Sequence record: PQ390715.1
DNA: 64,000 nt
Direction: 5' to 3' (one strand)
Part shown: one piece after another, positions 1-64,000 of the stretch
How the letters are laid out: every line of letters begins with the position of its first letter
How positions within the stretch are numbered: the stretch's first letter is position 1
Made by a program: the position numbers and the translations under genes
The notes under the pieces: generated by a model
Database searches by the model: none
Told to the model about the DNA's origin: nothing
The model's input: only the letters and a program-made list of their open reading frames with translations

Positions 1-46
1 TAATATTTCCTATCATTTGTTAAAGTGGATTTCGTTTGATATAAAC

Positions 47-74
47 ATTATACAGTACTGATATCTTATGTCAA
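47..74 (-). promoter_or_regulatory. sigma70-type promoter with CAGTACTG palindrome in the spacer
   Basis: Minus strand TTGACA-taagatatcagtactg-TATAAT (16-nt spacer). Confidence 0.8.
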
Positions 75-77
75 GTA

Positions 78-161
78 TTAATCACTAAAAATCATCAGAT
101 ACCCAAACCAACCCACACAGACGACTAAGCTAACAATACCAAAGACAATCTCTAAAGTCAT
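78..161 (-). CDS. 27-aa single-TM peptide (not in ORF track)
   Basis: MTLEIVFGIVSLVVCVGWFGYLMIFSD; AAGGA RBS upstream; same strand as neighbours. Confidence 0.5.
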   Translation of the reverse strand: MTLEIVFGIVSLVVCVGWFGYLMIFSD

Positions 162-170
162 GTTGTATCC

Positions 171-564
171 TTAATCAACGATTTTATATTCACGATGACC
201 ATAGAATCCAGCCTCAAGGATGCGATTACCATCAGCATCTTCCAAATCCCACCCACGGGATGTTTCGGCAATAATAGTCATGATGTGACCTCTTGGGAAA
301 ATTCCACTCATGGTGGATACATCTTCAAGTAATTGAACTTTCTTACCAACATTGGAATTCGGTTTAAACATTTTATGGCCCTTATTCATTGATCACATCA
401 AGTACTTTATCCAGCTTTTTACCAATGCTTTCCTTTGGTTTCTCACCATTCTGGAATACATTAGTACTGCAATACTCAGGACGCGTATTAGGAAACTTCT
501 CGTTCATCCAGGAGTGACCGTAAACACCCAGCATGATGCCAACGATAAGAATGATAATTTGCAT
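171..564 (-). CDS. two small hypothetical proteins (171-389; 382-564 with N-terminal TM)
   Basis: Overlapping, translationally coupled minus-strand ORFs. Confidence 0.7.
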
Positions 565-579
565 GATAATTTCCTCTGA

Positions 580-1368
580 TTAAATGTTAGTAGTATAGTA
601 CTTGATTTCGTTTTGAATTGCAAGTTCTATTTGTTTATTGAAAAGAATTCCAAACTCTTTGATTGATTCACAATCGAATTCAATAGAAAAAGTATACTCT
701 GGTATACGTACATTGTCAATACCCAAATACTCTTTTATGTAAATTTTAATGAGTTCACATAGTGCAGTACTAAGACATTGAATTTCAAAATGTTTTGCAC
801 CTTTGTCAAAATACTTGAATGCATCAATATCACCTACAATAAAACTATTCTTTAATGTAGTGAATAGGTTCTCAGGAAACACGGTAATAGGTGACATTGA
901 TTTAAGAATGTATGTATCTTTGGCATTCTTAATGTACTCAATGAAGCAGTAGTTAACGTCAGGCTCGATTGAACGATCCGCGTTATGATACCAGTGTTTA
1001 AACTCACTGTATTCAGCAAACTTATGCTGGCGTAATGCGTTACAATCTTCACACAGTGCAGTCATGTTCTCTTTATCATTACCGCCCTGAAGACAGTCAA
1101 GTACATTATGGTCTAACGTCATGCGTACAAGGCGTTTCCCTTTAAGTACATAAGGTCTGAATTTATAACGTTCTTTAGTACTGTGCTTATGTAAAGTGAA
1201 TACCACATTGGATTCACCACAACAATCACATTTAAAGCCATCACGTGACATTACATGAATGAGTTTTCGAGTATTTGGACCAAACTCTGATTTGGTAATG
1301 TTACCTACAATTTCTGATGGTTGGTAATATTTTGAATTCCGTCGAATCAGTTCATCTATAGTGCTCAT
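580..1368 (-). CDS. HNH endonuclease-domain protein
   Basis: CDCC zinc knuckle, then TLDHNVLDCLQGGNDKENMTALCEDCN (HNH/His-Me motif). Confidence 0.8.
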   Translation of the reverse strand: MSTIDELIRRNSKYYQPSEIVGNITKSEFGPNTRKLIHVMSRDGFKCDCCGESNVVFTLHKHSTKERYKFRPYVLKGKRLVRMTLDHNVLDCLQGGNDKENMTALCEDCNALRQHKFAEYSEFKHWYHNADRSIEPDVNYCFIEYIKNAKDTYILKSMSPITVFPENLFTTLKNSFIVGDIDAFKYFDKGAKHFEIQCLSTALCELIKIYIKEYLGIDNVRIPEYTFSIEFDCESIKEFGILFNKQIELAIQNEIKYYTTNI

Positions 1369-1369
1369 T

Positions 1370-1806
1370 TTACATTAATCCTTCTATGCTACAACCAATA
1401 AGTACTTTTTTCACTTCAATAACTCGTACCAAATAGAATCCATTTGAAAAGTTAAAACTATACATTTGTACTAAGGCATCTGCTTCAGATTTCGCACGGA
1501 TACATGATAGATAAATTTCACGTATATCACCATCCAACGATACTTGTTTCTCTGCACTGATGACAATAGAACGAATCTCAAAACGAACGCCATAACTCAT
1601 TGAGTTTGTCCTACAATAAGCTTTGTGTTAGTATTACTATTGTAACACCACATTTGTTCTTTATTAACTGTAATCCAAATATCTTTGTTTACTTGTTCGT
1701 ATGTACTATCACGTACTGCTATACATTGATTCATGGAATTCATTGGGGTTATTTGTACACCGGAATTAACAGAAAAAGCTATTACTAAAAAGATTACTGA
1801 ATTCAT
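1370..1806 (-). CDS. two small hypothetical proteins (1370-1600; 1597-1806 with signal-peptide-like N-terminus)
   Basis: ATGA overlap; promoter at 1871-1899 upstream. Confidence 0.7.
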
Positions 1807-1870
1807 TGGATATTCCTTAATGGTTAATCATCCATCTCTTCGAGATGTCTGTTCGCTTCTAATACTACGT

Positions 1871-1899
1871 ATTCTACGCGAATGATTAATAACTGTCAA
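1871..1899 (-). promoter_or_regulatory. sigma70-type promoter
   Basis: TTGACA-17 nt-TAGAAT on minus strand. Confidence 0.8.
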
Positions 1900-1904
1900 G
1901 GACT

Positions 1905-2390
1905 TTTAATATTGACGGGATTTGAGGAAGGGATTTTTCTTCCCCCCCACAAGGAGGGAAATTTGACGCTGATGGTATCAGAGCTATTGCATTGAAGATT
2001 ACTCATAACGAGTGCGAAAGCGGGTCATCCTGTTTCTCTCTACTTCAGTTTCATATGACGGTCTACACTTTTAAACATAGTGTATCTTCATTAAGTATCT
2101 ATGCAATCAAATACTTAATGTGAGTACTCAAATTTTGGACGCAACTTTCCTGTACAAAATTCGATAACTCTCCCTTAGATAATTCGTAAGGTGTTATCCT
2201 TATATGTCTATCAAGGAACCACCAGCTATCCTAACGTGGTTCTTTATACAGCCGCATTGCCGTGAGGGGTTCAAACTATGCCCACATCTAACGGGTTTCT
2301 TTTGCTGTTCGCACTGTCGGACTGCTCAACTGCCCTCTACGTTTTCGAGTGGATCAGGTACATGAATATCATGCCAACAGAATTGTACAA
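1905..2390 (-). ncRNA. candidate ~480-nt structured non-coding RNA
   Basis: No ORF >=60 aa; own extended -10 (TGATATAAT, 2395-2403) just after the sigma-gene terminator; many stems, e.g. GAACCAC/GTGGTTC 2216-2242, GATAAC/GTTATC 2163-2198, ATTAAGTAT/ATACTTAAT 2090-2119, TACACT/AGTGTA 2064-2084. Confidence 0.55.
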
Positions 2391-2424
2391 GATAATTATA
2401 TCACAAACTTTTACTTCATCCCAT

Positions 2425-2452
2425 AAAAAAAGGTTGGCATAAGCCAACCCTT
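2425..2452 (-). terminator. intrinsic terminator of sigma gene
   Basis: GGTTGGC-ttat-GCCAACC then T7 on minus strand. Confidence 0.85.
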
Positions 2453-2457
2453 GTTCT

Positions 2458-3423
2458 TTAGAAATCTTCGTATTCGTACCCTTTTGCAAGTACTAACTTC
2501 TTAAGCTTTTGCATAGCTTCACTGTACTTTCGGTGTATTGATGAACGGGATTTAACATATTTTCCATTATCATCAACAAAACCATTATCAGCAATCTCAC
2601 GAAGCGTTTCAGGTTCATATTCACCTAGACCATGAACACGCTGGATAATCTCACGTTCTTTAGTACTCAATTCGTTAGTTAGTTCATTGATAGCATAACG
2701 TAAAGGTGCACGGATACTATCAACATTGAGGTTAAAATCAGAAGCAGGTGAATGAATAATGTCACCTAATGTACCATCTGTAACACCGTCTAATGGTGCA
2801 TCCAGTGAAGTGTATTCGCTTTGAAATAATAAACAATTATTAACATGCTGAATCTCAATCCCAGTACCCTCTGAGATTATTTCAGGTGTTGGGCGAACAC
2901 CATGTTTACGCATATATTCCTGGCAGAATCTTTTTACTTTGATCTTATGAACACTCATATAACGTGGGAAGTGTACCATATAGTTAGCGTCAGAACTTTC
3001 GTTATAGACTGTCATGTAAATACTAGAAGAAGCATAGGTAATGAACTTAACATTCTTATTAAGATCAAAGGTTTTTAGTGCTCTCATGAACCCCTCAACA
3101 CCATATGAAATCTTATCTTCAAATGGGATATAACAAGTACATTTACTTGCTACATCAATAATCAGTCCATAATTGTAACGAACTAACAGTTCAGTGTTTT
3201 TCTTTACATTGATACCAGCTTGAATATCACGAATTAGATCTTCATTGGAAACATTTGGTGGTCGCTTAAGTGTAATATTATATTTGAAACTGCTTTGTAC
3301 TTTACCTTCATTATCATCTTTATCTTCAACGAAATCTAAGGCTTCTAGTGTGTTGACTTCTTCATTAGCAAAACATTCATCCAGAACTTCTTCGGCAATT
3401 GTATTTAAATCAAGCTTTTTCAC
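2458..3423 (-). CDS. RNA polymerase sigma70-family (RpoD/RpoS-like) sigma factor
   Basis: Region 2 FDLNKNVKFITYA; region 4 EREIIQRVHGL..ETLREIA HTH. Confidence 0.85.
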   Translation of the reverse strand: MKKLDLNTIAEEVLDECFANEEVNTLEALDFVEDKDDNEGKVQSSFKYNITLKRPPNVSNEDLIRDIQAGINVKKNTELLVRYNYGLIIDVASKCTCYIPFEDKISYGVEGFMRALKTFDLNKNVKFITYASSSIYMTVYNESSDANYMVHFPRYMSVHKIKVKRFCQEYMRKHGVRPTPEIISEGTGIEIQHVNNCLLFQSEYTSLDAPLDGVTDGTLGDIIHSPASDFNLNVDSIRAPLRYAINELTNELSTKEREIIQRVHGLGEYEPETLREIADNGFVDDNGKYVKSRSSIHRKYSEAMQKLKKLVLAKGYEYEDF

Positions 3424-3444
3424 TTACATCTCCTAATGACGAAA

Positions 3445-3942
3445 TCAAAATCGATATACATTAATATTATCATCTGTGAAGCAATCATGGTTGTGCACAT
3501 CCATGAAAGTACTAAACACTTTATCATATAAAGTTGTATGTTCTTCATGAATAGCAGCATCTAGCATGTATTCTCCACCACTTCCCATAAAGAAAGTGTA
3601 GTCTTCATGTAGATATTCAAGTTTTTTAATAAACTTTCCTTTAGTTAAAATCATATGAATAACATAATCTTTAGAAAGAAGCACACAATGGCAACTTAAC
3701 TTTCTGTCAGGTATAACTGGTACTTTATTAATTAACCAATCCAGTACTTTATCAATTTCACTTACTACCCCACTAGCACTGAATAAACGGTCATGTACAT
3801 ATAAAGTTTTTTGATTAACAACTCCATATTGATATTTTGGTCTTAGTGGGAAAAAACCAAATAAGTTTCGTGGTATAGTTGACGTAACTCTAGAATCGGT
3901 AATCAATAAATTTAATCGTTTATCAATATAAACAGTTGTCAT
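3445..3942 (-). CDS. HslV/proteasome-like Ntn peptidase
   Basis: N-terminal M-T-T nucleophile, ITDSRVT and GSGGEY motifs as in HslV (TT..GDGQAT..GSGGPY). Confidence 0.65.
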   Translation of the reverse strand: MTTVYIDKRLNLLITDSRVTSTIPRNLFGFFPLRPKYQYGVVNQKTLYVHDRLFSASGVVSEIDKVLDWLINKVPVIPDRKLSCHCVLLSKDYVIHMILTKGKFIKKLEYLHEDYTFFMGSGGEYMLDAAIHEEHTTLYDKVFSTFMDVHNHDCFTDDNINVYRF

Positions 3943-3943
3943 A

Positions 3944-6900
3944 TTAAACCTTATCTAAGAATTTATCGTATATATAAAATTCTTTATCGGTGAATACATT
4001 AATTCTAGTATCGAATCTTTGCATCGTGTTCATATACAATGAACTTTTTAAATAAAAATACAAAGCAACAAATTCTGATATATGCATATTCTTTTTATTG
4101 TTACATAAATTCTTTAGCATTTTGATGCTATCAAATTCTTCTTTATCAAATCTGTACTGGTAAAAATTATATCTATTGAACTGGCACTCATAGATACGAA
4201 GTGCCATTATATCAATACATGCTTGCGATTTACAGTACTTATTCAATACGTCATAATCACCCGTACATAATGCTACAAAGATTTTATGTGCAAGTGTAGC
4301 TTTTCCTTCAATCGTATGATAACCAAAGAACTTAATGATTAAGTACTGAAGAAATCTAAACATTTTATTTAGAATTTCTCCGAAATTACAAGTGTATCAT
4401 CATAATCATCAGCAATATCATGAAGAACTTTTAAGTTACTTTCACCAGAAACGCTTTTTACTTCGTTCAAAAGATAGTTTAGATCAACTTTAGTTACTTT
4501 TTCTGAATCAAACACACAGAAAGTTAATTCAGCGTTTGGACAGATCTTCTTCAGATTATCAGCAACCACTTGTTTGAAGTTGAAAGATGGGGAAGCAACT
4601 AGGTTAACTGCAACGAGAATAGATTTCATAATGTTTTCCTTTCTAGCTGATAATTAAATTAGGAGCACATTGTACTCCATATTATTTGTTATGTCAAATA
4701 CTTTTAGATACCAAGTGCAGTAGATAACTCTTTACGTTTGTTATATGAATCAGATTCAATCTTACTTTTCTTGTTGAAAAGGGATTCGATATCCTTATAG
4801 ATTGCTTCGATAGATTTAGTTACTACCCATTCTGATTCTTGAAGCATACCTTGGAGTCGTGCGTACTCAACTTTGATAGTACTGCGAAGTTCTTCACAAA
4901 CTTCTTCATTCTTAATTAGTGCAGCACTAAGTTCTTTGACCGTATCGATGTTCATAAGTTCCTTACTCTAATTTGTTTTTAACAAAATAATTATATATAA
5001 CATACTAAATTATGTCAAGTATTTTTAGTACCTTCTTCTGCCATTTTTGTGATATACCAATTAAGTACTGATTTGTGTACCATAAAAAATGTGAATGCAA
5101 ATATAGCAATAGCTGCTGATGTAACACTATTAGATAATGACCCAAGTTGGATGTTAGTACCTAAAATAACAATAAATGGATACAACACAATCAATCTACT
5201 GTAAGGTTCGTCTCCAGTATCACGGAGAAATCCAAGCCTTTCATGATCCGTATCCATAGTGACAATTGGACAGAACATAAGTGCAGACATAAGAGCAATA
5301 CCAATTTGTGCTACATTGGAAATTGTAAACCACAAAGGATTTAAACCATATGAAATATTATTTTCTGTACAGTAGTAACCAAACGAATTGAATGCACAAA
5401 CTAAAAATACAAAAATACAAATCTTATTATAGCCTCTCATTTGTTTAGCTCCGTTAATTTTCGTTTAACTTCTAGATCATGAAACTCATCGGCATATGAG
5501 TTTTGAACAGTTCTGATGTATTCCAACATAACAAACATAGTTCCACATACCCATAGATATGTATAGTAATCAAATACAAATGCATATAACATGCACGGTA
5601 ATAAAATGAAAGTGTAAACAAAACTATATCGTGTAGTTCCAAATACTTTCAGATATAACAAACGTCGATAATCACGGGCAAATGTATTGATGCACACTGA
5701 AAATGTAATTAATGTATACCATGAAATACCCTGAATTAAACCTGAAACATTTACAAGTTTATGTTCATCGGAAAACCCCAGTGCATTTAGCACTGGAGCC
5801 ATAACCCAACCAATAATACCAATAAGAAAAAGATATTTTGCATTACTTAGTGTGAACATATCACTTTAGTCCCCATGCTTTTTTGATTGCATCAACTGAG
5901 TTTTGATCCACTACTTCTTTTTTTTCTGCTGTAGTTTGAAGTTTATTAATTACATATTCCTTTGCATCTTTTTCTATCATAAATTTACCATCAACCAATA
6001 CACCAAAAACTTTAGAATTTCGGGCTGGATATGGATTAATTTCATCAAGAGTACGGACTTTCTTATCAACTATAATGGCTTTGATGTAACCAGTTTCAAG
6101 TACTGTTGTAATCACAGTCATTTCAATTGCAACTGGTGAATCTTCCCAATACGCAATCCATTTAGTAAAGCTACGATCAGGTGAATCTTTTGTGCATTTT
6201 AATTTAATTGCACTATTAAAAATGTATTGTTTAAAATTGTCATCGACAACTTCACTAATACTAAAATAACCTTCACGCTCTTCAACATTACGTTTGAAAT
6301 TTGTAGCTAATACATCCATTTTCCATCCCCCTTGGGTTACTTGGTGTGTTAATTATAATACTAAGAATCTTTGTTGTCAAACTTTTCCCTCAAATATTTT
6401 TCTATTAATCTAATTTGTGTTGGTGGTAAGATAAAGTAATCGTACATAGATTTACTACCATGTATCGAACAACCTACACTAATACTATAATCATATGGAT
6501 ATAAGTATATTGGATCTTGTATATCAGGTATGAAAACTATTCTTGATATATTACCATTTCCTATTCTTACTTGGACGTTATCATTATTATTAAGATAATT
6601 TCTTATACAGTACTCAATTATACCATTTACTTTAGAATCATAACCATAATTTTTATATTCAGGAAAAATGAAATAGCGTTCATGGTATAGATATGAGCAT
6701 AGTAATGCTGGGAAAAAATTCCAAAAACCTTCATGCTTTGCAATTGTTTGTGCATATTTAAAATGATTAGCATTACTAAAAATATTATACAGCACAAAAT
6801 ACACAAATGGACTTACCAACAACACTATTGTTAACATCAGAAGCCTCTGTATTTTTCATACACTTCAACGCATTCCATGATTTTGTCATCGTCCATCATA

Positions 6901-7522
6901 TCATAGCCTTGTAGAAATTCTTCTTTATCAACCTTCCCTGCCATCATATCTGTGTCAGAAATTCTGGAGTCATAGAAGGAATACATATCTTTATAGTACT
7001 GGTTTTTGTGCTGCTCAATCTTTACTTTAGCATATCCAGCACAAAATGAAGGAGATTTAACAACTTCCCATTTATGCTTCTTGATGGGTTTATCATTAGC
7101 ATGTTTTTCCCTGTATGTCTGACGATAACGTTCACGCATTTCAGGCATGTATTCGTCAGCAGTACGTTTAGGGGGAGTTTTACCAGTCCCAATAGTTTTA
7201 ATAGTTTGACGTTGTTCTTCTGCGTGTACTGGGGAAATAAAACATGATGTACCAAACAGTACTGCTACGATAACCATAAAATTCTTAAACATAATCAAAC
7301 CTCTTTTACAATAATATCGATTGATACTGGAATTGCAATTTCACTATTACATGAATACACATCAGCACAGTACTCAATATCTAGAACTTTATAATATTTC
7401 TCAAACCCACAAATGGTAAGATTCAACGTTGACCCAACTACTGGGAGTACAGGAAATGATAAGAACGCAATTTTAGAATGAAATTCTTCATTGATATCTT
7501 GATATACAGTTGCAGTAATCAC
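3944..7522 (-). other. run of 9 hypothetical genes (3944-4363, 4369-4629, 4704-4955, 5015-5440 TM, 5437-5859 TM, 5861-6319, 6361-6837, 6837-7298 signal peptide, 7295-7522)
   Basis: Tightly packed co-oriented ORFs; TTGACA-17-TATAAT promoter near 4991-5019. Confidence 0.75.
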
Positions 7523-8103
7523 AATGGTAACTCCTGTAGTGGTTTCATAATACCGAGTACTGGGTGATTTTCAATCATTGGTCGCCCTGGTACACCAGTG
7601 AGGATAACTGGGATAGAACTAATATCTTTTACATAGTTGAATCCCTCAAACGTGAACTCTTGTTTTTTCTCATTATACAATACCCATAGTATTACGTCAG
7701 CTTTTTTCTGGATATTTTTTAACTGTCGAGTACTAACACATGGTCCAAAGTCAGTCCATGATTTATACTTGATACCTTTTACTTCAATACGAAGGTTGTT
7801 TACCTTAATATCACATTCACCGTCACGTGCTTCATTTTGGAATGCTGGATCGATATTAAGTTTAATACCAGTATTGTTTTCAATTTCATTAAAAAGTACT
7901 AAAGATGCGTGCTCACACACCATACCAACAAAATGACTATGTGCATGATTAAAACCATATGGCGATTTACTTGCTGGAGCCAAAAGTTTATATCTTTCTG
8001 ATTTTTCAATCGCTTTTGCCATAAAGGAATCAGCTTCATCTTTATATAACTTAACAGTCATTTTTCCATTTTTCAGTACTAATCTATTATCAATAACATT
8101 CAT
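7519..8103 (-). CDS. PD-(D/E)XK restriction-endonuclease-like protein
   Basis: DGECDIKVNNLRIEVKG matches D-x(n)-(D/E)xK catalytic pattern. Confidence 0.55.
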   Translation of the reverse strand: MNVIDNRLVLKNGKMTVKLYKDEADSFMAKAIEKSERYKLLAPASKSPYGFNHAHSHFVGMVCEHASLVLFNEIENNTGIKLNIDPAFQNEARDGECDIKVNNLRIEVKGIKYKSWTDFGPCVSTRQLKNIQKKADVILWVLYNEKKQEFTFEGFNYVKDISSIPVILTGVPGRPMIENHPVLGIMKPLQELPL

Positions 8104-8180
8104 AAAAACACCTCATTATTCATTCACTACATGATAACACCAAATCATACACCAGTCAAGCTCATTTTTTGGATATGCAT

Positions 8181-8188
8181 AATAAATA
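8181..8188 (+). promoter_or_regulatory. putative late promoter (TAAATA core)
   Basis: AATAAATA ~30 nt upstream of + strand gene; T4 late consensus is TATAAATA. Confidence 0.5.
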
Positions 8189-8219
8189 CGTTATAATAAT
8201 TATACCAATGGAGGGATAA

Positions 8220-9374
8220 ATGTCAAGGTCAATTGCTGCGGCTGGACGCTATAAGTTTGGTGAATGTGGTTATGTTGTTGATGGTGCAATCCTCAATGAT
8301 GGAACTAGACTAAAAAATATTAGAATCTATCGCCAAAGAAGCCATAGATTATATGATTTAGTTGATCCAAGAACTAATATAATATATCGTAAAGTACAAA
8401 TAACAACTAAAGATAATAAAGGTTATCTATTAAATTACAATAAAACTAATGACCAACTATTAAGTGAAATTAATAAAAATTGTTTCTTTGTTCGTGGATA
8501 TTCTGAAGAGCCACAAGAAACTGATACTGGATTTGTATATAAATTTATGCTACATAAAACAATTTTAGGTAGTTCACAAACCTTGTATCATATGTATACA
8601 CCTGAATGTGGTATTATAGATCGTGATATAGATAATATTCTCATTTCACCAGTATTTGTTGGTAATGACTCAATTAGTGGTAAATTATTCAACACTGGTT
8701 CAGAAATTGATACTAACGGTATGGTAATAACAATCGTATTACCAGACGGGACAGAATACTTTACTACCCAATTTGTTAATGATGCATTTACAATTCCAGT
8801 TGATGTTATCACACAATCAGGGAAAGGTACTGCTACGCTCACTTCTCCATATTATAACACTAAAGTGGTGGAATTTGATGTTCTTGAAAGTGGTGAGGAT
8901 ATTGATTTTGTTACATCAGTTCTTCTATCCCAATTTGAACCTGTTTCGGAAGGTGTATTTTCTGCGGTTGTTCCATTTGATGTTCATGATCGTGGACAGT
9001 ACTTAGCACTTCAAGCATACAGTGGTGACTTATATCAAGTTGGTGTAGATCTTTCTGTAGACGCAGAAGGTAATATTACTGTGTATCAAACTGATAATTT
9101 ACCTGTTTCTTTGAGTATAATCGGAAAAACACTGCATACTACTCCTTTCCATAAAGAATATACTTTAAGTGAGTGGGTTCTCGGTGAAGACTCTATGTAC
9201 TCTATCTCAGTTCCAGTAACTGAACATGGTAAAGCACTACCACAAGTTCAATTATATTCTTCAGACAATCATGTAGTTCATAGTGAAATACAAGTGGATG
9301 AAGATGATAATGTAATTCTTAAAGTAGTAGAACCGCTTGACTGCTCAGTCGTAATAGTTGGTTACAACGCATAA
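8220..9374 (+). CDS. probable late/virion protein with two tandem ~70-aa beta-rich C-terminal repeats
   Basis: Repeats FSAVVPFDVHD..LQAY..VDAEGNITV..IIG and YSISVPVTEHG..VQLY..VDEDDNVIL..IVG; opposite strand; TAAATA promoter. Confidence 0.6.
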   Translation: MSRSIAAAGRYKFGECGYVVDGAILNDGTRLKNIRIYRQRSHRLYDLVDPRTNIIYRKVQITTKDNKGYLLNYNKTNDQLLSEINKNCFFVRGYSEEPQETDTGFVYKFMLHKTILGSSQTLYHMYTPECGIIDRDIDNILISPVFVGNDSISGKLFNTGSEIDTNGMVITIVLPDGTEYFTTQFVNDAFTIPVDVITQSGKGTATLTSPYYNTKVVEFDVLESGEDIDFVTSVLLSQFEPVSEGVFSAVVPFDVHDRGQYLALQAYSGDLYQVGVDLSVDAEGNITVYQTDNLPVSLSIIGKTLHTTPFHKEYTLSEWVLGEDSMYSISVPVTEHGKALPQVQLYSSDNHVVHSEIQVDEDDNVILKVVEPLDCSVVIVGYNA

Positions 9375-9410
9375 TAAAAAAAGCCACTACATTGTAGTGG
9401 CTTTAATTTT
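9375..9410. terminator. bidirectional intrinsic terminator
   Basis: AAGCCACTAC/GTAGTGGCTT hairpin flanked by A and T tracts between convergent genes. Confidence 0.85.
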
Positions 9411-9416
9411 ATCTAA

Positions 9417-11954
9417 TTATTTGAAATTGTCACGTAGAACTTCTTCAAGTGTTTTATCTGGATTGCTAATGGCTACATTATAAATCAATTCTTTAAATGC
9501 AGTTAGTGCCTGCTCAGTTGCTTCTGGACCAAAGTTCTCACTAATGCTTTTAAACATACTTTGTGCACGTTCTGATTTGATACAACTAGTTACAAACTTG
9601 TCAATTTCATTACGAAGCTGCTTAGTTGTCATGTCACCAATGAGCATCTCACTAATTTCTTTTGGTTCATCTGCACTTGTTCGGACATTCGTAAAACCAA
9701 ACACATCATCACCTGAGCCAAAGCTACGTTTTTCTTTTTTAGTTTCTTTTACTGGTTCTTCTTCAACTTCTTGTTCGTATTCTTTAGTAAAGAGATGAGA
9801 TAGTACATCATCAAGATTTTTAACCATACCGTCAATACGAGATTCAGCATTCTTGGATACATGTTTGAATGCTTGCTCTAGTGCTTTTTCTTGAATCTGG
9901 TCACGAACATTATTAACTACATTACGAAGTTTTTCATTACAGTTGTCTAAAATTTCTAATACTTCACCAGTTTTGATTTTTTCCAAAAGTACATCTAAAT
10001 CAGATTTTACATGTTGTTTTTGACTTACTTCACCATTAAGAATTGAATTCAATTCTTTAGCACCTTCAACTGCTTCTTCATGTGTTTTAAATTCAACTGG
10101 TACGTCAACACCATCCAGTACAATATTAAGCACTTTACCATCAACGTAGGCGTAGGAGTAAGATGCTTTTTTGAAAGAAATAGTTTTGAAGAAAATGTTG
10201 CTCATATTGATATACTCCTTAATGCCCACTAGCTGGGAAGGTTTTAAACATATAGTGACATTGTACTAAATCATCGAACTTCAAGCCGAAGTCTTTAGTA
10301 CCCATCAGTGTGTGGTAAAAATAATGCGAAATTGTATTAGTTTCAGCGTCTTTAATATAGATACCAAATTCGGTACAGCAAAACTGAACAACTTCATTAT
10401 AACTTTCTAACTTGGAAATTACAAGTACTTGATCATAAGAATTTTTATCAAATCCAATGATGTACATTTCCTCTGTTTCTGGGTGTACAATCATCCCACC
10501 GCGAGAAATAATTTTCTCGAAGTTACTGCTCAAGTACTGAATTGTTGAACTTAAGTTCATTTACAACTCCTTACGTATTACTCGTCCGGTAAGATGTTCA
10601 TCTGTACAGAACTTCATTATAAATGCTTTTAGATGGAAGTCTTCTAAAATTCTATATGCTTGCTTTTTCATAACGACTTCCTTCTTCTCCACATCAACAA
10701 TTATATCATGTTTCTCGTGAAGTTCCTGGATCATTTGATATGAATTCAAACTTAGTACGCTCATAACCACCAATGTCCTCCATCTCCCACAAAATTTGAA
10801 CTGCCACTTCTAATTCGTGGTGAATTTGAAAATAACCATTACTTGCAGTATAGATGTAGCCATTTTTAGTAATTGCATAACCCCACTTTTTACTTTGAGA
10901 ATGCATCTCACGTTTCAACCCATAAGGTGATGGTGGCTTCTTGACTGGTTCTGGTTCTCGGTTTTCGTTGTAAATCTCTTGTTCGATTCGCAACGCTTTA
11001 TGATATGAGTATACATGAATCAGGCGACAAAGTACAATAGTAATGCAACAAATAATTGTAAATGTTATCAAGCTCATCAATTTGCCCTCTGCCTAGATAC
11101 ATATTCATTAATTGCATCTTCCAAATCATACCCTGACATTTTTACATTATCAATTGAAACATGATATTTTTTCAGCACTTTTTGTCCAGCAGTGTTCTCC
11201 CATATAGACCCATCAGGCTCAATATGAACTTTATGGTTCAGGATGAAATCGAACATTTCTTCTTTTGATAAGTTTGCTTTACGGGTTTCAATGTGATTAG
11301 TATTAAGTAATTCACGAGTATGTTTAATGCCATATTCAGTGTGCACACCAACACTACGATGCAAAACTTTTAACTGCTCGGAAGCAGTCTCTTCATCATA
11401 AACATGAATAGTTTCAGTACTATATAAAATATCCTGAATATTACCAGTACTTACTTCTGTCCAAGTGTCTTTGAAATGAATTTGGATTGTTTTCATGGAA
11501 GCTCGTATTAGTTATATGCGGTGAATAGGTCAATGTTTTTATCATCTACACTGATTAATTTACCAGTTGAACTAACAAACACAATATTACCACCAGGGGT
11601 GAGTTGAACACGCTGGTTTACTGAATATTGATCACTAAGGTTATAATTAGCCCATTCAACTACATAACGCTGTTCAACACCGTTAGTATCATATAGATAA
11701 ACATGTGTAACGTCACGCATTTTTAAACGGTCTAACAGTGTAGAGTTGTCCATGAAATCCGATGGTGTATTGCTGCGTAATGCAATACCGAACTCACCGA
11801 TAACAGTACTAATTGTCAGTCCGTTTGAAAAACGGCTACAAAGAGTCTTCTCATCAGCAATATGCATCCATAAAACATTCTTTACATCAATATCAACAAA
11901 TTCACAGTTTTCAAAAACCAAACCTACTTTGGAAACTTTACCATTAAATTGCAT
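9417..11954 (-). other. run of 6 hypothetical genes (9417-10229, 10219-10560, 10561-10773, 10706-11080, 11077-11496, 11508-11954)
   Basis: Packed co-oriented ORFs. Confidence 0.75.
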
Positions 11955-12405
11955 TAGTAACTCCTATTTTTTTGTATTTTAAAATAAAATCTCTTACTGC
12001 TTTCATAAGTTTAAATGGAATAGCTAATTCTTTGACCGTACTATCCATGAAATGTTCTTCTTCTGTTTTATAGAATGTTGACATGAAATGGTCGCAATCA
12101 TCAATTCTATCCCAGAAATCTGAGACACTTGGCTTGTTTGCAATAACAGTGATTTTCTTATCAGTTTTAGTGTGGGAAGCATGTATCGTTAATCCAATAT
12201 CACCCTTCTCAACACGAATTATAAACGAATTATCAGATGTATAGTTCAGCCAACAATCGTCACCGAAGTATACAGTACTGTGTTTCTTCTGAAATGAAGT
12301 TGCGGTGTTAAGAACACCAATAACAACATCAACTGTTTTTTCATTTAAAATATTAGACATTTTTATTCCTGCTTCGTATGTTTCGTGAAATCTCAAATAT
12401 TCCAT
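11944..12405 (-). CDS. EExxFQ-motif family protein
   Basis: C-terminal TEEEHFMDSTVKE. Confidence 0.7.
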   Translation of the reverse strand: MEYLRFHETYEAGIKMSNILNEKTVDVVIGVLNTATSFQKKHSTVYFGDDCWLNYTSDNSFIIRVEKGDIGLTIHASHTKTDKKITVIANKPSVSDFWDRIDDCDHFMSTFYKTEEEHFMDSTVKELAIPFKLMKAVRDFILKYKKIGVTNAI

Positions 12406-12781
12406 TCAACTGCTCAACAGTTAAACCCTGTAAATCGTAAACTGTTGATAGTTGAAAGAACATCTCTGAATCTATAGTATCATGTTCAATTGGAAGACTC
12501 AAGAGGTCGTTATTAATAAAATAATCATATGTTCGAATTGTCAAAGAATCACCAAAGATATCAATGTAAAATTTCGGAACATTATGTAACGAAACATCTA
12601 TTAATATGTTTTCAGCATCTCTACAAGAAATTTTAGAATTATTTTTATAAGATTGGTATGAAAAATTATAAGGTTCATCGACCGATGTGTATGATGAGGT
12701 ATCACCTTCGGAAAATATTACACCACATTCAATAAGATGTGTTAACGACTTAGGTGGAATTTTTAACATTTCACTTCCCAT
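12353..12781 (-). CDS. EExxFQ-motif family protein
   Basis: C-terminal DSEMFFQLSTVYDLQGLT. Confidence 0.75.
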   Translation of the reverse strand: MGSEMLKIPPKSLTHLIECGVIFSEGDTSSYTSVDEPYNFSYQSYKNNSKISCRDAENILIDVSLHNVPKFYIDIFGDSLTIRTYDYFINNDLLSLPIEHDTIDSEMFFQLSTVYDLQGLTVEQLNGIFEISRNIRSRNKNV

Positions 12782-13199
12782 CCTTACTCATATTACTACG
12801 GATCACCCCACTAAGAAAACATATTTTCCTTAATGTATCATAACTGATATTTGTAAGATCATGTACAAAATTCAACTGCAAGTACATTTCTTCAGTTAAT
12901 TGATTAAATGTATCATCAACATGAATGTTAGTATGTTCCGTTATATCTATTTCTATATTATTTTCCCAAATATCAATGCTAACAGCATAGTCTGATGTAT
13001 GTCTGGATTGAACTGAAATAAAAATATTATTACTGTTGTATAATGTCTCGGTGTATCCATTCAAAAATGATCCAACGACAACATCAAAAATGCCATCTCT
13101 AATTGGGTTTTTTGTTTCAAACGTATCACTACAAACTTGACGGTATACAATGTCAACATACTTATCAATTAAAGTAAACAAATAACTCATTGCATTCAC
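12771..13199 (-). CDS. EExxFQ-motif family protein
   Basis: C-terminal TEEMYLQLNFVHDLTNIS. Confidence 0.7.
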   Translation of the reverse strand: MNAMSYLFTLIDKYVDIVYRQVCSDTFETKNPIRDGIFDVVVGSFLNGYTETLYNSNNIFISVQSRHTSDYAVSIDIWENNIEIDITEHTNIHVDDTFNQLTEEMYLQLNFVHDLTNISYDTLRKICFLSGVIRSNMSKDGK

Positions 13200-13424
13200 C
13201 TATATAAGAAAAAAGGCCGATTCATCGAATCAGCCTTAAGTATAACACAGTAGAAGTTAAAAAGTCAACTTCTAAATTACAGCATCCAAGAGGAATAAAA
13301 AGATACTGTTAGAGGGTAACGAATATAATGATTTTGAGGGTAATATCATTATACGTAAAAAAGTGATAGCTTCTATACATAAGGAGGAATCAGTACTGAC
13401 TAGAAGCTATCGGGTTAAACGATT

Positions 13425-13900
13425 TCAGTACTGAGTGTTTAGTTTAGGATGAGTATTTCCATCTTCGATTTGTTTTAGAATCGAGTCACGAATTTCTACT
13501 GCCCCTTGATAACTATATTTATCTTTTGGGATCACCCATGTATATTCACCATCAGTGGTTTTAAAATCAATACATGGATTATCCCTGTATTCAGATGCAA
13601 TGATTGAAATAACATGTAATGAATTCAATGAATGATTTGTATAAGGATAATTGTTATTGTCTCGGAACGTGAATGTTTTTAGTTCATCAGGTGCAACAAT
13701 GAATTCCATTATTCATCCTCGTACTTCTTGAATGGTGGAACATCTACCTTGAAGTCTTTGCACATCTTAGTTGTACGAACTTCAGTATTGTTGTGATAAT
13801 TTTTCTTAAATTCATAAGAAACATAATTACGAATACCAGGTGTATGAATAATAGCAAGAACCAATGTACGACCAAACAAGCATAATAAATTCCAGAACAT
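13425..13900 (-). CDS. two hypothetical proteins (13425-13709, 13709-13900)
   Basis: Coupled ORFs. Confidence 0.7.
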
Positions 13901-13909
13901 ATGAATCTC

Positions 13910-14275
13910 CTAATTGTGGGTTTTAACCAAACGTGAGACAGCTAGTATAGCATTAACCTCATCCAATGTCAACCCACCAATGTCATTAATCATTGAGTAC
14001 TGAAATAGTGATTCTTCAGTGTAATGGTAATCATGAGAAGCAATAAAGATTGCTGGTTTAGAGGCATCCAAAATTATCTTTGTCATTGTACTATATATAT
14101 CAAATTGATATAATAGATTTTCACCTGTATATGCTACGTAGATATTATTTGAATAGGCTGGATGTACCATTGTAAAACCATCATAACATAATATTTTTAT
14201 GTTCGGATCGTCAAAATTGCCTGTATAAAGGTTATTACAAACATCTTGCATTATACGTACTATTAGACTAGTCAT
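13910..14275 (-). CDS. EExxFQ-motif family protein
   Basis: C-terminal TEESLFQYSMINDIGGLT. Confidence 0.75.
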   Translation of the reverse strand: MTSLIVRIMQDVCNNLYTGNFDDPNIKILCYDGFTMVHPAYSNNIYVAYTGENLLYQFDIYSTMTKIILDASKPAIFIASHDYHYTEESLFQYSMINDIGGLTLDEVNAILAVSRLVKTHN

Positions 14276-14693
14276 TTAATGGATTTAGTACCTCTTCTGG
14301 AATCAACTTTTGAACTTTAAGTATAGCTTTAATGTCCTCAAATGTTAATCCTAATATGTCGTTAAGGAGGCAGTACTGGAAGAATTTTTCTTCAGTATCA
14401 ATATCGTTAACATTCAATTCAATTGATTCATCATCATAATCATAATCTTCATTATCACATTCATAACTTCTGAATATAACTTTTTCAAAATACACATCAA
14501 ATGAATAAAAATGATTATTGAATTCATAACCAAGAAAAATATTAAAACATTTACTCAAATCTGTGGTTTGATTCAAATCTGGATCATAGCAAAATACTCT
14601 AACTTCACCAATATCTTCTAATTGTACATCATGCAGTGACCATGCGTTGTTTTTTAATACATAGTTCACCATTTTAACAATGTTGTATGTCAT
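14268..14693 (-). CDS. EExxFQ-motif family protein
   Basis: C-terminal TEEKFFQYCLLNDILGLT. Confidence 0.75.
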   Translation of the reverse strand: MTYNIVKMVNYVLKNNAWSLHDVQLEDIGEVRVFCYDPDLNQTTDLSKCFNIFLGYEFNNHFYSFDVYFEKVIFRSYECDNEDYDYDDESIELNVNDIDTEEKFFQYCLLNDILGLTFEDIKAILKVQKLIPEEVLNPLND

Positions 14694-14699
14694 AGTGTA

Positions 14700-14789
<90 letters not shown>

Positions 14790-14810
14790 AGAAGTAAGAT
14801 AACCAACAAG

Positions 14811-14902
<92 letters not shown>

Positions 14903-14954
14903 GCCAAGAGTCGGCATAGGTGCAGCACTACAAAGTTCTTCAAGCTGCTTGGTA

Positions 14955-14986
<32 letters not shown>

Positions 14987-14987
14987 T

Positions 14988-15044
<57 letters not shown>

Positions 15045-15046
15045 TA

Positions 15047-16279
<1,233 letters not shown>

Positions 16280-16292
16280 TATATCATGTGAA

Positions 16293-17157
<865 letters not shown>

Positions 17158-17165
17158 CTTTTTTT

Positions 17166-17327
<162 letters not shown>

Positions 17328-17331
<4 letters not shown>

Positions 17332-17492
17332 GTTCGTACCATTATTTCAATAAAGAACCACGGATACGCTTCATGGTTTATAAGTTTATCGTATTCTGCT
17401 GGGTCTGACATGATTTCCCAATGATACTTTCTCCAGTTACCGAAACCTGCATATCTAAAATTAATGTCATTCATCCATTCTTCATGCGTCAT
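17328..17492 (-). CDS. MTHEEW-family 54-aa protein (not in ORF track)
   Basis: MTHEEWMNDINFRYAGFG...HWEIM...PWFFIEIMVRT. Confidence 0.75.
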
Positions 17493-17516
17493 GGTTTTTT
17501 AACCTTTAATTAAAAT

Positions 17517-17598
<82 letters not shown>

Positions 17599-17602
17599 AT
17601 TT

Positions 17603-17718
<116 letters not shown>

Positions 17719-17735
17719 ATGTGATGTCCCATTAT

Positions 17736-18008
17736 TTATGATTCAGTTTGAGGATTAAATTTGATAAATTCATCTTTATGTTCATCTTCAAACGCAATAT
17801 CTTCTACGTATTCAGGCCAAATCGTAGTGTCTCCTTGATAAAAGCGATAATTATCAAATACTGCACTACGCGTTCTTCCCTGTTCCCAGCCAATCGTACA
17901 GTCATGATATACATCCCCACTACTTGTACGAATACTAATGGTGTCTTGAGTTTCATAAAGAACTTCAATGCGTGTGTTACGATTTACGTTGAATTTTTCA
18001 AAATGCAT
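17736..18008 (-). CDS. hypothetical protein
   Basis: ORF with GAGG RBS. Confidence 0.7.
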   Translation of the reverse strand: MHFEKFNVNRNTRIEVLYETQDTISIRTSSGDVYHDCTIGWEQGRTRSAVFDNYRFYQGDTTIWPEYVEDIAFEDEHKDEFIKFNPQTES

Positions 18009-18061
18009 AATATTATCCTCATCTAGAACCAGTGATAATCATTATATAATGAATTAATGAT

Positions 18062-18280
18062 TTATGCAAGTGTTTTAGATACACCGACACCAATAATTCC
18101 AGTGATATCGATATGGATATTGGCAAGTTGATTACTATCATATGGGTTTGTTTCTGTAATAACCAATGTTGTATCATTGACTAAAACCACAGTACCTTTT
18201 ACACGATAACCATGTAGTAGTACTTGAACCTCATCTTCAGGTTTTAATGATTGAATAACTTCAAATAAAGTTGTTTCCAT
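18062..18280 (-). CDS. possible Sm/LSm-fold protein (probable start at METTLFEV)
   Basis: EVQVLLHGYRVKGTVVLVNDTTLVI...IHIDITGIIGV resembles Sm1/Sm2 beta pattern. Confidence 0.45.
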   Translation of the reverse strand: METTLFEVIQSLKPEDEVQVLLHGYRVKGTVVLVNDTTLVITETNPYDSNQLANIHIDITGIIGVGVSKTLA

Positions 18281-18296
18281 TTTTTGTATTCCTTGT

Positions 18297-18480
18297 TTAG
18301 TTTTGATTATTTGACTTTCTAAATGCCAGTTCGCATATAAACCAGGGTTTTCTGGTATCCAAAACATATGACCTGAAAAGATTTTCATCTCTTAATATAT
18401 CATAATGTACCTGACGAATGCCATTCCCAAAGCAGTCATGTTCTTTATGCTGTTTGGACATCCATTCTTCGTGTGTCATT

Positions 18481-18497
<17 letters not shown>
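18297..18497 (-). CDS. MTHEEW-family protein
   Basis: MTHEEWMSK..FGNGIRQVHYDILRD..PWFICELAFR. Confidence 0.75.
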
Positions 18498-18816
<319 letters not shown>

Positions 18817-18821
18817 TCTTA

Positions 18822-19016
18822 CTATTTTTTGTCTCTAATTGCAAGCTCATAGATGAACCAGTGGTTGCTATCCGCATCAAGTACAAATGATTTGAAAAGT
18901 TGTTTATCTTTTAACACATCATAATGACCTTGGCGTATACCAAAACCAAAAGGATTATGTTTGAATTTTAGTTCATCTATCCATTCTTTGTGTGTCATTT
19001 TATGTATCCAGTTCAA
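18822..19016 (-). CDS. MTHEEW-family protein
   Basis: MTHKEWIDE..FGFGIRQGHYDVLKD..HWFIYELAIRDKK. Confidence 0.75.
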   Translation of the reverse strand: MNWIHKMTHKEWIDELKFKHNPFGFGIRQGHYDVLKDKQLFKSFVLDADSNHWFIYELAIRDKK

Positions 19017-19070
19017 TTAAGTGTTTCATTTATTCTTCTGTAAAGAAAGCATTGCAATGGACAATGGAAA
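19000..19070 (-). pseudogene. remnant copy of the 3' end of the 18481-18696 gene
   Basis: tatgtatccagttcaattaagtg...gtaaagaaagca is near-identical to 18482-18540. Confidence 0.6.
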
Positions 19071-19076
19071 AGGTTA

Positions 19077-19256
19077 TTATATTTTTTTGTCTCTAACCGC
19101 AAGCTCATAGATGAACCAACGATTTCCATTCTCATCTAGTACATATGATTCGAACTTATATTTGTCTCGTAAAATATCGAAATGACCATCAATAAATCCA
19201 TTTCCAAACTGGTCATAACGTTTTTTCATCATTGCCATCCATTCTTCATGTGTCAT
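19077..19256 (-). CDS. MTHEEW-family 59-aa protein (not in ORF track)
   Basis: MTHEEWMAMMKKRYDQFGNGFIDGHFDILRD..RWFIYELAVRDKKI. Confidence 0.75.
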   Translation of the reverse strand: MTHEEWMAMMKKRYDQFGNGFIDGHFDILRDKYKFESYVLDENGNRWFIYELAVRDKKI

Positions 19257-19427
19257 CTCTTAATATCCATAACGGCTATACTAAAATATGTACCAAAATC
19301 ATCACAATTGATAATGTTGTTATAGTACTCAATTGGGTTACGCAATGATATATACAATTCAAGCTTAAAATAGTATATATCTGCTGCATTTATATTATAG
19401 TGTAGATTAAACCACTCATCAAATGTC

Positions 19428-19832
19428 TTAGGCTGCATTATATTTATCTTTATAAAAATCCATGATTTTAGTCAACAGTACTGCAATCGTATAATCTAAA
19501 TCAGGATAAAGTAAATTGTACTGAAATTCTTCCTCAACACTATAGTTAGTGGTACAGTACTGGTAATCTTTATAACCTATTGAAAAATAATTCGGATACA
19601 ATGTACAACGAAAGCGATAAGCTTCATCTGTCATATAATCATTGTATTCAACACAGAAGTATAGTGATTTTGAATTTAATTCGATAAGCTCCACGAAACC
19701 ATCTGGTAATGAATGGTTATAAATTACTGAATCTTCATTAAACCATTCATAGTATTTTTCCAAAAAATCACTAATGGATACATCCAGACTTTGTATAGGT
19801 GGAGTTATGATAATTTGAACTTCTTTATTCAT
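19428..19832 (-). CDS. EExxFQ-motif family protein (divergent)
   Basis: VEEEFQYNLLYPDL. Confidence 0.6.
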   Translation of the reverse strand: MNKEVQIIITPPIQSLDVSISDFLEKYYEWFNEDSVIYNHSLPDGFVELIELNSKSLYFCVEYNDYMTDEAYRFRCTLYPNYFSIGYKDYQYCTTNYSVEEEFQYNLLYPDLDYTIAVLLTKIMDFYKDKYNAA

Positions 19833-20377
19833 TTCGACCCCTTACTATATTTCACGTATGGGCTATCATACAGATCATAACTTTTTTGTGCACGTTCTTT
19901 TCGGCGTTCATACATGATTCTATCATACTCTTTAGCTTTCTGATTTGCTTCATTATACAATTTTAAAATTAGCAAAAATGCATCAAGATCGGGATAGTTT
20001 GCTGGATTGATAGTACTCAGCATAAATCGTTCTTCTTCAGTTCTAGCTAAGTCAAATTCATACTTAATAGTTTTATACCCACTCCATTTATATATATGCG
20101 TTACTTTATTAGTAAGTACATTATATTCAACGAAGTCAGTACTACCATCAAGTACACGAGTAATCTTAATAGATGTACCAATGACAATCTGTACAGAACT
20201 CATTTCTGAAGTTTTAAAGTAATAAATGTTATTACGGCGAAGATTAACTTCTCGATCTCCAATGCGAACATGCTTAATAACTTCCATTAATGGTTCTGGT
20301 ACACCACGAATTGGCATGTTAATGCTCCTTTTTAATTCTATACATTTTAACAGCACTGGTTTCCCAAAAGTCACCAT
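19829..20377 (-). CDS. EExxFQ-motif family protein
   Basis: TEEERFMLSTINP. Confidence 0.65.
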   Translation of the reverse strand: MVTFGKPVLLKCIELKRSINMPIRGVPEPLMEVIKHVRIGDREVNLRRNNIYYFKTSEMSSVQIVIGTSIKITRVLDGSTDFVEYNVLTNKVTHIYKWSGYKTIKYEFDLARTEEERFMLSTINPANYPDLDAFLLILKLYNEANQKAKEYDRIMYERRKERAQKSYDLYDSPYVKYSKGSK

Positions 20378-20585
20378 CTAAGTTGCTGAATTTATATATA
20401 GTTTCGAGATTTTCACCATCAAACGAAAACAACACAACATCTTCTTGTACAGTGCCGTTATGTAACATGATATCATAAACTTCATTTCTTACAAATAATT
20501 CTTTGGCCTTAGAAATATCAAAATCAATAAATTTCATATATCCTCCTATTATCATTATTTGTATTATATCAGAGTTTCATTGCAT

Positions 20586-20978
20586 CTACCAGCATGTTTT
20601 CATAACTTCTGTGATGTGATTCATTTTATCTTTAAGTACGTAAGGGATGCAAATTTCACCTGGGCTTAACGTTGTGTTCTTTTGAAACTCATCTTCTTCG
20701 GAATCAGCCAGGTAAAATGGGTGTGTCACAAAGGTATCATCAACTGGACGATTATGTGGTTTCATTAATGCATCATGATTGACAAAATAATAAGCATCAA
20801 TATCAGGACGGAAATACAAACAATCAACCTTAATGCACGGGTGTAACCATAAGGACAAAGAATATGTTATTTGGTTACCAATTTGTCTTGGGCCTGATGC
20901 AATTGTATTGATGTTATTTTTATCTTGTACCATTTCATAAATGAAATCTATCATTTCGTGTAGTTCTGATTCAGTCAT
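20586..20978 (-). CDS. EExxFQ-motif family protein (divergent)
   Basis: SEEDEFQKNTTL. Confidence 0.55.
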   Translation of the reverse strand: MTESELHEMIDFIYEMVQDKNNINTIASGPRQIGNQITYSLSLWLHPCIKVDCLYFRPDIDAYYFVNHDALMKPHNRPVDDTFVTHPFYLADSEEDEFQKNTTLSPGEICIPYVLKDKMNHITEVMKTCW

Positions 20979-21204
20979 TTTATTTCCTTAAAAAAATACC
21001 CAGTACTTGACTGGGTATTTACAAAGTAACGTTTAATCAGATTTCTTTTCGTAATCTGTAAAAACAGTCAGGATTGTTGCACATAGTGAATCAACTACTG
21101 ATGCACGTGTGTTATCAAGGTCTTTAGCTAGTGCTTGAATCTCTTGAAGTTTTACTACTAAGTCGATTTTTTGATTACTCATTACTTCTCCTATTGGATG
21201 TTTT

Positions 21205-24200
21205 TTAGATATTAATTTTTATACCACTAAGGTCTAGAACTTTTTTATTAGATACTGTTTCTGATTCTAATTTAGTTTCTTTTACCTCAGTGTTAATATT
21301 TACGTCATCTTTGAGAATATCAGGGATAATACCATGTTGAATATCATCGTACATAGAAACAACGGTTTCGGCACAAGATAACATTTCACGAACTTTGTAC
21401 TGATAACCCTGTGGTAACTCATTGATGATTTCCATAATATCTAGTAATTTAGTTTGGACATCAATAAGAATTTTTCTTGATTTTTCTGGTTCCATTACTC
21501 CAACTCCACAACATTACTTTTTTTGGATTTAATCACTGATGGTGGCTCATTAACGCTTGTTTGACCACGAAGTGATTTTTCCAACGCAATGATGCGTTTT
21601 AAAGTTTTTATTGATGGTCGCTTCTTCGTCAACTCAGCTTTTGCTTCTGAATAATATTTTCTTACATATCCATATGCATAATATTTTGAACCAATGAAAA
21701 TTTCAGCAACTACTGGATTTGAGTATTGTGTATCAATTCCATCCAGTTCTGTGTCTACCGAGTAAAATGAAATATTTGTATCACATGCTGAAATTTTAGC
21801 TACCAAAAGATTTGCATCAAACTTATCTAAAATTAGAGAAATTGTTTTTTCGGCATCAGCACTATATGGCATAGCAGACATTAAAAGTTGAAATGTCTTA
21901 AAGTACTTACTTCCACTAATCATGGTATTGAAAATCAATCCAATGGTGATTAATGCAAGTGTACCAATACACACAAACAAAAACCAATATTCAACACTCA
22001 TTTATAAATCCTCTTACTTTATATGATTAAAATGCCCCATCAAAAATGATGAGGCGGTAAGATAAATTACTTACGATTTGCTTTACGCAGTTCAGATAGT
22101 TCTTCTTGTAGACTTTTCTTCCATGCAATCAAGTGAGCAAAACGGATTGGCCTTGCACCAGTACCGTGGAATACTGCTAGAGCTTCTTCTGCTTGATGAA
22201 TCTGGAATTGAATGTAGTTCACAGTGCGGTCGAAGTCGGTGATATCTAGTACTTGTGCGTTAGTTTCTTTAGCCATTTTAATACCCTTTTATTTCTTTTT
22301 TATGAAAAACCCTCATCATTGAGGAATGGTTTGCATTTTAATATCTGCCGATAACAAACATTATATCACAATATCTGTTCTTGTCCAATTTTTAATTATT
22401 AGAAAGAACAATTTTTGAAACTGGTAAATCTGTATCATTTACACGTTGTTCATTATATCCATTCTGTACAAGAATGTCAATAACTTTAGAGTTATCAATT
22501 GTAAATGATTCTAACATATCATATCGGTAATAACCAATAGTCTGACTGAACTCATATTTTCCTGGCTGTTGACGACAACAAGTATTTGTTTCAGCCATAA
22601 TCTTATTGATTAGGTAATATGTTTCAGTACTATCAATATTGGGAATATAGATCTTATCATCAAAATGAATTACTTCATGTTTATTCATAGAGTGATTCAA
22701 TCTCCGCTTTAAGAATGGAAATGATCTCTTTCTGAAGGCCAGTAATTTCACTGTTCAAAGATGATAGTCGCTTCGATAATGCCATGAATTGCTTTGCATC
22801 TTCTTTAGAACGGTCATTTCGTACTTTATCAGAACTCCAGTTAGCATATGATTGCTCATCTTTCCTGTTAAGGATATCCCAGTCTAAACGTACTAGTTTA
22901 CGTTCTTTCTTCAGTTCGCTTAAGCGAGATTTCATTTCGTCTTTAGTCATTAGATTGTTCCTTTCATGAAGTCTGGAATAACGATTACGATAGGAGGATT
23001 ATACTCTACATAACCATTTTTTGTCAATAGACTTTTAATATCTGAAATCACATTATCATGCTGTTCAATATCTTTATCACAAAAGATTTCCAATTCTTTC
23101 TGAAACGGTTTTTTAACCGAGATGTTTTGAGTCAGTGTTTGGATTCTCTGTAACATATCAATTGGATCTGGACTGAACTCATTACCAACATAAAGAGTAC
23201 CAGATGCATCTTTTTCTAGCAAGACTTCTAAAATTTTCATTTCGTATCCTTCAATTTACTAAAGTTTTCTCGTGTAAATCCAGGAACTGGAAAATATACA
23301 TCACAGTCAACATCAGGATTCATAATTACCATGTCATTACATATTATATCACGAATTTTACTGCCGTCCACGATTTTTTGCATTAAATCATTCCATTTTT
23401 TACGAGAAATAACGAATGTACTAATTATACATAAATCATGTCCACGTTTTGAAATATATCCTAGTACTTCATTATCGTAAACAACACGTATGGTAACTTT
23501 TCCAATTGTAACCCCTCTTACTGGATTAATACTAGTATCTTCAAAAATTAATTCTAATTTAAGTTTACCATTCGAAATAAGTGATGAAGTATATCTAGAA
23601 ACCATTTTATCAATTTCTTGAGTCAAATCATCTCTATTTAGATATTCAAATACAGAATAAGTTAATTCGTCTGCACCTAGTTCTTGGATAGTTGGAAGCT
23701 GTGCCACCATATCCAAAGATACAGGTTCGATATATATTCTTTCAATATCAGAAGATTGTACAAATAGACAACCATCAGGTGTCGTATCTCTAACAATTTC
23801 GGCATAATATGTATAAAGATAAAAAACATTAGACTCTGATGAGTCAGTTTCTACCCAAATCTCAGATTGTTTCATTTCATCTTTATGAAGAATTCGTTGA
23901 GTAAATCCTATGTAAAAACCAAGATATAAATCATCATCAGTTTCAAACGGATTAAACATCAAATACGGATATTTGTCAAGGTACTCATTGAACTTACGCT
24001 GTACATCTCTATCACAATCCATGATATACTTTCGGAATTCAGAAATGATTATTTTTTCTAATGACATAATCAATCCTCAAGATGCATGTAGTACATAAAC
24101 ATCGCCAACCATATAAAAAACCCGAAACAACGAAGTAAAATATCAATTGTTGGATCTGTCCCACCATTAACTTGGTAAACGATTACTGGGATTAAAGCAA

Positions 24201-25224
24201 TAGTAATAGACACAGCACATAAGATGAATGCAACAAACACCTCAAACATAAACTTAATCGTTTCCATTATTATCCTTCAATGTGTAGTGTAGTACATCTA
24301 AAAAGTTATACATTGATTCATTACGCACAACCTTGATTGTTAAATTACGACAACCCAACATACGTTTGAGGCGACGCTTCACCGCAGTTAAATCATGTGT
24401 ACTATTCGTATACAGACCATTAACCTGACCTGGAACAGTTGGCACATGAAGAATGTAATCATAATTCATTAGTAAGCGTTGATTATATTTCTTTAATGCT
24501 TGCTTGTATTCTGAAATATTTTCAAAGAATGTACAATAACGGTCGTAACGATTCATTTTATTCAAAATTGAAATACGAAAAGCGTTACCACTATTCCAAT
24601 CATCTTCAGTTGGGTTTGGGTTGATATGTGCCATGTTAGCTGTACTGTACCCACCACTTGTAAAAACTTCAGAATATCCATTCTCAAAAACATACAATGT
24701 TGCTTTGTGGCCTCTGAATTCTTTACGGTACTTTGACAGTACTTGAATGTGATTACGCTTGGACTTGTACATCTCGTAACCTTCATAATCTGAACTGAAT
24801 TCACAAATTTTATCAACACCAGCCATTTCGTATATCCTCGTTTAATTAATATAGGAGTATTATATATACTCCATTTTCATGTGTCAAGCTTTATAATACG
24901 GAAGACTTTTTACTAAAGATTCAGACGTATTATTTTTTACCCATGTACTACCGTTATCATTAGATACGTATCCAGTACCATTAATAAATTTACGCATAAT
25001 ACCAGTAAAAATATTAGTATACACCATTACTCAGTATCCTTTGGTTTAGAATGTAAACCATACTTTTCATCATAACGATCATAGGTAGTACCATTAGTAC
25101 TAGCTTTGATGCTTTCAGTACGATTGATTGGTTCAATCTTAACACCACGATAACCAATCTCTTCTTTAAATTGTTCCCATGATTCACGTAGACTCATTTT
25201 AGCCCCTTTTGTTATTTCATACAC
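21205..25224 (-). other. run of hypothetical genes (21205-21495, 21495-22001, 22067-22276, 22392-22751, 22681-22950, 22950-23240, 23237-24073, 24070-24267, 24254-24826, 25027-25224)
   Basis: Packed co-oriented ORFs; TTGACA-17-TATAAT promoter near 24860-24888. Confidence 0.75.
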
Positions 25225-25357
25225 TCACGTAGGTCAATCTTTTCTACTGACCCACCGAGCACTAGATAGTGAAAATTAGAATCTTTGTTTGCCATATTCA
25301 AAAGATCTGCTTTCTGTTGAAGCGTAAAGCGTGAAGTACTGTTACGTACTGGCATAG

Positions 25358-25801
25358 TTACTCCTTAAAGTAGATATCACGAATTTGTTTAATCATCTCT
25401 AACTCTTGAAGTCCTATCATACCAAAGTCTTCTTGTATTGTCAACTGCTGAAAGTACATTTCTTCTAAATTATTGTACGGGATCTCAACAAGATTCAAAG
25501 GCTCACTTTCCACACGATAAATTGTATCTTGTACATCATGTTTTTCGATATGAATACTAAATGTATCTTTTTGAATTCTAAATTTATAAAATGTTTGATT
25601 TGTTGTAAACAAACCAACTTTAGGATGGAATCCCATTTGAATACACAAACAATCTTCATCCTTATATTTCAAGTATATAGCTTTTGACGTTGCTAGTACT
25701 TTAGATTTTGGGAAATAAAAATCACCCATCAGCTTCTGACGTTTCCAGTCCTCATATACAACTGGATGCTTAACCTTCTTCAATTGGTGCAGTACTGTCA
25801 T
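25358..25801 (-). CDS. EExxFQ-motif family protein
   Basis: LEEMYFQQLTIQEDFGMIG. Confidence 0.75.
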   Translation of the reverse strand: MTVLHQLKKVKHPVVYEDWKRQKLMGDFYFPKSKVLATSKAIYLKYKDEDCLCIQMGFHPKVGLFTTNQTFYKFRIQKDTFSIHIEKHDVQDTIYRVESEPLNLVEIPYNNLEEMYFQQLTIQEDFGMIGLQELEMIKQIRDIYFKE

Positions 25802-26181
25802 AGTTTTTTCCAGTCCAATGAATCGAAATCGATTTGTTCAGGATTATCAACAGCGACAACTCGTGCATTATGAAGAGTTTCAAAGTAGCCGTTCCACGGT
25901 GTACGTACTGGGATTTTTTCATCTCCAATTTTTACAAAGAAAGAGAATTCACATGACATTGGATCAAACCATTCTTTATGTTTGGCTTCATCGATTATTG
26001 TAGCACGTTCGTTACTATATGCATCATCGAGTTTCTTAAAGAATACCCAATGCTCTTTCAAAGACTGTAATGCTACAACTGCCTCATCCTTTGATTCCCA
26101 TTGAACATCCAATGTATTGGTAACTGAATCTTCAGTTTCAGTGTCCCCTGTAGTGTAATGTACTTCAATGCAGTATTTCAT
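25798..26181 (-). CDS. hypothetical protein
   Basis: Coupled ORF. Confidence 0.7.
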   Translation of the reverse strand: MKYCIEVHYTTGDTETEDSVTNTLDVQWESKDEAVVALQSLKEHWVFFKKLDDAYSNERATIIDEAKHKEWFDPMSCEFSFFVKIGDEKIPVRTPWNGYFETLHNARVVAVDNPEQIDFDSLDWKKL

Positions 26182-26636
26182 TATTCATCACCTTTTAGTA
26201 ATTTACAAATTTCAATCATATGATAATAACATGTATTCCAAAATTGTCCATTAGTACTTCCAACATCATGCACAGTACTTTGTTGGAAAACATATTCATC
26301 GTTGAACATCATTTTAATATCATCAATGTAAAATTCTGGTTTTGAATCATTATTGTATTCAATACTCGTTTCACCATCTGGATCAAGTGAAATTGATGAT
26401 ATGTCGTGAATTCCTCTCGGATTTGTTGGATAAATTCTCAACGTAAGAGGATAGAAGTCTGGATCGGTTTCATAAGTATATTCGATTATGTAATAACCAT
26501 CACCAGTAATTGATTGATATTTAAATGTAGTTTCAATTGAATTTGAGATGTTAAATCCCAGTTTCTTTATCTCATGTAGATGTGATAATATTTTATGTAA
26601 AGATCCTAAAACATGAATCAAATTATCAATTTTCAT
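26181..26636 (-). CDS. EExxFQ-motif family protein
   Basis: NDEYVFQQSTVHDVGS. Confidence 0.75.
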   Translation of the reverse strand: MKIDNLIHVLGSLHKILSHLHEIKKLGFNISNSIETTFKYQSITGDGYYIIEYTYETDPDFYPLTLRIYPTNPRGIHDISSISLDPDGETSIEYNNDSKPEFYIDDIKMMFNDEYVFQQSTVHDVGSTNGQFWNTCYYHMIEICKLLKGDE

Positions 26637-27175
26637 TTACGATCCTTTGAAAAGTTCAGTTTAAAAGTTTTACCAAATTCCATTGTAGCTTTACCCAGAT
26701 TGTTAATATTTTCTTTCAACATTTCTTGCATCTTCCTAATACTTTCAATCCAGGCTTCTTCTTCGATACGAAGAATTGGTCGCAATCGTTCCTGAATATC
26801 GTTAAAACGTGTATTGAGTTCAACCAATGATTCATATGTGAAATCTTTCATATCGATAATAGTACTTCTTTGAAAGAATTCTTCTTCAGACAAATTACTT
26901 AAAATGATTTTATCACGACCAATAGATAATGTCAATTCATCATCTTTATTTTTTTTAATTACAATACTAACAGGTGTTTTTAATGTAATGCAAATATCAT
27001 GATTATTAAATGTTTCAGTTTGGTTTGACATTCTGAATTGAAGTTTCCCAGATAAAGCATGTACTGGTGATGGTTTCTTTTTACCAGTAATAACATCTTC
27101 CCATGAATCGAGAATATTATTAATAATTTTAACATAAGGAATTGGCATATATGCACCTATGAAAAATCCACGCAA
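26633..27175 (-). CDS. EExxFQ-motif family protein
   Basis: SEEEFFQRSTIIDMKDFT. Confidence 0.75.
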   Translation of the reverse strand: MRGFFIGAYMPIPYVKIINNILDSWEDVITGKKKPSPVHALSGKLQFRMSNQTETFNNHDICITLKTPVSIVIKKNKDDELTLSIGRDKIILSNLSEEEFFQRSTIIDMKDFTYESLVELNTRFNDIQERLRPILRIEEEAWIESIRKMQEMLKENINNLGKATMEFGKTFKLNFSKDRK

Positions 27176-27190
27176 TGCGTGGATTTGTAA

Positions 27191-27721
27191 TTATTCAAGT
27201 ATAGTAATTTCAATTAAACGAATTTCGATAAACTCGTTTTCAGTTTCCCATGACGTGCCAAATTTCTTTTCAAGTTCAGATTTCACATCACTTTTAAATT
27301 TTCCCATAGTATTAGGAATAATTTGTTTGGTTAATTTATCGTAACCACAATAAAACATAGGTTTCTCCCTTCGAGATATTAGCTGAACAAAATCTTTTGG
27401 ATATGCAGGTATGTTATGCATCACTTCATGAATACACTCAGTACTTGAATCTTGTACTTTGTACATTACATTAAGTTTACCTCTGAAATTTGCGGTCATA
27501 TCAACAATAGTTCCTTTACCCGATTTAAGTAAAGTTCCATTCTTTGAATGAGAGCAATAAAATACCTCATCACCAATATTAGGATAATACAAATTAAATT
27601 CTAATTCAGATTTTACAGCCAGCCGTTTGAAACTTTCTGTACGTTTTATATAAGTTTGGTATTTGTTTATGTTCAAAAGAATATCTCTCTTAGTAAATGT
27701 GATATAACTGGCATAGTCCAT
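27191..27721 (-). CDS. hypothetical protein
   Basis: ORF downstream of the methyltransferase. Confidence 0.7.
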   Translation of the reverse strand: MDYASYITFTKRDILLNINKYQTYIKRTESFKRLAVKSELEFNLYYPNIGDEVFYCSHSKNGTLLKSGKGTIVDMTANFRGKLNVMYKVQDSSTECIHEVMHNIPAYPKDFVQLISRREKPMFYCGYDKLTKQIIPNTMGKFKSDVKSELEKKFGTSWETENEFIEIRLIEITILE

Positions 27722-28533
27722 CCATTCCCAAGCATTTTGTATGCTTGTGTCTTACTAGACACTTTAAAGAAATCTTCAGGAACACCCTGTAATTTACAAC
27801 ATTCTACTACACTTAAGTGTCTATAGTCAATATTTCTTTTGCCATTCTCTAATAGATATTGACGACTGATCACTGGGTCACGAAACACCAATTGTCGTCT
27901 GGATTTATTAAAGTACTGGTTACAATCACCACCTTTAAAATAGTTAGCATCTATACAGTACGAAGCGGTTCTGTCAGTGTACCAACCATCTTCAATAATA
28001 TCTTGAAGTTTAGGTGCATTGGATAATGCAGGTGGTATAAAAAGCTTATCAGTACTGTACCAGTAATATCTCTGCCTGAAGTGAGGCGTATAATGCTGGG
28101 AGTTTATCAGTACTGGCGTGATTCCTAAAATACTATTAATGTATTCTTTGAAATCTTCCTTCATTTTAACATTTTCAAACAGAAATTTCAAGTTAGGATT
28201 GAGACTTTTGATATGATCAAAAATTTCAACCATTACTAAAAATAACTGCCCACGTATATCATTTAAACCACCCTGTTTACCTGCAACTGACCAGGCTTGG
28301 CATGGGAAACCACCCATTAATAAATCTATTTTGTCCCACTCAATATCCCATTCTCTCCACTTAGTTACATCACCCAATTGGATAATATCAGGAAAGTTAG
28401 ATTGAGATTCAGCTATTGCGTACTTATCAATTTCGGATGAATAATATTTTTCAACTGGGATACCAGCATCTTGCAATGCCATATATCCCACACTCATTCC
28501 ATTAAAAAGAGAAAGTACTCGGATAGGTTTCAT
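27673..28533 (-). CDS. DNA (cytosine-5)-methyltransferase
   Basis: Motif I LSLFNGMSVG, IV GGFPCQ, VI FENV, VIII RQR, X LGNGW. Confidence 0.92.
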   Translation of the reverse strand: MKPIRVLSLFNGMSVGYMALQDAGIPVEKYYSSEIDKYAIAESQSNFPDIIQLGDVTKWREWDIEWDKIDLLMGGFPCQAWSVAGKQGGLNDIRGQLFLVMVEIFDHIKSLNPNLKFLFENVKMKEDFKEYINSILGITPVLINSQHYTPHFRQRYYWYSTDKLFIPPALSNAPKLQDIIEDGWYTDRTASYCIDANYFKGGDCNQYFNKSRRQLVFRDPVISRQYLLENGKRNIDYRHLSVVECCKLQGVPEDFFKVSSKTQAYKMLGNGWTMPVISHLLREIFF

Positions 28534-28585
28534 ATAAAATCCTTTTTATATTGTTAAGGTACTATAATATATTATAGCATCTTAT

Positions 28586-29176
28586 TTAGAAATCTTCCAA
28601 ACTTTTTTCATCACACCATCGTGATGTACAGATGATTGCAGATGCCAGAATTGAAGCACTTGCACGTCCTCCACCGAGTAAGTACTGGCTAATTACGCCA
28701 ATCATATTGAACACTTTATCATACTCGGTTAGTTGTTCAAAACCTTTCTTCCAATGCTGATAGTCTTCTTCTGTGACATTAAACTCACCATCAAGTTCCT
28801 TTAAAATCTTTTTAAGCACAGCACTATGTTCACTCATCATCATCTCCATATCGTTCGTCATAAAAATCATCATCACGATCTAATGGTTCTTTTGGCTTTT
28901 CAGACATATATTTCCTCACATGGTAAAGGTATTATCACCATCCATATCTTCATCAGTTGCTTCAGCTAATGTCTTGATTGTAAGTAATCCACGCTTCACG
29001 TACAACATGAAGACCTTTTCATAATTACCAAACATAATCTCAGGTGACATGTAATTCTCTGTTACAATGACGATTGGACGGCCCTGTGAAAGCATACGAA
29101 ACATAGTACGATATTTGTCAAATGTGCGAAATTCATCCATGTTCATCATGTGGCGTTTACGAACTACTTTAGTCAT
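28586..29176 (-). other. hypothetical genes 28586-28836 and 28916-29176, with a 25-aa acidic ORF at 28830-28907 between them
   Basis: Small ORF MSEKPKEPLDRDDDFYDERYGDDDE has a GAGGA RBS and overlaps the next start. Confidence 0.6.
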
Positions 29177-29190
29177 CTTATTACCTTTAG

Positions 29191-31723
29191 TTAATTGAAC
29201 TCTACTTCTGGATAATGATTATAGAACATCTCACGAACTGCGTCAAGATGTTCTTGAAATTGTTTTATATCTTCTAATGATGGTGCATCAATAACAGTAC
29301 TAAGTTGAAACAACGATTCTTCTGTGTTATATAGTGACATATCAAATGAGTTATTGTTGTCATCAGTTATGATATTATCACAAATTTCGTAAGTGTCAAT
29401 ACAAACATCATCAAGTGTTGTATTATCATATACAGTGTATACGAATACAAAAATAAAAGAAGAATGTTCTTTACCATAACGCGGTGGGTCATATGTCACA
29501 TAGCATTTGTGGTCAAATGTATCGAGTTCCATAGACACCACCCCAGCTTCACGATATTCATTAGTTTCACTGGTAAGATCCGGTATTGATGTTATCGAAA
29601 GTAAGTGGAGAAATTTACTTGGATTTAGCATTTCACCACCATTGGATTTTGCGACTGTATATTAAAAAGGGATAATACAAAAGTACTCAATTTTTCGAAA
29701 CAATCTACTAATACATTTAACTCATCATAACTAACACCAATTTCACGAATAAGCGATTGTTGAAAGAATCCTTCTTCGGTTAACGTTAAACTACTAACCT
29801 CAGTTATGTTATAATAACTTTGGGATGTTGTGGTTGATATTAGTTGTATTGCAATCGTATCTGATGTTGTGTTGTACAGATATAAATATTTTGTTTTTCT
29901 TTCCAATGGATCTATACATGAAAGATCGATCATGTCATAGGTTTTTCCAATAAAAATATTACAATCATCTGACAATTCACAACAAATGCGTATATGTTCT
30001 TTCGGGTCATGAACACGTTGTGTGTCAAATTCACATGACATTGCAATTTCAAAATGATTTTTTATTTCGTCAACATTCATCTGCACCCACCATTAATTCT
30101 TATATTTGTATAGTTTAATGCTTTTTTAATAATACCAATTTCTGTAATTCCTATTACATTTTTCTCAATCAATGACAATTGGAATAGTTCCTCTTCGGAA
30201 ATATCAATACTGTGGATTCTTGTACAATAATCGTTGAAGTCATATACATATCGTATTGTATAGTCGTTTATAGAAACTGATACAATTGCAATCCCATCAT
30301 GGATGTAAGTTAGTTCATTTGAGTATCTATTAAAAATTAACCTATCTGGTGAACCTATTGGTAGTTGAAATGTATTTCTAGTATCTTGAACAATAACAAA
30401 ATCATCATCTATATTTCTACTCAGAACACCCAAAATATCATATATAGTAGTCATGTTATTCTTTACCTTCAGCAGTTCTGATAATTTTCATAACTTCTCT
30501 GGATAGTGCGTATATCTTTTTATAGTACTCAAATGTAACTGAACCAAAATCATTAATAGTACTAGCCATGAAGAACGATTCTTCTGTATATAGTTCATTT
30601 GACAAAGCAACCAGTTCTTGGTGAAATTTTGCGTCCTTCCAATAACGAAATTCAAAAACAAATTGTCCGTCATGACCGACTCTACAACATTCAGATCGAT
30701 CACTGTCTACACAGCTAAACACAATATCCCTTTCAGAGTCGTACCAGATATTTCCAATATTTGTTTCAATAACAGCATAATCAATTTTTGTAGAATTGGG
30801 AATTAAACCTTTTTTCACCAGCACTAAACTGGTATTATCAATATCTAGTAAACTTACCATATCAATTCCCCATTACTAAAGTGTTTTTAATCTCCAACAA
30901 TTCACTATACATCTTCTTGAATTGTAATATATCTTCAAAAGTAATACCACCAAGATCATCAACTAATGAACGTTGGAATAAAGATTCACTTGTTTGTAAT
31001 GTATCTAAATCGGTGATTTTTAATAAAGAACTTGGATTAAGTGTTTCGACTAGTAGTATGTTTTTGTATGGTACATATGTGATCTTGATGTTCTTTTTAT
31101 AATTAATCTTATAAAATCGCATAATTGACGATTCATCACTTAGTTGGATAATTGGGTCGTCTTGTTCATTAGACCACCATACAGTACTAGTCATATGATT
31201 GACGTGGTGGTTCAATTCTGATATGTCCAAATCTAAAAAATATTTTAGTTCATTGTGTAAATCTAAACTCATAAATTTATCCTCAATGCAGCATCATCAT
31301 GTATTGTAGGATAAACCCACAATAATGTCAAGATGTGAAATAATTATACCAGTAATATAGTTCTTTTAATTCTTCAGTACTGAACAATACTTCTTCTATT
31401 GTAGATTGTTGAAAGTGATATTCATCATTTAGATACATAGAAATATTACTATATACTTTCCTATTGTATTGACATAAAAAAGAAGTTTTTTGATTAATGT
31501 ATTCAGTAAATGTTAATTTATCTAACTCAATATCGAATGATAATTTAATAATATGACTATTATCATTTACATACATTAGTTTCTTTGAAAAATGATCAAT
31601 TGTAATATATTCTTTATGAGAGAACTGAAATATATTATTAAATTTATTACCATTTGTGCTTCTAAATTTTTCAAGGTAATAAGAAAGTGGTTTAATTATT
31701 GAAGTTCCAATATTGTTCTTCAT
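29191..31723 (-). other. tandem array of six EExxFQ-motif genes (29191-29631, 29625-30086, 30077-30454, 30456-30860, 30862-31272, 31328-31723)
   Basis: TEESLFQLSTVID, TEEGFFQQSLIRE, SEEELFQLSLIEK, TEESFFMASTIND, TSESLFQRSLVDD, NDEYHFQQSTIEE. Confidence 0.85.
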
Positions 31724-31883
31724 ATATCCTCAATTTTAGATAAGAAAAATGCCCCGAAGATCGGGGCAGTACTAAAATGATTTTGTACCAAAAGGGGAAT
31801 AAGAACAAAATGAAAATATAATAACGCATCATTATTATGTAAGGGAGGAAAGTAACATGATATGTTAACCATTTCTGGTATAT

Positions 31884-32435
31884 TTATTTATCATTTAATT
31901 CTTTAAGTTGGGTTTGTATATCTTTAGTTATATTTCGAATTTTCTTAAAGCAATAAACACTATCGTCCAATTCGATTTTAAGTTCATGTGTAAATGCATA
32001 CAGAAGTTCAGCAAATACTAAATCTTGACGCATCCAGTTTCCATCTTTATATAAAGTCATTACACAATATGGGCATTCACTATTAGAAGTTTGCTTTCCA
32101 ATAAAAACACTTTGAATTGATTCATGCTTAAAGCCAATAAAACTTTCATTTATTTTTTTAATTTCAGTACTGATATCGAATTTAGCACTGGTGTTGATTG
32201 CAAAAATTTTATTTCCACTTTCATCAGTATTGATGTTGAGTTCAATATCACTACCTAGTTTACGTACTGCTAGAGTATAAAGAAGTAATTCATACATGTC
32301 GTAACTTGTTACATTACCATTTGGTGCAATTACATCAACACTAACACCGTGCATTTTTACTTCTGTATTAAATCCATCTTTATCAGAAAGAAAATCAGTG
32401 ATTTGCTTTGTAAGGATTTTAATTTGGTCTATCAT
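31884..32435 (-). CDS. hypothetical protein
   Basis: ORF between terminators. Confidence 0.7.
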   Translation of the reverse strand: MIDQIKILTKQITDFLSDKDGFNTEVKMHGVSVDVIAPNGNVTSYDMYELLLYTLAVRKLGSDIELNINTDESGNKIFAINTSAKFDISTEIKKINESFIGFKHESIQSVFIGKQTSNSECPYCVMTLYKDGNWMRQDLVFAELLYAFTHELKIELDDSVYCFKKIRNITKDIQTQLKELNDK

Positions 32436-32488
32436 ATTTCATTTCCTTATGTGATAAAAGCCTCCATAATGGAGGCTTTTGTATTTAC

Positions 32489-32917
32489 TTAGAGAGATTC
32501 TTCGTATTCAGCAACAATCTCAACCATTTCATTAATGAACTTGATGTGAGAATGTGTCACTGTACGGAAGTCGTAAACAAGTGACTGTTGGAAAAATACA
32601 TCTTCATCAAGAGAACCATCAAAGTTCAAATCAATGTTTTCATCGTCATTGCTTGGTGCAACTTTAATATTCAGAAGATTTTCATCAACTGCAAGTTTTA
32701 CAACACAACCCAGTGCAATGGCAAGAACATATGCTGGTTTCTTAGCTTTTTCATTACGGAATGGTGCACGTAGAGCACAAAAAGTACTGCTAATCTCATC
32801 ATTTGGTTCTTTGTATTTAACATTGACCATTAGTTCTTCGATTTTGACGCTCTCAATAACACGACCAGTTTCTGGAGCGAAGAAAGAATGTTCACGGATA
32901 GTTTGTTCGATATTCAT
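32489..32917 (-). CDS. EExxFQ-motif family protein
   Basis: DEDVFFQQSLVYDFRTVT. Confidence 0.75.
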   Translation of the reverse strand: MNIEQTIREHSFFAPETGRVIESVKIEELMVNVKYKEPNDEISSTFCALRAPFRNEKAKKPAYVLAIALGCVVKLAVDENLLNIKVAPSNDDENIDLNFDGSLDEDVFFQQSLVYDFRTVTHSHIKFINEMVEIVAEYEESL

Positions 32918-32920
32918 ATA

Positions 32921-34515
32921 TTATTCCTTATTTAGATTGCTAAAAATACGAAGATTGCGGTTTGCTTTAAACTGTTTCAAATCACCAAATCTATCATCAA
33001 CGATGAAAGTTGCTGATTTCTTTGACTGACATATTGTACAAATCAACATACCTTGTATTGTATACTCAGTTGAGCAATTTGTACAGTACTTTTTTTCATA
33101 AAGTTCAGTACTCATAAAACCTTCACATCAGTACGTTTTTCTCTTTGTTCTTTTTTAACCTCATCAGTTCTAGTATCTTCTAATTGTAACACAACTTCTT
33201 TTAGAATGTCAACATCAATTGTTGCTTCTACATATTGATAGTCGTTTACACCAAAAACATACTTTACTGCAACCCATACACGGTTATACCATTTTAAAAA
33301 AGGATTTAAACGCATACTTATCAGACATTGACCAAGTTTATCATCTCCATATTCCTCTGTCAAGTCAAATTGTGCAATGTGAACGCAATGCTCCATTTTA
33401 TCGCCACAAGAACAACGTAAAATATACTCTTTACTATCTTCACTCATACTGGATAAGCCTTTAAAAATTGTTTAAGAACTCCAAACTTAGATGAATCGTA
33501 ATCGTATTGATAGTTAAGCTCTCGCTTATCATTCATACGATACACCATATGAAAATTTGGATAACCAATTCTAACAGGTTTTTTAGGATTAGCAAGTAAA
33601 ATTGCCCATTCTTTTACAGGAAATACGTTTTCAGACAGCATTTTGATATTTGTTTCAAAATACTTCATGGCTTGCTTTCCGTGCTTGTAATCTTCTTCAC
33701 TAATCTCTTGACAATCAATTCTATGTGTTTCGGTATCTAACACCCATTGTTGATCTTCGGTATATAAATCAATTACATCATCAATAGTATAACTATCAGG
33801 TAAATCATAAAATACCCAATGAGATAAACCAGAACTTACACCAATTCGAATTTTAAAGAACTTCATTCTTTATCACCTTTTACATAATTATAACACACGA
33901 CACAGTGAATTACAAGAAGAATTATTTCCACAATGTTAAGAGACAATACATGACTCTGCGGTGTGAAAAGTGCCAATAACAACATTATAGCAGGTATTGT
34001 GAATATTTTCCAAGTTTTTTTCATTTTATTCCTTTGTATATGCATATGGTAAAAATAAAACCTCTGCATTAGGAATGCATTGTGCCAATCCTTCAACAAT
34101 AGATTTGTTTTTATTACATTGCCAAACTTTAGTAATTTTATGTCTAAATACTTTTTTATCAACGACAATCCAGTACATGTCCATTTTAACAGTACTGTTA
34201 TCAGATGGTGTTAGTAAAGTATCGATGTCATATGTATCAAAGATTTTGTCGTTCATATAATCTCCTAATAAAATATTCTCGATTCTCTCTTATATACCCA
34301 GATACACAGTTAGTTGTGGCTTGGTTAGTGAATGAAATCTCACTATTGGACACGCCATTTGCATCACACAAAGGACATATTCCCATGTACTTGGGGGTCG
34401 GGTAGGTGTCCAATTTGTATTTTTCATTACACACCATGTACTGCTGTGGCAATACATCTAATATTATTTCATATTCTTCATCAAACACCTTGAAGCATAC
34501 CCAACATTTACCCAT
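32921..34515 (-). other. run of small hypothetical genes incl. Cys-rich zinc-finger-like 32921-33115 and 34237-34515
   Basis: CTNC..CTIC and CPLC motifs; coupled ORFs. Confidence 0.65.
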
Positions 34516-34999
34516 TATAGTTTTCCTTTAACACCGTTCTTATATATTCGAATGTTTTAACAAACCAATCATGTTCGTCGGATACATCTACAACTTTACC
34601 ACCATATACATAGTAATGGTAAAAAGGTAACTTGCTTTTTCTTAATCTTTCGGCTAACTCTGGATTTTGAATTATCTTAGCACAAATAGCATCTTGAATA
34701 ATAGAAATACAATCATCCGTCATTTCAATTCGATCATGCATATATTTGTTAGCGGCTGCTTTTGCTGCTGCACCAGATACTTTTCTAAGGTCATCATGTT
34801 TTTGCCCAGTTAAAAACCAAAAGTAAAATGTTTCAACTGAAGGGAACCAACCATATGGTTCAAGTGTGAAGCTATGCGAAGAAAAGTTAGATAGATCTCT
34901 ACCTAACTTAGTTCTAGCTTTACTATAAATGTTAATGTGTCGGTATCCATCATCAGTAGGGTCAATAAAGTCAAATGACTCTTCTGGGAACTCAAACAT
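34508..34999 (-). CDS. NADAR/YbiA-like protein
   Basis: LSNFSSHSF..FPSVETFY..A(K)AK..KI.QNPELAERL pattern resembles NADAR family. Confidence 0.5.
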   Translation of the reverse strand: MFEFPEESFDFIDPTDDGYRHINIYSKARTKLGRDLSNFSSHSFTLEPYGWFPSVETFYFWFLTGQKHDDLRKVSGAAAKAAANKYMHDRIEMTDDCISIIQDAICAKIIQNPELAERLRKSKLPFYHYYVYGGKVVDVSDEHDWFVKTFEYIRTVLKENYNG

Positions 35000-35001
35000 A
35001 A

Positions 35002-36510
35002 TTATTCTTCTTCTCCTGAAGGAGTTCCACGTAGTTTGTCAAAATCAACCCAAATACCATGCTGATTTTTAAATCTACATTTCTCATAGTACCAGCTATA
35101 GTCAGTTTCAACACCTTGTGATATAGATCTAACACTACAATCATACATATTATATAAATGATCCCTGACAATATACGTATTAATCAGAATAACAAACAAT
35201 ACAATAATACCACAGACTTTAGGATGATCCATAATCAAATCTAGAACGGAACTCGTTTCAGTACTGTCAATTTTACTACGACCGATGGCAACAGCTTTCA
35301 GTACTGCTAATGATACCAGTAATGAAATAACAAGAACACTCAAATAAATTAGCATAATTAGACTCCTACACCAAAACGTAAAAGGATGTTATTAACAAAC
35401 ACAAAATCAAATGGAGACTTTGGTTCAGATACCGAGTACTGAAAAGTTTCAGCGGAGAAACTTTCCCTATTGTGCCATGTTGATGAATCGATTAGTAATT
35501 GTTTATCACCAATTGACGTTGAATGTAATGGAACGTGTGCTGATGAATTTATGGAATACGCATTTAGTTTTCCTTGTTCATCTAATGTGATACTAAGATA
35601 ATATTTTTTCTCAATATCAGGAATAAGTTCTTTTGTATACGAATAGATTGAATCAACCCATTCATCATGTACATTTTCTGCACCAATCAGGTGTCCGAAT
35701 GATAAATTACGTTTAACTGGCTTTGATCCTGGTCGAGTTAGAATGAATTGTTTTGTTAAGTAAAAATTATTATGTTTTACTTCAATATTAACATTTTTAA
35801 AATTCACCACTTTATCATATACATTTCGAAAAACTGTTATATCCCAAGTACTAATTTCATCCATAATACTTATCACCAGTTCTTCTAGTTCTTGTATAAA
35901 TGGCAAATCATCTTGATGAAATCTAGTCATGGTTTTCATATACCTTTTTCAAATTCATAATTTCAAGAATGCTGTATTCTTTATCACCAATCAAATCTTC
36001 AGTGAATGCAGTGGGGTCGGCATCGCTATACAACTTACCATTGATGATAACACAACCATTACTAAGATACAATGCACTCATGATCTGTTGTCCTTCTTTC
36101 ACATTTTGTGCTAGACCTGTATTTGTTACTACAAATCCATTTGTTGCTAATGATGATGTTAGTTCTGACCATTCAACTGATATTAAGTCGCGATAGTCCT
36201 TAGATACTTTTATATTCACAATACAAGCAACTCGTTTAATAGGTGGAGTGCTAATCGTGTACATTTGTGGTTGTTGGTAATTAGAGTTGTATGTTTGTGG
36301 TGTTTTAACAGCAGTTCCTGAATTTTGAGTTGATTTGGTAATTACTGGTTCTACACTGGGGACTGTTGTTCTTAGTGATATAATACGTCCAGTTTCATCC
36401 AATTTAAGGACTAAACGATGAGTTTCATCCTCAGAGTAATAGGGAAACAAGCCACCGGAATTCATATTTTGAAGCATTTTAATTAATTCATAAGTATTTT
36501 TTAAAAACAT
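35002..36510 (-). other. three hypothetical genes (35002-35355 TM, 35358-35939, 35923-36510)
   Basis: Coupled ORFs; terminator hairpin GGGAGTAC/GTACTCCC at ~36530-36550 upstream. Confidence 0.7.
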
Positions 36511-36558
36511 AGTACACCCCATAGAAAAGGGGGAGTACAAAGTACTCCCAACATTTAA

Positions 36559-37113
36559 TTATAGTTTAATTGATTCTTGAATACCAGTATCCATTGCTTT
36601 CTTGGTACGTGTATCAGATACTACTGTACAAAGGTGTTCAATATTTTCACTTGGAAACGTATTCGAATCAAGAATTTTGGAATTCCAGAAGCCTTTGCGG
36701 AACTTAGCATAATCAGTACACTGGTCAATTTTCATTTTCTGAAGATTGTTGAACTTTGTACGTCCTGTTTCAATTGTCACCATCAATTCCTGATAAATTT
36801 TAGGATCAAGATTTGGAACCTGTTGTTGAATCTGTGACATTACAAACTTCTGGTCAACACCTTCACGCCCTTTAAAGTATGATTCAATCGTTTCTTTCAA
36901 CGCATCTTTATACTTATCGGCTACTTGAACCTTATCTTGAATAGTAAGAGTATAATTGCTAAGTTGACTTTCTGATGCATCATAATACTTTTTAATGTTT
37001 CCTTCAAACTCAACTGCACGATCATGTGCACCAACATACATACTAATAGAACCAAACACCATTAGTACGATAACTACCAAAATACCAATTAACGCAAGGA
37101 GTTTACCATTCAT
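36559..37113 (-). CDS. single-TM exported protein, LemA-like topology
   Basis: N-terminal TM helix then helical soluble domain; coupled to upstream membrane gene. Confidence 0.55.
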   Translation of the reverse strand: MNGKLLALIGILVVIVLMVFGSISMYVGAHDRAVEFEGNIKKYYDASESQLSNYTLTIQDKVQVADKYKDALKETIESYFKGREGVDQKFVMSQIQQQVPNLDPKIYQELMVTIETGRTKFNNLQKMKIDQCTDYAKFRKGFWNSKILDSNTFPSENIEHLCTVVSDTRTKKAMDTGIQESIKL

Positions 37114-38204
37114 AAATCGTTATCCCTCATATAAAGGCCAATGAAAATAGACAGAATCAACAACACAATGGAAGCACCGATAAGAACATCTTTTCTAGGT
37201 TCCATTTTTACTGACAAGTACTCAAACTCTTTATTAGAGAGTCTCTCAAAATGTTTGTCAATATTATGTACTTCTTTAACTAGTAAGTCAAGAGTTAATT
37301 TTTCATTTAATGCATCAATACGCATCTTTGCATGTAACTCTTCATTCTTCATTCCTTGTGCAAATGATGTACTGTAAAATTTTACAACGTTACCATCATT
37401 GTCAATACCAAAGAACATAATAACATCATTCTTCTTACCACCACGCCACGATGCAAGGGTAGCATCAACAAAATCAACATCTTTGTAATCATAAACTAGT
37501 ACTTGGATGTTTACCTGCTTTCGTGCACCCATCGTTTTTAGCTCATTACGAAGGTATTCATCGTAACCATCAACGTTGTAATTTGTAGTGTTAATTACGT
37601 GATGTGTTTTGTAATAATCAACTACACTTGGGTATTCTGGAATAGTACTAAGATACTTTTCATCATACATGTTGTGTAGTTCTTCAGGACTAAACAATGA
37701 GTTCTTATCAGCAAATAGATAGTTGATATATGAACTCTCTGCTGCGGCATAGTCACCAATAATAACTTGCTGCCAACGTGGTGGTGTCATTGTACCTTGA
37801 CGGTTCACACGTTCAATCTCAAACTCACCTACTGTACTTTTCACATACCAATCAACTTCATATGAGTAATCAAAAACCTTATATGATTCACACTCACGAT
37901 GTGATTTACCTTTACTATCATATCGCGTATGGCACTTCTCATGCCATGTATAGTGCTTACATGAACTAGATTGTGTGCAATATTCTTTGTGGCTGTATTT
38001 TGAAGTTACTTGACCATTCAGAATCTCAACATCATAAAGCTGGCTATAGTTGATTGCGTATGAAATACCAAGAACAAGAGCCGCACCAACCAGACAACAA
38101 CCAATATGAATCAATAGTTCTTTAGTACTGATATGCTTATCGTACATGTATTTCATAACGAATACAACGATAAGAGCAGGTATTAACAGAATAATGAAAT
38201 TCAT
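37110..38204 (-). CDS. multi-TM membrane protein with large Cys/His-containing extracytoplasmic domain
   Basis: Two N-terminal TMs, CTQSSSCKHY..HEKCH..HREC segment, C-terminal TM. Confidence 0.7.
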   Translation of the reverse strand: MNFIILLIPALIVVFVMKYMYDKHISTKELLIHIGCCLVGAALVLGISYAINYSQLYDVEILNGQVTSKYSHKEYCTQSSSCKHYTWHEKCHTRYDSKGKSHRECESYKVFDYSYEVDWYVKSTVGEFEIERVNRQGTMTPPRWQQVIIGDYAAAESSYINYLFADKNSLFSPEELHNMYDEKYLSTIPEYPSVVDYYKTHHVINTTNYNVDGYDEYLRNELKTMGARKQVNIQVLVYDYKDVDFVDATLASWRGGKKNDVIMFFGIDNDGNVVKFYSTSFAQGMKNEELHAKMRIDALNEKLTLDLLVKEVHNIDKHFERLSNKEFEYLSVKMEPRKDVLIGASIVLLILSIFIGLYMRDNDL

Positions 38205-38207
38205 GTA

Positions 38208-38897
38208 TTAATCCATTTTAAGCTTGTTTAGACAGAATGAAATCTGGATTGCTTCACGTGCTGCATCAAATAGTGGATGATGTAACTCCAACCCATTAAT
38301 CCCACACGTATTTGCATATGTGATAAATTTATCCAACTGTACCGAAACGATTTCATCCATTTCAATACGAGCTTCTTCATTCAATAAACGTTTCAATGTG
38401 CGTGCATTTTCAGGTGCATCATACTTCCATAACTCACCAGCGTTCATTAGTTTTAAATGGTTTGCTTGTAAAATGCTACAATCGAAGTTACATCCGTTAC
38501 CCCAGACTGAATGAGGAACTTCTTCACCATAATCATTGTAACGTAATTCTTTCCAGAAATCAACAATACTACTGTATGCAAAAAATCGTCGTGATTGACC
38601 ATTCGGTCCATACAGTTCGGGTGCTTTGAGTTTCATAGTACTGGCAACTTCAGCATATGCATTAGGGTATTCTTTCTGACATGTATTCATCCAAAAATCC
38701 ATTGCACCTGCGTCTGATTTTAAACCAGTTGCAACTTGATCCTGGTATGGTAATTTAATATATAAGAACTGACGAATGTCATTTTCAGGTTTACTTGGAA
38801 CTACTACTGCTGCGTAATTTGGGATAATAATATCATAACCGGAAAGTTCAGGTGTTCCAAGAGCTTCAATATCAACACTAATATGACGACGTTTCAT
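38208..38897 (-). CDS. DEDDh 3'-5' exonuclease (RNase AS/Rv2179c-like)
   Basis: SVDIEALGT, WGNGCNFD, HHPLFDA motifs. Confidence 0.8.
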   Translation of the reverse strand: MKRRHISVDIEALGTPELSGYDIIIPNYAAVVVPSKPENDIRQFLYIKLPYQDQVATGLKSDAGAMDFWMNTCQKEYPNAYAEVASTMKLKAPELYGPNGQSRRFFAYSSIVDFWKELRYNDYGEEVPHSVWGNGCNFDCSILQANHLKLMNAGELWKYDAPENARTLKRLLNEEARIEMDEIVSVQLDKFITYANTCGINGLELHHPLFDAAREAIQISFCLNKLKMD

Positions 38898-38976
38898 AAG
38901 TTAGTTCCTTATCTGTACATTAAAAAGAGTGCGTTTTCAATAAGATTATATTAAAAACGCACTCATATGTCAACTA

Positions 38977-40113
38977 TTACTTGTTAGCTTTTTCGGCAAT
39001 TTCACGAAGAGTGTCTTCCAGTTCATAGGAAAGTTGTGCAATTTCCTGTTTAGCACGTTCACGTTCCAATTTACCTTTTTTCTCTTCTTCAATAACTGCT
39101 TCAATACTGTCAATCATCGTTTTATGTACATTACGCAAGGTTTTAATATCCACAATACCACGGTTGTTTGCCTTTGCTGCGTCCAACATATTTGCTGCAA
39201 CCATTTTAGAGTTAGTTTCCAAAAGACGGTTTGTCTCATTATCAATTAGATTGCCTAGTTCATTATCCTTACGTTGACGCTCGGAAATTAACTGTTCAGC
39301 CAATTGAGACTTCCATGCTGGAATAACAACAGATTTTAAATCTTCAAACTTAGAAACAGTGTTCAAGTTTACTTTTTTCATACTCATCAAACGTGGACCA
39401 CTTAGCTCGCACATCATGATAAGACGACGAATCTTATCTTCTTGTTTAGAAAGTGCTTCACAAATCATCTTTTGCTCTTGAATAGCAAAAGAGTCTACAT
39501 TTTTGTCTGCTTGCATTTCTAATAATAATGCATCTTGTGTTTTAGTTACTTCTTCTAAACCAACTAATGTATCACGTAATTCAAACAAATATTCTTTGTT
39601 TTCATTATATGCTTTATCAAGCCATTCACATTCTCCGTGCTGGCGATTAATACCAGTTTGAAGAGTTTTCATAATTTCGTCAATTTGCTCTTTACTGTTT
39701 TTGTACTGATCACCTACTTTCTGTTGAGCATTAACAAAGAATTTCTTAATACGACCAACAATTGATTTATCTTCTTGAAGACTGTCAATATCAACTGCAC
39801 GAGTCAACGTAAGAATTGTGGTGATTGATTTACCAAACTCGGTATTGTCATCCGTTACATTAACTTTAGACATAATTTCATCAGCCAAACGCCCAACAGC
39901 AGCACCAGCAGTTGTACCAACAGTATTGATGTTTTGAACTGTTAGAGACATAGTATTTCCCTTAACATCTTTCAGTACTGGTAGTGATTTTGTAGTTTGG
40001 TTAAAAATATCACTTGCATCAATTGTATGACCTTTAGACGCAGTTTTAGTAGTGCGTTTTGCTGATTTAGCTGCGGTGGATGCTTTTTTAGGATTGATTT
40101 CTTTCTCGGACAT
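38977..40113 (-). CDS. telA: toxic anion resistance protein TelA family
   Basis: Long helical protein with KKFF..KNSKEQIDEI and VIPAWKSQL motifs typical of TelA/KlaA. Confidence 0.8.
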   Translation of the reverse strand: MSEKEINPKKASTAAKSAKRTTKTASKGHTIDASDIFNQTTKSLPVLKDVKGNTMSLTVQNINTVGTTAGAAVGRLADEIMSKVNVTDDNTEFGKSITTILTLTRAVDIDSLQEDKSIVGRIKKFFVNAQQKVGDQYKNSKEQIDEIMKTLQTGINRQHGECEWLDKAYNENKEYLFELRDTLVGLEEVTKTQDALLLEMQADKNVDSFAIQEQKMICEALSKQEDKIRRLIMMCELSGPRLMSMKKVNLNTVSKFEDLKSVVIPAWKSQLAEQLISERQRKDNELGNLIDNETNRLLETNSKMVAANMLDAAKANNRGIVDIKTLRNVHKTMIDSIEAVIEEEKKGKLERERAKQEIAQLSYELEDTLREIAEKANK

Positions 40114-40198
40114 TTAGTATTCCTCGTTTAATTTAATATGATGTGCTGCTCTGTGATAAACATTATACGGGCAGCACGTATGATAGTCAAGTATTTTT

Positions 40199-41326
40199 TT
40201 ACTCTTTGTTACCATATGCCAGATTACGAATAATTTCTACAGTACTCTCATCCACAGCTTTACCTGTCTGTGATTGTAAACGATTGATAATCAAAGGAAT
40301 AGTAATAGTTTGAATATCTACCATACGATTCATATCAACTTGATATTGCTTACTTGTTGCAATAATGCTCGTTTCAGTCATGGAGGTGGTGATTCCCATT
40401 TTCATAATACGTTCTAATGTTAATTCATATTCAAACGCATCATCCACACAACGTAGTGCGTATTCACAACCCAACTTACCATATTCAAGTTCATTTTTGA
40501 TTTCATTAACTTCGTTTCTAAGTTCTGAAAACATCGTACTAAGACCACTAAACTTATTAGTGTCATACTTAACTGCTTCATTTAGTGCTTTCATCACTTT
40601 TGGCAAATCTGATGGTTGCACTTTGATATCAGTTTTACCAAACAATTTCTGTGTAAAGGTCGGCTTCAATGGGAACAACGTCTCCAACGCAACAGTAAGG
40701 TTATTCATAAGCATTCTAATATAATCACTATGCTGTTGTAATGCTGAGTTAAGATCCAATTGACGTTCTGAAATTTGTTGAATCTTAGTTCCAATTTCTT
40801 GTGCACAAACTGGTAAGTTTACAAACCAGTCTAGTACTTTTACTGAATTCTTTTCAATAGTACTAGGGAATTCAACCCATCTTTCAATGTCATCAATTCT
40901 GCTATCGTCTGGGTTGATAGGTTTTTTCTTAAGAACAATAGGTGCAGGTACATCTGGTGATGTTTGTACCAAGTCTAAACGTGGTTTGGCACGACCTTCT
41001 TTCCATTCACGATATTCACGCTCTAATGGCGGTACTGGCATGTTAGGATCAATTCTAATATTACTAAAATGAATTTTATCCTTCATTAAATCAAGAACTT
41101 TCAGACGTTTATTATCAAAATAGATTTCATCTAATGACAGAGTTTTTACATCAAATAACGGATTACCCAGCGAGTCATAGGTGCGACGTACAATTACATT
41201 GTAAATGTATTTTTTGTTTGATGAACGGTCATATTGTTTCAATAAAGAGTTCAGTACATAATTATAGTTAAATTCTTGAATCTCAACTTCTTTGCCATTT
41301 TCAATGAAAAAATATTTACCTTTCAT
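40199..41326 (-). CDS. divergent TelA-like paralogue
   Basis: FTQKLFG and MVDIQTITIPLIINRL align with IKKFF and FEDLKSVVIPAWKSQL of the neighbour; same length. Confidence 0.5.
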   Translation of the reverse strand: MKGKYFFIENGKEVEIQEFNYNYVLNSLLKQYDRSSNKKYIYNVIVRRTYDSLGNPLFDVKTLSLDEIYFDNKRLKVLDLMKDKIHFSNIRIDPNMPVPPLEREYREWKEGRAKPRLDLVQTSPDVPAPIVLKKKPINPDDSRIDDIERWVEFPSTIEKNSVKVLDWFVNLPVCAQEIGTKIQQISERQLDLNSALQQHSDYIRMLMNNLTVALETLFPLKPTFTQKLFGKTDIKVQPSDLPKVMKALNEAVKYDTNKFSGLSTMFSELRNEVNEIKNELEYGKLGCEYALRCVDDAFEYELTLERIMKMGITTSMTETSIIATSKQYQVDMNRMVDIQTITIPLIINRLQSQTGKAVDESTVEIIRNLAYGNKE

Positions 41327-41422
41327 TATAAAACCTCATAATCAATTAAAATTTACGCTATGGTGATATTGTACATACTTCGACTACACATGTCAACACC
41401 TGAAAAGAAAAAAGGACGCACC

Positions 41423-43481
41423 TTAGTGCATCCTTTTGTTACTTTTATCCTTGTACCATACAAATGTCTTGACAGGTGGATATTTTTCATTCTTTGGTGG
41501 TTCAGGCATGTCGTATACAGTTGCATTTCTAAACTTAAGAATGTATGTGTCCATTAAACGGATTATACAATAGTTTAAACATTTTTGTGCTCTTTCTTTC
41601 CAAAAATGTTTATATGGTTCTGGACAACCAAGATAATCAAGTTTATACATACTCATAGCAACTTGCATAAATCTTTGGGCCGAGAATTTTCGCTTATCAA
41701 TCTTACTTGCTCTGTGTTGGTCACATGTCCAACTTGATACACCAGGCAAGTGACAAAACAAATCAAAACTAACCATACTATCAAAGTATTTGTTATGACC
41801 ATGTAACTCACCATAAAATACAGCTTCTGACACAGTATCATATAATGAGAAATTTGAATGTATATGTTCATTATCAAAAATACTTTTTAAATCTTTATAA
41901 GTTTCTGGAACAGGTGGCTCAGGTAATACTTCACCGAATACTTCAACACACCATATCTTCCATAAACCTTTTGTAAATTTATTTTCTAATTCTCTATCAC
42001 TATCAATATAAAAAGTTTTTTCATTTATGAAAACTTTTCTAGCCATGTATGCTTTAAAAATTGCATCTGGATCAATGTCTTCACGATTTACATCATCCCA
42101 GCCTTTACCAATTCTTGAAATTTCAAATCTACGCATATACATACGACATGCTAAATCTTTAGTAAGGCTGCGACGATACTTTTCATCCTGATGTAATTTG
42201 GTTGTTTCGTGAAGAGATTTAAGCATATTTAAAATTCTCATCGCAACACCAAATATTTCCCGTTTCTTCCAATTACATATTGATCACCACTTCGTAGTAC
42301 TGTATAGCTTTCCCCTAGTATGGAACTAAGACGCGAAGTGTCTAATTGTGTATCATTCTTTAATAACTTTTTCACATATGTTTCTGAAACAAAACCGCTT
42401 CCAGTACTGTAATGTAATTTACCATATGCTGTTTTTAATGTCAACATGTTTCCTTCTTTGATTACTGAAACACCAGCATAATCAAGGAACTCACTAATTG
42501 AACTAGGAATACCCAAATCAATTCTCTGCTGTATTTCTTCAAAATCAACATCGATTGGGTCATTAACACCATATAGTTGTATTTTCCAACCTGGGTCTGG
42601 ACAAATATTTTCAATAGTTTTAATTAAACGTAAAAGTTTTTCAGGGAATTCAGCATTTCGTTCCATTTCAACATAAACTTGATATCGACCATCTAAATTT
42701 GGTGTTTCTGCTGCTTCTGTATCAGCTACATCAATAGGTGATTTTTCAATAAAAGAAGATAAATCATATGCTGCATCAAAATTGTTAAGTACCTGAAACA
42801 TAATAACAATATTACTATCTTCAATTTTAGGAGTATATTCATCAACACTAATGATAGGATGAATCAAATCTTTGAGAACTTGCGGACGTAAGCCTTGTTC
42901 ATTTAATTTCTTTTTCATTACATTCCACCTTCTTGTGTCTCATCCGTTACTTCTTCATCTAAATCCACATCATCACCAGTTACAGGTTCTTCAATATTCT
43001 CAGGAGAATTCATTGGATTACTATTGAATTCTGCTGCCATTAGTTTATATTCATCAAAACTTTCTGGATTAATCAAGTTTCGTGGAATCTGCACTCTAAC
43101 CAATAGTACTGGGATTCTTTCATTTTTTGGTATACGTACAGAGCCAGATTGTGTCGCTACACTTTTCATGTCAGCTTGACGATTTGGTTCTTTAATAGGA
43201 GTTATTTCATAATCAGCTTTAACATATACTTTAGTTCCATGTTTCTCTAAAATAGAGAATGCGGTAGGATCGGGAAAATTTTCACGATAGTATTTAAATG
43301 TAACAGTACACCAATACTTACTTACAATTGGCCCCTCTACCAACTCACCCTCAATAATTCCTTTATACGCATATAAATCATTATCATCGAAATATTTCTC
43401 TACAGCAAGAAGTATATCTAACATACCACTGTTATCATACAACTGCTGAATAGCATTATCTGTATAATCTAAATCGTCCAT
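41423..43481 (-). other. three hypothetical genes (41423-42241, 42238-42918, 42918-43481)
   Basis: Coupled ORFs; TAAATA late-type promoter at 43519-43524. Confidence 0.7.
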
Positions 43482-43577
43482 ATTTTATATTATCCTTAAA
43501 AACTAGCACATATAATACTATTTACTACTTTTAAAATACAACAAAAGGGGTTTGAATCAAACCCCAATTTAAAAGTT

Positions 43578-44222
43578 TTATTTGTAATATTTACCTAGTA
43601 CTGAATAAATTTTCAGTCTAAGTTCTGTCCAGTTTTCGATATATTCAAAACCACTATGATTCTTATACATAGTATTATGAGAACATCCCATCATAACTGA
43701 TGGAATACCAAGACCCATAGCAGTTTCAATATTATTGATATAATCATCAATCATTAGTTTTACATCATATCGTGTTTGTAAATCCTCTAATGCTTCTTTC
43801 TTTGATTCATTCATTTCTATGATAATAATCTCATCAAAGCAGTTTTCACCAAATTCACGCATTAGATTTACATTTCGTAAAACTTCACCATAGCCTTTTT
43901 TACCACATTTTGTGAGTACTACGAATTTTTCTTTATGAAAACGATCACGTAGCTCTTGTACAATATCAACTGTATTTGGTTCGACTGGCTTTAACAACCC
44001 AAACAAATATGATTGTTGGTTGAACTGTTCAAGAATCTTTTTAACTTCAGGTTGAGGAACACCCAACCAGTCTGATAAATCATATTCTAATGGGTATGGT
44101 GTTGATGGTGTGATATTATAAGTTTGTTTTACAAACTCAGAAAGCATACCCATATGGTCCAATAGAACTTCATCACAATCAAAAACTATACAACGTGGTT
44201 TCATTACATGTTCCCCGAACAA
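43578..44222 (-). CDS. HAD-superfamily 5'(3')-deoxyribonucleotidase-like hydrolase
   Basis: FDCDEVLLD motif I; MIDDY motif IV. Confidence 0.8.
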   Translation of the reverse strand: MFGEHVMKPRCIVFDCDEVLLDHMGMLSEFVKQTYNITPSTPYPLEYDLSDWLGVPQPEVKKILEQFNQQSYLFGLLKPVEPNTVDIVQELRDRFHKEKFVVLTKCGKKGYGEVLRNVNLMREFGENCFDEIIIIEMNESKKEALEDLQTRYDVKLMIDDYINNIETAMGLGIPSVMMGCSHNTMYKNHSGFEYIENWTELRLKIYSVLGKYYK

Positions 44223-45193
44223 ATTAGGTCAATCTCACACAGTAAAGCACTAAGATTCATTTCACGGTCTGATACTGTTGCTTGCTTAACAACTGCATCA
44301 CGAATTTTAACTTTAATCTTCATCAGTGTGATTTCATCAGTACTGAACATTTCAGCATTTCTGTACAAGTAAGAGAAAAATGCATCCATCTCATCATCAG
44401 GGATATTTTGTACAATTTGTTCACGCATTTGGCGAATGTTGCCTGCCTTTAATGCTTCAACAATTGCAGTACGATACCCTGCTGAATTTTCAATACTATC
44501 TTCAAGTTTTACTAGCTTACCATCAACAACTGAACTTTGCAATACGTTTAGTGTTTTACGGAAATCAGGATAGGAAGCATTGATGTACTTTTGAACTTGT
44601 TCAACACTATCATCACTACTCAAATCAACACCTTCTGCTAGAAGAATATTATAAATTCGAGTCATGAATTGTTCCATATCATGCTTTTCGATTGTAATAA
44701 CTTGAACACGAGAAATGATAGGTTTTTGAATTTTATGTGGTTCGTTACTTGTTAAAATAAAGCGAGCATTTTCATGATAGTCTTCCATTACACGTTTCAA
44801 ACTACCTTGTGCTTTGTGGTTCATCTGCTCCATTTCTTCAAGAACAAAAATACGATATCTACCAAAACATGATAGCTTTGCTGCGGCATCGATTTTGTCA
44901 CGAACAGCATCAATGCCTTCATCGGACATGTTAAGCGTGGTCACATCACTTGGATCAAGGTGTCCATTTTGAACTAGTCCATTAATTAGTACTTTGATCG
45001 CAGATGTTTTACCAGTTCCTGCTGGGCCAAAAAACCCAATATGTGGAATGTCACCAGTCTTAATCCATTCTTCCATTTTCTGGCGTAGTGCATCGTTTTT
45101 TGATACATAATCTTCCATTGATTGTGGGCGATATTTTTCAGTCCATAGTGTGGTCATTTGTATTTCCTTATGTGTACGTGTTATAGAATCCAA
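44204..45193 (-). CDS. clamp loader AAA+ subunit (RFC small/T4 gp44-like); probable start 45157
   Basis: WTEKYRP, GPAGTGKT, LEEME, FILTSN, PIISR. Confidence 0.92.
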   Translation of the reverse strand: MDSITRTHKEIQMTTLWTEKYRPQSMEDYVSKNDALRQKMEEWIKTGDIPHIGFFGPAGTGKTSAIKVLINGLVQNGHLDPSDVTTLNMSDEGIDAVRDKIDAAAKLSCFGRYRIFVLEEMEQMNHKAQGSLKRVMEDYHENARFILTSNEPHKIQKPIISRVQVITIEKHDMEQFMTRIYNILLAEGVDLSSDDSVEQVQKYINASYPDFRKTLNVLQSSVVDGKLVKLEDSIENSAGYRTAIVEALKAGNIRQMREQIVQNIPDDEMDAFFSYLYRNAEMFSTDEITLMKIKVKIRDAVVKQATVSDREMNLSALLCEIDLICSGNM

Positions 45194-45453
45194 TCGGCTG
45201 AATTATATAATAAAGCCGTGAAAAGTTCTTCTGTCATTTCCAATTGATTTAATAAAAAATTAAAAGAATTTGCCTTATTTTTAATCCCAGTACTTTCAGC
45301 TTGGGCTGATGCAACTAATAAAACTTTAAACATATCATGTGAAACTTCATATACATATTTGGTATTTTTTCTATCTTCAAACATGAATCTTCCGTTTTTA
45401 GATACTAATGTTACATCCTTGAAACTAAATTTTCCATCATCAGTTATCATCAA
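45181..45453 (-). CDS. hypothetical protein
   Basis: ORF. Confidence 0.6.
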   Translation of the reverse strand: MMITDDGKFSFKDVTLVSKNGRFMFEDRKNTKYVYEVSHDMFKVLLVASAQAESTGIKNKANSFNFLLNQLEMTEELFTALLYNSADWIL

Positions 45454-45506
45454 AATCTGTCCAAATAAAAAGCCCAGATATTCATCCGAGCTTTAATTAT
45501 ATTTTA

Positions 45507-45833
45507 TTAACGACCAAAGGTTAGCATTTTAGTTCGTGGATCTTCATCTGAAACTAAACTAACTGCGGCTGGATAATCAACCAAGTTTAATTCAATACCA
45601 TCAACTTCAATAGTTCTTGACCATCGACCATGATCAATTAAAATCCATTGACCTTCTTTAATATCAGTAATGTCTTCGCCTACAGAATAAACTTTTGCCC
45701 AGCGAGAACGAATACCTCTAATTTTACCGTCATCGTTTGTTAAAACGATACCACCTGCTGTTTTGCGTTCACCATGTTCCAGTTCAGTTACCAGTACTTT
45801 ACCTTTACATGCAGTCATTACTTTATTAGTCAT
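45507..45833 (-). CDS. groES: co-chaperonin GroES-like
   Basis: KVLV..ERKTAGGIVL..AKVYSVG..IKEGQWIL. Confidence 0.88.
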   Translation of the reverse strand: MTNKVMTACKGKVLVTELEHGERKTAGGIVLTNDDGKIRGIRSRWAKVYSVGEDITDIKEGQWILIDHGRWSRTIEVDGIELNLVDYPAAVSLVSDEDPRTKMLTFGR

Positions 45834-45841
45834 TTAATATA

Positions 45842-46186
45842 TTACTCCTGATCTTTGGTTCTAGCTCGACGTGGTGCTTTCTTCTCTTCAGAAACCTCAG
45901 CTTCTTGTTCTTCGGGCTTAACTTCAAAACTCTCATCATCCCATACTTCATCCGTACCATGTTCAGTACTATGAAGTTGATGTTCAGGGATATAATCAGG
46001 AATTTGCATTTCTCGTTCTTTTTCTTGAATCAACTCTTCACGAGTTTTAATAATTGTTCCACCTGAACCGATTTTATCACCACGTGCGTTTAAATTAGCA
46101 TTACCTAATGCTACCTGATGTTGATTTTGGTACTTGAGCATATCCATGTCAATTGTTGTACCACGATAAGTTGTATGTTTAGACAT
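45842..46186 (-). CDS. hypothetical protein, acidic C-terminus
   Basis: ORF. Confidence 0.7.
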   Translation of the reverse strand: MSKHTTYRGTTIDMDMLKYQNQHQVALGNANLNARGDKIGSGGTIIKTREELIQEKEREMQIPDYIPEHQLHSTEHGTDEVWDDESFEVKPEEQEAEVSEEKKAPRRARTKDQE

Positions 46187-46249
46187 ATCAAAATCCTTTT
46201 ATTGTATGTGTGATATAAGCCTACAATAAACATTATATCACATGTTTTT

Positions 46250-46768
46250 CTACCATTTCAAAAATTCGTTAACATCAAGTTCGTACTTCAATGAATCTAC
46301 CATATGTAGTCCAATCAAAAACAAACAGTATGATGCAACAGAGCTTCCACGACCTAGACCCCAAAAGATCTCATTTTCTTCCATATAATCAACAAGCCAT
46401 ATCATACATCTTAGTAGCTTTGTCATATTATAATATTCATATAAATCAAGTTCATACTCAACACGTTTTCGTGCTTCATCGGATGTGCATTTTTGTAAGA
46501 AAAAGTCACGCAGATTTATATTGTCGTATACTGGATCATATCGCCACAGTTCATGATTTTTATCATGCTCAATTGTATAATCCAGCATACGTTGTTCTAA
46601 GCCAAATTTTTTACAGTTATCATTGAATTTCAACCTTTCAGGTTCATCAATTTCCTGCAATTGTAAGTACTGGATATCTGCACCGCAATTGATTGCATAA
46701 ACAACTGCGTTAAGATTACATTTCACATCACCATTGGGACTTATAAATCTGTTTCCTTGTACTTTCAT
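46250..46768 (-). CDS. stand-alone DnaE (Pol III alpha) palm-region fragment
   Basis: WGLGRGSSVASYCLFLIGLHMVDSLKYEL..EFL matches DnaE GPGRGSAAGSLVAYALGIT.VDPL.YDLLFERFL. Confidence 0.75.
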   Translation of the reverse strand: MKVQGNRFISPNGDVKCNLNAVVYAINCGADIQYLQLQEIDEPERLKFNDNCKKFGLEQRMLDYTIEHDKNHELWRYDPVYDNINLRDFFLQKCTSDEARKRVEYELDLYEYYNMTKLLRCMIWLVDYMEENEIFWGLGRGSSVASYCLFLIGLHMVDSLKYELDVNEFLKW

Positions 46769-47039
46769 TTTTCTTCTTCTGGGCCTCTTCGTTGTCAGTT
46801 AGATATGAATCCATATCGAAGATACATGGGTCTTCTTCGTCATAAACAGTTTTTTCTTTTTGTCCTTGGCGAAGTTCTAGTTCAGCATAACATTGATTTA
46901 AGACAGTTTGCATATTACCAATAATCATGTCGCTTAGGCCAGCAGCACGAGCAGAAGTTAAACGCATTGACTGTTCATTAATTTTTAACTGTAGTTCTTT
47001 TTCCGTCATTCCAGACGGGTCAAAAAACGGATTAAACAT
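46728..47039 (-). CDS. hypothetical protein
   Basis: ORF. Confidence 0.7.
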   Translation of the reverse strand: MFNPFFDPSGMTEKELQLKINEQSMRLTSARAAGLSDMIIGNMQTVLNQCYAELELRQGQKEKTVYDEEDPCIFDMDSYLTDNEEAQKKKNESTRKQIYKSQW

Positions 47040-47040
47040 A

Positions 47041-49461
47041 TTAACCTCCTATGTTATTGTTTTGCAATGTAATCAAAAATGTATCTGAAACATAATTCAC
47101 TGATTCATGCGAAAAGTATCCGAATTCAACCGATGTGATTTCGAACTCTACACCTACCATTGTACCATGTTCATTGTTCTGAAGTAAAGTGTTGAAAAAT
47201 GCTTCACCTTTGCCTGGTTGACAATATGCAACTGGAATGATAGGCATGAATTTTTTCTGTATACCATCTTCAATGTATGGGTGATTCATAAATCTTGGGA
47301 CCGTATCAAGCATTTCATCACTGATACTTGGTATCGCATCAACGTATAGACCACGATTTTGTAAATCGGTTGGGTCTTTTACTAAGTTGGTTGTGTCTTC
47401 ACCAATAGCCTGAAAAATATTTTGTCGTAAACCAAATAATTCACCAAGCTGACCGTTGTCGATTTGAGTATATTGACGTGGATTTTTGGATACAGATACT
47501 AAAGAACCTTCAGGTAAAACCTCTCTATATAATAGATCATATTGTAAGTTACCTTGATTGTCAAGTGCTGATATTATTTTATAATTACCCATTACCATTT
47601 TAAATTTTCCATTTGGAATAGTAGTTCCATTTGGGTTAATTATACTATTTCTCAATACTTTCTTGATATCAGAAAGGTTAGTATATGGATACGTTTGACT
47701 TAGGAAGTTTTCTTTCAATAACATCTTCGGTATTTTCTGAAGACCATATCTATTGTCAGATTGTCGGAAAAATAGTTGATTAGTGAATGATGAAGTACTT
47801 ATACATTTAAACCATTCTCTCTCAAATGCAACCGAAGGTAATACATGTGCACTCAAATAATTCTGTCCGAATCCTCTTACAATCTTAAGGTTAAATATTT
47901 TTCTTGCTTCACCACCTTCAGTACTAAATGCTTTAACATAAAACGATAATTTAATATCATCATTTTCACTAAAATCAATACTTTTGGCATATGCAGTTCC
48001 TACAAGATATCCATCTGGTGTCAAATCTATCCCATACTTTCTAATGTCATCACCACCATCTAAAACATACGAAACTTGATTAGAGCTATCAGTTTCAATT
48101 TTAGGATATATACTGTCTCCAAAATATTCACCAACATGTATGGTTCCTAAATCACTATCAGTAATAAAGTTTATATTATTACCTTCTTCTGCGTTTATCA
48201 AAACCCTGAACATTTTTTGCATACCAATGATATTATCACCAAGAGTAGAGTCATAATATCCTAAATCAATCCAATCACTACTATCATAAACGGGCTTAAT
48301 TGTTCCATTATCGTATTCACCACTAATTACGTATGGATACACAACATTATCTTTTAATTGATATAAATGATTGGGTAGTGGTTTTTCTGAAATAGAATAT
48401 ATAGTATCTATGTCTTCAGGACAAACCCACATTTGATATGCTTTATATCGTTGATTGATAGCAAACCTTTCACTTTCTTCGGTGTATGTACTTAATATAT
48501 CAACAATCTCAACTTTAAAATATGCATCACAAGCATCTGAGTCATATAAAAATGTTTGCAATAATTGCCCATTTGGGTTGAACACCATTCCAGTGTCAAT
48601 TAAATTACCATTTCTATTTTGAATATTAACTTTTACTTCTTTGTTTATACCAGAAATAGGCCATGTTGATTGTGCTGGCTTGAATACTGCGAAATCATTC
48701 GTAATATGTTTATCTGGAACTTCAGAAATATCCATGTCAATCAAACGATATGCTGGAAAAAAGACACGAGGTGTAATATCAGTAGTCATGTCAGTACCCA
48801 AAATGAAAGGTCGTCTTCTTCCAAATCCTTGAACGAACAATGTACTGTTGGAGCCATACTCAACATCACCAATACAATAAAGCTTTTTGTCATCACCAAT
48901 CTCAACTCCGGGTGTAACCCAAACTTCTTGACTATCATATGTTATTGATGTATCAGTTAATCCTAGAACACCACTTGGTGAAATATTTCCAAAATACATA
49001 ACATTTACTGCTTGTAAATAAAAATTTATAATTTCTGTATTATTATAGGTTCCATCATTTTTACAATGAATTTTTATAAAATAAACATCTTCACTATTAG
49101 TACTTGCAGATAAGTTAAATTCATTTTTGCTGATTTTACACTTATGCTTACCATTTACTAATTTATTACCAGTTGTACCATCTGAAATAGGAACAAAAGT
49201 ATTTTCGTCATTACCAACATAAAAAGTATAATGTGGTTCTGGATCAAATACAGCACCTGAACTATCCAAGCATTGTATGTTAAGAATCATTTCTAAGTAT
49301 TCATCTTCATTTAATACATAGCTATCATCCGTTGTGCTTTCTTTATTGATACTCAAACGCACAAGAATGTCTTGTCCTTCTTGTATATATCGAGCATCGG
49401 CTTTTATATCCCATCGTGGGGTAAAAGTTGTCATTATAATTCTCCATAGCCAAGCTGCCAT
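47041..49461 (-). CDS. large late protein, probable virion (baseplate-type) component
   Basis: 806 aa beta-rich; exact T4-type late promoter TATAAATA at 49473-49480. Confidence 0.55.
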   Translation of the reverse strand: MAAWLWRIIMTTFTPRWDIKADARYIQEGQDILVRLSINKESTTDDSYVLNEDEYLEMILNIQCLDSSGAVFDPEPHYTFYVGNDENTFVPISDGTTGNKLVNGKHKCKISKNEFNLSASTNSEDVYFIKIHCKNDGTYNNTEIINFYLQAVNVMYFGNISPSGVLGLTDTSITYDSQEVWVTPGVEIGDDKKLYCIGDVEYGSNSTLFVQGFGRRRPFILGTDMTTDITPRVFFPAYRLIDMDISEVPDKHITNDFAVFKPAQSTWPISGINKEVKVNIQNRNGNLIDTGMVFNPNGQLLQTFLYDSDACDAYFKVEIVDILSTYTEESERFAINQRYKAYQMWVCPEDIDTIYSISEKPLPNHLYQLKDNVVYPYVISGEYDNGTIKPVYDSSDWIDLGYYDSTLGDNIIGMQKMFRVLINAEEGNNINFITDSDLGTIHVGEYFGDSIYPKIETDSSNQVSYVLDGGDDIRKYGIDLTPDGYLVGTAYAKSIDFSENDDIKLSFYVKAFSTEGGEARKIFNLKIVRGFGQNYLSAHVLPSVAFEREWFKCISTSSFTNQLFFRQSDNRYGLQKIPKMLLKENFLSQTYPYTNLSDIKKVLRNSIINPNGTTIPNGKFKMVMGNYKIISALDNQGNLQYDLLYREVLPEGSLVSVSKNPRQYTQIDNGQLGELFGLRQNIFQAIGEDTTNLVKDPTDLQNRGLYVDAIPSISDEMLDTVPRFMNHPYIEDGIQKKFMPIIPVAYCQPGKGEAFFNTLLQNNEHGTMVGVEFEITSVEFGYFSHESVNYVSDTFLITLQNNNIGG

Positions 49462-49472
49462 TATCTATAGAT

Positions 49473-49480
49473 TATTTATA
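49473..49480 (-). promoter_or_regulatory. T4-type late promoter TATAAATA
   Basis: Exact consensus between a terminator and the large structural gene. Confidence 0.7.
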
Positions 49481-49521
49481 TAAAGGACAAGGAAGACCCA
49501 TAAGGTCTTCCATTAAATATA

Positions 49522-50934
49522 TCAATTGTCTGATTTAGGAGTAAAGTCAATCTTTCTTAGTTCTTTTAGTTCAGATTTATAAATGTCCCAAATTAAGTCA
49601 TGATTAGATAACAGTTCATTGTACTTATCCATCAAATCAAGATTATCTTGAATATCTTGTAGTACTGATTGATAATTATCTTGCGTCCAGCGATATGAAG
49701 GGAAGTTTACAATGCTTTGAATATTCTCTTCCGTTGCTTCAATTTCGGTATTTAACGATTTAACGAATTCAACCATTTCAGCACGGTTTGCAAATCCTTT
49801 TACCTTAGCAATCATATCATTATCGAAACATTCTTTAATTAGAATTTTATAACGAACTTCAGCAGCACAATCATCAAGTTTCTTTTCATAACGCTTGATG
49901 TAATATTTGAAACGGAAATCAACGAAGTCTTTAATCAAATCCATCGTAGTATCGTAAACTTTCACTTTGCCATTTTCACCTAGAACAGTTAAATGTTGAG
50001 TCATTTTTTTGTTAATGCCAAAATACTCAATAACATCCATCTCTGTCCATTTAGCTGACGTTCCACGTGGAAGTTTAATGGTAATATCAATTACATCAGT
50101 ACTATCATTGTCATAATCACGAATCTCACCATCATCACTCATTTTGATTAGTTTTTCGATGAATTTCTCAATACTGTAATTAGGTGGTAAGCCTGTTACT
50201 TTAACAGTGCTTGCATCAATAACCTCAGCTTTACCATAGAATTCATACTTATTTTCATCAAGCTTAGTCACAACATCACTTGCACCACATGAAACATAAT
50301 ATGGGGTCATTTCTTTTAGTGGTTTTTTATCAATAGCACGAATGCAATTATCAATAATATCTTCAATTTTATGTGGTAGAATTGTACTCTTATAACCAAC
50401 TGACATACTATCATTACCAAACAATGATAATGGAATAATAGGCAAGAAATGAACAGGTTCATATGTTGTCCCGTCATAGTTCTCTTTCATTGGTATAATA
50501 TCAGCATCACGCAAAACAAGCATCTCAGTACTCTTATTCTTTTTAACATAAGTGTAACGAGCAGATGCTGGTGTACTGTTTACTTGTGTACCAAAACCAC
50601 CACGTTTTCCAATAAGAGGATAGTTGTTAGCTACTGGAGATGCTAGATTTTGAAGTGTTCCTGATGCTGACGTGTCCCCATGAAGATAGATACCATCACT
50701 AATCATTTTTCCAGCACATGATACTGTTTTAATTTCCCCACTAATTTTAGATAATGTGAAGATTGCTTTACGTTGTGAACTCTTTAGACCATCAATTCCA
50801 GGAATAGCACGGTCTAGTGTATACATCGAATATTCTAGTGATGTTGTATTCACATAATCAGAACTGTTATAATCTAGTAGAGTTAGTGTTTGGTTATCGA
50901 TATTATGATTTTCTGTTTTTTTACTTTTAGCCAT
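49522..50934 (-). CDS. type IIA topoisomerase, GyrA/ParC-like subunit (T4 gp52-like)
   Basis: DGLKSSQRK, YLHGDTS, catalytic ASARYT. Confidence 0.95.
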   Translation of the reverse strand: MAKSKKTENHNIDNQTLTLLDYNSSDYVNTTSLEYSMYTLDRAIPGIDGLKSSQRKAIFTLSKISGEIKTVSCAGKMISDGIYLHGDTSASGTLQNLASPVANNYPLIGKRGGFGTQVNSTPASARYTYVKKNKSTEMLVLRDADIIPMKENYDGTTYEPVHFLPIIPLSLFGNDSMSVGYKSTILPHKIEDIIDNCIRAIDKKPLKEMTPYYVSCGASDVVTKLDENKYEFYGKAEVIDASTVKVTGLPPNYSIEKFIEKLIKMSDDGEIRDYDNDSTDVIDITIKLPRGTSAKWTEMDVIEYFGINKKMTQHLTVLGENGKVKVYDTTMDLIKDFVDFRFKYYIKRYEKKLDDCAAEVRYKILIKECFDNDMIAKVKGFANRAEMVEFVKSLNTEIEATEENIQSIVNFPSYRWTQDNYQSVLQDIQDNLDLMDKYNELLSNHDLIWDIYKSELKELRKIDFTPKSDN

Positions 50935-50984
50935 TCCATTGTCTCTTGGTAAAAGGGGAACACCATGTTCCCCATTAGTCTATA

Positions 50985-52949
50985 TTATTCCATCCAGTTC
51001 TTACGATCATCTGCACGTTTCTTGTTGAAAATCAAATCAAGAGTTTCTCCAAGACGTCCATCATCGGTGATCGCTACTGCAACACTATTAGTGAATGCAT
51101 CACGGAAGTTTGCTTTTTCTAAAGTTCCTAAACCTTTTGCACGCGTTGCTTTCCAGCCTTTCCAATCATCTGGGTTATATTCATGCACATTATGACCATA
51201 GTAGTATTTTGATTCTTTACCTTTCTCAAGAATGATAAATGGTGTTTTGAATACATACACAAATGGATTTTCTGGGTCTTGAAACAATTCAGGCCAGAAT
51301 TTAAATAAGAAGTTACACACTAGAGCACCAATGTTCTTCCCATCTTCATCTTCATCAGCACAGATGTAAAGCTTACCATAGTTTAGTTCAGAACGTTCTG
51401 CTTTAACACCTGGAACTAAGTTGATACTAGCCATTATATCATGTAAAGCCATTGAATCCATTAATTCTTTGGTTTTCTCAGTACCACTGACGTTCATAAT
51501 TTTCCCACGCAATGGTAGAATACCATGAATACTTGGTATACGAGCACTAGCCATGTTGGAAATTGCAGAGTCACCTTCTGCAATCAATAGAATACACTGT
51601 GAACGGTCTGTTCCAGTACTATCCAATAGTTTTGCAACTTTACCTTTTAGAAGTTTCTTTGCTAGGCGACGATCTTCTTCTGCATCTTTCTTATTTGTAC
51701 GGGCAGCACAACGTTCGAAGATTTCATCAACCCATTCTTTGTTCTTCTTAACTAATTCATCAAACCATTCGGTACTCATAGCTTGTTGAATTGGACGGAT
51801 TACGTTTTCATTAGTTAGTTTAGATTTAATCTGTGAGTTGAATGAAGGTGCTTTCATAGTTGTGACATTATAAATCAACAAACCTTCTTCAATATCAGAA
51901 CGATTAGGTTTCATCCTACGTTTCTTAGATTCTTTCTCTAGTGCAGTTCCTACACCGAGTGAGAAGAATTTCTTGAATGTATCAAGATGTGTACCACCAT
52001 CAAATGCAGGAGCATTGTTAACCAACCCATGCATATGGAAATTCGTGTTCATGCCAGCTACTGCATTAGGAACAATATAAAAAGTACTGTTAAAATTGAA
52101 TGAATCATCTTTAACATTCAACTGCATTAATTTAGATGCATTGAAGAGTGCTTTTTCAGTGTTTCCTTTAATAGCAATACGTTTCCCGTTCAGAAAGATT
52201 TTATAAGTTGGGTTAGCTGCTGCCATTTCTTTAAGAATACTATAAAGTAATTCGGTTGGTAGTTTTCTGTTTGGAAAAACTTCTTTACTCAAAGTAAAAC
52301 GAATTGTTGTTCCAGTTTTATCGGTTTGTACCTTTCTAATAGTAGGTTCGTGTACATGAAGCTCAGGGAACATAATAGTTCCTTCCTCAAACTTCTGATT
52401 GAACTTATAAAACCCATCATAACCATCATTACTACTTTGTGTTTTATACGGACGACCTTGGCGATGAATTTCTAACTCTGCCTTAGAACTGACAATCATT
52501 GCAACAGAACCACCTAAACCATTCTGACCAATCGTTTCATCACGTTTTGAATCGTCAAAGTTACGGCCTGTTTTTGTTTCAGTCATTACCATAGTACACA
52601 AGTTTTTCTGATACTCTGGAACATAATCAATTGGAATACCACGTCCATTGTCACTAATTTCAAATGATAGTTCTTCTTCATTGAAATCAACTTTCAAAAC
52701 AGGTTCTTTGGTTCCAGCTTTTTTAAATTCATCTAAGCTGTTATCAATAATTTCACGTGTAGCAGTAAGAATTGCAGGAACCCATTCTACGTTCTTAACC
52801 TCATAACCTGATTCACCAAAAATCAGTACTTGACTTTCATGCACTGAACGAGAACCAAGATACATCTCGGTACGCAAACGAGCATGTTGATAATCATTTA
52901 GTCGTTGAACATCATGTTCCTGTAGAACAGCACTTTCTTTCTTAGCCAT
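50985..52949 (-). CDS. type IIA topoisomerase, GyrB/ParE-like subunit (T4 gp39+60 fused)
   Basis: EIIDNSLDE, DNGRGIP, GQNGLG, EGDSA, PLRGK, DEDEDG. Confidence 0.95.
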   Translation of the reverse strand: MAKKESAVLQEHDVQRLNDYQHARLRTEMYLGSRSVHESQVLIFGESGYEVKNVEWVPAILTATREIIDNSLDEFKKAGTKEPVLKVDFNEEELSFEISDNGRGIPIDYVPEYQKNLCTMVMTETKTGRNFDDSKRDETIGQNGLGGSVAMIVSSKAELEIHRQGRPYKTQSSNDGYDGFYKFNQKFEEGTIMFPELHVHEPTIRKVQTDKTGTTIRFTLSKEVFPNRKLPTELLYSILKEMAAANPTYKIFLNGKRIAIKGNTEKALFNASKLMQLNVKDDSFNFNSTFYIVPNAVAGMNTNFHMHGLVNNAPAFDGGTHLDTFKKFFSLGVGTALEKESKKRRMKPNRSDIEEGLLIYNVTTMKAPSFNSQIKSKLTNENVIRPIQQAMSTEWFDELVKKNKEWVDEIFERCAARTNKKDAEEDRRLAKKLLKGKVAKLLDSTGTDRSQCILLIAEGDSAISNMASARIPSIHGILPLRGKIMNVSGTEKTKELMDSMALHDIMASINLVPGVKAERSELNYGKLYICADEDEDGKNIGALVCNFLFKFWPELFQDPENPFVYVFKTPFIILEKGKESKYYYGHNVHEYNPDDWKGWKATRAKGLGTLEKANFRDAFTNSVAVAITDDGRLGETLDLIFNKKRADDRKNWME

Positions 52950-53050
52950 TTGAATTCCTTATCATGTCTCTTTGTCATAAAACATTGTATCACCAATGTT
53001 TTTTTTTGTCTCAAAAAAAAAATATCGGAACGATTTGTCCCGATATATTA

Positions 53051-53841
53051 TTATTTTACTAACATAAGTTGAAGTTCGGCACTTGGACTTGATTCATCAT
53101 CACTCCAGTACTTATGAACCTTATCTGGACTCGCCTTTGCAAGTACTTCACCACCACCAACAATATAAACTTGATGGGAACCAATTAAACGGGTCCAGAA
53201 TTTAATTGCATCATCAGTATGCAGACTATCACTCAGAACTTTAATACCATGTGATATCATATCCATAAAGATATTATAAATTATACCTTTAGTTCCAGTT
53301 TTAGAAGCAGTTGCGGCAATTTCAAAAACGTTTTGAACACCAAGTACTGCATCATTGGATAAATGCCCACTAACTATAGCAAGCTGTTTACCAGACTTAT
53401 CGTAAGCGATAAATCCAGTACCGTTTTTGTTCATATATACATCATAGTCTTTATGTTCTGCGAACTTAACCATGTTGTGCTTACCTGTCATTTCGGCAGT
53501 TTTATCGACAAACTCGTCTCGGTCTTGACCTTGAAAACTATCGAAACGTTGTGGCATTTCATCCAACTTATCTTTGTCGTCTTCACATGAATCCATTATA
53601 TCACAAGTTCTGTCGTCTGTATCAGCTAATTCTGCATCTTGTACAATATCGACTAAACTACGCATACTTGCTTCTTTTACTTTATTAGGAAGTTTAGAAC
53701 TTTTTTTAAGATTTCCTTCCTTTTCATCAGCGGCATTCCATTCTTTAGCAGCACTTTGTGAAATTCCAGCTTTCTTTGCAAATTCTGGATTGTGTGCGGC
53801 GGCTGCGAAGAATTTAGCCTGACTTTTACTCTTACTTGGCA

Positions 53842-53842
<1 letters not shown>
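53051..53842 (-). CDS. hypothetical, possibly head-packaged protein
   Basis: N-terminal MPSKSKSQAKFFAAAAHNPEFAKKAGI basic module followed by an acidic linker. Confidence 0.55.
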
Positions 53843-55985
<2,143 letters not shown>

Positions 55986-56019
55986 ATATATCTAATCTTG
56001 GAGTTTTTAAGTCTATATT

Positions 56020-57082
<1,063 letters not shown>

Positions 57083-57151
57083 GTAATAAAAGCTCCAATA
57101 TGATTTTAATGTTTTGTTCGATAGTAATTATAGGATAGAACATTAGTTCTG

Positions 57152-57960
57152 TCAAGCACTATCATTGTGTTTTTTAATTGCTTCACAGATTGCTTGAACT
57201 TGAACAAGATAAGTTTTTGCAAATTCTGCTTGGGTTCGCACACGGGGGTTCGGTGCGTCTTTGATCATAAGTTCTAGGTCATAAACTACCTTATCAAAAA
57301 CTCCCTTGTCTTCAATAATACGATCATAAAATGTTTTGTCAGTCATGTCAAGAACTCCATGTTATAAAATTATAATTTAACGTAAGATACTACAGATGCA
57401 TCAGAAACAGAAGGAACATTAAGATACACGTTCTCATACTCAATAAAATCAACAGTACTCGTAGTAAGAGCATTCTTGATACGTTGTATGGTTTTTTGTA
57501 CAGTAATTTCTTCATTTTCTAGTGCATTAGTGCCATTACCTTTCAATGAATCATTGATTAGTGTTTGGATAATCTCAGCAGCTTTTGCTGTTTTCATATC
57601 TTCAGTAGTTAGTGCTGCTTGTTCTGCAACACTCAAAGTACTAAGAAAAGGTTGATAACTAATATATCCAACGGTGATTGTTGCACCAGTTGGAATCGTT
57701 TTTGCAGTTCCTGGTGTAGCAAATTCAACATTGCTATAAACTGGTACTGAATAAGTTGAAAGCAAACGAGAAAGTTGTAGGTAACGCAAAAGTGCAATTG
57801 ACTTATCAATAGTTTGCTGGTCAGTCGGTGCGGTTGTTGGGGAAGATGAATCATAATCACCATACATATAATATGGGATATTATCTAGGTTCGTCCCTGC
57901 AACTTCAATTTTAAATACTTGTAGTAAATTGTTCATTGTATATTCTTCTCCATAATACAA
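57152..57960 (-). other. two hypothetical genes (57152-57346, 57370-57960)
   Basis: ORFs; TAAATA at 57973-57978 upstream. Confidence 0.65.
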
Positions 57961-58019
57961 AACACTTTTGATTATTTATTATTAAAAATCAAAAATATTT
58001 ACGTATAACATTTAGTCTT

Positions 58020-59384
58020 TTAGAATCGTGCATTTTGCCTCAACATAACACTATAGCGTGGGCGTGTCATGGCAGTGTATAAAATTCTACACTTAGTATC
58101 ATTTGTACCAATACGTTCAATAAAATCAGTATCAAACCAAATGTTATCAAAAGTACTTCCTTGTGATTTATGAACAGTGGTTGCATAAGGATAATTGATG
58201 ATATGTAATTTGTTCTTAATTACATAGTAATCCTGCCACATATATGGTTTCTTTGTCAATGGATTTATTTCTTTTTTCTCAATATCCTTAACAAGTTTAT
58301 CTAGTTTTTCGTCCATTGCAATTCTTGTTTCTGGTCCTACGCCTAAAATATAACTACCATTAGGTAAACGGAATTGCCAACAATCAATCCCCATAAAACT
58401 TTCACGTTTCACTTCAGGACATTGTATAATTTGTTGTACTACATATGGACTATTCTCAGTTATGCTTTCAAAAACAATTGGTTCACCTTTAGTAAATTCA
58501 TCTGGTACTTCAAATAGTTGACTTCTAATGTAAATATTAGCCAAATTAACTCGATAGTTAGTATATGCTAAGATTTTATTTTCATTTACGAAATCAAATA
58601 TTTTTTTAGATGAACCCTTGTTTTCCATAATAAATTCACGATAAACATTCAAAAACAAATCTTCATCATCAATAGGTGTAATAGTGCTTAAACCATATGT
58701 TTGGTGCATAATATCAAATGGATTTTTACTAGTTCCAATACACTCACGAATAGCAGTTGCAACTGCCAGAATCGGATTATCTAATGCTTGTCGTAAAACC
58801 TCAGTTAACTCATATTGAACAGGTACATCAAACGTAGGAGACAATTTAGTCTCGCCCATTGTTCCTTCTGACTCAACTGGAGGCAATTGACAACGATCAC
58901 CAATGAATAAAACTGCTCTACGGACACGCCACAATTGGTCTTGTATGTGCTGGAATAGTTCATCTGAAATCATACTACACTCATCAACAATAAGAATGTC
59001 AACGTTAGTATTACTAACTTTACTTTGTGGATCATGCTTCAGTACTTGACGATTCTTTTCATATACTAATTTTAATCCTAAAAAAGAGTGTATAGTACTA
59101 ACTTGTGCATCTTCCTTAGTAAGACCAGCATTATTAATTAGCATATTACGAATAACAGCATTGGCTTTATGTGTAGGTGAAGTTACTGCAATATTATAAT
59201 TTTTACATAGTGCTTTTACAATCTCAGCAGTAGTGAATGTTTTTCCAGTTCCTGCTGGTGCAGATAAAACTGAAATTGTTTTACCTGCATAGTTGTAAAC
59301 ACGATCTATAAAATCATCAAAGATTTCTTGTTGCTTATCCGTAAGCTTAATTTTACTCATCATTCCCTCGACTGATTTATACAT
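58020..59384 (-). CDS. dda: SF1B DNA helicase (Dda/RecD-like)
   Basis: APAGTGKT, VDECSM, GDRCQLPPV, LTEVLRQ, YATTVHKSQGSTF. Confidence 0.9.
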   Translation of the reverse strand: MYKSVEGMMSKIKLTDKQQEIFDDFIDRVYNYAGKTISVLSAPAGTGKTFTTAEIVKALCKNYNIAVTSPTHKANAVIRNMLINNAGLTKEDAQVSTIHSFLGLKLVYEKNRQVLKHDPQSKVSNTNVDILIVDECSMISDELFQHIQDQLWRVRRAVLFIGDRCQLPPVESEGTMGETKLSPTFDVPVQYELTEVLRQALDNPILAVATAIRECIGTSKNPFDIMHQTYGLSTITPIDDEDLFLNVYREFIMENKGSSKKIFDFVNENKILAYTNYRVNLANIYIRSQLFEVPDEFTKGEPIVFESITENSPYVVQQIIQCPEVKRESFMGIDCWQFRLPNGSYILGVGPETRIAMDEKLDKLVKDIEKKEINPLTKKPYMWQDYYVIKNKLHIINYPYATTVHKSQGSTFDNIWFDTDFIERIGTNDTKCRILYTAMTRPRYSVMLRQNARF

Positions 59385-59390
59385 TTCAAG

Positions 59391-60693
<1,303 letters not shown>

Positions 60694-60778
60694 ATTACTT
60701 CTTTCTCCATATAAACTATGTAAAACGTAAAATTGGGTAAATACTTTATAAAAATAACAATAAGATTGGAGATTAACA

Positions 60779-62181
<1,403 letters not shown>

Positions 62182-62183
62182 AA

Positions 62184-62216
62184 TAAAAGGAGCAACATTT
62201 TGTTGCTCCTTTTTTA
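62184..62216. terminator. bidirectional intrinsic terminator
   Basis: AAAAGGAGCAACA/TGTTGCTCCTTTT. Confidence 0.9.
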
Positions 62217-63817
<1,601 letters not shown>

Positions 63818-63867
63818 ATATTATACCCATAAGAAAAGGGATTCTATGAATCCCTTTTAGTTACAAT

Positions 63868-64000
63868 TTATAGTTTGAATGGTGTGAATGTATCTACTTG
63901 GATATCATTCACAATACCACCAATGATATAAGAACTTATTTCAGTTTCTTGTGGTGCAACTTGTACTGAACCACCACTAACCCAATGCTCAGTCCAAGGT
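63868..64000 (-). CDS. nrdB: ribonucleotide reductase class Ia beta subunit, 3' end (partial)
   Basis: PWTEHWVSGGSVQVAPQETEISSYIIGGI matches NrdB C-terminus VQVAPQEVEVSSY. Confidence 0.9.
   Translation of the reverse strand, partial: PWTEHWVSGGSVQVAPQETEISSYIIGGIVNDIQVDTFTPFKL

Follow-up and report, generated by a model that had tools for sequence, protein, structure and literature searches.

A candidate family of large structured non-coding RNAs present in several copies in Rak2-like jumbo phages

The window analyzed here is the whole stretch of 64,000 nucleotides taken from sequence record PQ390715.1, and its source is Escherichia phage SHEFM2K, a 121Q/PBECO4-like Asteriusvirus. We focused on a gap between genes that are carried on the minus strand. 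The features in and around this gap are as follows (coordinates of the window, strand in brackets).

2458-3423 (-): sigma-factor gene, just upstream of the RNA gene
2452-2429 (-): intrinsic terminator of the sigma-factor gene, a 10-bp stem with 5 GC pairs followed by a U-run
2403-2395 (-): extended -10 promoter TGATATAAT, recognized by its sequence and without a good -35
2388-1906 (-): body (about 480 nt) of the putative gene for a structured RNA, the A copy among four paralogues, delimited by family profile and covariation
1899-1871 (-): sigma70-like promoter TTGACA-17-TAGAAT, 11 of 12 matches
1882-1852 (-): downstream hairpin UUCGC-..ACGUAGUA..-GCGAA, a degenerate version of the hairpin with loop AACGNAGUGA that follows many copies

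The gap without ORFs (2390-1906, minus strand) that was described in the first-pass annotation is real, with the sigma-gene terminator and the extended -10 before it and the sigma70-like promoter after it, and the longest ORF between these two promoters does not exceed 54 aa. The terminator isolates the RNA gene from transcription coming from upstream, and the transcript would start near 2388-2386. The promoter at 1899-1871 is predicted to serve the ORFs 1806-1597 and 1600-1370 and the HNH gene at 1368-580. The gap had also been described as richer in GC than its flanks, and this difference is modest, with 0.385-0.44 in 200-nt windows over 1801-2400 versus 0.30-0.35 over 1401-1900.

BLAST with copy A as the query returned 257 places in 62 records, and copy B returned 284 places in 71 phage records. 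Each Asteriusvirus genome contains four paralogous copies (A-D), found as four co-oriented places within one complete genome, while BLAST finds three to five places in each of BF, GAP32, CBB and the Yersinia and Munch-type phages. This multi-copy nature (3-5 places per genome in the 71 phage records) had been overlooked in the first-pass annotation. The carriers are jumbo phages of E. coli, Salmonella, Klebsiella, Erwinia and Serratia, such as 121Q, PBECO4, phAPEC6, G17, RaK2-type phages, BF, GAP32 and CBB. We then searched with a family profile by nhmmer, which gave 60 matches among the fetched loci; the matches in bacterial assemblies were only two MAG contigs, labelled Buttiauxella and Enterobacteriaceae. 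About 240 loci were collected from genome and metagenome collections with a degenerate 17-base pattern; these were mostly chance hits and were filtered by the family profile. Judged from sequence, the family does not extend beyond Rak2-like jumbo phages. Every copy lies between genes, both of which are complete, and TGnTATAAT is also found upstream of the paralogues B, C and D, standing before the terminator of the upstream gene at copy B.

The copy in the window matches the family profile at 2367-1895 (E = 4.8e-134) and the core covariance model R1 with 96.5 bits (E = 2.7e-17; 3' core, 1993-2063). No second copy was found inside the window by blastn at word size 7 or by the covariance model with filters off; the paralogues of copy A sit elsewhere in the genome, outside the window. 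The family signature consists of the blocks GAAAAYGUAG, UGAG, AAACCCGU, CGGCAAUGCGGC, GAUAGACAUAUAAGG, UAAGGGAG, GACCGU, GAAAC...ACCCGCUU and a CGUCA tail.

The locus bears no annotated gene in most of the matched records, and a few records call small ORFs there. In the SHEFM2K record, PHANOTATE called four CDS of 36-53 aa in the gap, and close relatives share a Cys/His-rich peptide (..PHCRE..) on the opposite strand. That the gap encodes small proteins is nevertheless extremely improbable. None of the four CDS belongs to a PHROG family, the frame across the most conserved block varies between members with stops in all six frames, and most indel lengths are not divisible by three (modulo 3: 380 of remainder 1, 105 of remainder 2 and 51 of remainder 0). 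Moreover, the compensatory changes described below are explained by RNA pairing rather than by codons. No coding frame is conserved, and the small ORFs called across the locus in a few genomes are probably spurious. A weak hint of expression comes from three RNA libraries, in which DNA is possible, whose contigs cover 2032-2330, 1822-1973 together with 2095-2245, and 1927-2212 of the element. The libraries are two wastewater metatranscriptomes and one whole-organism metagenome, and the runs had been picked by words from the element region.

The first-pass annotation had also pointed to many stems. From one sequence these are not above chance, because the folding energy is no better than that of shuffles (z = -0.94 for the RNA strand and -1.74 for the opposite strand), and single-sequence folding energy is evidence neither way. 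The stems become credible only through comparison with relatives, and here the claim holds. The consensus obtained from 39 non-redundant members has about 20 helices, heavy compensatory change and two pseudoknots. Covariation was tested against shuffles and column slides, and covariance models were built on sub-alignments. Over the 107 pairs of the 39 sequences, 91.5% are canonical versus 77.1 +/- 0.35% in shuffles, the covariation score reaches 0.419 versus 0.168, and canonical pairing drops to 39-43% if the partners are shifted by 1-3 columns. RNAalifold on 21 sequences gave compensated changes at 46 of 73 pairs. In the covariance-model sub-alignment of 47 members (P9-P11), 98.7% of the cells are paired versus 81.8% in shuffles, none of 500 shuffles reaches the observed value, and both sides have changed in 9 of the 13 pairs. 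As for the strand, the alignment contains 347 G-U cells and is 91.5% paired, versus 84.8% on the reverse complement. The orientation of promoter and terminator agrees, which places the RNA on the minus strand.

All the family helices P1-P11, PK1 and PK2 map onto the copy in the window, where the helices and motifs are placed as follows.

2372-2360 (-): P0, 5' hairpin CAUGA-UAU-UCAUG just 5' of the conserved core, judged by eye and unscored
2357-2330 (-): P1 (2357-2355/2332-2330 and 2352-2347/2337-2333), enclosing the conserved loop GAAAAYGUAG
2328-2311 (-): invariant (A/U)UGAG, then P2 hairpin (2325-2321/2315-2311), from covariation
2308-2248 (-): P3 domain, 2308-2304/2252-2248 enclosing 2294-2291/2263-2260, with three covarying pairs in the outer helix
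2242-2216 (-): P4 hairpin (2242-2237/2221-2216, GAACCA/UGGUUC), 3-5 pair types at all six pairs
2215-2187 (-): invariant GAUAGACAUAUAAGG and P5 hairpin (2202-2199/2190-2187), from the alignment and the covariation table
2174-2122 (-): invariant UAAGGGAG, then P6 (2170-2166/2126-2122), 3-6 pair types
2120-2089 (-): P7, 13-bp hairpin (2120-2108/2101-2089), from covariation
2084-2064 (-): P8 hairpin (2084-2081/2068-2064), from the covariation table
2063-1993 (-): pseudoknotted 3' core with invariant GACCGU, PK2 and P9-P11, from covariation and model R1
2059-2055 (GUCAU) with 2028-2024 (AUGAC) (-): PK2, 5 pairs within the 3' core
2047-2043/1997-1993 (-): P9, in the 3' core
2040-2036/2020-2016 (-): P10 (GAGAG/CUUUC), with invariant GAAAC and ACCCGCUU
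2014-2011/2003-2000 (-): P11, in the 3' core
1991-1986 (-): 3' strand of PK1, UGCAAU, 6 pairs with the P7 loop 2107-2102
1981-1965 (-): invariant AUCA(G/U)CGUCA region with a short local helix in two registers, neither of which covariation settles
1960-1937 (-): 3' G+C-rich hairpin UUCCCUCC-UUGU-GGGGGGGAA, from the covariation table
1929-1906 (-): conserved 3' tail CUCAAAUCCCGUCAAUAUUAAAAG, from the alignment

Most members have a hairpin of other sequence, often with a GAAA loop, at the place of P0. The inner helix of P1 shows 3-4 pair types per pair with 85-97% canonical, and one pair of the P2 region (59-72) is CG in 11 members, UA in 17 and AU in 11. In the P3 domain AAACCCGU and CACGGCAAUGCGGC are invariant and the tip is variable. 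P4 has the highest mean covariation among the helices (0.86). P6 bears a module of about 35 nt, UUUUGUACAGGAAAGUUGCGUCCAAAAUUUGAG, inserted at 2160-2130, which is found at the tip of a different helix in other members. The loop of P7 (2107-2102, AUUGCA) is the 5' strand of PK1, which is 99.6% canonical with covariation at all six pairs, each changed on both sides, a pattern that fits pairing within or between molecules alike. PK2 is canonical in all 39 members at its five pairs, three of which vary. The 3' tail at 1929-1906 may pair over a long range with 2328-2326 and 2174-2171, where the columns are invariant. The alignment shows a conserved sequence and a conserved pseudoknotted fold built around strictly conserved unpaired stretches.

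Three structural details proposed earlier need revision in this map. Between 2380-2389 and 2151-2162 a long-range pairing of 7 bp can be drawn; it is absent from the consensus structure, and its 5' partner sits in a leader that is not conserved among copies. The palindrome TGAGTACTCA (2121-2130) does not form a hairpin of its own; its half 2126-2122 is the 3' strand of the conserved helix with 2170-2166. The promoter at 1899-1871 had been taken as the boundary of the element, and the two in fact overlap, since the conserved element reaches about 1906 and probably extends to the hairpin at 1882-1852, which itself overlaps the promoter. For 27 of 59 copies, the motif of the AACGNAGUGA loop follows within 250 nt, mostly at a distance of 18-78 nt (about 0.015 per copy by chance). 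The hairpin at 1882-1852 may be a 3' extension of the element. The motif AACGWAGTGA is not enriched across the window (12 found versus 9.1 expected), and is enriched only downstream of family copies. A promoter of the "TGAAACG" class has been reported for CBB and GAP32 (PMC5259590). The 3' G+C-rich segment is not a general promoter motif of this kind, because it is present in the genome only at the four copies.

No intrinsic terminator was found between 2390 and 1300, and the 3' end of copy A is therefore not set by the sequence; this copy may represent the 5' portion of a longer transcript, which would require processing. In about 22 of the 39 members the conserved 3' hairpin is preceded by a terminator-like hairpin and a U-run. 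Such a terminator would sever the conserved tail and is hard to square with a single mature RNA, and strong conservation persists 3' of it.

These observations bear on the alternative that the element works in cis as a leader, in the manner of a giant riboswitch or attenuator whose structured domain responds to a signal and governs read-through into the downstream genes (here the ORFs 1806-1370 and the HNH gene). The copies A, B and D do show the order of promoter, structured domain and co-oriented genes, with the terminator-like hairpin after the structured domain in those about 22 members; at the copy in the window read-through into the downstream ORFs is likely, because the terminator is absent. 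However, this copy and 16 others of the 39 members have no terminator hairpin, and the downstream ORFs already have their separate sigma70 promoter at 1899-1871. Moreover, the genes downstream differ from lineage to lineage, and downstream of the C lineage more than 1 kb passes without a co-oriented gene. In 121Q this lineage lies between minus-strand genes, those of endonuclease VII and of the baseplate-hub operon, and it is flanked likewise in about 8 loci of other genera. Since the C lineage lies between opposite-strand genes in several genera, the element looks like an independent gene instead of a leader. Known bacterial leaders are, to our knowledge, far smaller than this element of 450-550 nt. 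We consider the leader explanation unlikely.

No adjacent protein common to all the lineages was found. The B and C lineages are syntenic across genera, whereas A and D have no conserved synteny outside Asteriusvirus. Copy A is followed at 540 nt by an HNH gene, and copy D is preceded at about 0.9 kb by another; their products resemble each other weakly (37% over 51 aa). It could be argued from this that the RNA belongs to a mobile or nuclease-associated element, serving the HNH protein as a guide or omega-like RNA or forming a cassette of the intron or homing type, and homing-type events may have helped to spread A and D, as both are without synteny outside the genus. In the flanks examined, however, neither B and C nor the copies of other genera showed a nuclease gene that recurs. 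A Pfam search with the 262-aa HNH protein gave no domain at E up to 0.01; the protein lacks a RuvC domain and is therefore not IscB. The link to the HNH gene, left open in the first-pass annotation, is unsupported; HNH genes are nearby for only two Asteriusvirus copies and are for this reason not a functional signature of the family. The resemblance to HEARO and the omega RNA of IscB, an HNH gene less than 1 kb from a structured RNA, is thus limited to copies A and D, and the family differs from them by the absence of a HEARO match, of RuvC in the HNH protein and of a nearby nuclease for most copies. Group I and group II introns gave no covariance-model match, and the copies interrupt no host gene; terminal repeats were not seen. 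A nuclease-linked origin is accordingly a very improbable explanation.

We then compared the family with known RNAs. With gathering thresholds, Rfam cmscan found only tRNAs in the whole window, and relaxed searches, with E up to 10 for 1500-2800 and up to 5 for nine other members, gave terminator-like noise. Ten family members were thus checked against Rfam 15, and no model matched, including those of RNase P RNA, tmRNA, 6S RNA and T-box; ARAGORN found no tmRNA, and no prior description of this RNA family was found in the searchable literature. Three local likenesses were rejected. The 5' region, CAGAUGAG followed by hairpin P2 and CG.., recalls the hammerhead core CUGAUGAG-stem II-CGAAAC; the U4 position is A, the equivalents of A13 and A14 vary, there is no stem I and Rfam gives no match. 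The stretch ACAGAGCAACCCGCUU presumably recalls CR-V of RNase P only locally, as no model score stands behind the likeness and Rfam again gives no match. A group I-like reading of local motifs falls in the same way, with no match in Rfam.

ROOL and GOLLD are large ornate RNAs that are often found in phages or prophages, frequently beside tRNA genes. The new RNA resembles them in being phage-encoded, longer than 400 nt and pseudoknotted, with many invariant unpaired nucleotides, and in being untied to any one neighboring protein gene. Unlike them, it matches no Rfam model, is smaller (about 480 nt), belongs to phages of Enterobacterales hosts and has 4-5 diverged paralogues per genome. The tRNA nearest to copy A is about 12 kb off (the window tRNAs lie at 14.7-18.8 kb), and none is annotated around copies B, C and D of 121Q within the fetched sequence of at least 3.8 kb per side. 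By cryo-EM, ROOL and GOLLD form RNA-only homo-oligomeric cages (PMC12286853). In PA5oct, a Pseudomonas jumbo phage distantly related to Rak2-like phages, RNA-seq defined four ncRNAs, one of 451 nt, and two are highly expressed throughout infection with up to about 5% of phage reads (PMC7318152). The likeness, four loci without ORFs in a related jumbo phage, is one in kind and does not imply homology; the comparison covered the region of ncRNA001 and ncRNA002, with ncRNA003 and ncRNA004 outside it, and neither nhmmer --max nor the core covariance model with filters off found a match there.

ColE1 RNA II and the transcripts at T4 oriF and oriG prime replication. Like these, the element is a promoter-driven structured RNA of about 0.5 kb at several dispersed loci, and it might be a replication-origin module, an alternative also listed in the first-pass annotation, in which the structured RNA serves as a primer through an R-loop and starts DNA synthesis at several origins. 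This would suit the four to five dispersed co-oriented copies, each with a promoter, in a T4-related genome of 350 kb, as well as the AT-rich sequence after the conserved tail (e.g. about 180 nt after copy C). On the other hand, no sign of origin function was found, and the conserved tertiary architecture of the element goes far beyond that of those transcripts; pseudoknots and invariant unpaired stretches across genera exceed the known needs of a primer. Neither iterons nor repeated boxes were found, and no replication gene is consistently adjacent. The cumulative GC skew tracks the direction of the genes; apart from C, which lies at an orientation switch, none of the copies coincides with a feature of the skew, and the skew is uninformative as origin evidence. 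An origin function is therefore rather improbable, even more so than a leader.

The proposal of an independent large ncRNA is thus upheld by covariation, by the lack of a conserved frame and by the lack of an Rfam match, and the family looks like a new class of large phage RNA because it is multi-copy, conserved and folded and matches no known family. The reading that we favor, with moderate confidence, is that 2388-1906 on the minus strand is the gene for a structured ncRNA of about 480 nt, from an undescribed family of Rak2-like phages, which serves as a trans-acting scaffold. The host sigma70 RNA polymerase would transcribe it early from the extended -10 after the sigma-gene terminator, and the RNA would fold into a compact core locked by PK1 (through the P7 loop) and PK2 (GUCAU/AUGAC). 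The folded RNA might then act in trans as a stable scaffold, which binds one or more phage or host proteins or self-assembles like ROOL and GOLLD, probably for host take-over or counter-defence, and it would be neither a cis leader for its neighbors nor a partner of the HNH gene. The scaffold role of the putative RNA is suggested by analogy. More tentatively, the family may be a new functional class with an activity of its own, kept by E. coli jumbo phages as 4-5 long-lived paralogues and used early in infection for host take-over or counter-defence. Such an activity could be that of a ribozyme, or of an RNA-only multimer with PK1 as the intermolecular kissing contact.

Large folded RNAs of bacteria and phages, of the kind of OLE, GOLLD, ROOL and raiA, are rare, and each of them opened new RNA biology. 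Of the more than 70 deposited genomes, most leave this RNA locus unannotated. The phages are cultivable, and expression, knock-out, pull-down and cryo-EM work is therefore feasible at once. Even with an ordinary function, the family merits inclusion in Rfam and a correction of the genome annotations. That four to five diverged paralogues have been retained, with synteny across genera for two of these, is unusual among phage ncRNAs and points to a strong and possibly sub-divided selection.

Region 1500-2800 of the window is 100% identical to 125500-126800 of Escherichia phage SHEFM2K (PQ390715.1) and 97-99% identical to 121Q, PBECO4, phAPEC6, G17, Sharanji and other Asteriusvirus jumbo phages. 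The local genes run on the minus strand, with the following features.

Features around the gap
2458-3423 (-), RpoD-like sigma factor gene with Pfam regions 2, 3 and 4
2452-2429 (-), intrinsic terminator of the sigma gene
2403-2395 (-), extended -10 box TGATATAAT, read from the sequence
1899-1871 (-), sigma70-like site TTGACA-17-TAGAAT, 11/12 matches
1806-1597 (-), small ORF after the gap
1600-1370 (-), second small ORF after the gap
1368-580 (-), 262-aa protein annotated in the record as HNH endonuclease

The terminator, extended -10 box and promoter with which the first-pass annotation had bounded the gap are all present in the sequence, and its description of the gap as ORF-free and more GC-rich than the flanks also stands: the longest ORF is at most 54 aa, and GC content is 0.385-0.44 vs 0.30-0.35 downstream. 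Across the RNA gene (PQ390715.1 125882-126447, window 1882-2447) the SHEFM2K record annotates four hypothetical CDS, 36-53 aa long and lying on both strands; these PHANOTATE calls have no PHROG family and are probably spurious. Other phage records mostly leave the locus without annotation, and UE-S1 labels part of it repeat_region. The family argues against translated small ORFs, the alternative raised at first pass. ORFs of 25-90 aa arise mechanically in its members, but even over the most conserved block the frame varies from one member to another, and inter-member indel lengths are mostly not multiples of three (modulo 3: class 1, 380; class 2, 105; class 0, 51). Elsewhere in the window, a tRNA gene cluster lies at 14710-18794 (-), where ARAGORN finds six tRNAs (Thr-TGT, Asn-GTT, Met-CAT, Ser-ACT, Ser-TGA and Gly-TCC); Rfam also finds six, with an extra weak one at 17520-17598 (30.7 bits) and the Gly at 18722-18794 missed. 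The long-arm tRNA with anticodon ACT, read as Ser, is unusual.

Searching 50,697 phage records with the gap by BLAST, we matched 62 records at 3-5 places each, including jumbo phages of Erwinia, Serratia, Pectobacterium, Cronobacter, Yersinia, Salmonella, Klebsiella and Xanthomonas at about 70% identity; mostly no annotated feature underlies the matches. One complete unannotated Asteriusvirus record, OR844650.1, was assembled and contains four co-oriented copies, at about 18.5, 128.6, 208.3 and 261.7 kb. Besides copy A, no second copy was found within the window by word-7 blastn or by the covariance model with filters off.

Copies in 121Q
90270-90809, copy A, after the sigma gene gp167
192842-193315, copy B, between gp415 and gp416
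247510-248045, copy D, between gp515 and gp517
326680-327147, copy C, between the endonuclease VII gene gp594 and gp595

With copy B as query, 71 records matched at 284 places, ten Klebsiella phages among them. Scanning IMG/VR, GTDB genomes and JGI metagenomes by pattern and then filtering with the family profile yielded 60 family hits, of which only two came from bacterial assemblies, both MAG contigs (labelled Buttiauxella and Enterobacteriaceae). At copy B (121Q NC_025447.1 192760-192830; 3760-3810 of fetched locus L031), the TGATATAAT box stands before the strong terminator of the upstream gene (AAGGUGAC...GUCACCUUUUUUU), not after it, which makes it a doubtful promoter for copy B.

When the flanking ORFs of all loci were clustered, lineages B and C were found to hold their positions across genera: B is flanked by the gp415 and gp416 homologues, and C lies between a minus-strand endonuclease VII gene and a minus-strand small ORF with the baseplate hub gene. 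The flanks of copy A match Asteriusvirus loci only. The downstream genes vary from lineage to lineage, and no protein family among the clustered ORFs accompanies every lineage. Both neighbours of the RNA in the C lineage are on the other strand, and more than 1 kb after it is free of co-oriented genes. This arrangement of neighbouring and downstream genes favours a gene acting in trans over a leader. In a FastTree phylogeny of 39 members the paralogue lineages group across genera, and Asteriusvirus copies A, C and D cluster together. Since by synteny 121Q copy C is orthologous to the endonuclease VII/baseplate-hub copies of GAP32- and BF-type phages but clusters by sequence with A and D, gene conversion or recent duplication among paralogues is suggested.

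The first-pass annotation had seen many stems in the single sequence. However, its fold is no better than that of dinucleotide shuffles (z = -0.94 on the RNA strand, -1.74 on the other), so these stems are not above chance for the sequence alone. Comparison among members gives a different picture. RNAalifold predicted 73 pairs from 21 members, 46 with compensatory changes, and the consensus of 39 non-redundant members (alignment A2) has about 20 helices; scanning all columns against all for covariation revealed two further elements, both pseudoknots. In PK1 the loop of the 13-bp hairpin P7 pairs with a single-stranded stretch that lies about 110 nt further downstream (in the window, AUUGCA 2107-2102 with UGCAAU 1991-1986, minus strand); canonical pairing is 99.6%, with changes on both sides at all 6 pairs. 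PK2, pairing GUUGC with GCAAC, crosses helices P9 and P10 (in the window, GUCAU 2059-2055 with AUGAC 2028-2024, minus strand); it is canonical in 39/39 members, and 3 pairs vary.

Over 107 pairs in the 39 members, 91.5% of cells are canonical, against 77.1 +/- 0.35% (maximum 78.0%) in 300 within-column shuffles, and the covariation score reaches 0.419, compared with 0.168 (maximum 0.18) for the shuffles. As an independent check, 47 members were aligned to R1, a covariance model of the 3' core with 117 positions; 98.7% of cells are paired (81.8 +/- 0.9% in shuffles), the score is 0.563 (0.219 in shuffles), 9 of 13 pairs changed on both sides, and 0/500 shuffles attain the observed pairing or score. 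These shuffle figures are not p-values, because shuffles ignore phylogeny. Controls with slid partners retain phylogeny, yet pairing collapses: to 39-43% with a score of 0.07-0.11 when the 3' partners of the 107 pairs are moved by 1-3 columns, and to 35-62% of cells in the R1 alignment. Judged from this comparative evidence, the gap element is a structured RNA. The structure contains 347 G-U cells, and pairing falls from 91.5% to 84.8% in the reverse complement; promoters, terminators and the co-orientation of all copies are likewise consistent with the window minus strand as the RNA strand.

Anatomy of the window copy, 5' to 3' on the minus strand
2403-2395 (-), promoter, with a putative start near 2388
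2372-2360 (-), P0 hairpin
2357-2330 (-), P1 around the conserved loop GAAAAYGUAG
2325-2311 (-), P2, preceded by an invariant UGAG
2308-2248 (-), P3 domain with AAACCCGU and CACGGCAAUGCGGC
2242-2216 (-), P4, the best-covarying helix
2202-2187 (-), P5, with GAUAGACAUAUAAGG
2170-2122 (-), P6, with UAAGGGAG
2160-2130 (-), module of about 35 nt on P6
2120-2089 (-), P7 with the PK1 loop
2084-2064 (-), P8
2063-1993 (-), PK2/P9/P10/P11 core with invariant GACCGU, GAAAC and ACCCGCUU
1991-1986 (-), PK1 3' strand
1981-1965 (-), AUCAGCGUCA region
1960-1937 (-), G+C-rich hairpin
ending near 1906 (-), conserved tail

Two particular features picked out at first pass look different in this fold. The long-range pair 2380-2389/2151-2162 can be drawn but lies outside the consensus, its 5' partner being in a leader unconserved among the copies, and the palindrome at 2121-2130 forms no hairpin, one half of it being the 3' strand of the conserved helix P6. 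The module of about 35 nt (UUUUGUACA..GAAAG..GCGUCCAAAAUUUGAG) is carried by P6 or by P11, depending on the member, and copy D (fetched locus L259) has it twice, once on each of these helices; within the RNA it acts like a structural unit able to transpose, e.g. a receptor or protein-binding site.

The 3' end is the main difficulty. A terminator-like hairpin with a U-run lies between CGUCA and the G+C hairpin, before the conserved tail, in about 22 of the 39 members and is absent from the window copy, which has no terminator. Within the genome, the hairpin-plus-tail segment is confined to the four copies; it is therefore part of the element, and we rejected it as a general promoter. A hairpin with covarying stems and the conserved loop AACGNAGUGA follows the tail within 250 nt, mostly at a distance of 18-78 nt, in 27 of 59 copies (examples are fetched loci L003:2975-3010, L133 and L056). 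Its degenerate counterpart in the window, 1882-1852 (-), overlaps the sigma70-like promoter, and elsewhere in the window the motif shows no enrichment (12 found vs 9.1 expected). Possible readings of this hairpin are a 3' extension, a site of processing and a site of protein binding.

No transcriptome of a Rak2-like phage was found in the searchable literature besides that of the distantly related PA5oct. Public RNA runs support expression weakly: one wastewater metatranscriptome gave a single 299-nt contig at 2032-2330, a second gave two (1822-1973 and 2095-2245), an RNA run from a whole-organism metagenome gave a contig at 1927-2212 and a piece of another paralogue, and a fourth run (wastewater library) gave part of the sigma gene only. 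The runs were picked by words from 1700-2700 and may contain DNA; 5 of the 6 pieces within this region lie on the element, which is not significant (roughly p = 0.09, our estimate).

Rfam 15 contains no family matching the window copy (E up to 10) or nine further members (E up to 5). Locally the element resembles the hammerhead core and RNase P CR-V, but both likenesses fail at the defining positions. Closest in kind are ROOL and GOLLD, large ornate phage-associated RNAs (PMC12286853), but the family shares no homology with them, has no adjacent tRNA genes in the window or at the 121Q copies and differs in size. RNA-seq has defined four ncRNAs in PA5oct (PMC7318152); one is 451 nt long, and two are highly expressed. 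Our comparison covered ncRNA001 and ncRNA002 (MK797984.1 8263-8498 and 21951-22401; fetched locus L034) and showed no detectable similarity in sequence or structure. HNH genes occur near copies A and D only, the two Asteriusvirus-specific copies. Both are free-standing and within 1 kb (window 580-1368 (-) and 121Q gp513, 246019-246630), their proteins are weakly similar (37% over 51 aa), and the window protein lacks both a Pfam hit and a RuvC domain. A HEARO/IscB-type RNA-protein pair was thus rejected; at most, homing-type events may have helped to place these two copies.

We found no prior description of the family in the searchable literature. The first-pass proposal of an independent large ncRNA, possibly of a new class, stands, considerably strengthened by the multi-copy family, its covarying pseudoknotted fold and the absence of an Rfam 15 match. 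The family of large structured RNAs is real and apparently undescribed, with one of its four genomic copies in the window. The PK1 sequence types differ among the four paralogues of one genome (UUGCA, UCAUAU, UUGUA and UCGAA), which would fit a paralogue-specific intermolecular contact, and is equally well explained by ordinary compensated drift. From the conserved pseudoknotted fold, the many invariant unpaired nucleotides, the multiple long-retained paralogues and the independence of neighbouring genes, we infer that the RNA, probably transcribed early by the host RNAP, would act in trans as a scaffold, either protein-binding or self-assembling.

Follow-up and report, generated by a model that had tools for sequence, protein, structure and literature searches.

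A very large paralogous family of RaK2-like jumbo phages with a near-invariant C-terminal motif and a predicted common fold

What might a phage gain from row upon row of small genes whose products share a short C-terminal motif and little else? The question was raised by a 64,000-nucleotide stretch of sequence record PQ390715.1 (here, the window), which comes from Escherichia phage SHEFM2K, a 348-kb Asteriusvirus and RaK2-like jumbo phage. The original prediction described about 19 paralogs of 117 to 182 aa, lying in tandem arrays and ending in a shared EExxFQxS(T/L)(I/V)xD module. All 19 open reading frames (ORFs) were found, every one on the minus strand, at those lengths (by longest ORF; the deposited record uses later start codons for 4 of the 19) and in arrays such as the six genes at 29191 to 31723. 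The motif is present in each, at about residues 83 to 126. A strict motif regular expression matched 13 times in the window, each time inside one of the 19 genes, against 0.0 matches after shuffling nucleotides and 0.01 after shuffling residues within the 120 ORFs of the minus strand. A family HMM built from 164 family sequences recovered exactly 19 members among the window ORFs at E ≤ 5e-8, with the next ORF at E = 0.05.

Table 1. Family members and putative promoters in the window (coordinates are window positions).
Feature	Position	Strand	Motif (nt)	Evidence	Remarks
Family member, 153 aa by longest ORF	11944..12405	-	12028-12066	HMM, E = 9e-16	PHROG match from residue 16
Family member, 142 aa	12353..12781	-	12434-12472	HMM, E = 3e-14	
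Family member, 142 aa	12771..13199	-	12858-12896	HMM, E = 7e-17	Record start 13190; Leu replaces near-invariant motif Phe
Family member, 121 aa	13910..14275	-	13982-14020	HMM	AlphaFold-modeled
Family member, 141 aa	14268..14693	-	14358-14396	HMM	Closest paralog, 13910 gene
Family member, 117 aa	16744..17097	-	16813-16851	HMM	Solitary amid tRNA genes
Family member, 134 aa	19428..19832	-	19503-19541	HMM, E = 2e-10	Motif divergent
Family member, 182 aa	19829..20377	-	20003-20041	HMM	Record start 20317; basic; 57 residues of tail beyond motif
Family member, 130 aa	20586..20978	-	20664-20702	HMM, E = 5e-8	Motif most divergent
Family member, 147 aa	25358..25801	-	25430-25468	HMM	
Family member, 151 aa	26181..26636	-	26265-26303	HMM	
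Family member, 180 aa	26633..27175	-	26852-26890	HMM	Record start 27148; 72-residue tail beyond motif
Family member, 146 aa	29191..29631	-	29287-29325	HMM	Lowest-coordinate gene of six-gene tandem array
Family member, 153 aa	29625..30086	-	29742-29780	HMM	Record start 30080
Family member, 125 aa	30077..30454	-	30161-30199	HMM, E = 2e-8	
Family member, 134 aa	30456..30860	-	30549-30587	HMM	
Family member, 136 aa	30862..31272	-	30955-30993	HMM	
Family member, 131 aa	31328..31723	-	31391-31429	HMM	Last gene of six-gene array
Family member, 142 aa	32489..32917	-	32570-32608	HMM	AlphaFold-modeled
Putative sigma-70-like promoter, 11/12	17129..17156	-		Consensus match	Immediately upstream of 16744-17097 gene
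Putative sigma-70-like promoter, 11/12	31303..31331	-		Consensus match	In gap upstream of 30862-31272 gene
Putative sigma-70-like promoter, 12/12	15076..15103	-		Consensus match	Upstream of tRNA-Thr and 14268/13910 pair
Putative sigma-70-like promoter, 10/12 with TG	13239..13268	-		Consensus match	Upstream of 12771/12353/11944 trio

The predicted count holds for the window but not for the genome, where about 45 further copies lie upstream, in arrays that carry the annotations phrog_9317, 15629, 13866, and 12674. SHEFM2K thus encodes at least 60 copies, about 10% of its genes. A search of IMG/VR with a DNA pattern of the motif returned 22 stretches, 20 of them on contigs of 345 to 378 kb, some matching RaK2, 121Q, and GAP32 in size. 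The HMM search across phages that had been proposed as a check showed arrays there too: RaK2 has at least 19 members within 34 kb, and the pieces of 121Q have at least 23. In 596 Gb of bacterial genomes there were only scattered single matches, one of them a plausible stray. The family is almost confined to RaK2-like jumbo phages, with essentially none in bacterial genomes, and the 19 window genes are members of this one very large phage-specific family.

The family had been described as having no recognized name, and we found no named relatives of its members in Pfam, NCBIfam, PADLOC, or PDB; Pfam matches were sporadic, weak, and limited to single members, and none was to MAM33 or to the colicin/pyocin immunity family. 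PHROGs contains the same proteins but keeps them apart in more than 20 groups, all without function (phrog_17453, 24941, 24510, 21500, 23322, 12674, 13866, 9317, 15629, and about 15 more). At E values of 1e-58 to 1e-118, every family protein of the window hits an orthologous group of its own, and a few groups cross-match. The family is uncharacterized, and its unity, motif, fold, and copy number per genome are not recorded in PHROGs.

Of the 13 motif positions, nine show strong conservation across the 164 sequences and lie on every side of a helical wheel. They include the acidic pair (E 0.93 and E 0.95), the Gln (0.88, with Met as its sole substitute at 0.12), and the Ser (0.88), which follows the Gln after one variable position. 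Helix N-caps are classically T, S, N, or D, and these are the residues at position -5. The original prediction also saw a second helix with a T/S-x-E/D start, and this is borne out by T at +12 (0.38) and an acidic residue at +14 (E 0.51, D 0.15). Because synonymous codons vary for Ser (AGT and TCN), Phe (TTT and TTC), and Gln (CAA and CAG), the motif is conserved as protein rather than as DNA.

Upstream of the motif the picture is one of divergence, again as first described. BLASTP of N termini alone gave one marginal pair among members (E = 0.007), phmmer split 162 N termini into 106 components, and profile-profile scores between subfamilies barely exceeded reversed controls (4 of 55 versus 0 of 55 at E < 0.01). 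As far as sequence comparison can tell, the N-terminal ~100 residues are unrecognizable between subfamilies, even profile against profile. The layout is nonetheless constant, with 98 residues (interquartile range [IQR], 92 to 105) before the motif and 28 (IQR, 25 to 31) after it.

We modeled 2 of the more than 160 members with AlphaFold, choosing the 13910 and 32489 proteins, whose N termini are dissimilar. The 13910 model (helix, five strands, two helices) is of moderate confidence (pLDDT 75.7, pTM 0.73), and the 32489 model has seven strands (pLDDT 88.7, pTM 0.83). The order of elements is identical, the motif forms the first of two C-terminal helices after the sheet, and position -5 falls exactly one residue ahead of the predicted helix start in both. 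Matches in BFVD (~130 columns, TM 0.4 to 0.7, 8 to 29% identity) were uncharacterized proteins of RaK2, CBB, GAP32, and Yersinia phages. Members are thus predicted to be one compact domain: an N-terminal helix, a five- to seven-stranded antiparallel sheet, the motif helix, and, after a short loop, an amphipathic last helix. The -5 residue would cap the motif helix, and T +12 and E +14 would open the last one.

Since two members with dissimilar N termini were modeled as the same compact domain, the motif appears to be an integral capped helix rather than a separable docking module, and the idea of a constant docking motif joined to a variable target-binding part, as in F-box/ankyrin adaptors, was not upheld. 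Like the family, those adaptors, ClpS, and SspB combine a constant and a variable element in many paralogs, but here the constant element is a predicted helix of a single domain, with no sequence relation to any of them. The motif is the most constrained element of the domain: its N-cap residue and acidic first turn are joined by two aromatic positions and by residues that are small or aliphatic, and a second capped helix comes after it. A uniform fold, which had been named in advance as evidence against the docking idea, is what both models show, with a capped structural motif; however, the acidic pair, Gln, and Ser are conserved beyond what helix capping alone explains, and a shared ligand or partner is possible.

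Comparison with related phages indicated how selection acts on these genes. Against phage WPEC3, gene-wide dN/dS was below 1 for every family gene, and therefore the genes are functional. The median was 0.24 for the family versus 0.11 for neighboring genes (p = 0.003), and by part, omega was 0.10 in the motif, 0.30 in the N-terminal part, and 0.28 in the last helix. Values near 0.3 outside the motif reflect relaxed or locally diversifying constraint; positive selection is not demonstrated. Syntenic copies in phage A4 keep their number (19) at a median identity of about 41 to 47%, versus 71 to 73% for neighbors. Of three comparisons with neighbors, two put the faster divergence of the family at only borderline significance (p = 0.05 to 0.06). 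Across Asteriusvirus genomes, the syntenic block has a stable copy number of 19 to 20 and stable positions.

The proteins are predicted to be soluble, with a transmembrane-like segment in 2 of 164 sequences. Most are acidic (median pI, 4.8; net charge down to -21), and several are neutral or basic (pI 6.3 to 9.4). In the near-identical phage phAPEC6, mass spectrometry detected 62 virion proteins (PMC7247149), with no annotated family ortholog (gp083 to gp134 range) among them. The genes sit among small unknown genes, outside structural and replication modules. The 13 sigma-70-like sites that match the consensus at 11 or 12 of 12 positions all fall on the coding strand, several directly ahead of family genes, a bias confined to the strongest sites, as promoter-like totals do not exceed shuffles (56 versus 60.7; 76 versus 72.5). 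A block of small genes in phage CBB (CBB_390 to CBB_546) is suspected to be early (PMC5259590), and the best PHROG matches of several window genes are CBB proteins with ordinals within it, a loose link. Our literature search found no transcriptome for a RaK2-like phage with this family; from the promoter-like sites we infer early expression.

We tentatively favor, at a little under an even chance, the explanation that these proteins are early binders, diversified on a single fold, that serve host takeover or counter-defense. The same conserved helix could instead be a shared contact surface, chiefly through the acidic pair together with Q, S, and D, by which all paralogs bind one host or phage machine (e.g., protease, RNA polymerase, or ribosome) while the variable sheet selects cargos or conditions. 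This adaptor or hub scheme, the earlier docking idea reworked for a single-domain protein, gains from conservation on all sides of a helix whose surroundings are unrecognizable, from a motif omega threefold below the remainder, and from a ClpS-like gene in the window (56020 to 56565; Pfam PF02617, E = 2e-5). We nevertheless consider it rather unlikely: the models place the motif with confidence in a helix of a compact domain, not in a tail or linker; capping accounts for the -5, +12, and +14 residues; and replacement of Q by M only fits a packed site over a hydrogen-bonding one. The family lacks homology to ClpS or SspB, and the ClpS-like gene, the one point in favor of the protease-adaptor role first proposed, is about 23 kb distant and outside the arrays; for the HslV-like gene proposed alongside it, a scan of 20 other proteins of the window gave no candidate. 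That the motif is a 3C/TEV-type processing site, cut after Q to free the C-terminal hairpin, is highly improbable. The residues E (-4 and -3), aromatic (-1), F (0), and Q (+1) follow the pattern E-x-x-[YF]-x-Q, but the small residue expected next is a variable position with the conserved Ser one later, Q is M in 12% of sequences, the site is within the predicted helix, and the only annotated head protease is a standard prohead maturation protease.

Two further explanations bear on the proteins as a whole. The motif may be a fold requirement and nothing else, the copies having unrelated phage-internal jobs (regulators, assembly or replication accessory factors) or being duplicates under weak selection, and not binders directed at the host. 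A single fold whose motif helix is capped, dN/dS always below 1, and a stable number and position that fit fixed individual roles better than a fast-turnover arsenal all agree with this, but the genomic setting with its sigma-70-like promoters, the absence of orthologs from the phAPEC6 virion, a divergence faster than that of neighbors, and an expansion to about a tenth of all genes, hard to square with housekeeping, make it distinctly unlikely. Alternatively, acidic oligomers could imitate nucleic acid or sequester basic proteins of the host (nucleoid or DNA-binding defense proteins), in the manner of p32/MAM33 proteins and phage DNA mimics. The low pI and high negative charge are compatible with this; the elements of the 32489 model come in the same order as in p32 (one helix, seven antiparallel strands, then two helices), and C1QBP/p32 chains recur in weak Foldseek matches to both models (3rpx_A, TMq 0.37, prob 0.44; 1yqf). 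We judge it improbable, as no Foldseek match reaches significance (lowest E values 0.09 to 0.37; for p32, E 0.3, TM 0.37), no Pfam match is to MAM33, several members are not acidic, and strand number varies, with five in the 13910 model. A profile of the C-terminal helix-loop-helix aligned, among known structures, to Im9 chains only, over residues 8 to 48 (nonsignificant, E 0.4 to 0.6), which we take to be the two N-terminal helices of Im9. This colicin E9 immunity protein (colicin/pyocin DNase immunity family) is also small and acidic and has a similar T-E-x-E-F-x-Q and S/T-x-E-E-L pattern; unlike the family, however, it is all-helical (86 aa, no sheet), and the phage genes have no adjacent nuclease toxin gene.

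For a diversified family of early binders, we postulate that the C-terminal helical hairpin would be the structural keystone, leaving the remaining sequence free to drift or diversify, and that the variable sheet and N-terminal helix would give each copy its specificity. Host RNA polymerase would read the genes early, and the products may be stoichiometric binders of differing proteins of the host or of competing elements. Such binding could serve takeover or counter-defense by fitting a single scaffold to many targets, in the way of the poxvirus Bcl-2-like proteins, an all-helical viral multigene family of one fold. These too are arrayed paralogs with unrecognizable sequences, one small fold, and no place in the virion; in contrast, the phage family is alpha/beta, has no homology to them, and keeps a near-invariant 13-residue motif. 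By this analogy, a binder role in host takeover is plausible, as is the anti-defense role of the original prediction. If this is true, a set of paralogs that makes up about 10% of the genes of a phage genome would probably be a diversified collection of early host-binding proteins.

The window matches positions 124001 to 188000 of Escherichia phage SHEFM2K (PQ390715.1) at 100% identity. Its identity to the Asteriusvirus genomes PBECO4, 121Q, phAPEC6, and about 30 more (348 to 386 kb), all RaK2-like jumbo myophages, is 95 to 99%. The G+C content is about 32%. In the region that holds the 19 “TEE-x-FFQ-x-S” paralogues, all genes are on the minus strand; each of the 19 is annotated as “hypothetical protein” in the SHEFM2K record. 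All of the open reading frames (ORFs) named in the original prediction are present and all 19 encode the motif, a block of 13 residues near the C terminus; that observation stands and is an understatement. A strict regular expression for the motif, applied to all six frames of the window, gave 13 matches, every one inside a family gene, against chance expectations of 0.0 (nucleotide shuffles) and 0.01 (residue shuffles within ORFs). Searched with a profile trained on 164 sequences of the family, the window yielded these 19 proteins and no others (E values, 2e-20 to 5e-8); the best of the remaining ORFs scored E = 0.05. Because synonymous codons in the motif vary freely (TTT and TTC for Phe, CAA and CAG for Gln, and both codon families, AGT and TCN, for Ser), its conservation acts on the protein, and DNA-level explanations (gene conversion, for instance, or a promoter embedded in the genes) were rejected. 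The longest ORFs of the first two members overlap by 53 nt; the gene at 11944 probably starts at a later Met, since its PHROG match begins at residue 16. In the phAPEC6 record, the counterparts of 12353 and 25358 lack a coding sequence (CDS) call, although their ORFs are intact (95% and 100% identical).

The layout of the proteins is constant: in 160 full-length sequences, a median of 98 residues precedes the motif (interquartile range [IQR], 92 to 105) and 28 follow it (IQR, 25 to 31). Counting from the near-invariant Phe as position 0, the column shares, which run slightly high since a pattern served to pick the anchor, are T 0.60, S 0.27, N 0.06, and D 0.04 at −5; E 0.93, 0.95, and 0.48 at −4, −3, and −2; F/Y/L 0.83 at −1; F 0.99 at 0; Q 0.88 and M 0.12 at +1; S 0.88 at +3; T 0.52 and L 0.42 at +4; V/I/L 0.96 at +5; D 0.74 at +7; T 0.38 at +12; and E 0.51 at +14. 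We considered an EF-hand for the D-x-G loop and rejected it, as the spacing is wrong and Pfam reports no EF-hand.

As originally described, the N-terminal 100 residues or so have no recognizable kinship between subfamilies. BLASTP restricted to the N termini gave one marginal pair, and phmmer split 162 N termini into 106 components. Among 11 subfamily N-terminal profiles compared with hhalign, 4 of 55 pairs fell below E = 0.01, versus 0 of 55 reversed controls, and the median scores were 11.7 and 10.6, respectively. Sequence homology of the N termini thus has essentially no signal in any of the three comparisons. The longer members gave no indication of fused domains (no Pfam match in ten proteins of 163 to 218 aa), and a word-index search with a long first sequence added nothing new.

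Two members with unrelated N termini, 13910 and 32489, were modeled with AlphaFold from alignments of paralogues and orthologues. The 13910 model (pLDDT 75.7, pTM 0.73) has a helix at residues 4 to 15, five strands, and helices at 87 to 96 and 104 to 120; the 32489 model (pLDDT 88.7, pTM 0.83) has short N-terminal helices, seven strands, and helices at 105 to 114 and 122 to 141. In both, the motif helix starts exactly one residue past position −5, a column filled by T, S, N, and D, the classic helix N-cap residues; the last helix begins likewise, with T at +12 and E at +14. Both models are single compact domains with no low-confidence linker, and the motif block is helical (pLDDT about 78 to 90). 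The proposed F-box/ankyrin-type modular adaptor, with a constant docking motif separable from a variable target-binding part, is at odds with these models, where the motif forms a capped helix that packs within one domain. A Foldseek search of BFVD with the 13910 model matched uncharacterized proteins over about 130 columns (TM 0.4 to 0.73, 8 to 29% identity) from phages UB, CBB, RaK2, and GAP32, Yersinia phages fHe-Yen9-03/04, and an Erwinia jumbo phage. Against the PDB, no Foldseek match was significant at E ≤ 0.001 (best E values, 0.37 for the 13910 model and 0.09 for the 32489 model), so that, by profile and structure searches of the PDB, the predicted fold has no detectable solved relative.

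Searches of Pfam-A, NCBIfam, PADLOC, and PDB profiles gave nothing usable, in agreement with the first impression that no named family could be recognized. Pfam returned just sporadic single-member matches (E ≥ 0.002) and, for the C-terminal module alone, nothing below E = 0.046; NCBIfam and PADLOC returned no matches. In PHROGs, the family is spread over more than 20 unrelated groups, with no function assigned there. The only PDB profile match, the colicin E9 immunity protein Im9 against the C-terminal module (E 0.4 to 0.6), was not significant and was dropped. Colicin/pyocin DNase immunity proteins, for which the family has no Pfam match, are all helical, about 85 aa long, and adjacent to a nuclease toxin, whereas the 19 proteins have 117 to 182 aa and, in the models, a sheet, and the neighbors of their genes are further members or unknown genes, with no nuclease toxin. 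The suggestion of a protease adaptor, with an SspB-type docking tail or related to ClpS, fares no better given that the family has no Pfam match and the motif block is helical. The ClpS-like gene seen in the window is real and is a separate gene, next to those for a full-length IF3 homologue and a KTSC-domain protein; an HslV-like gene was absent among 20 scanned window proteins. No paper describing the family was found in the literature.

The family extends well beyond the window. A profile of the 19 sequences, run against 1.84 billion representative proteins in a full HMMER scan, retrieved 148 clusters at 50% identity (E ≤ 0.001), with proteins of 62 to 209 aa that nearly all have the same motif near the C terminus; the cluster sources that were looked up are metagenome assemblies or contigs of about 360 kb. 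The back-translated motif pattern matched 22 stretches in IMG/VR, 20 of them on contigs of 345 to 378 kb, including RaK2-sized (345,809 bp; seven matches), 121Q-sized (348,532 bp), and GAP32-sized (358,663 bp) contigs. With the family profile, we counted 19 or more members over 34 kb of RaK2, 23 or more in pieces of 121Q, and, on an unrelated metagenome contig, nine in a span of 8 kb. The family is characterized by a match to its HMM, a motif about 98 residues from the N terminus and 28 from the C terminus, and tandem arrays in contigs of 345 to 378 kb. Bacterial and archaeal genomes amounting to 596 Gb yielded 27 scattered single matches to the pattern; one was member-like, an 81-residue motif-containing ORF of Pantoea rwandensis that is the sole plausible cellular copy.

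In 121Q, the motif pattern had no match outside the two array regions. Because one 121Q array had no counterpart in the window, we scanned SHEFM2K upstream of the window and found about 45 further members. Together with those in the window, SHEFM2K therefore encodes at least 60 copies, about one-tenth of its 669 annotated CDS, in a count that stops at 188 kb. The upstream regions at 54 to 60 kb and 80 to 85 kb also contain long tandem runs of genes for small proteins, with about 25 copies of phrog_4148 and at least 10 of phrog_11711.

Compared with phage WPEC3 (DNA about 87% identical), dN/dS was below 1 in every family gene, with a median of 0.24, versus 0.11 for 28 neighboring genes (Mann-Whitney p = 0.003). 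Pooled over 18 pairs, omega came to 0.10 in the 13-residue motif, against 0.30 in the N-terminal part and 0.28 in the last helix. The syntenic block holds 19 to 20 members in phAPEC6, WPEC3, and A4. Median protein identity was 78% for the family versus 90% for neighbors in WPEC3 (p = 0.053) and 47% versus 73% in A4 (p = 0.052), and the six-gene array was only 25 to 46% identical to its positional counterparts in A4, whereas the flanking genes were 70 to 98% identical. Thus, each copy has been retained and constrained. Outside the motif, these sequence comparisons suggest relaxed or locally diversifying constraint and fall short of positive selection as such.

Window members are mostly acidic (pI 4.1 to 4.9, with five exceptions up to 9.4; family median, 4.8). 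A hydrophobic stretch of 19 residues occurs in just 2 of 164 sequences, and in 32489 that stretch is modeled as strands. The phAPEC6 orthologues (gp083, 084, 087, 088, 093, 102, 103, 105, 120, 121, 127 to 132, and 134, plus the two uncalled ORFs) are absent from the 62 proteins that mass spectrometry detected in the virion (PMC7247149); on that proteome, packaging in the virion as internal proteins was rejected. Sigma-70-like matches in total were not above shuffles; of the promoter-like sites that agree with the consensus at 11 or more of 12 bases, 13 of 13 between window positions 11000 and 34500 are on the minus (coding) strand, and several of the strongest lie directly upstream of family genes or arrays. 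The small-gene block CBB_390-546 is a suspected early region (PMC5259590), and several window genes have their best PHROG matches among CBB proteins with ordinals in that range. Early expression is therefore an inference, because this link to CBB is a loose one and no transcriptome was found for any phage carrying the family.

Other genes in and around the arrays are listed in the table. tRNA genes lie between the family arrays, interleaved with the genes of a small tandem family identified by annotation (phrog_10970, about 55 to 60 aa), and consensus sigma-70-like sites occur just upstream of two of the tRNA genes (15103 and 16677). Phage A4 and a metagenome contig each have a peptidyl-tRNA hydrolase (PTH2) gene inserted in or next to their family arrays; the window does not. 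Three Pfam-confirmed window genes belong to ordinary nucleotide metabolism.

Positions of family members and of other genes in SHEFM2K and other records
Feature	Record or region	Positions	Strand	Remark
Member 13910 (model 1)	Window	13910-14275	minus	
Member 32489 (model 2)	Window	32489-32917	minus	
First two members	Window	11944-12405 and 12353-12781	minus	Longest ORFs
Six-gene array	Window	29191-31723	minus	
31 further members	SHEFM2K 34-54 kb	501-20234 of that piece		
About 9-11 further members	SHEFM2K 13-34 kb	13194-33978 of that piece		
Four longer members	SHEFM2K 82-122 kb			One has a Lys-rich N-terminal extension
Uncalled orthologues	phAPEC6, MK817115.1	1348-1764 and 14511-14954 of piece examined		Intact ORF
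Pantoea rwandensis ORF	NZ_MLFR01000023.1	6077-6322 of piece examined	plus	Family profile E = 2.5e-5
tRNA genes (Thr, Asn, Met, Ser x2, Gly)	Window	14711-18794	minus	Six genes
phrog_10970 genes	Window	17167-17492 and 18822-19256	minus	Four genes
NT5C-like 5'-nucleotidase	Window	43578-44204	minus	Pfam
KTSC-domain protein	Window	55403-55948	minus	
ClpS-like	Window	56020-56565	minus	PF02617, E = 2e-5
IF3 homologue	Window	56579-57082	minus	IF3_N + IF3_C
RNase H	Window	59391-59837	minus	Pfam
MazG/PRA-PH-like pyrophosphohydrolase	Window	62217-62954	minus	Pfam
Tandem runs of ~60-80 aa genes	SHEFM2K 54-60 kb	20224-26142 of that piece		
Tandem runs of ~60-80 aa genes	SHEFM2K 80-85 kb	6384-11187 of that piece		
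RCC1-like “chromosome condensation” genes	SHEFM2K, piece holding 82-122 kb	11291-25853		Block of 14
PTH2	Phage A4 piece	20935-21345		
PTH2	Metagenome contig	3072-3404		

The most economical reading of these data is that the C-terminal helix-loop-helix would be a keystone that fixes the fold, leaving the sheet and N-terminal helix free to vary, and that each retained copy would carry its own specificity. Because the proteins are acidic, soluble, outside virions, fast diverging, and encoded among small genes behind host-type promoters, we tentatively favor early host-directed binders, which would serve in takeover or counter-defense. The acidic pair, Q, and S are conserved beyond what helix capping needs, so a partner or ligand bound by all members stays a live rival, if an unlikely one. 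In a bolder form of that idea, a long shot in our estimation, the 60 or more paralogues might all plug the near-invariant acidic helix into one host or phage machine while hypervariable sheets pick the targets; if true, RaK2-like jumbo phages would devote about 10% of their genes to a combinatorial adaptor library of their own, based on a fold without a solved relative.

Host-directed binding is likelier than the other readings that we weighed. Purely internal roles, different from copy to copy, seem rather improbable to us. We would give still less weight to a p32-like acidic mimic, a reading suggested by the recurrence of p32/C1QBP chains among the weak Foldseek matches. p32 is an acidic homotrimer, and most family members share its acidity; p32/MAM33 proteins are ordered as an N-terminal helix, seven antiparallel strands, and two C-terminal helices, an order common to the 32489 model (H-7E-H-H), whereas the 13910 model is H-5E-H-H. 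The similarity is not significant (3rpx_A, E 0.31, TMq 0.37, prob 0.44; 1yqf, E 0.28 to 3.4), no family member matches MAM33 in Pfam, and we treat the predicted resemblance as a lead only. A 3C/TEV-like processing site, which calls for E-x-x-[YF]-x-Q and then G or S in an accessible segment, is very improbable. The pattern fits upstream of Q, the position that follows Q varies, and in the models the site lies in a helix.

In RaK2-like jumbo phages, over 80% of the genes are without a known function (83% in phAPEC6) (PMC7247149). All that the RaK2 paper says on the matter is that some 10% of RaK2 proteins are paralogues of one another (PMC3622015), and unnamed paralogues are mentioned just in passing in the RaK2 and CBB papers (PMC3622015, PMC5259590). 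Our analysis reduces dozens of “hypothetical proteins” in more than 20 PHROG groups to one family with one near-invariant helix and, as predicted by two models, one fold. No named family, solved relative, or describing publication was found for it in the databases and literature searched. Multigene families that share a single fold are already known from viruses; what is new here is the fold, the motif, the bacteriophage host, and the scale. About one-tenth of the gene content thereby becomes a single tractable question. If the proteins share one partner, they would represent a new adaptor principle; if they are host-directed binders, they would be among the largest diversified phage arsenals known to us and would supply new small inhibitors that act on bacterial proteins. 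In both cases a structure would be informative, because the fold has no detectable solved relative.
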